From: Vermamoeba vermiformis | Lineage: Eukaryota | Direction: 5' to 3' | DNA: 64,000 bases | Assembly: GCA_045837725.1 (NCBI GenBank) | Contig: JBEWZL010000163.1 | Location: forward strand, 186,001-250,000 | In this document: positions 1-64,000 of the stretch, piece by piece | How the letters are laid out: every line of letters begins with the position of its first letter | How positions within the stretch are numbered: the stretch's first letter is position 1 | Notes under the pieces: generated by a model | What the model was told of the DNA's origin: nothing | Seen by the model: the letters and a program-made list of their open reading frames with translations, nothing else | Database searches by the model: none | Position numbers and translations under genes: made by a program

Positions 1-665
1 ACGGGTTAGTACGATCTGAACTGATCCGGAGAAATTACGGAGTGTCGAGCACTTTGATTCAGCATATACAAAATATGAACCAGTTGGGGTATTTGCATTT
101 CATATCATGCACTTATATTTAAAGATAAAATGCGAAAGAGAATTCAAGGCCGGCACAATGGATTCGTAACAGAAGCTACGGAAGTTTCTGATGTAGATAG
201 ATATACATGACTTACGTTAAAGAATGTGTGGAAGGCATCAGTATCAACGCCGCGAAGTATTCCCCAAACTTTCCATCTGTTAAGAAATTTGATTAGTACA
301 GTGTGGATGGTTTTAATTAAACAATTGATTGCCTTGATAATTACAAATATTGTCAAAAATAGTGCAAAAGCTATCTATTTTTCAAAATCTGAAATTTGTT
401 GGATTTTAGAAAGTAGTTGAAAAAACTTCCGAAAAATAACGCACTTGTAGAGGCCACTCTCTTTATCAAGTTGTCTCCATATTTTCAGGTGATCTTTTGC
501 TGGATCCTTTGGCGTGTAAGAAAGAAAACTCTCCCAAGCCGGATCTACACTTTGCACGTTCTCAGCAAAGGACAAGAACTCATTGAATGCGTCCTCGAAG
601 TCCTTCTCGACAATAATATTCGCCAAGTCGATGGCTTGAGGGGTCGGCTGTTCTTGTTTCTCCAT
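1..665 (-). CDS. START-domain lipid-transfer protein (PCTP/STARD2-like), 5' part; continues beyond window start
   Basis: Exon 1 (MEKQEQ...KESGLYK) splices to WKVWGILRGVDTDAFHTFFN (~216-276), resembling the PCTP GLYEYKVFGVL segment. The next intron has a TACTAAC branch point at the window edge. Confidence 0.6.
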
Positions 666-895
666 TGCCTTCGTAAAATTACAATAACTTGTCGCACGAC
701 CAACTTACTATGCACTTGCCTTTTTTGGTAATAAGCATTATTTTCGCAAACTACATCTGTCTCATCGTTCAATGGTACGCAGCAGATCGTGTTTGAGTTC
801 GAGTTCATTTGACAGTATTTTACAAAATTACAAGCGAGAGATGGCCGTTGACTGCGCACCAGCGCTCTCCCAAATTAGGCAAGGGGTAGTTGCCA

Positions 896-3448
896 TTAAA
901 GGAAGGCAATTTCACCTTCAGGACTCAGTGATTCGGGCAATGATTGTCGCCGCCGAGGGTCTTTTTTGCCCTGCAGTGTGAAGTTCTTAAAGCCCTCTGG
1001 CAGCGCAGTGCCTTCACTCGCTGCATCGGCCTGTGCCACTCCATTCACGTGCGTGGTACTCGCGGTGTTGTTGATGTTCGTGTTGTTCATATTCACACCT
1101 TTCATCCGCGCAGCATTCTTCAGTCGAATGTCGTTGTACTTCTGAAATGCATTCGCGTTCCACGAGCGTTGTTGCACGAGGACTTTGGCACCCGTGACAG
1201 CGTGTGAGGGCGGCACTTGACCCTGCTGATAGTGCGGGTTGTTGAAGCTGTACGGTGTGGCGCCATTGAGATCGCTGTCGGACTGTGAGCGGAACATGCC
1301 TTTGCCTCCGCGCTCGAACAGTCGCAGCACGCGTATTGACGAGGCATTTGTTCGCTTCGCAGCCACGACTACGAGGGGCTGATCACCGTCCATCGGCTCA
1401 GCTTCAGGTGAGGGCTCAATAGCGACTGGTACGAGAGGCATTGAAGTCGGGCCTTGTGAAATCTCAATGCGCGGACTCTGCGGTGTGATGCGCGGTGAGC
1501 TGGAGCTCTCTTTGTGCGGTGACTTGGTGGGCAAGTGTACGTCCAACACTTCAAACGCCGCGAGTTTCTTGAAGTCTTGCAGCTGCGAGGCATTCAACTT
1601 GAGCACACTGAACTCGCGCTCTCGTGAGGACGATCGATTGCGACTGTGCATGTTGAGCGACTTGAGCCCTGGTTGAAGGGACTCGAGATCATCGCGCGAG
1701 GTCTCTTCGGCCACTTGTTCGAGCGGCTCTTCTTCTGCACCCTCGGCAATGGCTTCAAAACTGCTCGAGGTCTTGTTCCTCTTGCGCGCTGATCGCTTGG
1801 TCTTCCGCTTGGGCAGATTGTTCTTGCCGCCTGGCGTGACAGGATTGGCTGATCGAGGATGAGTCACGTGATCTCAATGTGCGCGATCAATTACCATGTT
1901 TACCTGAGCTGCTCTGACTCGGACTCGTGTTCGTCACGGTGTTACTTCGCTCACGACCCTTCACGACTGGGCCTGGCGTGTGCGCCTGTTCGACGTTAAT
2001 ACGAGCAGCATGGACTAGTCGCTGCATGTACGCACCTTCTCTTCTTCTTTGACGGTGGTTGAATAGCGCAGTTTGAATATAGAGGCAGCGAGCTTGGAGT
2101 CGCTGATGGACTTCTTCTTCTTGGGCGTCACTTGTTTTTTGTCTTTTTTCAACTCGCCCACCCAATTCGTATTGATAGCCGAGGAGGAGGCTAAGGCGCG
2201 CAACATTGGTCGTTGCAACGTTGGTACTTGCATCCACGGATGTTGTTCAATGTCTTTCATTTTGGCGCGCTCTTGTACATTGGGATTCAAAATGCGACCA
2301 ATCAGATCGCGACATTCAGGACTAACATCTTTAGGTAATTTGTGCATTCGACCAGCTTTGATGCGCTGGTACACTGAGTAGTCGTTAATGTCTTTAAATG
2401 GCAATTTGCCTGAGACCATAAAGTACAATAATACACCTAATTAGGCAAGTGGTTAGTCCGAGCTTGAAGTTATCCTCCACACAATCCATGCAAGGTATTA
2501 ATCGCTATTAATTAATGTGAAATTCTACTAAATGCGGAAATATATACAGTGCAGAGAATGAAAATCATCATGAAAAAAAAAGCGTACCCAAAGACCAGAT
2601 GTCGACTTCAGGGCCTGTATAGCTGATGCCAGACAATACTTCGGGTGCTGCATAATCTAACGAGCCACAATAAGTCTCCAATTTAGATCCGGGATGGAAT
2701 TCACTTGAAAAGCCCCAGTCTCCGATCTTGACGTTGTTCATTTCGTCCAAGAATATATTTTCTGCTTTGATATCGCGGTGCACTATGTAATGTCGGTGGC
2801 AATAACTCACACCGGACACTATTTGAGCGAACATTCGCTTCGCATCTGCCTCGCGCAGTTTATTCTTCTTGGATGCCGTTACGAAGTTAAATAAGTCACC
2901 TCCTAAAGGATAAATTCGTGGATTAGGCCCCAAACATGATAATGCGTTATTTTAACTAATTTCGTGTTTAAGAGGCACGAAGACCAGTTCGAAACATTAA
3001 TTAATTAACTTACCAGCGGCAAATTCCATGATCATGCAGATCTCCTTCTCGTTTTCGATAACTTCGTACAATTGTATCACGTGATCGTGGTGCAAGTACG
3101 TCATTACTTCTGCTTCCGTCATGATTGAATTGCGTTCTACCACATCCAAAAAGGATTTGTCGATAATTTTGATCGCGACTCGTTTTTTTGTTTTTACGTG
3201 CTCTCCTAATTTCACTAAGCCATATTTGCCACTACCGACCTTCCTAATTACTTTGTATTTTCCAATTTGTTTCTCGAAAACAAAATCTGTAAGCACAAAA
3301 AATTAGAATTGTGATGCGTTTCGAAAAATATTCTCCGTTCGTCTTCTATCGCTCTAATACCTTTCCTATTCTGCTCTGGATGATGTATTAATTTTCTGAA
3401 CTGGTCTCTGGCTAATACAAGATGGCCAGAGGTTGTATTATTTGCCAT
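896..3448 (-). CDS. SNF1/AMPK/MARK-like (CAMKL) Ser/Thr protein kinase, multi-exon, long disordered C-tail
   Basis: Motifs GSGKYG, VAIKII, HRDIKAEN, DWG (DFG variant), TYCGSLDYAAPE and DIWSLG. The 3' end is uncertain because a further short exon ending near 820 is possible. Confidence 0.9.
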
Positions 3449-3694
3449 TTATTAATGTTCAACGAGATGCAACACCAAACTGAGGTCAAAATAGCTACTG
3501 TACTATCGCCTATTGTCACTGTATCGTCCCCAATTAATACGCGTGCATTCTAAGGGCTGGTGAGCTTACCCTCGTGTTCTCGTGCTTCATCCGTTAGTGA
3601 GGAATATTTCTCAACTAAAACCAAAACCAATTTGTAATCCCGCACTGACACTCGACCACAACCACTTAAATAGTATTGTATATCCACATTAATC

Positions 3695-4462
3695 ATGTTC
3701 ATACCCCCATTGCGCTCAGTAGACGAGATGTTTGGCAAGAATGGCTGGAAAGCTCCAGCAGTACGTCTGAATCTGCTTGATATCTGCGGCTAGTGTTTTA
3801 ATAGATTATATTCATTGTAGGACGTGCAAGTAGCATTCTCCCGACTGAAGTTCAACTTTGAATATTATTTGGCTAATTATCTCCTCGCTGTGTTTGCGTT
3901 CAATCTGCTCATGTCGATTATGTAAGTCTTCAAATGATATAAATTGGTTATAATTATTAATACAATATATTAGTGCGCAGAGATCAGGCTACGCTGCTTA
4001 TTTAGTCGTAATTTGCGGTGTCTGCGCCGGATCTTTTACACAGGTTATCAATATTAAAGGCCGAGTGCTGTCTGACGTTGAAAAAGTTGGAATTTCGGCA
4101 TTATGTAAGCACGTATTAATATTAGAATAGGATTTAAATTTTACGAGTCCATTCACAACAAATTGAATTGCAAAAGATTCTCATCTGATTGATGCGCGCA
4201 CTGACCACTATTCTCGTGCCTAGTGCTGCTGTTTGGCTTTTATGTCACCAATAACTCGCGCTTCTTCTTCATTTCATCGCTCTTGGCTCTAGTCAGTACG
4301 TACCGAACACATCTGTATCTCGCGTACAGCACCTTATACTCACTATTGCTAGTCTGCGCGGGGCATGCAGTGATGCGCGACAGAGCTCTGCACAAGAAAG
4401 TGTCCAAACTGATTGACGGCGTGTCGAATGACTTGAAGGAGCTCGATAAGAAGTCGAATTAA
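3695..4462 (+). CDS. PRA1-family (prenylated Rab acceptor / PRAF-like) membrane protein
   Basis: Spliced reading MFIPPLRSVDEMFGKNGWKAPA|DVQVAFSRLKFNFEYYLANY, hydrophobic segments and a C-terminal HAVMR; these match the PRA1 motifs R-x-x-x-N-x-x-YY-x-x-NY and HAxxR. Confidence 0.75.
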
Positions 4463-4599
4463 GTGCACTAGGGCTGACTTATTTAGTATTAATACTTGTT
4501 CATAGTACCATCAATATCTGTTCATTATTAATAAATATTATTTATCTTATTGCTACACCGACTGATTAAATTATTAGCGCATTATCCGCGAGCAGACGA

Positions 4600-5746
4600 T
4601 TAATTAGCAGTCTGTTCAGCGTGCTCTTGGCCCTCAACATCATCACTCTCTTCTTCGCCCTCTTGGTTGTTGTTCGACTTGAAGCTCTCTTTGATCTTCT
4701 CCCACATGTTCTCTTTGCCGAATCTGGCCAAAAAGTCGTGAATGAAATTGTCAGACTTGTGCACCACTTCATCGACCTCCTCTTTGACCTTCTTCTTAAT
4801 CTTGTCCAATTTGTTCTCTAACTTGAGACGTTGTTCCTAAGCACATCCAGTCAGTTATATGACTTATAATAACGCTATTTTTAGCCGCACTGTACCACGC
4901 ACCTTGACAAAGCCAATATTCATCTGTTTGCCCGAGTAGCCGCGCGCGAGATTTCTCTTGACGTAATCGTTGTACTGCGACAGAATTCTGTTGATCAGAT
5001 CTGAGGTGGAAATGCCATCAGTGCGCTTGATGGTGCGGAACTTGCCGGCCTCTTTCAGCCACGCGTACACATCATTGCCGTTCTCATCGACACTCAAGTC
5101 CTCGCCGTGCACCACAATGTCGATCTAGAGGCACCGCGTTAGTATGCAAGTACGTTGGGACCTTAACCAACCATTGCGATAGTAATATATGCATATAAAT
5201 ATATATGATACATCGCTACTAGTGCGTACCTTGTGTTTTTCAATAAATTCTGGCGTTAAGACCCACGGTGAATTCTCGATCACTTCGTCCACATACTTGC
5301 AGTGTCGCACGGATTCAGCGCGCTCCTTCTCATTCATCACAGTAGGGCCTTTAATCTTCCACGTGTCTTCATCACTCGCCACTGCAGGGTGCGCATTAGT
5401 ACGTTTGTTGATTTTTTGAGATATTTCGTGAAAATTAATAAACGTTTTCAGCGCAGTGCTCGATTACGAATTAAATAATATGTATATTTTTTGTATTTAA
5501 TATTGCATCATATTAATTGAGTCTTAAATTACCTCCAACAACGAGGAACGCATTTGGCACAACTTCTCTGGCTTGCTTTAATGATTTAGCGTGACCGTAA
5601 TGGAACATATCGTAGACACCATCGGCGAACACTCGTAATTTACGATTGGGATCGTCGGCTTGTGTGGCATCTGCTTCGGTCTTCTGCTTCTTAGTAGCGG
5701 TGGGCGATTGTTCTCCGAGATCTGACTTTCTCTTGCGTCCAGACAT
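4600..5746 (-). CDS. PCYT1: Choline-phosphate cytidylyltransferase (CCT)
   Basis: Motifs [15 protein letters not shown] (HxGH), [21 protein letters not shown] and [10 protein letters not shown] across 4 exons. Confidence 0.93.
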
Positions 5747-5972
5747 GTTGTCGTGTGTATATGTTGCTAAGTGTTAGTGTTGATTGTGAACAAAGAGCGA
5801 TTTTATTTCCGCGGTGAGACCTCGCCTCTATTGGCAGGTCATATCGCCCTTCCAATTTTCACAGTCTTTTATTTTCTTATTTGAACACGTACTGGCCATC
5901 GTAATTGCAGAGCGGTAGCGTGCTAATTCCCAGCACGAAACAACAAAGACTCAACGCAACTGATTGTCAGCA

Positions 5973-7658
5973 ATGGCGGAAGATGGAGCCAGCACGAGCG
6001 AAAACAAGCGGATTAGATATCAGGAGAGGTAGATAGTGATGAAACAACGATTAGTATATAGTACAGTCGCTAATCATAATGTTGGACAGAATTAAAATGT
6101 TTGAAGATGAGATAGCCAAACCGGTACTCGATCTCAAAAAAATAAGAGAAATTAGTTTTTATGGTACGTGATTTTATTTGTACTCATAAACGCCAAATTT
6201 ATTCGTCTTAATTGAGCACGAAAAATATTAATTTCAAATAACCATTTTTCGATTTTTATTGCCGTTATTTCGTACTAAAATATTTCTATAGGCATACCAG
6301 AGGGCAGTTTACGCGCGCTATATTGGAAGGTATTTGATCCATAGTCTCAAACACCCCTCACACGATTGACAGGTGCTGCTCAATTACTTGCCACTCAAAC
6401 AAGCGCTGTGGCCGAGTGACTTGCAGAAGAACAGACAGCTCTATCAAGAGTTCAAAATAGAACTCATTGTCAATCCGCGCAAGGACCACGCGGCCTCTAC
6501 AGTCGCCAAGCCCCAACAGGTCGATGATCACGTAAGTTAGTTCACTTCATTCAGTCCAAGTGCGTGTTTGACACGTGTCATTCAGCCACTCTCGCGCAAA
6601 CACGACAGTCAATGGAACACGTACTTCAAAGACAATGAAATGATCGCTGACATCGAGAAAGATGTGCGGCGTACATTTCCTTATTTGCACTTTTTTCAAC
6701 AACCACACAACGACGCGGACACACTCGATCTCTTGCGCTCAACACACACCTTGGCAGGTCCGCGCGATGAGAGTGAGGGCAACATTCACTACATTGCACT
6801 CAAGCGAATATTGTTCATTTGGTGCAAGCTCAATCCCGGCATCAGCTACGTGCAGGGCATGAATGAAATAGTGGGACCGATTTATTATTTGTTTGCCACC
6901 GATGCAGCTACTGAGTGGCGAGGTACGGTGCGATTTTCATATCGACGAGTGAATGACACGTGTCATATTTGCAGAGCACGCAGAGGCTGACGCGTTCTTC
7001 TGCTTCACGAATCTGATGGCAGAGATACGCGACAATTTCTGCAAGAGTTTGGACAGCTCAGACATGGGCATTGTGAATCGCATTCACCAAATGAACGAAC
7101 TGCTCAAACAAAAAGATCTCGAGCTGTGGCAAGATCTCGAACAGAAGAAGTTGAATCCTCAATTTTACAGCTTTCGTTGGCTGACACTGCTGCTGTCACA
7201 AGAGTTTGAACTGCCTGACGTGTTGCGACTGTGGGACAGTCTGTTCAGCGACACCAACAGATTCGAATTCTTGTTGTACGTGTGTTGTGCCATGTTGATG
7301 TAAGTACACTGTTCGCGCTCTAGTAGGTCACTGACACGTGTCATTCAGTGCTGTGCGCGAGAAGTTATTCAACGGTGATTTTGCAGAGAATTTAAAGATG
7401 TTACAGGTACTTCGCAATACTCTTTGGCATCTGTCACGACTAACCTCTTCACAGCAATATCCCCCGACAGATCTACATGCAATTATTACACTCGCGACGG
7501 AAGTTAAAGAACAGAGTTGGCGCGCACCTCCCCGCCAAGAGCGCAAAGGAGCCAGTCTAGTGCCGCACATGCCGAAGAATTCACCGCCCAATTACAGTGC
7601 TGCGGGCAGTCCTCCGACATCGCACGCGCACAACAGTGGTAAAGTGTTCAATTTGTGA
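5973..7658 (+). CDS. TBC-domain Rab GTPase-activating protein (TBC1D13-like)
   Basis: Motifs IEKDVRRT, YVQGMNEI, EADAFFCF and FRWLTLLLSQEF..PDVLRLWD. Confidence 0.92.
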
Positions 7659-7795
7659 AATAAATCTGCGAATATATAACCGTTATATCATAGGACTGGT
7701 ACTCTAATCTTTTTAATTTGCATTTTAATTTATTTTCGCACAATCGGTCACTTTAAACAAAATTTGAGAGATCACTTCATATGCCAGTCTCTCGC

Positions 7796-9691
7796 TTATT
7801 TTGAGGCAAAAGTCACCATACCAACGTCACCAGATTGGAAGGAGTCAGCAGGGACTTGGAACACTTTGAAGATGGGCTTATTGGGGTCCTTGATGGCCAA
7901 GTATTTGCCGGGCTCGAGTTGGCTGAATTGATTGACCAAGTAGCGCAATGAGCCGAACAACTGATTCAACGGCAACACCATTTGACCGGCGAGATCGAGA
8001 GGTCCGTACGACTGCACACCAACAACACCGTGCGTGCTCGGATCACGAGGGTTGTATCGAGCTACAAAGCCGAGCAAAACATTCTGCACGCCAGCCAAAT
8101 ACGACTGTGCGACAACACGTGCCAAGCGGTGGCTGTTGTTCTTAATTTCAGTGGCAAACACTGCTCCACGTTGTGTCTCGTAGCGTCGTCGCCAATCACC
8201 AGTGACGCGAGGATCGTACTCGAGCAAGCAGCGCACATTGACGAGGTTGGGCTGTGCGTCGTTCTCACCGGGCAAGTAGCAGTCGACTTCAGTGCGAGCA
8301 ATGACCGTGATGTCACCGAGCTTCCACTTGCGGTATCGGTAGCCAGCAGAGGCCACTGGCGTGCTGTCACCAGGGGTCACGAAGGGGTTGGGCTTGTCGA
8401 ACTTGAGCGGTGTGGCCTGTGCAGTCTTGTCGAGCACTTGCTGTGAGAAGTTGTGGTTGATGATCGTGGCCTCTTGACTCAACGACGCAGGGGTGTTCGA
8501 GAGCTCGTCGTTGTCAGTGGGTGGATCGTTGCTGTTCTCGTTCACAGTCACAAAGTCTAGCGAGGTGTCAGCAATGCTTCGAACACGTGACAGCAGACTT
8601 ACCAAATTTGGAATCATCGCGCTTGTCAATGATGATCTTGTTGTCAGCAGTCTTGGTGACGACGAGGTCCCAGCTGTAAACTGAGCGCGTCACAGTCATC
8701 AGCGCGGCCAAGATAGCGTCGGTGGCAATCACGGTGACATTTTCACCTCCAGGGGCATCGATATATTGACGGAGAATAGGATCGTCGCTGGTGGTGACTT
8801 TGAAGAAAGTGCGCTCAGCAAACCAATTCTTTTCGAGGGTGCGTTCATTCTTGGGACCAATCACGCGATACGCTTTGTTGAGGGGCTCGAGCACACCGGC
8901 AGATTTGAGGTCTTCAACGGACTCGGGCATCATGGCCAAGGTATTCTGTTGCTTGGTCAATGTCATGAAATCAATTTCCTTCACTGGATCTCCCCACTCA
9001 GGGCGAATCTCGATCGAAGGCAGTGTTTTGTTCATCATCATGTTCATCGTGTTGGTACGACGATAAGTGCTGAAATTTCTGTTAACTTGGAATCGTCCTC
9101 GTTGATTGAAGCCTCCACGTTGATTGAAACCTCCGCGACCTCTGTTGGATTTAGAAAAAAAAAAATAATTTAGATCATTGATTGTGGCTCAGTCGATTAT
9201 CAATCGTAGTGTTGAAATGACCATTACCTTCTGTTGCCTTGATTTTTGTTGTAATATTTGTTGTAACCCTTTTTCTGTGCATAAGCAGGTTTCGTATCCA
9301 CCATTTGGAAGTCTTCTTCATCTTCCTCTTCGAATACATTGAATGCGGTGGCGACTGCTTGTTGAGTTCTCGCTGAAATTATGGCAATAATTAACATCAC
9401 AGCAAAACTTTGAACGGCGATCAAAATATTTTGGATTAACCAAAGAATTTTTTTAAATAATACGCGCTAATTATAGATTGTTCAAAAATAATAAATACAC
9501 AATATTTTTCATTGATAGATCATACCTTGATATTGACGGCCGGTGTTAGTCCAATCTGCGGCTTTTCCTAACTTGTCGCTCTTACTGAAGGGTGCATAAG
9601 GCACGTTCTGAAAGAAGCTGGGCTCGCCTGAAGGACCCCAACCAGTTTCATTGTCTTGAAACTCGGGCAACAGTGCTGTAGTGGTGCTCAT
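7796..9691 (-). CDS. EIF3D: Eukaryotic translation initiation factor 3 subunit D
   Basis: Motifs QDNETGWGP, PYAPFSKSDKLGKAADW, TTSDDPIL, YRYRKW, QRGAVFATEIKNNS and KDPNKP. Confidence 0.95.
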
Positions 9692-9762
9692 GTTTGCGAT
9701 CAAAAACAAAACAACATTAACTCCTTGCATTCATACCACGCAACACAACGGAGATTTACGTA

Positions 9763-10997
9763 ATGGCAAATAGATTTGGTATTATATTCGATATCGATGG
9801 CGTATTGCTGAAGAGGTATTGTTAGTTGTTGGTGATCCAGATCAAGATCCGTCTAACGACGTTGAATTACAGCCACAAAGCCATCCCCGAAGCAAAGCAA
9901 GGTCTAAAAATATTAACAAAATCCACGACTCGGTATGTATTATCCTCATTCAGTTTGGTCTAGCTGTGCTAACTGCGCGGATCCAAGTCAAAATGCACCA
10001 TTCATCTTCGTTACAAATGACGGAGGTACCCCCGAACATATTAAAGCCGAGATATTGAGCAAGGAACTCGAGATTGAAGCACAAGGCGACTTTGTCTTCG
10101 CCTCTCACACACCCTTCAAACAGCTCGGCGAGACTTACCAACACGATCGCGTCTTGTTCGTGGGCAAGAAGCGCGAATATACCGCGGCTATAGCAGATAG
10201 TTGTGGTTTCAAGAACTACGTGCTGTTGGAAGACTTTGCCGCGCAGCATCCGCTGTTGTGTCCGTGGAACAAGTACGAGCAGACAGCCCCCGCCAAGGAC
10301 GATCAGCGCATCAAAGCGATCTTCATGACGCACGAGCCCGTGGACTGGGCTGAAGGACTGCAAGTGTTGTGCGATCTGCTGTTGTCTGCGGGACACTTGG
10401 ACACGCAGCAGTACAAGGACCACTGGCGTCAGCACTCGCAGATACCCATCTATGTGGCCAATCCTGACTTCACCTACTCCGCGCAGGTAAAGTACTGGCA
10501 TATATATATATATATATATATATATGTACCTCGATGGCTTGGACTGATCATGAGTGTATTCAGTACAAAGCCCCTCGCTTCACATCCGGTGCATTCTTGA
10601 TCTGCCTGCAGAACTTGTATAAGGTAATATCACAGCACTAAGCTGGGCGATGCACTCACATAGCACATCATTACAGGAACTAACGCAACGTGATCTCTCT
10701 GTCACTGTGTACGGCAAGCCATTCCCCGAGACCTACATCTACGCGCAAAAGTTGTTGCACCGCATGACAGGTTCAGACGAGCCCTTGAACACGGTGTATG
10801 CCATCGGTGACAATCCACTCTCAGACATCAAGGGCGGCAATTCAGTGGGCTGGTTCACTATTCTCGTGCGCACTGGCTGCTTCCAAGGCGGGGACAATGA
10901 TCCGGTGAATCCAGCGCAGTACGTGTGCAACACTGTACTCGACGCCATCTTGTTCATATTGGAGCGTGAGGGTGTTAAGAATGTCTTGGAGCAATAA
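9763..10997 (+). CDS. HAD-superfamily class IIA hydrolase (HDHD5/CECR5-like)
   Basis: Motifs FDIDGVLL, FVTNDGG, NPDFTY, YGKP, AIGDNPLSDIKGGN and ILVRTG. Confidence 0.9.
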
Positions 10998-11142
10998 ACT
11001 CTCGTTCTTGTTTCTCTTTCATTTGCAGCTGTCACGGATTTCGTACCCAGCCCGCCAAAATTTTCAATTATGAATTGATGTTCGCACTGTTCTATCGAGC
11101 ACAACACAATTAAGGATGAATTACAAATAAGATACATAGAAA

Positions 11143-14100
11143 ATGGTACGATTATCACCCAGAATACAGTATTATTAATGACAATTTCAGATCAACTTTC
11201 TTGCGATCAACGAAGAAAATACAAACAGCTCACAAAATATTTCTGCTTCGCCCAAAAATAAAAATGCGACGGAAGCACAAGTAAGTAAAATGTTAAAAAT
11301 ATTTTAAAAATATTGGCGTGCTAAGCGCGGATGCACCATTACCTAGGAAGCCAAGTTATTTCAGATCTACGACAAGGCAATCAAATACCAATACGACAAC
11401 AAATTCGACGAAGCACGCGAACACTACCAACAGGTGCTCGATCACGAGTTACTCGCGCAGAAGATGAATGCGCAATCGAGTCTGAGCAAGCTCAAGTACC
11501 TCACGCTGAAGAACTTGGCCGATGTCGAGTACAACTGCGCGCACTACAACGCTGCACTCGAACACATTGCGCGCGCTGTGGAGGTGGATGAGAGCGACAG
11601 TCAGATGTGGTACAAGCTCGGTCTGTGGGCCCTCGAGACCTATCAGCGCGACATTGCCCAGTCACGTGACAACTTGCTCTTGTTGGCGCGCTATTCGTTC
11701 GAGACTGGTGTGCGCATCAATCAAGAGGAGCGCGGGGTGTCGCACGATCTGCCCGCATTCAAGTACGACGACTTGCTCTACTTGGAACAGCTCATCGTAG
11801 TGCTCTATCTCATCGGTGATTGGCTCGCGTGTCAAGATGTCATTCACGCGGTGCTAAAAATAGATGCACGGCATGTACTCGCGCTCAAATTTCAAGCGCT
11901 GTTGAGTGGAAAGACTTCAGAGATGAGTGACTTGGAAGATGACACGTGTCAAATGGAGGACGAGGAAGTGATCTACGCCGATCACGTGATCAATGAACTG
12001 CAACACTTGCGCACCAAGCGTGTCAAAACAGGCCTCGAGACTGAGCGCTGGTCACACAATGACATGCACGTGATTGTTGAGTCAGAGACGAGTTTGACAC
12101 GTGCTGTCAAAGCTGTCACGTGGTTTGAACTCGTGTCGTTGATACACGTGACTTACACTGATCGATTGCGCAACCGCAAGAGGTACGTCGCGATCTTCAC
12201 TTTGACACCTGTCACACTAACTTGCACCAGAACTGACCGAGCACTATTCAATTTGCCGCTAAAAATAGAGCTGCCCGAACCAGTGCCCGTTACAAACACC
12301 GAAAACTCGTCTGCACCAAATATGGTAGTACCAGAGGCAAGCAATCAATCGCCGAATGTCCGAGCTAGCGAGGAGATCATGTTGATTGACAGCACGCCAC
12401 TGGAGCCAAATATAGAACAAGACAGCATGCTGACCACCACTGACACCAATCACGAGCCACTGTCCGAGGTGACGCAAGATGTGACACGTGACTCGACTGT
12501 CTTCCTCACTCCGCGCCACAAGACACCTGCCTCGATTCGAAGGTACGTGCAGCTATTTTTAGCACCACGTTTGCTGACCTCGCCAGATCACGACGCATTG
12601 ACGAGAAGAAAAAGAGTCGTCCTGAGATGTATCAGCACGTGATTGAATCTTTGCAGCTCATTGGTGCAATGAAGGTGCGCGAGGAGGTCAGTGAAGTGGA
12701 GCAGTCACGTGACGAGTCCAATCAACCGACCAATCCCGACGAGTCCTCAAATGTCACCGCGACCAGCAATGTGTTTGTGACACCTGTCAAAAAGAAGTCC
12801 GCACCAGTCACAGTGGCAGTCAGTGACCAGGAGCGCGAGCACGTGGAACAATTCATCAACCAGGGCAATGACGCGCAGTACTCGCTACTTTATTGGATGT
12901 GGCGCACTGTTGCGACCCTGGTCGAGTGTTGGACTAAAAAGGAAATTGGCTATCAACCTCAGTACAACGAGAAGATGGCAAATCTATTTTTAGCAACCAC
13001 AGAGATCGTAGAACGACACTTCAGCACGCAGTACGAACCAGCAGTGATGACAGGTGTCAGCTTTGTGAGTGCCGAAATGACACTTGATCTCGCGCTCCGA
13101 GCTACAAATGACACGGACCGCGCCAAGTACATGACACGTTGTGACACGTGGCTGCGACGACTCGAAAATAGTGCGGAATATCATGCAATCATGAACGGCG
13201 AACTCGCAGTGAGGTAAGCGACACTTTGACACTTGCACTCCTAACTGACACGTGTCAAAGACATGTCTGGATGAAACTCCGCATGAGTGAATTGAAGCGA
13301 AATTTCACTGCAGCAGTTGACGAGCTGAACGAGTGTTTGACATTGTTGAAAGCGAATGAGTCCAAGCCTGTCACATTGCCGCTGAGGTAAGTGTTTGACA
13401 CGTGTCAATATGACATTGACAGTACTTGACAGCAATGACCCGCGCGAGATCACGTGCGCCACAGTGGAGCAGAGGCTGCACGAGTTGGAGGGCGAGAAGA
13501 ATCAGCAAGTGGTGCGGCAAGTGTTCGAGCAGGGCGATCACGTGACCAGTGTCACTCAACTGACCGCGCTGCTGGCACACGAGGCAGAGCTGTTCGCACA
13601 CTGGAAGGACCATCTCAGCAGCCTCAAGTACGACCAAGCCAAGGCCCGCTACGACCTCTTGATGATGCTCTACAAGGTAAGTGTCAACCTGTACCGCGAT
13701 GTGTTGACACGTGTCACAGAGTCACCTCGCACTCAATCACCACGAGGACGCAGTGCGCACGCTGCTGCAAGTGCTGGAGTGTCACCGCTGCGTGTGCAAG
13801 TTGTCGCTGAACGATGACAGCAAGCGTCGTGTGCGCGGTCGCAGTGCCAAGACGAGCGAGGACAAGGACCAGTGGCTCACTCGCCTCGATCTGCTCGCTC
13901 AATTGGTGGAGGCCTTGAATCGCGGTAAGTGGACACGACTCACAACTATCACGAGTGACTGATTGACACGTGTCATTCTGCAGAGTCGGTGAGTGTCGAG
14001 CTGCTGTCAGAGATCAAACAGCTGATGGCCCTGCTGCTCAAGCCCGTGCTCAAGAACGCTGCGCTGCTCGATGACCGCGAGCTCGATCACCTCGAGTCCT

Positions 14101-16970
14101 GCGCTGCTGTCGTGCTCGCGTCACTCATCGCACACTGCACGCTCAAGCAGTCTGAGCCCGACAGCAATCTGACCGCGCTGTTCAAGTTCTTGCAGCTCGT
14201 GCACGCGTGGCTGGGTACACACTCCGCGTGCCAGCAGAAGAATTCACTGCTGCCGCGACTGATGTTGCACTTGTTCGACAGCGCAGTGCTGGACACGGAC
14301 GAGGCTGAGCTCAAGACAGAGCGCGATCAGTGCGTCTGTTGCGTGCACAAACTATCGCTGCCCGTGCTCGTCGATGAGCAGCTGCACAAGCGCCGCGAAC
14401 TCGATCCACACGCGCACAACTACACCGAGCCCTGGTCGAAGGGTCAGATCAGCGCGCTGTATCAACTGCTCGCCCTGCCCCTCGAAGTCGATGCTGAGCA
14501 CGAGGCCCGACAGCTGTATCTCTTCTTGAATCCCATTGCCTATCAGATCCTCAATGCGCGCAGCAAGGTCCAGTCACGTGTCGCTGTGTCAGTCTTTGCT
14601 GCCATTGAGCGCTGTCTGCCGCACATCACCGCGCAGCTCACTGGTAAGCACGTGATGACATTGCCTTATATGGTACTGACAGACACACAGCCCCAACATT
14701 CAAAGAGCACGTCAAGAAATATCTCGCTGGTCACGTGACAGACGATGACGTGCTGAGTGGCCAGCAGGCAGAGTGTCCAGGGCTGTACCACGACATCTAC
14801 TATCTGCTCGGCAAGGCGGAACTCGCGCGTGATGGACGCTATCAGATGAGCGGCACTGCGCGCAAACACTACAAAGAACAAGTGGCGCGCCATCTCTACT
14901 TCTGGCCCGCGTGGCTAGAACTCGCTGAAATCTACTGGCTCAAAATGCACGACATTTCACTGCACCAACAGCACGGCGTGACGCACAAGACACCTGAGCG
15001 CGCACTGATCGCGAGTGTGATTGAACTCTTGCCTGGCGAGCACGTGCTCATGCGCAGAACTGCCAACACACCGCGACATCACGTGCTCTATTTCATGAAC
15101 GCACTGAGAGTAAGTAGATGAAGATGCCACGTGTGACAACGCGAATTTACCAAATTTAGAAATGTCTGTTGTGTCTGCACATGGTGTCGGTGTTGCTGCA
15201 GTTACAGCCGTTGATGGACAGTGCCACGCAGTTCTTGAGTCCAGCACTCATCCCCGTCACGCAGTTCACTGAATTGTTCCGCGGTGACAATGCGCTGAGC
15301 GAAGATCTGTTCGATGACGAGGAGACCGACACCGACACCAACACTGAGGCCACCGGTCACGCATTGACACGTGTCACTCTCCTGTCACAACTGCGCAGTG
15401 TCATCAAGCGCATGAGTCACGTGGACACACGCATGGAGAACTCCCCGGTGCAGTTCAGTGCTGCGTACTGCATGGCCCTGGTAGAGCAGTACATGGCACT
15501 GCTGGGCCCCGCACTCTACTCAGCACAGCGCTACGTGCACCACTTGCAGCACAGCACCACGACTGACTACTTCAAGTACCTCGCCAATCTCACCGTCACC
15601 TGCACGCACTCCACGGCCACTGTGGCGCAGCGCTCCAAAGCCATGCTCCGCAAAGCATGCAGTGCGCTGTTCTTGGCGGTCAGCTTCAAAGAGACGCAGA
15701 GTCGCATTCTGCTGTTCAATCGCGCCCTGAAGCGTGCAGTGCTGACCAGAGGTGTGCTGCAGAACGATGTGAGTGCCACTAGTCGCGCACTGCTCGAGTG
15801 GTTCGAACACGCGTGGAGATTTGCACCGACCAGCATCGAGGTGTTCTATCAGATGCATCGCTTGCGCCTGGACATTGCCATCAGAAGTGAGCTTGCCACG
15901 CCTGAGACCCTCGCCCTGGCACACTCGCTGCGCTACAATCCACCTGCAAAGAAGAAGAAACCAGCTGCAAACGGCAGTGACGAGGTGATTGAACTGACCG
16001 ACGACCAGAGCCAGTCACGTGACACTGAACTGACCAATCACGCGCTCGTTGAGAATGTAGTGCTGGCCTACAGACACTGCATTGACATGCTCAAGTTCCA
16101 CACGCACATCAACCTCGCGCTGGCACGGCTCTATCACGACTTGCCAGAGATGCGTGACGACAAACTCGCGCTGGAAGTCGTGCGGCCGCTGTTCAACACG
16201 GACAAGCTCAAGACCACCAACAAGGCGCGCAAAAAACAACTGCTCACACAACCGTTCTGTCGCATTTACATCACCCCAGACATGGACGCACTGCACCGAC
16301 CTCACAAGACGATTGCCATTGATCGCAAGGCCATGCGTCTGCTGGTGACATTGGCGGGACTAGAGCGCGACTCGAGTCTGCTCACCATCATCTGCACCCG
16401 CACTGAGCACGAGAAGTTGTTGGAAGATCTGCGCACATCTGCCATCTCCCGCGCAGTTGAAGTGAGTGACTGTGCGACATGCGGGCACAACTGACTGACA
16501 CGCTTGACAGGTGCTGAGCCACGAAGTAGAAGAAGAGCGCACTCATCCGCAAGAGGTGATTGAACTCGAAGAGGGCCCCGTAGATGAAGAGAAGAAACCT
16601 GTCACCACGCGCAAAGAGAAGGTACGCGATAGTGCATTGTGTGCGAGGACTAACCACTGTGCAGCTGTTGCGACGTTTGTGGAAGTTAGCGCAGCTCGAG
16701 TCGTTGAACTCACAGCCCACCCTCAAATCACTGGTGGAGAATCTCTTTTTGAAGGTCTATCACCTCAATCAGCCCGTCGCCACCGGTCTGCCCCCGACTG
16801 TACAGCACGCACTCGAGTACTGCAAGGGCAAGTGGTTGGCACGCAAGAAGCCAGTGCGCAAGAAGAAGACACAACCCGCGCCGAGTACTGCACCCAGCAC
16901 TGTGCCCACTGCCACTGTGAGCATCGATGCTCATGCGATGCAAGACGTCTCTGTAAATTTGAACGAATAA
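11143..16970 (+). CDS. CABIN1: Cabin1/Hir3-like TPR protein (HIRA histone-chaperone complex subunit), many exons
   Basis: Spliced N-terminus M|INFLAINEE...TEAQ|EAKLFQIYDKA...LKYLTLKNLA...AVEVDESDSQMWYKLG...ARYSFETG matches the Cabin1 N-terminal TPR region. The C-terminal part is divergent. Confidence 0.8.
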
Positions 16971-17044
16971 AACTGTTAATATGAACAAAAACGGATTTAT
17001 ATTACATTACTTTGTACAAGATAAATTAATATTAATTAACACTA

Positions 17045-19083
17045 TTATGCTGCTTGAGCTGCTTGTTTCGGCCTGGTATCGACAGCGACAGTCTTAATAT
17101 GCTCTTCATCGTCCAAGTCAATCATCTCCACCGCAGACAAGGTGTACGCTGAACACTGCACGTGAATGTACGGTTGCGAGGGGTCTGTGACGTGCTGCAC
17201 TTTGATAAAGTCGTCGTTGCGCTTGAACTCGTTCAACTTCATCACAAATGAGAGCGCGTTTGACTCCACATCGCTGCCACGCCCTGTCTTCACGAGCACG
17301 TGACGCGCAGTCGGACAGAACACGGCGTGCGATGCATTGTGCTCGCCTTCACCGCGATCATCGTGACCGTAACTCGTGTCGTATTGTGTGGGATTGACGT
17401 GTGGCAGTTGCGTGACATCGAGGCCTGTCAAACTGCGCGCAGAGTGATCGCGCACAAAGACAATGTTCTTGGGTCCGAGAATGGTGCTGGTGGCGTCAGG
17501 ACTGTTGATGAACAAGCCGAATGCAAAGATGACGATCAACAGACACACATTCGCGGCCTTCATGCTGCTCGCGGCTTGTTGTTGACGCGCAGTGCTGCCA
17601 CTCGGTGCGATGGCACTGTTGCGTGCGCGTTGTTCTTGCAGTCGTGTGCGCTGTTGTTGGTACTCTTGTTGGCGCGCACTGTCACGTGCTCGCAAATGTT
17701 CCACATAGCCCGGCTGCGTGCTGACTAACTCGCGCAGATAGCCGTTGTCGTCGCGCAGCATCGAGTTCTCCAGCTGCAGCTCTTCCACGCGCCACTCCAG
17801 TCGCGTTGTGTTCTCGTGCAACACACTGACGCGCTTCTCGAGCTCGTCCATGTACTGCTTCTTGCGGATGCGGCTCAGTTGCGCGCTCTCGCGGTTCTTG
17901 ATCAGTCGCTTCTGACGCTTCAACATGCGGTCCTCTTCGTCCTCCTCGCCCACATTCGCTTTGTCCTCTTCACCGTCGCGCTGTCGCTTGCGGCTGTTGG
18001 GCGTGGAGAGTGGTGGCAGCGGCAGATAGGCGGGCGTGTCATTCTGCGACTCGTACGGCGAGGCAGAGTATGACATGTCACGTGGTGCGGGTCTGATGGG
18101 AGGGAGCTGTGTTTGTTGTACAGGCTTCTGAATGGCAGGTGTCATTGGTGGCATGGGCGTGCTGACAGGTGTCATGACATTGACAGGTGTCATCGTGGGT
18201 GTGACAGCAGAGTGCGCATTGAACAGCAGCTGTGCCTGTTGCAGTGCTTGTAGTTGGTGCTGTTTGATGCGATCGTTCAGCACGGACTCCAACTGCGCCT
18301 CGACCTGACTCTTGAGCGGATCTGAGGGGGGTTGGTACGGCGCGGGACGATAGTAGTTCGCCATAGGCTGTTGTTGCGGCACATAAGAGGGCGGTGCAGC
18401 ACCGAGCACGGGGGGCTTGTAGACAGTGGGCTCTTGCGGCTGGAGGGGTCGGTGTGCAGTGTTGTTGGCTATCGGCAGCTGCGTGCGACCAAACGACGAC
18501 GGGTAGAGCACTTGCGGGTGTTCAATGACTTGCGTTGAGGGGTACTGGCGCTGAGGAAAGCGCGCCTGATTGGTGCGACTCGGTGGCGAGGGCTGTTTGG
18601 TTCTAGATCGGAATTATTAACTGAACTCGATGGTATATGCATCGTGGTAAAGAATGATCATTGCAATGGTCGTTAGTGATTTATAAGAGTGTTATGTCGT
18701 TAGATTTCCAAACATGAGCTGCATTGCTAAAACTCCGAAAATAATTCAATTTCTGTAAATCGCAACAAAAAGACAACTTACCTCTCATAATTAGCATAAA
18801 TCTGATTATCTCTATTATCGCGGCTTATATCTCGATTGGATTCTACACTGTGTGGCGATGAATCATGCGGTGGTGTATCTGCGATCTCGTCGGAGCTGGA
18901 TTGCGTATAGCCACCTTCAGGAGTGCTATTGAACGAATCCGATTCATTATATGAAGCCGATCCACTCACATCACTCATTGATATTTGATTTCCTTCGGTT
19001 AAAAACGCTTTGAACAAATCCTCATCGCTCAATTTCTCGATTGATGATAACTCGTCCAGGTTTTCGTTATTAACCATAGACAT
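17045..19083 (-). CDS. Membrane-tethered bZIP transcription factor (ATF6/CREB3/bZIP28-like)
   Basis: Basic region and zipper KRQKRLIKNRESAQLSRIRKK, then TM segment VCLLIVIFAFGLFI, an NSP, and a luminal RSLT motif. Confidence 0.85.
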
Positions 19084-19570
19084 TATGACTGTTGTTCATA
19101 TACTACTGTTCTTATTGTTCTATAATGAATTCTTCTAATTGCTGTGTGGTGTTCAACAGAGGACTCAAGTTGTGAATGCCAACCATTAGACTTTTTTTCA
19201 ATCATTACAGGAACGAATTCACAAACCATTAAATCGTGCACGAATCACAATTGAATCACGTCTCTGCTGCGGTGGCTTTAGCCTAGCAAAGTACCTGTTT
19301 GATATGCATAAGGCACCACATTGAATCGCCAAAAAAATTTAAATTGTTGGTAGCCCAAAAAAGCGCTACCGTGCCTAGATCCGAGACTGGCAGCCAGCCA
19401 ACGATTTTTTGGACATAACTGAGGTGTCATATATTAACAATGACTCATGCGAAGTTTAACTAAAAAAACGGTAGTCCTCTATCTTATAATGAAACCTAAA
19501 ACAAGCTTCAAACTTTTGTGATCTATTGCTAGATCGCGCACAAACCAAAAAACAAAGGCCTTTATTCTGT

Positions 19571-20131
19571 TTAAATTGGAACTCGTTTATTATTTACAAG
19601 TATATATGTATCGTATGCAAACGAAAGTGAAAGCTTGTTTGTCTCAAGGCAATATGAGATGCGCACTCCTCTATTGAAGTCCACATCCGCATAATATTCA
19701 TCACCTGGACGAATGCCTTTCTTCTTAATTGGGTTACTTATGTAACTGCCAAGTATAACAGCTGCGTCGTCTCTATCGAGGCGTGCTGAAACTGTTGTTG
19801 TAGTAGCGGATTCGTGATCTTGAATCTGCCGTTTTTTTGTTTTTTTTGTTCGCCAGTTGAACTTTCTTTCGGACAAGAATACATAAATCATATTAGCAAA
19901 GACGTTGTCCAAAGTATAAGTTGTAATAGTTGTACGGCGAATCTTTCGTGTTGAAATCCGATCTAAAATTAGTCTTTTGATGAGTTGTTGAGTCTTCTCT
20001 CGCATTCTATCATTAACTGGGTCGCATGAAATTAATTCAATTAATTTGCCTTGCTGATTAGCCAGCTGGATCGAGGCCTCGTCCAGATCTAAGCCAATGA
20101 ATAGCTCTTTGAACTCTCGTGATACGTCCAT
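19571..20131 (-). CDS. Hypothetical intronless AT-rich protein (~186 aa)
   Basis: Open frame from MDVSREF to RVPI*; no family recognised. Confidence 0.5.
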   Translation of the reverse strand: MDVSREFKELFIGLDLDEASIQLANQQGKLIELISCDPVNDRMREKTQQLIKRLILDRISTRKIRRTTITTYTLDNVFANMIYVFLSERKFNWRTKKTKKRQIQDHESATTTTVSARLDRDDAAVILGSYISNPIKKKGIRPGDEYYADVDFNRGVRISYCLETNKLSLSFAYDTYILVNNKRVPI

Positions 20132-20610
20132 TTCAATTAATAATATGAAATGGTCGTGCATTGTAATCGTTTTTATATGCAGTCTTGGGTGAGCGGTATG
20201 TGAATTCGGGTTTCTAAAAGCAGTAATTCCCAGTGTAATGACACGGCGAGCTAAAAACACAGAACCGCGTGCTGTGAATCACAACAGCTGGCTCTCGTGA
20301 CGTTAGTAAATCTGATCTACTGATTATTAGATCGTGTGGGTGCTCTCTTGCTGCGGTGCCGAATTGCTGCAATCCTTTTTGATCAGATTCCGAATTACTG
20401 ACATTGCGAAAATATCGTGCAACCGTCGCAGTGATGCGATGAACTTGCTCGCGCAGTGCTCACAGCTTTGTGCGCAGACATCGTGCTCGTGCTTGAGGTG
20501 CAGTGGCAGTCGAGTTGCGACATTTTACAAATCGAATATTACCGTTGCACGCAAGTACACAGCTCATGCACTCCAAGCCAAGCAATTACATACAATTATA
20601 ATTATACACG

Positions 20611-21537
20611 ATGGCAACTGACATAACTAAGCAAAATCTGGCCGCACTTGCCTCGCGGTACCAAAAACCAGCGGCAGATGCATCTTCGGCCGCAAATAAC
20701 GCTGAACAAGGAGGCATCCGAAACTGGCGTCAACGTGTTGTTGCGACGCGATATACTCCAGGACAATACAACAAAGGCGCACAAACACAAGCAGATGACA
20801 AAAAAAATAATAACGATAATAAAAATAAGAAAAATAAGGTGGAAGAGTTAGGATACGACGATTTCTCGCTTGACGACGATGAAAACACCAATTCAAATAG
20901 CAGCAGTAGCAGCGAAGAAGAAGCTGAAGAGGACGATGTGGTGGTTAAAGATGTGCCGCAGCCACCGATCACCATTACAAAGCCCGCAGTGAAGCCAGAG
21001 GAGACTAATGGCAAAGAAGCACATGCCCCTGTTGCTAATAAGCACGAACGAGTACCGAGCCTGCATATGGGCTTTACAACAGCAAAAGAGACCAAGAAAG
21101 AGGTCGTTACATCCCCCGCGTCGACGGAAGATCGAGACAAACTCGTCCAACAACTGCGCGATGAGATCAACAAGCTGAAGCAAGAGAATGAAGAGTACAA
21201 GAAGATGATGACCAAGTTCAGCGGTGAATTACAAGGAGCAGTGAGCAAGCTGGGCGATGCGATCAAAGAGCTGGAACACAAAGAGCACCAAGAGCAGAGC
21301 ACTGAGCTCATGATGAAGAAGATGGAGCAGAAGCTAGACGAACAACTCACGCGCATGGAGGTCAAGTCAATGCGCATGTTTCAACAGTACTACGAAACAG
21401 ATCTGCTGCGCCGCGCAGAGTCAGGCAACAGCAGCAAGGGTGTAAATACGTTCTTATATGTACAGTTTGGACTCTGGGTGCTCATCATCGTCTCGCTCAT
21501 TCTCTGGCTCAGTGCGCGCCGAGTTGATTACGAGTGA
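20611..21537 (+). CDS. Coiled-coil protein with C-terminal transmembrane anchor (tail-anchored)
   Basis: 308-aa single-exon ORF with an acidic/low-complexity N-half, a heptad-rich segment and a terminal FLYVQFGLWVLIIVSLILWL. Confidence 0.75.
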   Translation: MATDITKQNLAALASRYQKPAADASSAANNAEQGGIRNWRQRVVATRYTPGQYNKGAQTQADDKKNNNDNKNKKNKVEELGYDDFSLDDDENTNSNSSSSSEEEAEEDDVVVKDVPQPPITITKPAVKPEETNGKEAHAPVANKHERVPSLHMGFTTAKETKKEVVTSPASTEDRDKLVQQLRDEINKLKQENEEYKKMMTKFSGELQGAVSKLGDAIKELEHKEHQEQSTELMMKKMEQKLDEQLTRMEVKSMRMFQQYYETDLLRRAESGNSSKGVNTFLYVQFGLWVLIIVSLILWLSARRVDYE

Positions 21538-21706
21538 ACACATCTGAGTCTTAATAAATCAAATTGTAATTTATCAGTTATCTTACTCTTATTATATGTA
21601 TATATATCACCATTACGCAGCAGATCTTCGACCAGGGCCGATACCGTTGAATTTCTCAGAGAAATTAGTCGCCAATTTCTTTCAACACCCCCTGATCGAG
21701 CACAAC

Positions 21707-22864
21707 ATGAGCGACCAGCAGCCCAAACAAGCCAAAATAACCAGCTTCTTCGCCAAGCCTGCTGTACAACGCACCTTAACAACTGGTCTCGTGCCTGATC
21801 GCAAGCGAAAGTTAGATGACACCGAGCTCGAGGAACACGACATCACTCCCACCAATAAAAAGCAGAAAATTCAAGCAGCCCCCAGCGAGACTCAGCAATC
21901 GATTGACGATGCACTGATTGCGCACAACACGGTGCTGGGAAGTTCAAAATCGAGCGGGAACAGCGAACTGAGCGAGAAGAAGCAACTGTCGCCTCCACCG
22001 AGCACCAAGCCCACGCTGAGTAAGTACTTGCAGTGTTAGTCATCGCTCCTCTTCAGACCTTTGACACTTGCAGCAGATCGGGCACAAACAGTGTCGGGCA
22101 GCACTTCTTTTGCAGCCAGCGAGCGCAAGACAGTGGAACAGCCCGCGCGTGTCAAAGTGAAGCGCACAGTGACGTGGCGCTCGACACAGATGAGCGACGA
22201 GCACGCAGGTGTGACACTCGTGGTGGCTATGGGTGATTTGACGCACGAGCAGTGTGACGCCATTGTCAATGCCGCCAATTCCGCACTCGCGCACGGCGGT
22301 GGTGTGGCAGGTGCGATATCACGTGCTGCAGGGGCTGTGTTGGACCGCGAGTCGCGCGAGTGGGTGCGTGAACACGGTCGCGTGGAGCCAGGACAGGTGG
22401 CAGTGACGAGTGCGGGACGACTGCGCGACATCAAGCACGTGATTCACGCTGTAGGGCCGCTGTGGGAGGGGCGCGTGTGTGATGAAGAGCGCGAGGACGA
22501 GAGGTACGACATTGACGACCGCACACTGGCCATTCAGTACGAGGAGGATCAGCTGTTGCGCGACACGGTGCAGCACTCGCTCGAAGCAGCGCACGAACTG
22601 AGTGCGAGGAGCATTGCCCTGCCTGCCATCTCGAGTGGCATCTTTGGCTATCCGGTGCGTGGTACTGGTGCGCGAGGGGCGTGAACTGACTGCTGTTGTA
22701 TTATTTAGAAGCGCCGCTGTGCCGCAGTGCTGGTGAGTGCCGCGATCGAGTACATTGAAGCTAATCCGCACACCACGCTGCGTCAGATCCGATTCACGAA
22801 TTTTGATTGGCCCACGGTGGAGATATTCTTGGACGAGTTCAACGCGGTGTTTGGACCGGCTTAG
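21707..22864 (+). CDS. Macrodomain ADP-ribose hydrolase (MacroD/YmdB-like) with disordered N-terminus carrying a PIP-box-like motif (QAKITSFF)
   Basis: Motifs GDLT, DAIVNAANSALAHGGGVAGAI, VIHAVGP and PAISSGIFGYP. Confidence 0.92.
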
Positions 22865-23062
22865 AATGTGGTGAACAGTTATGTACTGGCAATGTAAATA
22901 GTGTGAATTAAAGTCTCCCCTCTCGCGCGGTGGAATTAGGTGTCACAGTTCCAAAAATAGAAATACTCCGCTGTTCAGCGAAAATGAGAATTCTCGACTA
23001 AAACATTTTATTTTAAAATCTGTGCATAAGAGAGCAACACACGCATCGGCAATTGACGCATA

Positions 23063-24346
23063 ATGCTGACTTCAGCGCCATTACCAGTCACTCATCAGTA
23101 TGACAAGGTAAGCGCGAGTACCTCCATCTGGATGAACCGAAATTGAACCAATTTTTGTAGGCCTTGCTCGAGCCCTATATTCATATAGAACAAACTCAAG
23201 GCAAAGGCATGCGAGAGAAGCTCATCGATGCCTTCAATCAGTGGCTGAAAGTAGATCACGACAAATTGGAGGTGATTAAACAAATCATCACTAAATTACA
23301 TACAGCCAGCTTGCTGTAAGTCGTATAATAATAATAATTATAGTAATTAAGGCAATAGCTAGTTCATCAACTAGCAATCATTATTACCATTGCCGTTTAT
23401 TTTATTTGAAAAACGGACTTTAACGAAGCAATTATTGCATTATTGCCATATTAACTCATTCACTATTGTACAGCATCGATGATATTGAAGACAATTCCAA
23501 GCTACGTCGCGGAGTGCCAGTGGCGCACCACATCTTCGGAGTGGCGAGCACGATCAACTGCGCCAACTACGTCTACTTTGAGTCCCTCGACATGCTCTAC
23601 AAGCTGCACAATCCCGCTGCGATTGGTGTGTTTGTCGGTGAGTCACGTGATCACGCGTACTGTGAGTGACTGACACGTGTCACAGAGGAGCTCGTCAATC
23701 TGCACCGCGGCCAGGGCTACGACATTCTGTGGCGCGACACGAGCACGTGTCCGAGTGAGGCCGAGTACACGCAGATGGTGCTGGACAGTGAGTAGCTGCG
23801 CCACTGCTCGCGGTCTGACTAACACTCACTGCAGAGACTGGCGGCCTGTTGCGACTCGGTGTGCGACTGATGCAGAGTTTCAGTGCGTGTCGCGCAGATC
23901 TGATACCACTCGTGAACACGTTCAGCTTGTACTATCAGATACGCGACGACTACATCAACTTGCAGTCGAGTGCCTACATGCAGAACAAGTCATTCTGCGA
24001 GGACTTGACGGAGGGCAAGTTCTCCTATCCCATCATTCACTCCATACGCGCCACTCCGCACGATCATCGCCTGCTCAGTAAGTACCGCGGTGCACTTGTC
24101 ACGTGCTGTGTTGATTGACACCTGTCAAGTACTCACGCTCAGTCCGCAGACATTCTGAAGCGCAAGACAGACGACGAGGACACGAAGCGCTATGCCGTGC
24201 AGGTGATGACCAACACGCAGTCCTTCAAGTACACCTTGGACACGCTGCAACAACTCGAGCAGCAGATCCGCAATCAGATCTGCACGCTGGGCGGCAATGC
24301 GTACATTGATCGCATCATTGACTATCTCACCAACAATCTCATTTAA
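23063..24346 (+). CDS. GGPS1: Geranylgeranyl pyrophosphate synthase (type III)
   Basis: Motifs [41 protein letters not shown] and EDLTEGKFS. Confidence 0.95.
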
Positions 24347-24482
24347 TCGCTGCACCATACTACTGTACATACGTGTAAATACAAAGCATCGCATCACACA
24401 AGTGTTTTAAAACAGCGTTGTATTCAGTCCGTACACAGGGCAATGTCAGCACTATAATAATACTGACACTAGAGTTGAGTAT

Positions 24483-25067
24483 TTACATGCGATCAATAGC
24501 GTTGCTGACTACCGCGGAGGTCACGTAGTTCACCGCCATGTTCTTCAGTTTGCGGCGTGCTTGACGGGCACAGCGGATGTAGCCGACGAGATTCGCGTAG
24601 CCCAACACCGCGCCCAGCACGCAGCGCACGAGATTGAACGGCGACAAGATGTCGAACAGCGCGGCCACACCGAGCACGGTCCAAGCGATGGGTGTGAGTG
24701 CAGTGCTGATCCAGAACAGCCGTACCTCGTGCGGTGAGAGCAGTGCGCGGTCCTCCAAGCTCTCGAAGATCCACTGCGACTTGCCGTCCTCGCGCACTTC
24801 GTTCCACCACCGCAGTCCCACCAGCAAGCGACCACTCACATTCTTCACGGTCCAGAAGTCAAACACCAAGAACAGCACGCAGAGAATGAAGGGTATAATG
24901 TCGACACCGCCTGTGGGTATCAGCCAGCCGAATAAATACGTCACAAAGGCTGCGATTTTGAACAGCAGATGGAACACCACTGCCACTGGATGACGTGCTT
25001 TTTTGACGTGGGGTGCGATAGGTGCAGCACCGGGGTCTTGATTGACATATATTGTAGTGTCTTGCAT
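24483..25067 (-). CDS. TVP23: Golgi apparatus membrane protein TVP23/FAM18
   Basis: Motifs HPVAVVFHLLFK and DFWTVKNVSGRLLVGLRWWN...W.FES. Confidence 0.95.
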   Translation of the reverse strand: MQDTTIYVNQDPGAAPIAPHVKKARHPVAVVFHLLFKIAAFVTYLFGWLIPTGGVDIIPFILCVLFLVFDFWTVKNVSGRLLVGLRWWNEVREDGKSQWIFESLEDRALLSPHEVRLFWISTALTPIAWTVLGVAALFDILSPFNLVRCVLGAVLGYANLVGYIRCARQARRKLKNMAVNYVTSAVVSNAIDRM

Positions 25068-25470
25068 GTCTGTCGCTGATGAGCCGTGTTAGTCCAGCGT
25101 GTGCGGAATTACGAAAAATAATAAAAAAAAATCAAACGATAATTCTCTATAATACAGCAGTGCTCATAATCAACTGACACGCATGTGGATATGTGTGATA
25201 TAATATATACGCACATGCGCCGTGGCTGTAATCAAATTATTGCAAATAAAATCAACCAGTGACTTACACGTAATTAATGAGCTCTGTTACAGCTAGAATA
25301 AGCTCTATAATAATAGCAAATAAGTGATATATACAATGCAGCCAATACGCGATGTATTGTGCTTAGTTAATACGTGTTTGGAAAATAACGCAAAGCAACA
25401 ATTTTTCTATTTTTCACAATCGCACACGAGCTCGAACACACGTCAATTATAGCATCAATATATATACAGC

Positions 25471-26136
25471 ATGTCTACTGACAACAACAAAGAAGAAAAG
25501 TCCCTCAGTCTCTCCAAATCTAAAGCCGGAGAACCAGTGCGAGGCAAACCTGTCAGTGGCAGAAACTGGAAAGCAGTCAAAACACAACGGTAATATGCGC
25601 GCATTTACAATCAATATCGTGGCATTATTATGGTGTCGAATGGAGTGCAAGCAGTGCTCTGTTCGTCGGATCGTTAATTCAGATCGCGATCAGATCCAGA
25701 AAGGATAACATCAATTCCAGTACCTGAATTAAATTATATCAATGCTGTAAATAATAGTTACTAAAAATCATTTTTAGCACGTCAACGTTAATTAAATCCA
25801 AGCCCAAGCGCAAGACGTGGGAAGAGAAGACAGCGGAGCGCAAGAGGCGCGAGGCAATGAAAGACTTCGAAAAAGAACTCAAAGAGGCGCAAGAGGCTGA
25901 ACGACTGCGCGAGATTGAGCGCATCAAAGAGAATCGCAAACGTCGCGCTGAGAACGAGAACAAATCTGTTCAATATCAAGTGGTACGTGACAGTCCATGT
26001 CCTTATTAGTCACGTTAACTCTCATATTACATTGCTAACTGCTTACCGTCTGTAGATTACCGATACAAACAAGATCAAGAAGATGAGCAAGAAACAGATG
26101 CGACACGTGCGCAGATTGGCAGATGTGAATAAATAA
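25471..26136 (+). CDS. Cgr1/CCDC86-like rRNA-processing protein
   Basis: RGKPVSGRNWK, charged coiled coil, RRAENENKS..Q..|ITDTNKIKKMSKKQMR; 3 exons. Confidence 0.85.
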
Positions 26137-26222
26137 CGAATATTACACGTGTATATATGAGATAGGTGTTTATTAACAAATAATAAGGGACTCAGAAGGC
26201 CCCTCGTCTTTACAATTGACAT

Positions 26223-27735
26223 TTAAGAGCGGATCTGGAACTTGCCAGCCTTAGTAATCGCGCGTACACCCTTGTAGGGGTTGTAAGTAACATTGTGCAC
26301 ATTGAGCGAGTCTACTTTGAGTCCACTCGTGCTGTGCATGAGCACCAAGAAATCGACGAGAATGATCGGATTTGACTCCGGTACGGGCTGACCACTGATC
26401 AGCGACACTGTGCCTTCGAGTACGGGTATCTTGTCGTTCTTGCCGATCTTGCCTATAGTCCACTTGCACACCTTGCTCATCTCATCGTAGTGCACTTGAC
26501 CGACATTGGCGCTCAGTGTCGCACTGCCACCGATGGATTTGGGGAAGGGAATGGTGAGCGCGACATTCTCGAGCACGCGATCGGGGCTGGGCAGTTTAGG
26601 CACCACTTGTATATGCACCTTGCCGCCGAGCTCGTTGAATGTGATCACGGGCTGAATGAACAGCGGGAATGCAAAGTGCGAGCCGAATGCGCCGCTGCTC
26701 GACATGCTGCTGGCCACACTGGGACTGCTGCTGCCGGGGGTGCCGCGCGCAATGAACTGCATCAGCGTGAACTGGCCGTCGGGGGGCACGAAGGAGATGA
26801 TCTGCTCGTTCAGCCAGCGCGCCAATCTGACGCAGGGGTGGAAGGCAACGTCATCGAGCAGGCGCGGATTGGTGAAGCGCAGCGTGAGGTCGGGCATGGC
26901 ACTGAGATGCGACTGCACCTGCACGGAGCCAATCACATCGGCCTTGATCACCGCACCGCTCTTGTCCAGCACCGCATCGATCTCCTCCACAATGTCCATG
27001 TACAGCTCGTTGGCGGTGTACTTGGCATTCTGACGGCGCCAGTACACGGTGCTCGTCGTGCCATCAGGCAGCACGCCACTCAGCTGCTTGGGACCGCGCG
27101 AGCCGATCTGATCTTTGAGTCCCGAGAGCAGTGAGGGCACGCCTATCATCTCCCACAACATGTTGGGCTCGAGGGTCATGACATTGCCACCATCGCACAT
27201 CTCATCGAGCAGCTGGTACACGGTGACAAAGTTGTCTTTGAGCAGCTCTTCTGTCAGGCCATTGAAGTAGTCCTTGAACACATCTGCCGCTCTGTTCAAG
27301 AACTCAATCACCAGCAGTGGCGAGCTGTCGTGTACCAGCACTGCGAGCAGATACAGATTGTTGCGCTTCACGTGCACGAGATTGTACTTGGTGGTCGCGA
27401 TCACGGGCTGGATGGCAGCTTCAGACTCGCTGCTCGGTGATACTGTGGTGGAAGGTGGTGCAGCAGGTGATGCAGAGGCCTTGACATCGGTCTGTTTTTT
27501 TGAGATCTCGTCCCAGAATGTGTCGCATATTGTTCTGCTGATCAGACCTCGGTAGTGTCGTTCAATAATCACCTCGCTGTCATTGTAATAATTTTATTAT
27601 TATTCATCCATATGTATTTTTTTAATGCTATTAATCTGAGGGCTAATTAAATTCTTGAATGGAATATTTTTAAAAATTATTGATCAGATCTGTTTTGTCT
27701 TACCCGACATGATTAAGAATAAATATGCTCTGCAT
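26223..27735 (-). CDS. AP3M: AP-3 adaptor complex mu subunit
   Basis: MQSIFILNHVG|EVIIERHYRG, YTANELYMDIVEEIDA, FHPCVR, SFVPPDG and YKGVRAITKAGKFQIRS. Confidence 0.95.
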
Positions 27736-27889
27736 TTTGTCTACAACACTACAAGATCAAAGTGAGCTCTGTAATTGTGCACGATACAACGAGGGACTAA
27801 GATACGCCCATTCTTTTTTTTTCGTGTTTTTTCAATGTCAGTCAAACTGCTTTGAACTTTCCAACACGAGCACAGGACATGTGAACACA

Positions 27890-29631
27890 ATGAACAGACG
27901 CAAACCGTATTCGGGCAAGAAGAAGAAGCAATATTTGCAAGAGAAGCGCGCTAAGAAAGCGAACAATAATGATGAAACAGATCAGCCAGGTAAAAATTCC
28001 AGAATTATTCGAAATTTTAAAATAATAATTCAAAAAAATTCTGAATGCACCGTACAACGAATGCTAGTACACTATACGATGCACAAATGACTGACACACG
28101 AGCAGAGACCAGTACACGCGCACGTGGCCCAGGTCGCGCGGTGACTGGCCCTGGTAGAGAACTCAGCAGCCCTGGTAGACCACTCAGCGATCAGCTGCGC
28201 ACGGTGTTTGAGCGCGAGAGTCGTCAGGTGATTGAACAGCGCGTGGAGAGTGCGAAACAGCCGCTGACACGTGACAGTCACGTGACTGAACAGTACTACA
28301 CGCACGTGATCGATATACCCGTGCGACCAGCCTGGAGCTACGACGAGGACAAAAATAGCCTCGAACAGCGCGAGCGGAGCTATTTTAAGGCGTGGCTCGC
28401 GGAGATTTATCGGAGATATCCCGTGGAGCGACTGAACTATTTTGAGCACAATCTCGAAGTGTGGCGCCAACTGTGGCGTGTAACGGAGCTGAGTGACGTG
28501 CTGCTGATGTTGGTCGATGTCAGACACCCACTCGTGCACTTCAGTCCCGCGCTGTACCACCACGTGACGCGTCGGCTGCACAAGCACGTGATCGTCGTGC
28601 TCACCAAGTGCGATCTCGTCACACGCGAGCACGTGGACAAGTGGCGCAAGTACTTTGCACATCACGTGCCCGATCTGCGCGTGGTGGCATTCAGCTCGTA
28701 CCGCACTGATCACGTGGTCGAGGCTGAGGACAAGAAACGCCAAAAAAGGAAATTGAGGTACAACCCTGACGGCGTGGAGGAGTTGTGGCAGGTGATTGAC
28801 AGTTTACAAATTAAGAAAAGTGGTCACGTGGTCAATCTTGGAGCTGAGACACGTGATCAGCCACGTGACAGCGAAGAATTCGAGGAAGATTCGAGTGACG
28901 AGGAGAGCGCGACACCGACGAGCGAGTCACGTGACGAGGATGACCGCGAGTCCGTGGAGAGCAGTCACGTGACACTGGGTCTGATTGGTCATCCTAATGT
29001 GGGCAAGAGCACGCTGATCAATGCGCTCAAGGGCCGCAAGGTGTGCAGCACATCGCGCACGCCAGGACACACCAAGTGGCGCCAGACCATCTATCTCACG
29101 CCACAGCTCATGCTCTGCGACTGTCCGGGACTCGTGTTTCCTTATTTGGATATGCCCAAGCCACTGCAAGTGCTCTGTGGCATCTATCCCCTCGCTCAGC
29201 TGCGCGAGCCCTATTCAGCGCTGCATTATCTCGCGACACGTGTGCCCGTGGAACAGCTCTATCAGCTGCAGCCCATCAACGGCGAGCCCTGGTCAGGGTA
29301 TCACGTGGCACAGGCCTACGCACACAAGCGCGGCTACATGACCAAAGGCGGCAATTACGACACGCACCGCGCAGCCCTGGAGCTGTTGCGTGAAGTGCTT
29401 GACGGGCGCATATTGATGGCACTCAGTCCGGACACAGCTGCACTCGATCTCGCTGCTGCTGTGGCGAGTCTGTCAAAGCCTGCTGAAGAGCTCAAGCTGA
29501 TCGTTGAACCTGAGCGCAAGGACCACGAGAGCAGTGAGAGCGAAGAGCACGAGAGTAGTGAGGAGAGTGAAGAGAGTGAAGAGCTGGTCAGTAATGTGAA
29601 CAACAGGTTTGCTGCATTGGACTTGGAATAA
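27890..29631 (+). CDS. GNL1: GNL1-like circularly permuted GTPase
   Basis: Motifs RKPYSGKKKKQYLQEKR, LNYFEHNLEVWRQLWRV, TKCD, GHPNVGKST, SRTPGHTK and DCPGL. Confidence 0.92.
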
Positions 29632-29639
29632 ATAAAATG

Positions 29640-31260
29640 TACATAGGCATACTTTCATTCCTGTCCGCCAAATTTTTTTGTGGACATTGAGACGTCCGCC
29701 TCTGGATTAGAGCAAAATAAGGGTAAGCAAGCTGTGAAGTCAGTCGTGGGTGACAGTTTCAGTCCTTGAGCAGCTACCGAGCCATACAAAAAATTACAAC
29801 TCATGTATGCCAGCTGGGATTTGAACTGGGCTTCTGCATGGTTGCCAACCCAACGTCCACTACCTGCCTCAGGAGCCGAAACATTCTGGATAGCCGAGCG
29901 AGGCGCCATCCTCCCATGTTATAGGTGCAAGGTATTTTCAAAGTTTGAGTGGTATTGCTGGGTTTGCATCATTTATACTTTTTTATGTTGTAACTTTGTC
30001 CACTGGTGGCAAACATATGGGAGGAATATGCTTAACCACATACATGGCATATAGAAATCCAATTAAAAACCGACTATATAATGTATGGTTGGTGGACTAC
30101 ATCCACCCTGCAATAGAACAAAGATTGACCCACTTGTGCCAAACTTTGCCAGCACCAACGGGCCCAAAAATCATTGTTGGAGGCTTCGGGCTAGCACTGG
30201 AGGCTGAAAATGACATTGGCGGACGTCCTGGGACGCTGCGTCTGGTGATGTTAGTAATTGACCTACTTATACCAAACTTGGCCATTAGCATCAGTGAACC
30301 CAAGAAGCACTACTATTGGCGTCAGGAGGTTTTGGGCTAAACGCCAGAGGCTGAAAATGGCAATGTTCTGCAAAGAACTTAAGTACCAGAACTTTGTTCT
30401 ATTGGCCGCAATACCATTGAAACTTTGGCAACACCTAGATCTATCACTATCTAACAAGAAAATGTAAGTAATCATCAAAGATATTGTAGTGGCGACAATT
30501 TGTAAATTTTCAGCATTTAGTATGAACCCACCCACCAGCACGTGTTTGGTACAACCAACTATACATATTTTATGCACCACTGAACTTTGGCTACAATGCA
30601 TTGTCACCTAGCTATGAAAATTTTTTTGAATCATCTACACTTTTTTATGTTGTAACTTTGTCCAGTATGGTGGCAAACCTTGTTATAACGAGGGATATGC
30701 TTAATCATATACATGGCATATGAAATCTGTTGAAATCTTCATACTATATGATGTATGGTCGGCGGACGTGCGGTCATTGGCGGACGTCCAATTTTTGCTG
30801 AACGGGACGTCCCATTGTTCTACAAAGAACTTCAGCACTAGAAATCTTATTAAAATCTTCATACTAATGATGTATGGTTGGCGGACGTGGGGTCCGTAAT
30901 TTTGTCCAGCTGGTGGCAAACCTTTGTAGAATGAAGCTATGCTTAATAGAAACTATTAAAATCTTCATACTTTATGATGTATGGTTGGTGGATGTGCAGT
31001 CCCTGGCCAACGTCCAATTTTTGTTGTTTTGATGGGCCACAAATGCAACAAAAAGTAGCACCCTGTTGGTTTGGTGCTCTTCACATGACATACAGAAGCC
31101 TTCATCCTTTCTGCTGGTGGCTGGCTGGACTAGTAATAACTGGGGGATGTCCGCTTATAAACTCTATGGCAGCAGCCAGACCAAACGGAAGATGGCCAGT
31201 CCGGCTCGGCTCGGCTATCCGGAACGTTCTGGCTATCCGGAGGCAGGTGGTGGAAACTTG
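29640..31260. repeat. Degenerate repeat island / probable transposon relic with several diverged ~100-130 bp direct repeat units
   Basis: The unit ...GTAACTTTGTCCA(N)TGGTGGCAAAC...TATGCTTAA...GAAA...ATGTATGGTYGG(T/C)GGA(C/T) recurs at ~29975, ~30640 and ~30895, with a partial copy at ~30840. A GGCGGAC motif recurs on both strands. No credible ORF. Confidence 0.65.
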
Positions 31261-31266
31261 GGTTAA

Positions 31267-31749
31267 CCATACAGGAGGTCGGCCAGGCCAAGTTGGCCAG
31301 TGTGGCCGGCCAAGCCTTTGTGGCCGGCCCGGCCAGTCTGGCCGGCCAGGTATGTAGGTATGGTACAATGCACCAACTGGTGCGTCTGTACATATGAGGC
31401 AGTAGTATACATATTACAGCACCATTGGCTGATAACAAACCACTAGTAACTGACATCCAGAAAAATAAAAAAATGGCAGACGGCAGGAATTGAACCTGGG
31501 ACTGTATGGCTACTCAGATTTTTTCGAAGTCCAATAAATAAAAAATCCAAGCAGATACCAGGAATTGAACCCAGGGCAACCACCCCCCCATACAAACTTA
31601 CCATAAAATTTTGCCTACAGCAGGAATTGAACCTGCTCCTGCATCCTTCCTGGCAAAATTACTAAGTCCTACCGGCCGGCCTGGCCGGACCGGCCGCCCT
31701 GACCAAACTGGCCACCCTGGCCAATTTGGCCTGGCCGCCCCCCACAGGG
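31267..31749. mobile_element. Non-autonomous DNA transposon (MITE) with piggyBac-like termini
   Basis: Imperfect ~80 bp GC-rich inverted repeats at ~31267-31350 and ~31670-31749. Boundaries TTAA|CCAT ... AGGG|CTAA resemble the piggyBac TTAA|CCCT...AGGG|TTAA. Confidence 0.55.
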
Positions 31750-31932
31750 CTAAGTACAAATCCCATAACATGTTTCCTTGTCCTCCCACACGTAAAGTCA
31801 GATCTGGCGTACATTACTGCTAGACAGATTCTCTTTCTTTCTAACTAGTAGCTTCCTGAAACTAAACCCCACATATGGATTGAGATTCCATGAAAAAGTC
31901 ACAGGCAGAAATTGCAAATATCAGCAAGGAAT

Positions 31933-34900
31933 TTATTTAGCTTCAGGCTTGGCAATCAACAAGGCATGCACTAGCTGTTGCAATGTGTAGACGGGCTTAA
32001 ATTTGACGTTGCGGTCCAACAAACTCTTCAAGCTGCTCATATTCTGCTGCATGAATGCCAACAGATGTTTGATGGCTGTCTCCACATTGATCCAATCAAT
32101 CACGTGCTTGAGATCGGTATTGACTGCAGTGGCTGTGGCGCGTCGTCCCATGGTCCACACTTGCATTGTGTTCACCATGTGTTGGTGCTGCGCGGCAATG
32201 AATTCGTTGACGCCCTTGGGATTCTTCTCCATGGTCTGTTTGAGCCCGATCGAGCGAATCATCATCGCGCACTGACTCAAGCGCTTGCTCATCTTGACAC
32301 GATCAGCAGGAATCACTGTATGACACGTGTCAGTCACGCGTCCACAGTGGCTGTTTGACACTTACATCCGGGCAGCAGGTCGTATCTGTCGGGCTGTTCT
32401 AACAGGGGCGCGACAAAGTTGCACAGCCAGAGTGCCACTGCCAAATTTAGACTCTTGCCAGCAGCGTGCTTGGTCATGTTCCACATGGTGCTGTCAGAAT
32501 GTCAGATCGAGGTGTACACGACGACGATGATGTCACGTGACTTACACAGGCACCAGGGCAGTGCTGGTCGTCAAGAATTGAATCAGTTGCGTGCTCGCGG
32601 CCATAAATCGCTTCAAATTTTTCTTGTAAAAATCAGGGCCCTGGTCCTTGCCATCGAGCGGCAACTTCATCTTGGTCTTTTTGAGCTCTTCAATGAACGG
32701 TTGACTCACTTTGACCAGGAATGCACGGCCCAAGAATTGACTAATATGGTAAAATAGCTTGCCAGACACACCACAGCATTGCGAGTCTAAAAATAGCTCA
32801 ATCAGATGTGTCGTGCGTGTCAGTCAGTGCCACTTACCTAATATGGCAGCGTCACCGAGCGAGGTCGGGAATTCTTTGTGCAGCGCAGTCTCGAGCAAAT
32901 CTGCTGCCAGGGTCTCATTTGCATCTGCAAAGATGACTGACAGCGAGCGACACGTGACATCGCTCAGCTCGGGCGGCTCCACGGACTCGAAGGAGCTATT
33001 ATTAGCACTACCTGTCAGCAGTGCCTTGCCACCACTCACCAGGGCTGAGAACAGAGCACGTGGTGTGCGCGGCGTGGTGCTGCTATTATTAGTCGCAGGG
33101 CTGGCAGTGTTCAGTGAATTTCTGTTCTTGTCGACCAAGATCTCGACCAGGGCATCGGTCAGACACGGCTCGCGTTCATTGAACGTCGTCAACTCTTCAG
33201 TGAATGCCACCACTGACAGGTCATTCGCTGTCAAACTCGGTGCTGCAGTGAGTGCGGTCACGTGATTCGAGACTGCGCGGAACGGATTCACTGAAAGATA
33301 GCCCTGCGCGCCATTGCTGTACTGTGTGTCGTGCTGGCGGAGATTTTGTTCGAGATTCAACTTGACGCGATAGGGCAGTTCTACCAGGGCTCGTTAATGA
33401 AATTTCCACAAATAGGAGTTACGTACCAGTCAACAGGCGATGAATGTGGTTCAGTGAATCGGCCAAGTGCTCGGGTTCCACACTCGGTGCGGTGCTATTT
33501 ATAGCCTCAGCGTTGCGACCGGTCAGCATCGCGTCAATGAACTTGCGGAGGTATTGTTGATTGTAGGGCACGACAGTATTCAGTGCGGTCAACCACTCTT
33601 CACTGAACGGAGTGCCACGTGCCACACCCTGCAAGACCGTGCTGATCAGCACGAGTGCGCGTGAATTCTCCGCTGTCAACGTGCGGCGTGTCAACTGATA
33701 GCGCTCGGGATGTGTCACCGCGGGCAAGATGAGGCTATTTTTAGAGTGTGAGTGTCACTCGCCGTTCACTGAACGTCACTTACGCGTCAAAGAACAGCGC
33801 GCTCAATCGCGGCTGCAGCTGATCGAGCGGAATATTTCTATTTTTAGCACGCGTGTAGATGGAGCCATAAATAGCGCGCAACGACTCGGGCAGCAGTGTC
33901 ACGTGCTCGTAGATCTCCATGAGCAGCTGTTGCACGTAGCTCTTCACGTGGCGCTGGTTCTCGCTCACATCCTCGCGCGTGATCAGCACCGGATCCAACT
34001 CCAGCGATGTCACGTGCTCCAACACGCGCGTCACCACGCCCTGAATCACGCGCTGGAGATAGTCGATGCCGTGCAGTCGGTGGTGTCCTCCGACCAGGGC
34101 GCGGAACAATGGCGAGAACGAGTCACGTGACAGTTCAATCTCGACGAGGAGATCAATCACGTGCTCGAGTTGTCGCTGCGAGTGCATCACTACCGCGAGG
34201 TGTGCACCGAACTGCTGCACGAGCACGTGATCGACATCGTGCAGTACCTCTACCAGGGCCTTGATCGCTACGTTGCTGGCACTGTGGCCCTGTTCAGTGA
34301 ACAGCGCACTCAGCACGCGGTTGCGCGACAGCACGTGTCGGTGCAAGTGATTGGCGAGCATGGTGGTGACGACGTTGTTGTGCGCAGTGACCTCGCGCGA
34401 GGCAGCCAGTGTCACACTCGCACTCGTACCGGGACGCGTGGTCACGTGCTGCAGCCACACCTCCTCGCCCTCACCGCGCGGGGTCTGAACGGGCTCTGGT
34501 GCTCTGCAAGATAGGTTATACTACATCGTTATATATATATATATGATCAGTTAACACTCGGCACGATGACTTACTTGACACTCTCCACTGCGACAGGCGC
34601 GGGAATGGATGTTGCGCGCAGTGCTTTGAGTTCTTCAGTGAGTGCTGCCAGATCCTTGTCCGTGAGCAGTAGTGTCTCCTCAGCCTGATCCATCTCACGC
34701 GTGACTTCGTGCAGGTACTGGATGGCGAGTTCCAGCTGCGATTTTGTATTTTCTGCATTCTGACTCTGCAGTGTGCGCAATCGTACGATTTCATTATTGA
34801 CAAATAAGGTTTTCTCTTGCACGGCATCTTCGCGCAGTTTTTCAGCTTTTAACTGATTAGCTTTGTGCTGCTCGATCCGCTCTTTAATCAGTTGCTTCTT

Positions 34901-34984
34901 GTTCTCAGCCTCTTCTTCGAGCTGAGCTTTGAGCTCTCGCAGGTGCTTGAATTTATCCACCGTCCAAGGAGGCAATGAGGACAT
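31933..34984 (-). CDS. RasGAP-domain protein, degenerate (N-terminal coiled coil; possibly two GAP-like domains)
   Basis: Motifs SPLFR, YLQRVIQGVV, SLELDP, LPESLR, spliced FFDA|LILPAVTHP, and RALVLISTVLQ. Confidence 0.7.
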
Positions 34985-35117
34985 GTTGAACTCTGTTGCA
35001 AATTGAATTGACAAAAGATAACGGAATCGGATTTTAGAGCCCCTCTGCGTCTATAAATAGCACAAACGATCTACAACAAGTGTGTTTTTACTATCTTCAA
35101 CATAAATACACGCACGA

Positions 35118-36992
35118 CTACAGTCGGAACTTGTCGTTGTACACATGTTGCGGGATGTACTCAAAGCTGAGTTGTCGTCCTGCAAACCAACGACCGTTCA
35201 TCGCTTCTGCGGCATGTCGCGCGGCATCAGGCTGTTGGAACTTGACATATACATTGCCCGCACTGTTCTTATCGACAAATATGTGCAGTACAGGCCCAAA
35301 TTTCGCGCACTCCTCTTCCACGTCGTCGCGAATCTCGCGATCGAACTCGGGATCATCTTCAGTGGCAGGATCAAACATGTTTTTGAGCACAATGCACGGA
35401 CTGTTGGCAGCAGGTGCAGCCATGAGTGCGAGTGGATCGGCAATCGCTTCATCGCGCTGCAGCTTGGCCATGAGCAGCACACGTGACTTGGCATTCAGTG
35501 CCACGCCCCCGCCCTCGTCGTCGAGATCGTTCAGCGGCAGTGCGGCACCACCCATCTCGCTGCCACTGCTCTTGCTGCCACTCTCCGTCACGGCATTCAG
35601 ACGCAGCTGTTTGCCCATCAGTTCGTGGCCATTCACCTGGGCCATGGCGCGCTTGCCGTCCTCAGTCTTGCGGAACTGAATGAAGCCGTAGCCGCGACTG
35701 CGCGCACTCTCCACGTCCTTCTGAATGCTCACAAAGTCCAGCTCGCCGTAGGGCTCGAAGATCTTGCGCAGCTCGTCCTCCGTCACATTCACGTGCAGAT
35801 TGCCCACGTACAGCCGCAGTGGGCCCTGGGATGAGGCCCTGAGGACAGTACTGTCAGTGCCATTGCCTTATTTGGTCATTGCTCTACTTACGCAGCGCGA
35901 TTCTTTTCAGCTTGCGTGGGCTGCACATTGACAATTTTGCCCATAAAAGGAGTGCCAGACAGAGTGATGGCCCTGTCCACTGCTGACATCTCGTAGAACT
36001 CCACATAACCTAATCTGGAAATCACGTGGTCAGCGATCAGTGGGTGCTATTTTTAGCTCGCTTGTACTTGCCCTTTAGATTTGCGTGAATTTCGATCAGT
36101 AATTAAACGAACCTAAAGGTCAGTCAGTAAGTGACAGGTGTCAAAGAGTCAGACTCGCAGCAAACTTACATCACGAACTTTGCCTGCTGGCAAAAAGAAT
36201 TCGTATATTTCACGTTCACGTGCTTTGACTGGCATGTTGGTCACGAACACCGTGCGCAGATCACGATCCGAGTCATCGACCACTAGAGCATTCAACCAAT
36301 TAGTAACTGACGAAACGAACCTGCATGCGGAGATACACGTATCTCCATATATGTACATACGCGGAGATTTCGATCGCTCGAGAGATTTCCCGCGATAACT
36401 CCTGTCGCGACCATCAGCGGTGCGTGTGCTCGTGCGGCCTCGACTGCGCGAACGACGTCTGTGCTTGTCACGTGATCTGCTGCGCGATCTTCTGTGACGA
36501 TCACGTGATCTTGATCTGCGGTGTCTGTCACGTGATCGACTGCGTGTTCTGCGACGTTTGCGGTCACGTGATCTGGATCTGGATCTGTTGAACAACGGTG
36601 AGTACAATCACTGCGCAACAACATTCATATAGCATATTAATTGTATATGCATCTAATACGAACCTTCTTCGCTTCTCTCCTCGTTCTCTGTCTCGATCGC
36701 GTCGGTCTTTATCGCGTTCTCTGTCGTTATCTTTACTCGAATGTTTGCTATTATTATCGTCATCACGTTTGTTACCATTCTCAGCTGAGTGACTCTCCTT
36801 CTTATCTTCCGTCTGGTGGTTTCAGAATTATTATTATTATGCAGATCTTGAAAATATTTTGATAATTTTTTTCAATTTTAAATAATAATTTGCCTCGCTA
36901 TTTACTCGACAAGAGAATGCCATCGATGAAATATATGTTACCTTATTTAGAGACTCCTCCAGTAATTTTTCCACGTCCAGATCGTCGCCCAT
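35118..36992 (-). CDS. RBM39: RBM39/CAPER-like splicing factor (RS domain, 2 RRMs, UHM)
   Basis: RS repeats, RDLRTVF, GKVRD|VRLITDRNSRKSKG|LGYVEF, RLYVGNLH, SRGYGFIQF, LKNMFDP and MNGRWFAGRQ. Confidence 0.93.
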
Positions 36993-37279
36993 TTCTCGTT
37001 CACTAGTGAGTATTATTATATCAGTGCGAGATTCGTATGAACACAATCAATTGTCTACAGCTGTGTATTATAGTGTGCGTACAAGCCAAACTAGTCGTGT
37101 GGTTGTGGTGGAAATAACGCGCAAAGTGAGAGTTCTAAGCAGAGTCGCACTCAGAACACGTGCTGCCACCAAGCACTAGGCCACTCGCATATTCATAGAC
37201 TACTAGTATTTATGAAGTACCCGTCAGCCTCTAACTGCTCGCTGCTTGATTTCAGTTATTTTTTATTGCACTGTCGAGC

Positions 37280-39582
37280 ATGGCACATCTAGACACGCAG
37301 TTGCGTGCCAAGCATCACGTTGCACCGCGAAGAATTGAATTCGCACCAGCACGACATCCAGAAGCCGCGTCATTTCAGTGGAATCCGAAATATCCGCCAA
37401 TCAACGGCAACTCTGCGCCGATCAGATCCACAGACACGGTCAAGAACAAAGCTGATAGCTCTAAGGATAGTAAACAACTCGCTGAACCTACTTATGAGGT
37501 ACCTTTGCCTCCTGCTGGACTTCAATGGAATGAAAAACGAGAGATGGGCTGTGGATTAGAAAATCTGGGCAACACGTGCTTTTTGAACTCAGCGCTACAA
37601 TGTCTTACATATACACCGCCACTCGCCAATTTAGTACTGCAACGTTGGCACACAAAATCATGTGCGTAATGACGATCGGGCGTGGATCTTGTTAAAACCA
37701 AAAATACTCACCGTGCTCCAAATAATTTAACAGCACGATCAATAATAATATTTTTCCTAATATTATTGTTAATTTCAGGCCGCAAACCGAATGCGTGTCT
37801 GGCCTGCGAGCTCGAGCGACACATCTACAACGCCCTCACTCGCAAGCGCAACACGAGCTTTGCACCCAAGAACATTGTTGGCAATCTCAAGCGTGCGTAA
37901 CACACAGGTGCCTGTGTCTCGTACTGACAGCGCTAGCAGGGATCGGCAAGCACTTTCGTCTGGGCCGGCAAGAGGACAGTCACGAGTTCATTCGCTACTT
38001 GATTGAAGGCGTGCAGCTCGCGATGAGCACGGACAAATTGACACGTGTCGACCAGGGCGCGCTGTTCTCGGTGTTCGGCGGCTATTTGCAGAGTCAAGTC
38101 AAGTGTCAGCAGTGCGGCTACGAATCGAACACGATCGATCCCGTGCTGGACATCAGCTTGGAGATCAAATCGAAGCACATTCACAGCATTCAGTCCGCGC
38201 TCAGTCACTTCTGTGCCCCCGAGATACTCGATGGCGACAACAAGTACAAGTGTCCGCGCTGCAACAAGAAGGTGCGCGCGCAGAAACAGTTCACCATTCG
38301 CCAGCCCCCGCACGTGCTCACGCTGCAGCTCAAGCGCTTTGGCTTCATGGGCCTGTTTGGCGGCAACAACAAGATCACCAAGGGCATCAACTACCCCGAT
38401 CAGCTCACCCTCGATCCCTATCTCTCGCACCGTCCGCAGCACGCGCACACCTACTCGCTGTACGGCGTGTTGGTGCACACGGGGGCTTCCACGCACTCGG
38501 GCCACTACTTCAGCTTCGTGCGCGCAGCCAATCAGCAGTGGTACCGCTGCGACGACCATCACGTGAGTCAAGTGTCACATGCCACCGCACTGCAACAGAA
38601 CGCCTATCTCTTGTTCTACATCAAGAACGAGCACGCGACACCTGTCAAACAAGCACCTGTCATCAATGGCAAATCTCCGCTCAAATCTCCTGATGTCAAT
38701 AATGAGACACGTGTCAAAGACAAGCCCGTCAGGCATGAAAATGGAGTCAACGGACACAGTGTGACACCTGTCAAAACAACACCTGTCAAATCAGTGCAAC
38801 ACGTCGCCGAGTCAAATGGCGTCAATGTCGATGAACCAAAATCACGTGTCAATACCTCACCTGTGACACCTGTCAATCATACACCCGTGTCAATTAGAGG
38901 CTCAGGTGAGTGGCGTGTACGCGACTTGTCAGCACTGAGCAGTCTCCTTAATGGCAATCACGTGACACCTGTCAGCGAGAGATCACCAGCTCAACATTCA
39001 GTGAATTCAATGACAGACACGACAGATGTCAAAGTGTCACCTACACGTGTCACTAACAGCAAGCCTTCGAGTGACACCAGCACTGCGAGTGTGACACGTG
39101 TCAAAGTGAGTGTTCCACCGTCGCCCAAATCAGTCGTCGAACAGTTGCAAACACTGAGTCAGGCGCAAGGTAAGTCCGTTGACAGCACGCACGCGGTACT
39201 CACCTGCTGTCAGCGAGTGCGTGGGATGTGCCGGACGGTGCGCGCGTGCTGGCCGAACAACAGGCCCTGGTCAATCGCGTGAGTGGCACCAAACGCAAGC
39301 GCGACGAGTACGATGTGGAGTACGACCGCGGCAAGGTGAAGAAGAGCAAGCGCCAGCACATTGATCCCTTCCACGGCACTGCGGCCAATCCATTCCAAGC
39401 TGTGCAGAATCACGCGATTGCTTCGAAGCGACCACTCGCGGGTACGTACCTGGTGCTAGGTGTTGGTTGTAACAGTCTAATCATACGCGCGTACTGATCG
39501 GAGCACGCCAGGGGTGACAAGCAGCAAGAAGAACAACAAGCACAATAAGAACAAGAAAAAGAAGCACTTCAAGCACGATTGA
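37280..39582 (+). CDS. USP36: Ubiquitin-specific protease USP36/USP42-like
   Basis: [18 protein letters not shown] (Cys box), QEDSHEF, GHYFSFV (His box), and a C-terminal [14 protein letters not shown] typical of USP36/42. Confidence 0.9.
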
Positions 39583-39742
39583 GGCGAGAATATTATTGAG
39601 AATAGTGTTCAGTTGTATATAAGCGAAGTAAATGTAATCAGTGGTTGTAATTAGCGAACGACAACACGACTGCGAGGTCACTGTATTTGTAGTGATATAT
39701 ATTGATATTGTATTTACATATGATTTAAGGGTTTGAAATCAA

Positions 39743-40378
39743 ATGAGCAGCAAGAATAAGAAAGAGAAGGACAGATCTGACCTGCCGAGCAATCGCAGCG
39801 ATATTCACGAGCGTAATAACATGGAAGCGTATGTACAATACAATTATAATATGGCATAATACAATGTAACATAATTAATACAATACCAAGCAATCAATGA
39901 GCAGTTAATAATATTTGAATAATTAGAGAAATTGATCCAGACTTTCAAAAGCAAGCACGCAAGATGTTAGAACGGTAATCAATATTGAACTATTTAAGCA
40001 CATTACTTTGAGTTTTCGAGATTTTGGATCGCGATCTAACTTTTACTGATAATTATTAGATATCTTGACCAAGCCATTCAATATGAACCAAATGGTGCTG
40101 TAAATAATAATAATAGCAAGTGCGATAACCGCACGAAACAAGAGCACGAGAGCGAATCCGGCATTTACTTGTTGAAGAACAGCAAACAGTGCGCAGCATT
40201 CGATGAATTCCGCGATATAGATGCACCAATGTTGATGAAGAAGAAACCTATTGTCTCAGATAGTAGTGATAGTGACAGTGACAGCGAGGACGAGCGAATC
40301 CGCAGTGTAGCGGTGCAGTTTAACCCTACAAGCGGAGGATTTGATGCAAAGACTGAAAGTACCAAAAATAAAAGGTGA
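39743..40378 (+). CDS. Small acidic protein, possibly CUSTOS (C12orf43)-like
   Basis: Spliced IDPDFQKQARKMLER|YLDQAI and C-terminal SDSDSEDERIRSVAV resemble CUSTOS motifs; weak call. Confidence 0.45.
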
Positions 40379-40558
40379 TTTGACTCAATAACAGTTGATT
40401 ATTGCGGGTACAAATGCATGCCGGCCAGGGGTTTCGCACTAATGTTAGGGTAGAAATTTGAGTGAAATTCACTTCGGACCAGCGAAGATTTTTGTTTTGG
40501 ACCGAAAGATTTTCAATTTCAACTTAATATTTAGTGCTAAGAGCATAGGAGATTCATC

Positions 40559-41394
40559 ATGCCAGTAAGTACATACAGCACAATACGCATTGACGCAAGA
40601 AAATATTGTCCGAATCTTGATTCAACAGTTATTATTTGTTGAGCTTTGATATCTACGTAGAGCTACAATTTACCACGATATTACAGTAAGTATTAATATT
40701 ATATATTTTCAGGTTCAACACTCCCAATTCAATAACGCTCAAGTGCGCATCATTTCTAACATCCCCATCTTGCCTCTTAAAACCAAGTATAAGGGCCCTG
40801 CTCCCCCAGGCTCAGGTATATTTCATTATTAACATAGTTCATATTTAATTACTGTGCTATTATTTTAATTAAAGCAGTTCTTTCCCAAGATTTCGCTTTA
40901 GCAAAAAAAAAATCTTTCCCTTTATTTCAAGTAGCACTATGACGCTATAAATAATTGCTAATATTTATACACCTAATGCAGATGCTGAGGAAGATATTGT
41001 CGACGAAACACTCAAGTTGTTCAAGCCCAACGTGTTGTTCCGTAACTTTGAAGTGAAGGGTGCTGGTGATCGTTTGCTCATCTATTTGAGTCTCTATGCT
41101 GCTCAATGCTTGCGCAAGATTGCAGGCAAGCCCAAGGCTGATGCTGAGAAATTGCTCTACACTTTGGCACTCGAAAACTTCCCCATCCCCGGTGACGCCA
41201 AGTTCGTCTTGGGAGGTCTTGTCAGTGCTCCTGCTAACCGTCAAGACGCTGAAATGTTGCGCCAATACCTCACTCAGTGCCGTCAAGAGCTCGGTTTGCG
41301 TCTTGTTCCTCTCGTGTACAAGGATGCGACCAGACAAGACAAGTGGTGGATGTGCTTCTCAAAGAAAAAGTTCTTGAACATGTCTCTTGATTAG
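40559..41394 (+). CDS. ARPC3: Arp2/3 complex subunit 3 (p21-Arc)
   Basis: MP|VQHSQFN...LPLKTKYKGPAP, DIVDETLKLFKPNVLFRNFEVKG..DRLLIY and KWWMCFSKKKF. Confidence 0.96.
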
Positions 41395-41542
41395 ATCACC
41401 TGTTGTAATTGTTTTCATATTAAATTAAGTGCACTCGCTTCGCGCGGTGTACCATTGTTACATTAATGATGTGCATTAATTAAGGGTTTACTATGTACAA
41501 GAGGGATACTACAGCGAGTATTATTATGATACAATGCAGCGA

Positions 41543-43494
41543 CTAGTTGTCACTTGAGACCACTAGCCGTGTGCGTGCTGCTGTACGAGCGAGGGACTGT
41601 GCTTTGAGAGGCGTGCCTTGGTGCTTGATCTGCACTCGACGCGCAGTGCCCGCAGACCAGGGCGATGAAGTGACATTAGAGTGTATGTTCATCTCATTGG
41701 CTGTGCGTGCAGCGAGGGGCTTAGGTGGCTGTGCGTTGACTTTGATGCGCTTGACTTGATGGTGTCGCACAGGTGTCACGGGCAGACTGGGGGTCATTTC
41801 TTCGAATTTGCGCTTGCGAGTCACGTGACTGAGCTCGTCGTCACTCGTGTCGGAGTCGCACACAGTCTCCGTCACAAACACTGTTTCGAGGTTCTGATAG
41901 GGTGGAAATATCACGCGACCCTTCTTCTTGTAGCTGCGCACTGGATCGCGCAGGGCAGACTTGTGCACACGCGATTCACAGCTAGTCTCGCACACGGGGG
42001 ACTGAGGTCGTGTCGCGAGTGGCATGGCCGCGGTGTTGAGTGCATTGCGCGCGAGTCGAATGTTCTCTTGCTTGAGCTGTTCGTTGAGTTTGACGAGCAC
42101 ATCAATCTGCTCTTGTTTCATGCGCAGCTCTTCTTGCAACTGCTTCACCTAGACAGCACACAGCTCAGTAACGCTGGACTGGTAGTGCAACTGCACCGCT
42201 CTTACCGCGTCACGCCAGGCAGGCAGGTCGAGTGTAGGGGCAGCAGGCACGGGCACTGGTCTGACCACGGCCTTGGCACTGACTGCAAATCTCAGGGCTG
42301 CAAGTGACTCCGCGCTGTGGGCTGCAGCAGGGGAGAGTGCAATGATGATGGCAATGCGTGCAGTGCCGAGCAGTGCTGGCGCTAGGGCACGAGTCAGCTG
42401 TGAGGCACGCCATGGCACGTGAGTAGTGCGCCGCGCGAGAGCGTGAATGACCAGTGCGAGTGAACTGAGTGACTTGTTGATGGCAATGGTCTCACCCATC
42501 GCTACTCCTTGCACTTGACTCGCTTTGACGCGCTCAGATCTGTAAAGTGAGATGAGTGCTGCATGGCGATAGAATACATAGAAGGCTATATATATGGAGA
42601 TGACTGCATGCAGCTGTTACTCACCCAGCGAGGTCAATTAACATGAGACACGCCTTGGCAGCCTTGTTGTGCACGCGAATACTCACAACGCAGTGAGATC
42701 TGGAGCTAGTGGCATTCATCTTGGTGGAGGTGACGGAGCGGTGCTTGTGTCCTATTTGAATCAGTCGTCGACCCTCCTCCGCTGAGTGGATGCGATGACG
42801 ACTCAAATTCGCGATTGTTAGACCCTCTTCAGTCTTGGCTAATCGCAGCCTATCAACCGATCAGTATTGTACCACTTGCGCGTACTGCTACTTACATTCG
42901 AGGATCAGTGTCCAAGTTCAACAAGTCGTAGATCAGCTCGTTGTAGATCTCAAAGATGCTCATTTCAATCACGGAATCACCTCCGCGCTGTTCTGCGCTC
43001 TGAAACAGCTCGTGAATACTGCGCATATAGACGCCAGGGTCCTCTTCAGTGCCATCCATCGTATAGGTCTTGCCTGCACCTGTTTGACCGTACGCGAATA
43101 TGCATCCAGAGTAGCCCTCGAGGACCGACAAGACGAGAGGTCGGATGCGTTCAAATACTTGTTGCTGCGAGCACTCGGCATCGAGTACGTGATCAAATGT
43201 AAAGGCCTTGTCTTCTAATAAGACTTGACGGGCTCCACTGTCCGTTTTAACAGCTAATGGCTCTTGTAATTCACATCCAAGAGGTCTGCGCACTCTGCAC
43301 AACACTTGTACGTGCTCCCCTGCATCGCACAATTAGTCGATGATTGATATATCAATACGAAGATTAATCCAATCAATTACCTTCTTGGTTTAATTCTTCA
43401 TCCGAGTCGAGGTTCTAAAATAGGTCAGTATTTTACTGTGATTTAATGTGATACACACCTCATCATAATCAATATTTAACTCTTGTGTGGACAT
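41543..43494 (-). CDS. Kinesin motor-domain protein (kinesin-14-like sequence features, motor near N-terminus)
   Basis: Motifs VQVLCRVR, IFAYGQTGAGKTYTM, EIYNE, NATSSRSH, LIDLAG|SER and INKSLSSL. Confidence 0.9.
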
Positions 43495-43651
43495 TGTTAA
43501 CAGAATTAAGTTCAAATGCGCAACGGTCACTAAAAAAATTAAAAATTGACAAGCAAAAAAACGCGCGCAAATGAACGGGTGCGCAGAGAATTCTTCATTC
43601 GAACACGATTGGTGATAGTTCGACCAACACAGACTATCACTGCTATCAACC

Positions 43652-44257
43652 ATGGTACGGTTCAAAAATAGATATTTTTTGATTGAGCTTAACTGGTCCA
43701 AGCGCACTCCACCACAAGGGTTGAGTAAAGAACATCTAGCCAGTGCAGTGCGCGAAAGTCTTCGTATTAATTTTGGAGATTTTGGCCTTAACTCGGTGAT
43801 TCAATTCCTGCAGAGTACGTTGACTAAATTAACCAAGGCTATTTTAAATAATTATTTTTAATTATTTATGGTTGCGACTTACATTTTATCTGGTTTAATG
43901 ACCAGCACTTCAGCTCGATTAACCATCGCAAATCTCATCTACTAATTATTGTATTTAGTAAAATATTACAACGAGAAAACAAACATCTGCATAGTTCGGT
44001 CCTCACGAGAGCGGTTTCGCATGGTTTGGGCAGCACTCAGCTTCATCACGCACATTGAAAATGACGACGTCTACATGCGCGTATTGCATGTGGGTGGTAC
44101 ATTAAAGTCCTGTCAAAAACAGGCAATCACCTTCGATAGGGAACTTGTACGGCTCATGCAAGCTAGCGAAGACGACTTGTCAGACGATGCAGATATTGAT
44201 AGCAACGAAAATACTAGCAAAGTTGACGACAAAATGGAGACAGATCCAGTCGTCTAG
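43652..44257 (+). CDS. POP5: RNase P/MRP subunit POP5
   Basis: Motifs MVRFKNRY, NFGDFG, VKYYN, VWAALSFI and VLHVGGTLKSCQK. Confidence 0.93.
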
Positions 44258-44495
44258 ATGAAGAGCAGCTCGCGCCACTGCTCACTTTTTGTAAATAAAA
44301 ACAATTGGCAAACAATCGAAATCCGTACTTCAATTGTGTGCGTAATATTATCGTGATCTGCTACAAGTGAATCTGAATTATAATTAGATGGAGTTACAAG
44401 ACTCATTCGTATTTTTGGGTTTTATTTAATATGGTGACCTAACGGAGCCCCGCAATTATTTAACATTGTTTTTTTGAGTTGAAAAGAGTATTATT

Positions 44496-45110
44496 TTATT
44501 TGTCTTCGCCCTCTTCAGCCTCAGCCATTGCCTCTTCAGCGTCGTGAATATTGAAATATCTAAGTTGGTACGATTGTTTGCCAGTAGCAACGACGCGCAA
44601 CCAATCACGGAGCTGTTGTTTCTTCAAGTACTTCTTGATCAAGTATTTGAGGTATCTCTTTGAAAAGGGGGCTTGAGCAAGAACAGTGATCTTAGCCTTC
44701 TCGCGTTGGAGCTTGACAGACTCACCGAGAGCTCCAGCCTTTCCGTTAACCTTGATGTGTTGAGCGAGGAAGGTTTCCTATTAATTGTTAATTTATTTTG
44801 AATAAAGTTAAATAGTATTTCCATTATTAATTCATTATCCATTATAATTAATTAGACTGTTAATAATCAATAATAAAAATAATAATATCGGATCGAATAA
44901 AATAATAATTATAATTTCCCTTGTAATACTTACAAGACCAGCGGCATCGAAGATAGTATCTTCAACGGGCTTACCGCAATCGAGAACAAATTTCAAGGTT
45001 TGTTTCTTTCCCTTTTGGGTCTTCTTTACAACTTTCTAAATGCGATCAATAAAAATTAGCTACTAATATCCAAAGCATAGATTATCATCCGCACTTACAT
45101 TGGCGGGCAT
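44496..45110 (-). CDS. RPL22: 60S ribosomal protein L22e
   Basis: Spliced [17 protein letters not shown]...[11 protein letters not shown]...[27 protein letters not shown]...YQLRYFNI. Confidence 0.96.
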
Positions 45111-45433
45111 TTTAGATCTACTCTGTTCACTCAGTGCCGGAACTGGTAAGAAGAAAAGGGGAGATTGCACATAAGGACAACAAAAAACAAAAGTTAAAAT
45201 TAATAAAAAAATTGACCAATCAAATTAACTGGAAACAAAAATGAGCACAAACGGCAAGGAACGAATCAAATTGTCCGTACAACGTGTAATACACGTAATA
45301 CCACCATTCAATCATTCGAATTTATTTGGCAATTCGTTAATTGAGTTTAACAGATGCACGCGACGAAACGGTACGTCAATTTGTGTGAAGCAGGTGCAAA
45401 TTAATTTGAAGTATTCATTTACAAACGATTTAT

Positions 45434-48400
45434 TTACTTGAACAAATCATCGTCATCGTCGAAGAGTGCGTTCTTCTTGGGCGTGGTTTTCTTAACGGGG
45501 ATCTTGCTGAACAGATCGTCATCATCGTCGTCGTCGAACAAGCTCTTCTTAGCAGACGAAGGACGGGAAGCAGGAGACTGTGCAACAGGTGTCTTGACTG
45601 GTTGTACTGGCAGCGAGTCTTCGAGCTTGTACTGCACTGACTCCTCTTCGTCTTTGTAGTCTTCAATCGAGTGCCCCTGTTGCACTTGAATGTGCTCGTC
45701 GCTCTCTTTGCTCTCATCAGCGTCCTTGTTCTCTGCACTCTGGCGCGAGGTGTCATCAGCAGCGACAGTTGCAACGTCCTTATTGACATCTGTAACAGCT
45801 GGTGAGTACCGTGACACAGTGTGTATGCTACACGACTTACCTGTTTCAAACACGTTGATCTCTTTGTCGTCGCTCTCCTTCGACTCCCCCTTGTCCTCGC
45901 TACTCTCCAAGGTACTCTGTTCCAAAGAGCTGGGTCGTTCTAACGTCGAGGCGAGCAGGTCGTTGTCGCGCTCACCGAATGTGGTGTCTTCAGAGCTCGG
46001 CAACATGCTGGCTTCGAGAGGATTGGCGCGCTCATCGGGCAGCGAGGAGTGTTCGAGTACGCTAGTGCCGTACTGCGAGGAGAGCATGGCCTGATCGAGC
46101 GAGGCCTTCAAGTCACCCTCCACTTCAATCACATCGTGCTTGGGCTCGTCATCGCGTGCCTCACTGCTGGACTGTGCACTCGACTCCTCGGCGTGTGAGG
46201 GCAGTGCAGATTGCTCCAATGTGTTGTCTGCACTCTTGGGCTCTGATTGGTCGAGTGTGGACTGATCGAGTGCTGATTGGTCAACAGACGAGTGCTCAAC
46301 GGCTGAGTGGTCGAGTGTGGACTGTTCCAGAGGTGATGGTTGGTCCTGCGCGGGCTGGTCACCAGCTGTGTGTTCCAAGGTAGATTGGTCGAGTGTGGAC
46401 TGTTCCAGAGTTGGTTGTTCCAATGTTGACTGTTCCAATGCCGATTGGTCCAAGGTAGATTGCTCTAGAGTTGGTTGTTCCAATGCGGATTGATCCAATG
46501 TCGATTGTTCTAATGCAGATTGTTCCAGGGGTGATGGCACCTCTTGCTTAGTCTCGACTTCCACGGCTGTGTGTCCCAACTCTGATTGCTCCAAGGTATC
46601 GTGCTGCACTTCACTGGTCTGTACAGGTGCGTGGACATCACTCGTGGCTGAGTGTGCCTCGTCTTGTGTTGCTGCACCATCCACCGGGGACTGCTCGTCA
46701 GTGGCCTGCTCACTGGTGGTGTGTTCACTCGCATCGACGTGTGGCACTGCAGTGTCGTCACTCACCGACTGAGCGGCAGTGTTGTTCACATGGCTCTCGT
46801 GCTGCTCTGTGACGGGACTCTGATCGACGGACTCGTGTGGCGTGTCCTCCACCGCACTGGACTCCTCGTGCACATTGGAGGATTCTTCAACATTCTCGTG
46901 CACATTGGAGGATTCTTCAACATTCTCGTGCATATTGGAGGGTTCTTCAACATTCTCGCTGACATCGAGCTCTTGCTGCTCTTTCTGACGCTGCAGCACT
47001 TCGAGGGTCGTTTGCACCACGACGCGCTTGATGGTCGAGAGCACTGAAGCAGTGTCGTACTCAGCCTGTTCGTCAAACTGCTGCGTCAAGTTGACGTAGA
47101 CGTTGTTCATGATGCTCTTGACGGCAGTGGTCATGTCTTCAGCACTGCGCTGTCGCTCGGCCTTGACTGCACGAGCGAGGCGTGCTTGCCACTGCTGATC
47201 AGTCGCGTGCTCCGTGCTCACTGGGGCACTGACTGCACTGGGCACGGCAGCGAGTTGTTCTTGCAACTGTCGCACTGTGTCTTGCAGCTGCGCTACCTTG
47301 TGCTGCTCGTGCGCGCGCTGCTCATTGAGACTCTGCAGCTGTGTCTCGTACTCGTCCACGGTCTGCGCGAGCTTTTGACGACTCTCAGCCTCGCGACTAG
47401 CCAGCACAGCTTGCCACTTGTGCTCGCACTCTTGTTCGACACGCTCCAGCTGTTCTTTGCTCAGTGTGCCACTCGCCGTGCGCTCTTTCTTGAGTGTGGC
47501 ACGCAGCTCTTCAATCTGCATCTCGAGGCTGCTCTTCTCCTCGTCAAACGCACTCTCGCGCTTCTTGATCTCGGTGATGTACTTGCGCTTGTTCTCCTCC
47601 ACCAGCTTCACGGTGCGCTGATGATTGTCGCGCTCTTCTTCGAGCTCCGCTTTGAGTGCGTCGAGCTCTTGTTGCACACTCTTGACGCGCATCTGCTCCT
47701 CGCGTATCTTGAGCTCGTACTTCTTGTGCTCGCTGCTCAGCGCGGCCACGGTGCTCTTCAGTGACTCGCGCTCAATGCTCTCACGTTCGCGCTCATCGGT
47801 CAGTGCGCGCACTTGATCCTCCAAGCTCTGTTGCGTGCGCTTCATGTTCTGCACCTTGCGCGCTGCAGCTTCAATGGTCTCATTCGCACTCGCCAAGTCC
47901 TCTTCGACCTTGGTCTTCTCCTGCACAGGTGGTCAATGCACTCGTCGCTGTGATGCGGACACTTACCGATTGCAGCTGCAAGATCTCGCGCTGCAGCTTG
48001 TTCTTCTCCTGCACGCTGAGCTGCAGGTCTTGTTGCAGTCGCGTTCTCTCCTCGCGCACCTGATCCAGTTGTTGCAGTTGCACGCGCTCTTGACTGAACT
48101 TGCTGTTCTCATCCACCACGCGCTGATTGCGCTCGTGCAGCTGATTGATGTTCTCGCGCAGCAGTGTCACGTGACGACTCTTCTCTTCCACATCTACGGT
48201 GAGACGTTCATTCTCGAGCACAATCTTCTGAATCAGATCGAGCAGATTGCGCGGTGTGAAGCCTCCAATGTCACGTCCGCGCTGTGGTGCGTCAATCTTG
48301 TCGCTCAACTGCTCCAGCTTGGTGCTCATGGTGTCAATCTTGCTCTTCAGCTCCACTTTGTACTGGCGCTCGTCCACCAGCAGCTGCACCATCTCTGTGG

Positions 48401-50073
48401 TTGACAGCGCGGCTTGTGGCTGTGGCATGAGCATGGAGGGATTGGGAGGCTGTTGCATGGCATAGGGGCTCATGGCGTTGTTCATGTGCGCGTACATGGG
48501 CGCTTGAGCACTGTACTGCGAGGAGAGCACCATTTGATTGCCGTGCTGCGCGCCAGGCATGTTGGTCATGGCGAGTGGTGCCGCAGCTTGCAGGGGTGCA
48601 GTGTGATACATGGGCTGCGGTGGTGTGGGGGCGAGGAGGGGCTGTGCGGGGCTCACATAGGGCTGTGGTGCCGGCACACTGCTCGCTTCTGGCTGCACGA
48701 CACTCTGTGGCTCTGCACTGATTGTCGCACTGCTGTGTGGCGGTGAGGAACTGACAGGTGTCACGGGCTTGGCGGTCATGGTGGGCACTCCTAATTTGGA
48801 AATGCGTTCCATGAGCTTGGACTTGGCCTTGTCCTCCGTGCTGCTCTCGGTGGCAGTGGGCGAGGACGAGAGCACATCCACACTGGGCAGCGAGGGCAGC
48901 GGTGCTTGTTCTTCACTCGCGGCACTGCTCTCCACGCGTGTCTCGCTCACACTGCTCGTGCCGGACTTCTTCATCTTCTCCAACTCCACCACGAACACCA
49001 GCGTCATGTGCGCAGTCACGTGGGGTGCCAGGCCCTTGTCCCCGTACCCGAGTGCTGCAGGCAGTACTAACACACGGCGTTGTCCGCGCTTCATGCCCAA
49101 CACACCGCGATCGAGTCCCGCGAGCACGGAGCCCTTGCCGACTTCGAATCGGAGTGGTCGCTCTTTGTCCGTGTTGCTCTCGTACTTGGTGCCAATCTTG
49201 TTCTGCGCACTGGTCCACGCACTGTAGCGCAGACCCACCAAGTCCCCAGCTTCAATCGCGTGTCCCTTGGCCGGCACAATCAAGTCCAGCACACCGAGTC
49301 CCTCGCTCTTGGCAGCACACCACTGCGCGAGGGCGAGTTGTGCACTCAGTGCCTCGCACTCATCGCGTGTGGGGAAGTGAATGGCCCAGGACTGCGCGGC
49401 ATCGTCCGTCAACTGGCCCCAGTGCTCATTGCCCTGCAACGTGACAGTCCACTTGAGCTCGCTGGTGAGGGTCGTGGTGGTGATGGGCTTTTGCGGCGTG
49501 TAGTAGAGCAGCAGCGTCCACTTGTTGCTGGCCTGGTGCTGCAACACTGCTGCTCCTACCTTGCCGAGGGGTGCTGGACTCTGCTTGCCTGCCTCGCTGT
49601 GCGGGGGGTGAGTATATGGCGAGTATAGGAGGGGTATGCTACGCACTATTTGAACAGCTGCACGCCTTGGAAGTAGATCACAGCCGGCTGTGTACTCGCA
49701 GCAGTGCTACTCGCAGGCTGCGGTGTGTTGCTGCCACCAGAGCCGCGACGTTGTGCGTCAGTGCTGCTGGGGGGCTTGGGTCGGTCGTATGTCAACTTCT
49801 CTTTCGGGGCTGGTCCTTCGCTCTTGAACACATCTGCGAGCTTCTTGCCTCCTTTAGCGCTGAAACGATCGTGTTAATAAATAATTAATTTCTTGCTGCT
49901 AAACTGTAATTAATTGAATTGATCGGAAGTGGATCGTCCAAACACTGCTGACAGAATTGATTGCCATCAACACAATAATCATTATATGAATAGCGCATAA
50001 TAAATACACATTTTAAGTACCTCGAGAATAAGAAATCATCTTCATCGTCACCACCAGCACTTAAGAATGACAT
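45434..50073 (-). CDS. FKBP15: FKBP15 (FKBP133/WAFL)-like protein: N-terminal WH1-like region, FKBP domain, long coiled coil, acidic repetitive tail
   Basis: FKBP motif GLDRGVLGMKRGQRRVLVLPAALGYG...TLVFVVEL, KLMERISKLGVP, IQKIVLENERL, VKSIMNNVY and a terminal LFDDDDDDDLF. Confidence 0.8.
46240..46530 (-). repeat. Coding minisatellite, ~15 bp units encoding (S/P)(T/A)L(E/D)Q pentapeptide repeats
   Basis: Translation reads LEQSALEQSTLDQSALEQPTLEQSTLDQ... Confidence 0.85.
46860..46960 (-). repeat. Coding tandem repeat, three 30-bp units (ENVEE[P/S]SN[M/V]H)
   Basis: CTCGTGCA(C/T)ATTGGAGG(A/G)TTCTTCAACATT repeated in tandem on the + strand. Confidence 0.85.
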
Positions 50074-50297
50074 TGTTGATCTAGTTTAACGTTAATTGCG
50101 AATGTACGCTCAATATTCATTTTCAAATAATGTACCTGCACTGATGGATGATCTCTTAGTGAATTAGACTAGATACTGGTTGATTGGAAAACTCTTCTCA
50201 AATTTACACAACAAGTGGAGATTTCGCGACACGTGTCCGGTACAATGGCGAATATCCACAAAGCAGTATACAGAGCTAATTACATCGTTAGGGGGGT

Positions 50298-51685
50298 TTA
50301 TTTCTTCTTTTTCTTGCCCGATAATAGCGAGGCAAAAATACTATTTACATCTTTGGGTTGGATCTGCGCCTTAACTGGTGCGGGGCGAGGAGGGGTGGCT
50401 GGCTTGGACTTTATAGGTTTTGTATTATGTGGAGGTGATAATACAGCTGCTGAGGTAGGTTCCGCTGAGCTGTGTTTTACTTTCTTCTTTTTAACCACAT
50501 CCGTACGCGGTGTATTAGCAGTGCTACTGTTGACTTTCATATGCTCTGTGGCCTCGTCGACTTCATCGTCTTCTCTCTTTCGCTTAACACCGCGTCCGGG
50601 CGATGGCATTGATTCACTGAACGACCGTTCACTGAACGACGCAGTGGTGACAGGCGGTGAAGTGCCCACTGTCTCGCCCATATCTTCGTCGTCATTGGTC
50701 AGAGTGCGCAGACTCCTGTGCAGTTCATTGACAGCTGTCTCTTTGACTTGACGTGTCTCAGCCTCGCTTGCAGTACTCTGAGTGACACGTGTCAACAACT
50801 GATCGAACTGCTTCTTCTTTTTTTTCTTTTTTTGGACATTGTTCGCCGCTACGTGCAATGAGCTCGGCAACGGACCAATCAGCTGCTTGTACAGTTTGAC
50901 GCGTGTCATCAAGTCACTCTCGCGTGTCAGCAGCGCGTCATGATCGGAAGTGACACGTGTCACAATCAAGTCGTAGAGCAGCGTCACGTGATGCATGAGC
51001 TTGTGATGCAGATTGTAGAAGCGCGCGAGACAGGTGATGAATGCGAGTGAGAGGGCCATGAAGTAGGTCTCTTCGAGCTGATGCGCGAACAAGCTGTGCA
51101 GCGTGAGTATAGTGAGACTACAATGCTAGTCATTGGGGACGTACTCGTAGGCCGAGAGAATGTACTCGTTGAGCTCGGTGAGGTACAGCGTGAGGCCGTA
51201 CAGCTTGTACAGCACGTACAGCGCGCAATGCTCCCACGTACTGCGCGGGGTGGGACTGAGACTAGGCGTGAGTTATACCACATCCTGCTGATTTTACATA
51301 GTTATATACTCACTTGGTGCTCAGGGCTTCTTCGCTGGTCGGAAATGTGGCTTTAATCCACGCAATGAGGTCACTTATATCAACTGCGCGTATTCTTTTT
51401 AATATCTGAAGCTAAATATTAATTATTTTTGAATTTTAATGGGCAGATCCAACCCACCTGTTGAACGCGCTTATAATATCGAGCACGTTGATGCTGATTT
51501 TTATTCTTATAAATCATGCGCTCTAACAGCACTGTTTCTGCTGCGTAGAATGGTTTGATCAGATCCGCGATCTTCAGCAGTTGCTTGACTGGCGTAATAT
51601 CAGTGTAGGCCCACTTGCCCTTGAAGAACAATGTATTGTCATTCTTATCGCGTAATATTGCTTTCAAAATCGTGTATTGGTTCAT
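50298..51685 (-). CDS. NEPRO/RMP1-like RNase MRP subunit (nucleolus and neural progenitor protein N-terminal domain)
   Basis: LLERMIYKNKNQHQRARYYKRVQQ, YFMALSLAFITCLAR, C-terminal DVNSIFASL and a basic tail. Confidence 0.7.
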
Positions 51686-51768
51686 CAGATCGCACGAAAT
51701 AAAATGACTCTGCTCTGGCTCCGCTTTTCAATTTCAACCCAAGAACAGTTACAACACCTGGTTGCAAT

Positions 51769-53091
51769 ATGTTCCAATCGCTAATTACAAACACAAGCAG
51801 GCGTGTATATAATCACATACAGCGCACAAACTGCTCAGATCGCACGCTGAGTTCAATAATTCGCGGAGCAAATTACAAATTATCAAAATCAACACAATCT
51901 ATTTTTTCAAATAACTGCACAAGGTAATTAATTAATCTATATTAATGTTCAATTTTTCCAATTTTTTGCATTTTTATGTTTTTCAAACTGGATCTGGATC
52001 TGACATGCGCACAGGACAAATTACCACACATCACTATTTTCACAAAAGAGCAAAAAGAAGAAGACGCGACTAGACGATGCCGCGACAGACGACGGAGTAC
52101 TGGAGCTCGGTCGTTACGAGCGCAATGAGCAGGGCGAGTGGGTGCGCAAAGTGGTGCAGCGCAAGGCCTCGAGTGCCGTGCTGAGTCCCGAACTCGCCGC
52201 TGACATCTCCGAAGTGCTCGACCAGGACATTGATGGCCTCGACACCGCGCCTGTCCGAGACCAGCCAAGTAACAAGAGCAGCAAGACAGCTGTCAAACGT
52301 GTCAAAGAGCCGAAGCTGAAGAAGAAGAGCAAGGTGCAGAGCAAGAAATCAGTGCGCGACAAGACGTACACATTGACCAAGGACGACAAGGCCGCACTCG
52401 CGCAGTACACAGACCTCATCGACGAGAGTGACTTCAAGCCCGAGACACCGCGCGAGATACGCGCCCCGTCCGAGAGCCACGAAGAGACTGAGCGCGCAGT
52501 GTCCCAAGTGGTGGAGTGGCTCAAGAACGAGAAGATGACTGATCTGTGCGCGATTGATCTGCGCGTCAAGACTGACTGGGCACGCTTCATGGTGATTGCC
52601 ACTGCCATGAGTGAGCGACACAACCGCGCTTCAGCCGAGTCCGTGGCACACAAGGTACGGTAGCTGTCAGTGAATACACGCGTGCTAACACCACTGCACA
52701 GCTCGGTCAAATGCGCGGCAAGAGCTACACCGTGCACACAGGCGGCGAAGACAATTGGCTGATCGTGTTCACGGGAGACATGGTGATTGAGCTGTTCACT
52801 GAAGAGCGGCGCAAGTTCTACGACATTGAACGGCTGTGGGTGCTGAAGCGACCGATCGAAGAGGAGATGGACATTGACCCCGATGATCTCGTGCGCTTTC
52901 AGTTCGACGAAGAGGACGGCATGTACGACGATGAAGTGCGCGCCAAGATTGCCGCTGAACGTCGTGCGCGCGGTGAAGTGGTGGAAGAGGCCGTGGCGGT
53001 GAGTGAGCCCGAGAGCGAGGTGCCTGTCATTCCGTACAGCAGTCGTGACGACGCGACACTGGACAAGAAGAGCAAGAAGAAGCGCAAATAA
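51769..53091 (+). CDS. Mitochondrial ribosome silencing factor RsfS/Iojap (MALSU1-like)
   Basis: Presequence-like N-terminus, DLCAIDL, FMVIATAMSERH, W....GDMVIELF and RKFYDIERLW. Confidence 0.85.
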
Positions 53092-53168
53092 ACTGCACTG
53101 TGCACTAGAGCTGACGTTATTTACATGAGCTGTACATGGGAGTGCAGGACAGGGCAGGCATGGCACTG

Positions 53169-54149
53169 TTACAAGTGAGTGCGCACCGAGTACTGCTTGC
53201 CCAAGAACTCGCCTTCGAATGTGCCGAACAGGATGTCCAAGTGCACAAAGGGGAAGCAGTAGTTGCAGCGTGTCTTGAGGTGATGCAAGTCTGTTGCTAT
53301 AATTAGCTCGTGCTGTCACACATGTCACGTGACACCTACCGTGGTGCGTCGTGTCGTACAGTCCTGGCACCGCGAATTTGACGCCGCAGTGATCCAAGAC
53401 ACCAGTGAGGCCCATGAGCAGCATATAGAACACGAATGAATAGCTGTGCATGGGTATCACAAACGGTGCGCTGTACAGTATGCAGTAGTAGCCGAATGCT
53501 TCCAGAGGGTGGATGTACATGTCATCGAAGGGCTCGGGACTCTGTGACGCGTCAGTACAACACAACGACTACCGCATCAAGGTATACCTTGTAGTAGTGA
53601 TGCAGCTTGTGGAATCGTTTGTAGAACCACGGCAAGTGCATCATACGGTGCCAGGCATACTCCACCACGCACTGCCACACCACGGGCAGCAGAGTGGATG
53701 TGACGATCAATTCTGACCAGGAGTGCCCTTCAGTGCTCCAGTACATCTTAGTCTTGCCCATCATTATCATCTACAAAGGCATCGTAAAATAAATTGATGC
53801 GCGACTCAGCCTCTCCTTCGCTTACCTGCATAGTGAATGCCATAGCTAGAGAGGCTTGAAATAAATTAATAGACGCTAATATATGATGATCTGGTGCGCG
53901 TCCTTCTTTAGACCAGTGAGCCATAATTGGGCTGGCAGATCCGACATTTTTGTTATTTTTTGGTTGTGTTTTCCACGAGAGCTTTGAAGGCTGATTCGGA
54001 TCTGAATATTTATAATAATATATTCGCAGTGCTAGGGACATGACATGGTAGCCGATCGCAATCGCGAAAACTGACGCGGATCTTGTTAACAAAATTGCTC
54101 AGTCAAATACGGTGAACTTACAAGATGCTATTGACTGCCAATACAACAT
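53169..54149 (-). CDS. Fatty acid hydroxylase / sterol desaturase family protein
   Basis: His boxes YAWHRMMH, FHKLHHYY, HPLE, DHCG and HH..HH across 4-5 exons. Confidence 0.9.
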
Positions 54150-54297
54150 CTTCGTGTGGCTCTGCTTAGCATGAACTAAATTATCTCCGTGCCGTCCAGC
54201 CGTGAAATTTAGTTTTTTGCCCGCCTTTTATTTCCAAAATTCAAATTCCTCCTTGTGACAGTTGTGACGAGCACTGCGCAGAACGAGACCAGTAGTG

Positions 54298-55436
54298 ATG
54301 AGCAGACGTAACTTAGTGAAGAGTGCCGATAGCCCTTCCTTGTGGAACTGCACACTCTCTCCTGGCTGGAAGCGAGAGGAGTCGCAGATCTTGAGATTGG
54401 CGCTGATGAAGTTCGGAGTAGGTCGTTGGAACAAGATTATAGAGAGTGGTTGCTTGCCTGGCAAGAACCCTGCACAGATGTGTTTGCAGACACAACGCTT
54501 GTTGGGCCAGCAGTCGATCGGAGGTAAATATTAAAATTAAAATAAAGCTTAATTATCAAACGACTAATTCGCTAATATTACGCATCCATAAGTATGTACT
54601 AACTATATAATGCAGAGTTTATGGGCCTGCACTTGGATACAAATGAAGTGTACACGGTCAATCAAGCGAAAACTGGTCAGACTTGGAAGAACGGCGTGAT
54701 TATCAACACTGGCAGTATCCTTGCCATACATATATTTATAGCTATCCTATTAGTGCCATGTGTTGTCTATTTTCTTTGACTTGTTGACAGAAAACCCAAC
54801 GATTGAAGAGCGCAACAAGAAGATCGCAGAGAACAAAGAAAAGTAAGTGATTGAGGATAGTGGATGCTAGAGTATATATGTAATGCGTCGTTGTATCAGA
54901 TACGGCCTCAGCAAAGAAGATATTGACGCGATCGAACTCCCCGATCGACGTGCCGAGTACAACAAAGAGAACGACGTCGCTCAAGCACACAGCAGACTGC
55001 AAATGTTGCGCGATCGACTCAAGTACTTGAAGCAAGTGTATCGCGAGCGCACAGGCGAGAGTGACTTGGAGGACGACGATGTCAGCACGAGCAGCAAGCC
55101 CTCCGTCAGCTCGAAGCCCTCTGTGAGCTCCAAAGCTGACAGTACCAAGCCTGCTATGAAAAAGAAGCCTGTTCCTGCACCTAAGAAGAAAGCTGCGGCT
55201 AAGAATGGCGCTAGTAACGGCAAGAAGAGAAAGAAGCCCAGCGGCGATGATGTGCCTCTGGATCCCGAGACTGGCGAGCCCATTGATTACGACCCTGCTG
55301 ACTTTGCATCGGATCAAGAGCCTGCTTCAGATGACGATTTTGAGGTAAGTCGCGATCATTGTATTGTAGTCACTGTCACTGCGAGCTAACAGCGTTACAG
55401 CCGAAGAAAAAGAAGAGAAAGACAGCCAAGAAGTAA
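54298..55436 (+). CDS. p1/AMTP1 orthologue: Myb/homeobox-like subunit of the MTA1c/AMT1 DNA N6-adenine methyltransferase complex
   Basis: SLWNCTLSPGW..EE..IL..AL..FG.G.W.KI.ESGCLPGK...Q...QTQRLLGQQS.G|EFMGL..D...KN..IINTG.NPT.EER...YGLS closely follows the ciliate p1 N-terminus as I recall it; not aligned computationally. Confidence 0.8.
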
Positions 55437-55522
55437 TAAACGACCATTCTATGTTGTATATAATAATACTGTTACTATTAAACGGAGAGTTGTATCATTC
55501 GCGAGTAGAATTAGAACTTTAT

Positions 55523-58500
55523 TTAATGATTAGGACCTCTCTTGCGCTTCTTCAATCGATCTTTCGCACCCTGCGCCTCACCATTGTCGTCCGCATCGCG
55601 CGCACTCTCATCGACCAGGCCACCAAACACCGCGCTGGGTACGCGGATCTCTTCGAGCTGCACATTCTTCTTCGGCTTGGGTGCCTCTTCTTCTTCTTCT
55701 TGCTCGCCCTCGTCCATGTCGAGTTCAATCTCCTCAGTGTTCGCACTCGTGGCTGGTCGTGCACTCGCGGCAGCTTCACTTGGTGCCATGCCGAGCTCTT
55801 CAGGCTGCAGGGTAGAGCCGCTCACGAATCGTTTGGCCGGTGCCGCGCCAGCTTGTTGCTCTTCCAACTGCTTCATGTGGTCCTCTTGATCCGTGCTCGC
55901 TGGTGCAGCAGTGGTGAGTGGCACCTGCACGGCAATCGAGTACTGCGCCGTGACACTGCGTTTGATGCGCAACATCTCTTTGAAGGTCTCCACATTGCCG
56001 TGACGCACTTCGAATTCTTTCCACGTCTCCCAGAACTTCTGCTCCGTCTGCAAGAGGGGTCAGTATGGGCCATATATATTAATATGCACGTACCCTCGGG
56101 TCACAGAACTGCGAGCAGTGAATGTAGATGCCACGTGCGCGATCGATTTCACCGAGTTTGCGCTCGAGATTGGCGAATCGAATGCAGTACTCTTTGACTT
56201 GCTTCTCGGGCAAGCTTTCAATTGCCTTCTCAAAGATCTCGCGCGTGCGTGTCACTCCGAAGAATTCAGTGGCCTTGGCAATGTACAGATTGAAGATCTA
56301 AATATAGAGCGGTGAGTACAGTGTGCTCGGCGAAATAAGTGCAATACTTACGAAGGGTCTGTCCTCTGCGTGCACGTGACGTGTGGCGCGGTCAAAGATG
56401 TGCAGCACGTGACGCGCGAGGCCGTACTTCTCTTCAGCCTCGGCGTACATCAAGTAGAACAGCGTGGACTCTTTGGCCGGTGCGGATTCAATCGCCTGTT
56501 CGAACAGATCGCGCAACCGTTCGAGCTTGGTGCCACCATAGCGCCGCATGAACTTGGTGAGGTAGGTGATCCACAGCTCAGTCACGTGCGGGAATTGGAA
56601 CAGCGCAATGCCGCGCTCATAGGCCTTGAAGGACTCCTCAAAGTGATTGTGGTCCTCGAGCCAGTGCGCGTAATTGATCGTCATCTGCGGCGTGATCAGC
56701 TTCAAGTCGATGATCTTCTCGTACACCGCTTTGGTCGTCATGAAAGTGCCGAGATTCTCTTCCAGATCTGCGTACAGTGCCCACAGTCGCACGGACTTGT
56801 ACACGCGCTTGGAGACTGGTGCGTCACGTGGTATGGCTCTATTCTTAGGCACCACTGTCGCGCGCTGAATCAGCTCACGGGCGCGGTCGTAGTTGTGACG
56901 ACGCAGTTCAAATTCAACGTAGTCGCACCACACAGCTGCGAGCTCTTCGACCTTCTTGTAGTTGACGTTCAGCGCCTTCTCGAACACCTTGCGCGCATCG
57001 TCGTACTGCTCGTTCTCTTCCCAGAAGCGCGCAAAGCTCACCCACAGCGTGTTCAACTTGCCAGTGGCGCGCTGAGGGTCCACAGTGGTGCAGCCGCGCG
57101 TGTATTCTTCGAGCTTGCGCTGCGGATCATTGTCGAACAACTTGACGCGCTTGTGCCATTCCTGCACGTGATTGGTCAGCACCGACAGCGATGATTACCT
57201 AATTAGGCAAGTACGTACATAGACATTGTGCGGATTCTGACGCAGCAGCACGTTGCTGATGAGCAGTGGTTGACGGTCAATCAGGTCCTCAAAGCGAGCC
57301 ATGCGCAGTTCAAACGCATCGGCCAGGGCTGGATCTTGCTGCTCCTCCATGTGCGCGGTGATGAGGCCGTATTCGAACTGATTATAGGCCTCCCAGATCT
57401 GCGAGAAGTCGCGCACAGTGACGACGGTGTTGATGCCCTCCTCAAACACATCACGTGCCTTCTCAAAGTTGCCGAGTCGCACGTAGTAGTCAGCGAGTGA
57501 GGTCCACAACTTGCCCACTTCATTCGTGTACTTGTTCAGCGCACTGCGAATGATCGGCTCAACGCGCACCGAGTGGATCTGCTCGGGGTGTTGCGTGAGT
57601 ATGTCGCACAGCTGCATCCACAGCTCGTGGCGTGACTTGCCCTGGCGCGAGATGAAGTGATCGTCGTTCACAATGCGCGTCAAGATCTTGGCTGCCTCGT
57701 CCATGTAGCCCACACTCACCAAGTAGTTCGCGTACTCTTCCAAGTGATCGGGCTCCAACTAGATCACGTGATTGTTAGTTGACTTGCCTAATTTGGAAAT
57801 CACGTGACTTACTTTCAGGAAGCGGCGGAATATTCTGACAGCGGTCTCCGGCACACCGCACTGCTTGGCGAATTGAATGTAGAGCGGCCAGATGCGGTAG
57901 TGTTGTGTGATGGGCAGGGCGCGGAGTGCGCGGTCAAATGCGCGACGAGTGTGCGTGATCTTGCGCTGCGTGAGCAAGAACGACAGGTACTCGAGCCAGA
58001 TGCGCGGCATCTTCCATGCTGTTAGTACCCCTGTATTGACTGCACATGTATTATAGGTACGTACCTTGTGCATGTAGGCCAAGCAGCGCTCAAAAGTGTT
58101 GTTGAGTTGTTCGTACGCGGGATGGTCGATGCGCAGTCCTGACACTGAGCCCTTGCGTTCTTGCAAATAGTTGTACCTATTGATATCGTTACATTTAGTT
58201 TGTGTATTCGCGACATGAATGGACTCAACAGCTGCTGACTAATAGAGATGTCGAGTTTGAATTGAGTGCAGATCCAAGCTTACCATAGTTTGTAACTGCC
58301 AGGCAGCTCTTTCAATGCGCGTTCATAGAGCATAAATCTGATGCGCGGAGGTGCATCGCCTTTAAACTGTAAATATCTCCACCACGAGCGAAAGTCATAA
58401 ATATTTCGCATTACATCCTCCTATTAATTGCATAAATTATTATATAATCCTCCTCATATGCTGGTCTTCGTATTTGATCGTCATATCGATTATTATCCTC

Positions 58501-58652
58501 CGTTGTAAATTTTCTGAATTATTTTACTCACCTCAAATGGCAGATCTTCGTCCTAAAAAGCACAATAAAGTTAATACAGCATTATTATATTAAATATATG
58601 ATTATTAACGTACCATCGCGATCGCGTCGTCTCCATCTGTGTAAGTCGACAT
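55523..58652 (-). CDS. XAB2: Pre-mRNA splicing factor SYF1/XAB2 (HAT repeats)
   Basis: Motifs [64 protein letters not shown] and [19 protein letters not shown]. Confidence 0.96.
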
Positions 58653-58903
58653 GTTAGCACTGAATTACAATTACGAGTAGATCTGCTCCTCAAACAATTG
58701 CAACACTATCACTATTATATATATGTGACTAATACAATGCTATCAATCACTAATAAATAAACAACAAGTTCACCACAAATTAATTTTTTTCCCCCTTCGT
58801 TGCGAAAGCTACGAAAAATCATTCAGCGGCACTGATTGGCCTTGGACCAACACAACAGTGTATATTCACATAGTACTATATTCAGTAGCACTATAATAGC
58901 GCG

Positions 58904-61900
58904 ATGAGCGACGACGGACCACAGCGCAAAAAAGCGCGCCACAACGCGAGTTCAGATGTGAAGGGCAGCGGCGTCAAACTGGCACCGAAGAAACCTCTGC
59001 CAGGCGTGCATCACGCACCGACAGTGAAGGACATTATAGCAGATCCTATTACTAAGCTCAGTCTCGAGTACTGGGCGCCTAATTCACCACAGCAACTCAA
59101 GGCGTTCGATCCCAAAATTATTGAAGATATTTATTATCAACAATTAGTGGCTCAGGATGATTTCAATACATCAAAAATCATGTTGTTGGAGCTCAGTTTA
59201 TATCTAGAAAAGTATCCTTATTTATTACGAATTTTTCTGTAATTTTTTGACAATTTTTTCGTTATCAGATCTGTTATTTTGCACTTTAACTCACCTTTAC
59301 ACAGTTATTTATGGCCTAATTTTAATGCCGAAAAATCAACACACGCACACTTAATATCAATCATGCTGATGGTCAACGAGAAGTGCAGAGAAAATGTCGC
59401 GGCTTGGGGTAAATCCATGCTCAACAACCAATAGTGACTATCATATTAACACTACATTATTAGATGCATTCCAAAAACACAATGTTGAATCTTTTGGACC
59501 ATTCTTTACTCGCGTTCTCAATCTGCGCAAGAGCGACAAACTCTCGATGCGTGAACGCTTGTTCTATTTAACATTTATAATCAACTGCTTCCAAAGTCTC
59601 GAGACTAAAATAGTGCGCGATCAATGTTTGAGGTACGTATTCCATCAAAGCACGTGTTGCAGACCAGATCTGACAAGGTGTTGTAACAGACTGGTTTCCA
59701 TGCAGTTGTGGCACTCACTCGATGAAGAACGACGTCAATATGAAATGCGCGACTTGAATAAGCTGCAGCGACTATGGAAGAGTGCGCAGAGTACGTCTAT
59801 TCAATTTGAAAATGTCAGTGTAGTGTATTGACGTTATTTCCTTATTTAGAAAAAGCCGGCGACGAGCACGAGCGTGGATTCATGGTGGCACTGATTCAAG
59901 ACTACAACACAGTCCTCAAGTCCATCACTCCCAAACAAGGTAAGGCTCGTTCGGCAGTCATCTACCAGGCTCACACATATTTCCTTATTTAGCCGACAAG
60001 CTCGCCATTCAATTCTGCGAACGATTCTTGGAATTGTTGTTGGATTTGTTGACTCAACTGCCCACACGTCGATTGTTCCGCGTCGTGGTGGAGTACCATC
60101 ACGTGACTGTCACTTCAAAATTGTCCGCACTGCACGACATGCCACAGGGTCAATTGTTCCGCCAATTACTGCAAATGGTGAAGTTCTACCAGGGCTTTGA
60201 AATCAACGACTACACGGGCCAAGCACTGAGCGACGAAGATGTGCGCAAACAACACTACGAGCGCATTCAACGGCTGCAACAGCTGGCCTTCAAACACGTG
60301 CCACAACTGCGCAGCTTTGCTCTGGCTGCAGCGGGCACGATTGACACGCGCAGTGCCCTGAAGGCGCACTTGAGTCCACTCGACGCTGACACGCTGCGCG
60401 AACTGTGCACGCAACTGGCGCTGATTGGTGCGCAGAACTCGCGCGGCGATGAGAGCAAAGAGCTGTTGCTGGAGCTGATCATCACTGCGCACGAACGACG
60501 TGTGTCGCAGACTGAAGCGATCAACATGCGCTCGCTGTACCCTGACGAGGTGCGTACTGGACCAGCGCGCGTGCAGTGATACTGACAGCTGTTGTATTTG
60601 CAGAGCATCATCTGGGACGAGAACATGATCCCCTCGGGCAACTTCACTGGCGCTGAAGTGTTGGCACTGCCCAAGCTCAATTTGCAGTTCTTGACCTTCT
60701 ACGACTATCTGCTCAAGAACTTCACGCTCTATCGCTTAGAGTCCACGTACGTATAACCACTTTCCTAATTTGGCCGTCCTTACTGACCACTCCCATGACA
60801 GCTACGAGATCCGACAAGACATTGAAGATGCCATTCGTCGCATTCAACCGCGCCTCACGAATGGCGAGACAGTGTTCCGCGGCTGGTCGCGCATGGCCCT
60901 GCCCATCAGCTCGTTCAACATCACGCGCGTGCTCAAGCCCAATCTCGGTGACTCCAAGCCCGCACTTGTCTCCGCTGAAGTGAGCTACTACTTGCCGAGC
61001 AAAAATCAGCAGATCCGCTGGGAGTGGGACAATGTCAAGCAACACGACGTCATCTTCTTGGTCACGGTGCAGTCTCCTATTCGCGAGGGCGATGCACCCA
61101 ATCACGAGCTGCCATTCCGCGAACAATTCGGTGTGATCACAGTGCGCGGCTGTGAAGTGAATGAAGTGGTGGACGAGGCTGGCAATGTGTTGACTGATCT
61201 CGATGAGGGCCGTGAACGACGCGGCAACAAGCGCACATTGCGCGTGTTCTTGGACCCCGCGCAGTACCAACAAGACATCAACGAGAACGGTCGTCAGAGT
61301 GACTTGCATCGCTCGTTCAATTTGATCGTTCGACGCAAGGCCAAGGAGAACAACTTCAAAGCAGTGCTGGACACGATCCGAGGACTGATGAACACCAAAG
61401 TGGTGGTGCCTGATTGGCTCAAGGACGTCATGCTCGGCTACGGTGATCCAGCCTCGTGTCAGAATGTCGACAAGACCCTCACCATCGACTTCAACGACAC
61501 CTTCATTGACGCCGCTCATCTGCGCACTGTGTTCTCGGACTTCCAAGTCAAGTTCAATGGTGCTGAACAGCCGCCCTTCCGCGTGACATTCCCCGCTGAC
61601 GACAAGAGCACTGCCCTCGCTGTGCAGCCCTATGCACTCCCGAGCCGCGGTCCTTATCCGCAAGACAAGCCCAAGCACAACACCGTGCCCTTCACCAGTG
61701 CACAAGTGACAGCGATCAAGACAGCGATGAACACTGGCCTCACCATGGTCGTGGGTCCGCCAGGTACGGGCAAGACAGATGTGGCCGTGCAAATCATCTC
61801 CAACTGGTACCACAACTTCCCGACACAGCGCACGGTGATCATCACGCACTCGAATCAAGCACTCAATCAGATCTTCGAGAAGATTATGCGCCTGGACATT

Positions 61901-63529
61901 GATGAGCGTCATTTGATTCGTTTGGGTCACGGTCAAGAGATGTTGGAGACTGAAAAGGACTTTTCCAAATATGGACGTGTCAATTACATGCTGCAGCTGC
62001 GCTTGGACATGCTCAAAGAGGCTGCGCGCTTGGCCGTGGTGATGAAATTGCCCGAAGAAATGGCTTACACGTGCGAGACCAGCGAGAACTTCTTCCGATA
62101 TCACGTGGTGGCACGCTGGGAAGAATTCTTGTACAAGTGCTCACGTGATCGCTCAAAAGACGCCGTCAAAAAGAATTTCCCGTTCAGTGAATTCTTTGCC
62201 GATGTACAACCGCTGTTCAAAGAAGACACGTACGAAGAGGACATGGAGATGGCGGAGGGCTGCTTCAGACACATTGAACAGATCTTCGCACAACTGCGCG
62301 ACTGTCGTGCCTTTGAACTGCTCAAGCTGGGCGGTGATCGCAGCAATTATCTGCTCACCAAACAAGCGCGCATCATCGCCATGACTTGCACGCACGCCGC
62401 ACTCAAGCGCCAGGAACTGATCAAGCTGGGCTTCAAGTACGACAACATTTTGATGGAAGAAGCAGCGCAGGTGTTGGAGATTGAGAGCTTTGTGCCGCTG
62501 ATGCTGCAAGACCAAGATCCTGAAGCCCCGCCGCGTCTGAAGCGCATCGTGATGATTGGTGACCACAATCAACTGCCGCCAGTGGTCAAGAACATTGCCA
62601 TTCAGAAGTTCGGACATCTCGATCAGAGTCTGTTCACGCGCTTTGTTCGCTTGAACGTGCCCAACATCACACTCAATGCGCAGGGTCGTGCTCGTCCGTC
62701 CCTCGCTGAGCTCTATAACTGGCGCTACAATCAGCTCGGCAATTTGCCGCACGTGCTGCAGCGAGACGAGTTCCAGACAGCCAATGCAGGCTTTGCGTAC
62801 GACTATCAACTGATCAATGTCGAGGACTATCTCGGTCAAGGCGAGTCCGAGCCCAATCCGTACTTCTACCAGAACTTGGGCGAGGCTGAGTACCTCGTGG
62901 CAGTGTACATGTACATGCGCCTGTTGGGCATACCGAACGACAAGATCAGCATCATCACCTCGTACAACGGTCAGAAGCACTTGATTCGCGATGTCGTCAA
63001 GCAGCGCTGTGCTTGGAACCCGCTGTTTGGTGCTCCTGCGAAGATCACTACTGTGGACCGCTATCAAGGTCAACAGAATGACTGTAAGTGCTCGCTAGTC
63101 TCTTCATATACTATGTTACTAACACCCTCGCTCTTAGACATCCTCCTCTCACTCGTGCGCACCAAGACAGTGGGTCACATTCGCGATGTGCGTCGTCTCG
63201 TCGTAGCCATGTCCCGCGCGCGCTTAGGCCTCTACGTGTTCTGTCGCAAATCACTGTTCGCCAACTGCTACGAGCTGACCAACACCTTCAGCAAGTTGTT
63301 GCAGCGTCCTGACAAGTTGATGCTAGTCAAGGACGAGCGCTATCCCACCACTCGCCGCGTCGATGAGCAGTTGAGTGACGACAAGGTGTTCACTGTGGAG
63401 GATGTCGTGCACATGGGTCAGATTGTAGCGCCGCCTGAACAACCTGCTGCCACTGAGAACGGTGAGGGCGCGCAGAGTGAAGCGACCACTGACGCTGCGA
63501 TGAGTGAAGGTGATCAGAACAATGCTTAG
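58904..63529 (+). CDS. AQR: RNA helicase Aquarius (IBP160)
   Basis: Motifs [66 protein letters not shown] and QNLGEAEY. Confidence 0.97.
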
Positions 63530-63692
63530 GGTGAATAACGAACACTCAAACTCGAAAATAAAACCAATTTTGTAATGTAATAAGGACTTTCAGTTCTATT
63601 CGTGACGTGCCAAATTTCTTACGCGAGCTATTTTTTGTCGTTGTTACTTACACTTAACAACTACGCTTGTATTATAATATATATTGTTCATA

Positions 63693-64000
63693 ATGAGTTT
63701 CAATTTCTCTACACCTACGCGGTATCAACCTGGCGCAACGAATAGTTTCGCGCCATCCACACCAGCACCCACAGCAGCACAAGCACAACCTAATGTACAG
63801 AATGCCATCAAAGGCACTACACCATTCTCACAATTAGACCCTGTATTGCGACAGAGGATTGAATTTTTACAGTATCCAAAACAAAAAATATTTTTAAAAT
63901 TGGCGCCAATCGCTAAACTCACTATTATTTCGCTTTTATGTTTATATATCGAATATTGCATCTATTATTATTCCTTAATAATTTGTAGTAAATACATGCA
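63693..64000 (+). CDS. 5' part of a probable Nup58/Nup49-like nucleoporin; continues beyond window
   Basis: MSFNFSTP...PAPTAAQAQ...TPFSQLDPVLRQRIEFLH|KYM, followed by an AT-rich first intron as in other genes here. The family call is tentative. Confidence 0.5.
   Translation, partial: MSFNFSTPTRYQPGATNSFAPSTPAPTAAQAQPNVQNAIKGTTPFSQLDPVLRQRIEFLQYPKQKIFLKLAPIAKLTIISLLCLYIEYCIYYYSLIICSKYM

What the first reader, a model, noticed from the sequence alone, without database searches (positions are those of the whole stretch)
6569..50962. Highly iterated 12-bp palindrome TGACACGTGTCA family pervading gene bodies (eukaryotic HIP1/USS-like phenomenon)
Seen: exact TGACACGTGTCA at about 6569, 6954, 7332, 11940, 13246, 13396, 13705, 13964, 15365, 23671, 32321, 39092, 50783 and 50951, i.e. 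at least 14 copies found by eye. A random 12-mer is expected about 0.004 times in 64 kb at equal base frequencies. The one-mismatch variant TGACACCTGTCA/TGACAGGTGTCA (e.g. 12203, 12778, 13048, 18163, 18181, 24116, 36132, 38762, 38864, 38963, 48752) and GTCACGTGAC (e.g. 11661, 16014, 28277, 28926, 32533, 34122, 41820, 48166, 53324) are similarly frequent. Copies lie in exons in several frames (giving LTRV, DTCQ, HVT, TPVK, SRD) and in introns of unrelated genes, with no shared flanks or target-site duplications. Known: the core combines an E-box (CACGTG, bHLH) with TGACA half-sites (TALE/TGIF-type homeodomain), and similar overabundance is known for cyanobacterial HIP1 and Neisseria/Haemophilus uptake sequences. 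Inference: a DNA-level system (protein-bound chromatin mark, or repair/gene-conversion drive favouring bound sites) is writing the motif into genes regardless of coding cost. This is the best candidate here for an undescribed system.
Basis: partly seen in the sequence, partly recalled or inferred. Interest (0 to 1): 0.9.

Follow-up and report, generated by a model that had tools for sequence, protein, structure and literature searches.

The report
Hyperabundant gene-body palindromes in an amoeba
A 12-base palindrome and its CACGTG core are packed into the exons and tiny introns of a Vermamoeba-like amoeba far beyond chance, are kept in place between species and even change the encoded amino acids, much like the still unexplained HIP1 palindromes of cyanobacteria.

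Summary
All 14 exact TGACACGTGTCA copies sit at the stated coordinates, against at most 0.9 expected under Markov orders 0-6. The window comes from Vermamoeba vermiformis or a close relative.

The 12-mer is a discrete unit. TGACA-N2-TGTCA occurs only with CG (14) or CC/GG (11) spacers. It has no shared flanks.

- **Location:** 9 of 14 exact copies lie in short introns and none of the 25 family copies lies outside genes.
- **Introns:** 8 of 9 intronic copies end 3-9 nt before the 3' splice site, where yTGAC is the branch-site candidate.
- **Exons:** 12 of 13 exonic copies use one frame, ACA-CST-GTC.
- **CACGTG core:** 124 copies. It survives a protein-preserving codon shuffle in CDS (93 vs 38.3±4.2) and creates lineage-specific His-Val dipeptides.
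- **Related species:** a syntenic contig from a relative shows the same enrichment and excess conservation.

Whether it acts on DNA or RNA is not shown. My best reading is a HIP1-like duplex-recognised motif whose placement is filtered by splicing and coding. I found no published description.

The parts
6569..6580 (.). exact 12-mer in intron 6532-6585 (+ gene), ends 5 nt before the 3' splice site
   Evidence: joint 6531>6586 in X1 and X2 contigs; its TTGAC is the only yTRAy candidate
6954..6965 (.). exact 12-mer in predicted intron 6923-6974 (+), ends 9 nt before the 3' splice site
   Evidence: intron predicted only
7332..7343 (.). exact 12-mer in intron read by eye, 7300-7348 (+), ends 5 nt before the 3' splice site
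   Evidence: intron not confirmed by RNA
11940..11951 (.). exact 12-mer in exon (+), frame GAC ACG TGT (Asp-Thr-Cys); the one exonic copy in the other frame
   Evidence: coding HSP 11428-11970 runs through it; L001 has TGACAGCTGTCA here
13246..13257 (.). exact 12-mer in intron 13214-13260 (+), ends 3 nt before the 3' splice site
   Evidence: coding HSPs end at 13214 and resume at 13259; L001: TAACACGTGT-A
13396..13407 (.). exact 12-mer in intron 13387-13432 (+), 9 nt after the 5' splice site, 25 nt before the 3' end
   Evidence: L001 has a decayed copy here and an exact copy about 20 nt downstream in the same intron
13705..13716 (.). exact 12-mer in intron 13677-13719 (+), ends 3 nt before the 3' splice site; sole branch-site candidate
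   Evidence: absent in L001
13964..13975 (.). exact 12-mer in intron 13925-13983 (+), ends 8 nt before the 3' splice site
   Evidence: identical in L001 while the intron flanks differ
15365..15376 (.). exact 12-mer in exon (+), TTG ACA CGT GTC ACT = Leu-Thr-Arg-Val-Thr
   Evidence: L001 CGACACGCGCCA: three T/C differences, no indel
23671..23682 (.). exact 12-mer in intron 23638-23685 (+), ends 3 nt before the 3' splice site; sole branch-site candidate
   Evidence: joint in X1 and X2 contigs and 16 raw RNA reads of X19; identical in L001
32321..32332 (.). exact 12-mer in predicted intron 32316-32365 (- gene), ends 5 nt before the 3' splice site; sole branch-site candidate
39092..39103 (.). exact 12-mer in predicted exon (+), Val-Thr-Arg-Val-Lys, in the low-complexity tail of the ubiquitin hydrolase gene
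50783..50794 (.). exact 12-mer in predicted exon (- gene), Leu-Thr-Arg-Val
   Evidence: exon predicted only
50951..50962 (.). exact 12-mer in predicted exon (- gene), Val-Thr-Arg-Val
   Evidence: exon predicted only
12203..12214 (+). TGACACCTGTCA, sense, in intron 12183-12230 read by eye
   Evidence: L001 has TGACACGTGTCA at the aligned place, intron flanks diverged
12778..12789 (+). TGACACCTGTCA, sense, exon, Val-Thr-Pro-Val-Lys
   Evidence: identical in L001 within a 33-nt block without any difference
13048..13059 (-). TGACAGGTGTCA on + (the only copy whose CC form is antisense), exon, Met-Thr-Gly-Val
   Evidence: L001 has TGACACGTGTCA
18163..18192 (-). two copies (18163, 18181) of TGACACCTGTCA in sense of the - strand bZIP gene, exon, Met-Thr-Pro-Val twice
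   Evidence: X1 contig lies unbroken on 17052-18602; first conserved in L001, second not
24116..24127 (+). TGACACCTGTCA, sense, in intron 24078-24149
   Evidence: (joint 24077>24150 in X1 and 10 X19 reads)
36132..36143 (-). TGACACCTGTCA in sense of a - strand gene, intron 36113-36169 read by eye
38762..38974 (+). three copies (38762, 38864, 38963) of TGACACCTGTCA, sense, predicted exon, each Val-Thr-Pro-Val, among about 11 ACAC(C/G)TGTCA-like words in 500 nt
48752..48763 (-). TGACACCTGTCA in sense of a - strand gene, predicted exon, Val-Thr-Pro-Val-Ser
1046..62755 (.). 124 CACGTG hexamers: 93 in predicted exons, 21 in introns, 10 elsewhere; includes 12 GTCACGTGAC and 29 TCACGTGA

Best explanation
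The 12-mer is the most symmetric member of a family of E-box-centred palindromic words (CACGTG, and TGACA-SS-TGTCA). A Vermamoeba-lineage amoeba keeps these words at very high density inside its genes.

**How copies arise and persist.** Copies arise by point substitution, not insertion. They are maintained at the nucleotide level. Because the unit is a strict inverted repeat with fixed 2-bp spacing, I infer that it is read as duplex nucleic acid. The most likely reader is a two-fold symmetric (dimeric) DNA-binding or DNA-modifying protein acting on gene bodies, which would make this a eukaryotic counterpart of cyanobacterial HIP1.

**Where copies survive.** The host gene sets this.
- In the ~50-nt introns the copy sits where its left half, yTGACAC, doubles as the branch site (branch A 12-17 nt from the 3' splice site).
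- In exons it is tolerated almost only as ACA-C(G/C)T-GTC (Thr-Arg/Pro-Val).
- CACGTG is tolerated mostly as CAC-GTG (His-Val).
- The orientation that would create AG|GT in the transcript is avoided.

**Shown:** abundance, discreteness, compartment, position in introns, imposition on codons and amino acids, and excess conservation in a second species.

**Inferred:** recognition as duplex DNA by a dimer, and that function rather than a neutral restoring bias maintains it.
For: **Discreteness and symmetry**
- TGACA-N2-TGTCA occurs 25 times, and only with CG (14) or CC/GG (11). No other spacing from 0 to 30 nt exceeds 2.
- Symmetric TCA flanks around CACGTG occur 14 times, against 2.6 expected if the two sides were independent.
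- Mismatch spectrum: 14 exact, 15 one-off (11 of them central), 13 two-off.

**Not composition**
- Markov orders 0-6 give at most 0.89 expected copies.
- CDS CACGTG is 93 against 38.3±4.2 under a synonymous shuffle.

**Nucleotide rather than peptide target**
- His-Val is 61 observed against 25.6 expected, and 53 of 61 are CAC GTG.
- Thr-Pro-Val is 14 against 2.6, and 9 of 14 are ACA CCT GTC (0.23 expected).
- Thr-Arg-Val is 12 against 3.3, and 7 of 12 are ACA CGT GTC (0.18 expected).
- Asp-His-Val is GAT CAC GTG in 8 of 8.
- The 11 His-Val of GNL1 align to other residues in 9 outgroup orthologues, apart from one site in one outgroup. One replaces a conserved aromatic.

**Origin by substitution.** Ungapped differences from L001 at 15365 and 13705. 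No shared flanks.

**Maintenance across species.** L001 is syntenic, with 70-86% nt identity in well-aligned bins.
- It carries 5 exact copies, 3 CC/GG copies and 1 GC copy, plus 30 CACGTG, in 11.6 kb.
- 19 of 36 window CACGTG sites are conserved, against 25.7% of all hexamers (p about 5e-4).
- 7 of 13 family sites keep the outer 10 bases, against 9.2% of all 12-mers (p about 6e-5). The only changes inside those 7 are in the two central bases.

**Filtering by the gene**
- 9 of 14 exact copies lie in introns, which are 12.6% of the window.
- 8 of 9 end 3-9 nt from the 3' splice site (p about 7e-5).
- The motif's yTGAC is the only yTRAy candidate in 5 of 12 motif-bearing short introns. Its branch A lies at 12-17 nt, the same range as in introns without the motif (median 15).
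- 12 of 13 exonic copies share one frame.
- The CC form is in sense in 10 of 11.
Against: - No family copy (0 of 25), and only 10 of 124 CACGTG, lie in the 19.7 kb I class as non-genic. A purely DNA-level mark does not predict this. It fits an RNA-level or transcription-coupled cause equally well or better.
- No binding protein, modification or chromatin data could be examined.
- The intron and exon classes rest largely on my own crude gene parse. RNA contigs or reads confirm only 3 of the 12 intronic placements and the 2 exonic ones at 18163/18181. Cross-species coding matches support 4 more exonic ones.
- Density differs greatly between genes, from 16 CACGTG in the 1.6-kb GNL1 CDS to none over 5.7 kb (42416-48168). 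I cannot explain this.
- Everything rests on 64 kb plus one 11.6-kb orthologous contig.
Confidence: 0.4

Rival explanations
1. RNA-level splicing element. The 12-mer is an extended branch site (yUGACAC pairing with the conserved U2 snRNA branch-recognition sequence) plus a second half that acts in the pre-mRNA, by pairing with another copy or with a trans-acting RNA. The exonic copies and CACGUG act as splicing or mRNA-level signals.
For: - Intronic copies sit at the branch-site position and are often the only candidate.
- The family is confined to the part of genes that is spliced and translated.
- The CC variant is in sense in 10 of 11.
- CACGTG follows GTRAGT directly in 3 of 79 introns.
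- That yUnAy-AC complements U2 GUGUAGUA is established knowledge, recalled and not tested here.
Against: - A reverse-complement second half has no meaning for a single-stranded RNA site.
- The 12 motif-bearing introns do not fold better than shuffles. Z-scores run from -2.83 to +1.54, and only 1 of 12 is below -2.
- CACGTG shows no concentration next to splice sites on the exon side.
- CACGTGTCA and TGACACGTG are equally frequent in sense.
- The sense bias of the CC form is explained more simply by avoidance of AG|GT.
- Exonic copies are conserved at synonymous sites far from introns.
Confidence: 0.25
2. Neutral drive. A sequence-specific repair, methylation-linked mismatch correction or biased gene conversion active in transcribed DNA keeps converting near-cognate sites into CACGTG and TGACA-SS-TGTCA, with no function for the motif itself. 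This is the first reader's 'drive' reading and is analogous to very-short-patch repair skewing oligonucleotide counts in E. coli (recalled).
For: - Copies arise by substitution.
- The spectrum is sharply peaked on the exact word.
- The CpG-transition neighbours CATGTG/CACATG are 23 observed against 67.3 expected from dinucleotides. CACGTT/AACGTG are at 0.51 and CACGTC/GACGTG at 0.68 of expectation.
- Amino-acid replacements even touch a conserved aromatic.
- The motif shifts position within one intron between species.
Against: - Within CDS the depletion of CATGTG (3 vs 6.0±2.0) and CACATG (9 vs 9.5±1.9) is not significant against the synonymous-shuffle null.
- Excess conservation at orthologous sites is what Xu et al. 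2018 (abstract read) took as evidence for selection rather than replenishment in HIP1. A repair that protects existing sites would give the same result, though.
- A drive does not explain the large differences between genes.
Confidence: 0.2
3. Remnants of a mobile element. The copies are fragments or minimal forms of a MITE- or introner-like transposon whose inverted terminal repeats are TGACAC/GTGTCA.
For: - Palindromic shape.
- Enrichment in introns.
- Some copies are preceded by GT(R)AGT-like words within 0-9 nt (family D5).
Against: - No conserved flanks beyond the 12 bases in 25 aligned copies. Repeat families built on them are only 60-80% identical, owing to the core alone.
- No target-site duplication is seen.
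- No longer TGACA...TGTCA pairs.
- Presence/absence differences from L001 are ungapped substitutions.
- Exonic copies are in frame and encode conserved protein.
Confidence: 0.03
4. Composition artefact. The counts follow from codon usage (CAC for His, GTG for Val), CC/GG and TA avoidance, and low-complexity proteins rich in Thr-Pro-Val.
For: - CAC is 85% of His codons and GTG 60% of Val codons in Pfam-supported ORFs.
- Dinucleotide skews: CC/GG 0.64-0.69, TA 0.67, CA/TG 1.3.
- Several exonic copies lie in low-complexity tails.
Against: - Markov orders up to 6 leave a 16-fold or greater excess of the 12-mer.
- The synonymous shuffle leaves a 2.4-fold excess of CACGTG (z about 14).
- Rare codons (CCT, GAT) are used when they complete the word.
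- Introns show the strongest excess: 21 observed against 2.76 by dinucleotides.
Confidence: 0.02

Closest known systems
HIP1 (GCGATCGC), the highly iterated palindrome of cyanobacteria (Xu, Lawrence and Durand 2018, PMC5861425: abstract and outline read. Elhai 2015, PMC4390886: abstract seen in a search listing)
   Same: - A short palindrome, hyper-abundant inside genes.
- The excess survives composition nulls.
- Conserved at orthologous positions beyond background.
- No peptide-level explanation.
- Function unknown.
   Different: - A eukaryote with spliceosomal introns.
- Absent from non-genic DNA here, whereas HIP1 is conserved within and between ORFs.
- A two-layer family (6-mer core plus a 12-mer inverted repeat with a variable S-S centre).
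- The intronic copies double as branch sites.
- Cognate methyltransferases are known for HIP1 and none could be examined here.
- The 10-90 kb periodicity cannot be tested on 64 kb.
DNA uptake sequences (USS/DUS) of Haemophilus and Neisseria (recalled, no paper read)
   Same: Short words at hundreds-fold excess that intrude into coding sequence.
   Different: - Uptake sequences are not palindromes as single units.
- They serve natural transformation.
- They also occur between genes, as inverted pairs in terminators.
- Nothing here points to DNA uptake.
Dimeric TALE-homeodomain site TGACAGCTGTCA (TGIF1 homeodomain crystal structure on ATTGACAGCTGTCAAT, PMC6158717: passages read)
   Same: Identical half-sites (TGACA/TGTCA) and identical 2-bp spacing. 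L001 carries exactly TGACAGCTGTCA where the window has TGACACGTGTCA.
   Different: - The centre is CG or CC in the window. GC occurs 0 times in the window and once in L001.
- The sites are in gene bodies at high density, not in promoters.
- No TALE protein of this organism was examined.
E-box and the CLEAR-type palindrome GTCACGTGAC of bHLH-zip factors (recalled, no paper read)
   Same: CACGTG core. GTCACGTGAC occurs 12 times and TCACGTGA 29 times.
   Different: - About 2.6 sites per kb of exon and of intron, and none concentrated near gene starts. 6 of 114 lie within 300 nt of predicted starts.
- Flanks other than TGA...TCA pair no more often than independence predicts.
Extended branch-site and 3' splice-site motifs of intron-poor protists, such as ACTAACACACAG in Trichomonas and Giardia (recalled; a related comparative paper, PMC2483917, was seen only in a search listing)
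   Same: A branch site with ACAC extension lying close to the 3' splice site in short introns.
   Different: - Only 12 of 52 short introns carry the palindrome.
- The second half is the reverse complement of the first.
- The same word also occurs in exons.
Introner and MITE families that create introns (recalled)
   Same: Short repeated sequence found in many introns of unrelated genes.
   Different: No shared flanks, no target-site duplication, and origin by substitution.

Membership tests
HIP1-like hyper-abundant palindrome | short palindrome many-fold over-represented against composition and codon-aware nulls | tested here: met
   12-mer 14 vs 0.89 or less. CACGTG in CDS 93 vs 38.3±4.2.
HIP1-like hyper-abundant palindrome | sites conserved between genomes more than control words | tested here: met
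   19 of 36 CACGTG vs 25.7% of all hexamers. 7 of 13 family sites vs 9.2% of all 12-mers. One related contig only.
HIP1-like hyper-abundant palindrome | [quoted passage not shown] | tested here: not met
   0 of 25 family copies and 10 of 124 CACGTG in 19.7 kb of non-genic sequence. The compartments come from my own gene parse.
HIP1-like hyper-abundant palindrome | recognised by cognate DNA methyltransferases | not testable with these tools
   No genome is held and no modification data are available.
HIP1-like hyper-abundant palindrome | periodic distribution at 10-90 kb | not testable with these tools
   The window is 64 kb.
Spliceosomal branch site | yUnAy consensus with the branch A roughly 10-40 nt upstream of the 3' splice site | tested here: met
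   The motif's yTGAC puts the A at 12-17 nt in 7 of the 8 3'-proximal copies; the eighth (6954) has ATGAC, not yTGAC. It is the only yTRAy candidate in 5 of 12 motif-bearing short introns. This holds for intronic copies only.
Spliceosomal branch site | the A is used for lariat formation | not testable with these tools
   No lariat reads were examined. Read laying is capped at one call.
Dimeric TALE-homeodomain binding site | inverted TGACA half-sites with 2-bp spacing | tested here: met
   25 of 25 TGACA-N2-TGTCA, and no other spacing is enriched.
Dimeric TALE-homeodomain binding site | central GC as in TGACAGCTGTCA, and binding by a TALE protein | tested here: not met
   The centre is CG (14) or CC/GG (11), and GC occurs 0 times in the window. 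Protein binding was not tested.
Promoter E-box / CLEAR element | located in promoters or near transcription starts of regulated genes | tested here: not met
   6 of 114 genic CACGTG and 0 of 25 family copies lie within 300 nt of predicted starts. Intergenic density is 0.51 per kb against 2.6 per kb in genes.
MITE / introner | copies share sequence beyond the terminal repeats and are flanked by target-site duplications | tested here: not met
DNA uptake sequence | serves uptake by a competence machinery; occurs in both genic and intergenic DNA | not tested
   There is no way to test uptake. Absence from non-genic DNA argues against it.

The most novel reading that the evidence does not exclude
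Vermamoeba-lineage amoebae run a HIP1-like system in a eukaryotic nucleus. A dimeric DNA-binding or DNA-modifying protein reads E-box-centred palindromes that are kept at about 2-3 per kb specifically inside protein-coding genes. The force is strong enough to rewrite codons, amino acids and branch sites. Such a gene-body word could mark the cell's own genes, for example for chromatin, repair or self/non-self discrimination in a host of many giant viruses.
Probability: 0.3. Interest if true: 0.9.

Novelty: new variant of a known kind. Interest (0 to 1): 0.78.

Why it matters
Hyper-abundant palindromes such as HIP1 have stayed unexplained for three decades and are known only from bacteria. This is a eukaryotic case.

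The same words sit in exons, where they change proteins, and in tiny introns, where they serve as branch sites. They are conserved across species. That offers new handles on the problem:
- Splicing and coding constraints separate what the motif needs from what the gene tolerates.
- The organism is culturable.

There are practical consequences too:
- Gene finders and branch-site models for these amoebae should know the motif.
- His-Val and Thr-Pro/Arg-Val excesses in their proteins should not be read as protein-level adaptation.
- The palindromes appear to break short-read contigs.

Tried and rejected
- **Whole-genome k-mer analysis:** impossible, because no genome is held for the window.
- **Taxon from the Aquarius fragment:** no close relative among longer proteins. 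AP-3 mu gave the answer instead.
- **RNA hairpin or intron-bridging helix:** the 12 motif-bearing introns fold no better than shuffles.
- **Longer repeat or transposon:** rejected.
- **Pure composition or codon usage:** rejected. General palindrome enrichment is also rejected. The excess over a third-order model is carried by the CACGTG-type and AT-repeat palindromes alone.
- **Promoter-type transcription-factor site:** no concentration near gene starts.
- **Exonic splicing-enhancer idea:** CACGTG is not concentrated within 20-120 nt of splice sites on the exon side.
- **VSP-like neighbour depletion:** clear against a dinucleotide model but not against the synonymous-shuffle null in CDS. I leave it open.
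- **Expression link:** in the 20 kb laid, the most deeply covered gene (7796-9691) has few copies and the motif-rich gene 11347-16970 has low depth. There are too few genes for any claim.
- **Rfam and ARAGORN:** nothing found in the window.
- **First codon-null run:** it had one ORF out of frame and is superseded.
- **First two gene parses:** they over-predicted introns and were replaced. Five merged introns were then corrected by hand.
- **Literature:** the 12-mer appears only as primer text in two Ebola virus papers. The V. vermiformis genome paper has no occurrence of 'palindrom' or 'motif'. Searches combining CACGTG, over-representation, introns, gene bodies, amoeba and protist found nothing relevant. 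Supplementary files could not be seen.

Full report
**Observation**

None appeared in 100 dinucleotide-preserving shuffles. Allowing one mismatch gives 29 sites against 0.31 expected. Eleven of these are the central variants TGACACCTGTCA/TGACAGGTGTCA, and only four have a mismatch elsewhere. GTCACGTGAC occurs 12 times against 0.13 expected. The core CACGTG occurs 124 times, which is 8.3 times the base-composition expectation. Markov models of order 0 to 6 trained on the window itself predict 0.004 to 0.89 copies of the 12-mer.

**Organism**

- The window is gene-dense and eukaryotic. Pfam finds Aquarius, AP-3 mu, a ubiquitin hydrolase, an FKBP, a bZIP factor and a GNL1-type GTPase.
- The AP-3 mu reading frame is 97% identical to a transcript-derived protein whose EukProt accession names Vermamoeba vermiformis. 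The next relatives are at 55% or below.
- No whole genome is held for the window.
- The published V. vermiformis draft-genome paper reports 3.5 introns per gene. It has no occurrence of 'palindrom' or 'motif' (passages read).

**The 12-mer is a discrete unit**

- Of 107 TGACAC words on both strands, 28 (the 14 palindromes counted twice) are followed by GTGTCA and 11 by CTGTCA.
- TGACA and TGTCA pair 25 times at a spacing of exactly 2 nt, and only with CG or CC/GG between them. No other spacing from 0 to 30 nt occurs more than twice.
- Around CACGTG, symmetric TGA...TCA flanks occur 14 times where independence of the two sides predicts 2.6. Other flanks pair about as independence predicts.
- The 25 copies share nothing beyond the 12 bases. 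The repeat finder builds only core-driven families.

**Gene structure**

RNA-derived contigs of two runs and raw RNA reads of a related organism were laid on 6000-25900. They show short GT..AG introns of 43-192 nt. Fifteen joints are listed and 29 more were not shown.
- Three joints enclose motif copies: 6532-6585, 23638-23685 and 24078-24149.
- An unbroken contig over 17052-18602 shows that the two copies at 18163/18181 are exonic.

I then built a crude gene parser from codon log-odds and splice-site matrices trained on 28 introns. I corrected five merged introns by hand. It assigns 36.2 kb to exons, 8.1 kb to introns and 19.7 kb to neither. These classes are my own and are imperfect. Coding matches to a related contig support the exon calls at 11940, 12778, 13048 and 15365 and the intron at 13214-13260.

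**Where the copies lie**

- Nine of the 14 exact copies are intronic, 1.11 per kb against 0.14 per kb in exons.
- None of the 25 family copies lies in the non-genic class (p about 1e-4).
- Eight of the nine intronic exact copies end 3-9 nt before the 3' splice site (p about 7e-5 under uniform placement).
- The left half reads yTGAC in seven of these eight (ATGAC at 6954), which matches the branch-site consensus.
- In 5 of the 12 motif-bearing short introns it is the only yTRAy candidate. Its A lies 12-17 nt from the intron end, and candidates in introns without the motif have a median of 15.
- Twelve of 52 short introns carry a family member.
- I infer that intronic copies supply the branch site. 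That yUnAy followed by AC complements the conserved U2 GUGUAGUA is recalled knowledge, not tested here.

**Exons**

- Twelve of 13 exonic copies use one frame, xTG ACA C(G/C)T GTC A, which gives Thr-Arg-Val or Thr-Pro-Val. The exception is 11940 (Asp-Thr-Cys).
- The peptide does not explain the word:
  - Thr-Pro-Val is 14 observed against 2.6 expected, and 9 of 14 are ACA CCT GTC where codon usage predicts 0.23.
  - Thr-Arg-Val is 12 against 3.3, and 7 of 12 are ACA CGT GTC (0.18 expected).
  - His-Val is 61 against 25.6, and 53 of 61 are CAC GTG (32 expected).
  - All 8 Asp-His-Val use the minor codon GAT.
- Across predicted CDS, CACGTG is 93 observed against 38.3±4.2 after shuffling synonymous codons within each gene (maximum 49 in 200 shuffles).
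- In GNL1, the 11 His-Val dipeptides are shared with relatives at 85-88% identity: all 11 in one and 9 of 11 in the other. They align to other residues in nine outgroup orthologues, with one exception in one species. One replaces a conserved aromatic.
The 'coding cost' is real.

**Compartments for the core**

Against dinucleotide expectations of each compartment, CACGTG is 93 vs 22.9 in exons, 21 vs 2.76 in introns and 10 vs 4.41 elsewhere. Density varies widely between genes: 16 in the 1.6-kb GNL1 CDS, and none across 42416-48168. Copies are not concentrated near gene starts or next to splice sites on the exon side.

**A second species**

A metagenome contig (L001, 11.6 kb) encodes a 72%-identical orthologue of one window protein. 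It is collinear with window 11426 to about 24150, at 70-86% nucleotide identity in well-aligned bins.
- It carries 5 exact 12-mers, 3 CC/GG variants, one TGACAGCTGTCA and 30 CACGTG.
- Of 36 alignable window CACGTG sites, 19 are identical in L001. The controls are 25.7% of all hexamers, 23.8% of other central-CG hexamers and 26.3% of one-mismatch neighbours (p about 5e-4).
- Of 13 family sites, 7 keep all ten outer bases, against 9.2% of all 12-mers (p about 6e-5). In 3 of those 7 only the central dinucleotide differs (CG/GC, CC/CG, GG/CG).
- In one intron the exact copy has moved about 20 nt while the old position decayed.
- Where a copy is present in one species only, the difference is ungapped substitutions.
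- The family therefore predates the split of these two organisms. It arises by substitution and is maintained against divergence that has scrambled the surrounding intron sequence.

**Strand asymmetry**

The CC form is in the sense strand in 10 of 11 cases. The CG-type half words are symmetric. The GG form in sense would read CAG|GTGTCA, a 5'-splice-site-like word. Avoidance of that, and in exons Thr-Pro-Val against Thr-Gly-Val, explains the bias without invoking an RNA-level function.

**Mechanism**

A strict inverted repeat with fixed spacing implies recognition of a duplex. The 12 motif-bearing introns do not fold better than shuffled controls, so an intramolecular RNA helix is not supported.

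One cause that covers both exonic and intronic copies is more economical than a splicing role alone. My best reading (0.4) is a HIP1-like word read on duplex DNA by a two-fold symmetric protein acting in gene bodies, with placement filtered by coding and splicing. The intronic copies do double duty as branch sites.

The main weakness is the absence from non-genic DNA. That fits an RNA-level role (0.25) or a transcription-coupled restoring bias without function (0.2) as well or better.
- A very-short-patch-like signature is visible against a dinucleotide model. The CpG-transition neighbours CATGTG/CACATG are 23 against 67.3 expected.
- The same depletion is not significant against the codon null in CDS.

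**Comparison with known systems**

- **HIP1 of cyanobacteria:** like HIP1 in abundance, conservation and lack of a peptide explanation (abstract read).
- **TGIF/MEIS dimer site:** shares half-sites and spacing with TGACAGCTGTCA (passages read).
- **E-box/CLEAR words:** shares its core with these (recalled).
- **Defining features not met:** it is not found between genes (HIP1), its centre is CG/CC rather than GC (TALE site), and it is not promoter-proximal (E-box).
- **Literature:** I found no description of the phenomenon. The 12-mer string occurs only in two unrelated virology papers, and three topical searches found nothing relevant. Supplementary files could not be consulted.

**Limits**

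- All counts come from one 64-kb window and one 11.6-kb orthologous contig.
- Compartments rest mostly on my own gene models.
- No protein-binding, modification or lariat data were available.

Noticed in passing
window 4875, 11854, 12259, 12553, 12984, 32787, 33735, 33838, 36047: CTAAAAATAG/CTATTTTTAG occurs 9 times, 6 in predicted introns and 3 in exons, and 4 times in L001. Its shape is that of a CTA-W4-TAG MADS/MEF2-type site (recalled). It is another over-represented quasi-palindrome confined to gene bodies.
   Followed up: partly
window 15265 to 62183, 7 of 13 within gene 31933-36624: TTCASTGAA occurs 13 times, 12 of them in predicted exons. It fits the TTC-N3-GAA shape of STAT sites (recalled).
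   Followed up: partly
window-wide, e.g. 11534, 14855, 17304, 35697: ACTGCGCG/CGCGCAGT occurs 28 times, 24 of them in predicted exons. It belongs to a wider excess of GC/CG/CA-alternating hexamers such as TGCGCG and CGCGCA.
   Followed up: no
window 7343, 13409, 13719, 13975: Assembled contigs of runs X1 and X3 stop matching the window at or within 3 nt of the end of a 12-mer and continue with unrelated sequence (table 7). Possible causes are chimeric or fold-back joins at the palindrome, or other loci sharing it.
   Followed up: no
window 28105-29631 (+): The GNL1 GTPase has 16 CACGTG in 1.6 kb. Its 11 His-Val dipeptides are absent from nine outgroup orthologues except at one site in one species. 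One replaces a conserved aromatic residue.
   Followed up: yes
window 42416-48168, incl. ORF 45434-47932 (-): A 5.7-kb stretch holds no CACGTG at all. It includes an 832-aa low-complexity ORF built of 15- and 30-nt tandem units.
   Followed up: no
window 30000-31700: An AT-rich stretch with local repeat families. Three units end in a GGAATTGAACC-like word resembling the complement of a tRNA T-arm, yet ARAGORN and Rfam report nothing.
   Followed up: partly
window 38600-39110 (+): The C-terminal tail of the ubiquitin hydrolase gene holds about 11 ACAC(C/G)TGTCA-like words in one frame within 500 nt. They give repeated (V/T)TPV(K/N/S) and TRV(K/T) peptides.
   Followed up: partly
window 8554-8603 (- gene): Raw RNA reads of the related organism X19 join 8554 to 8603 with two extra letters (42 reads), where the X1/X2 contigs join 8556 to 8603. 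This is a small species difference at an intron boundary (tables 5 and 5c).
   Followed up: no
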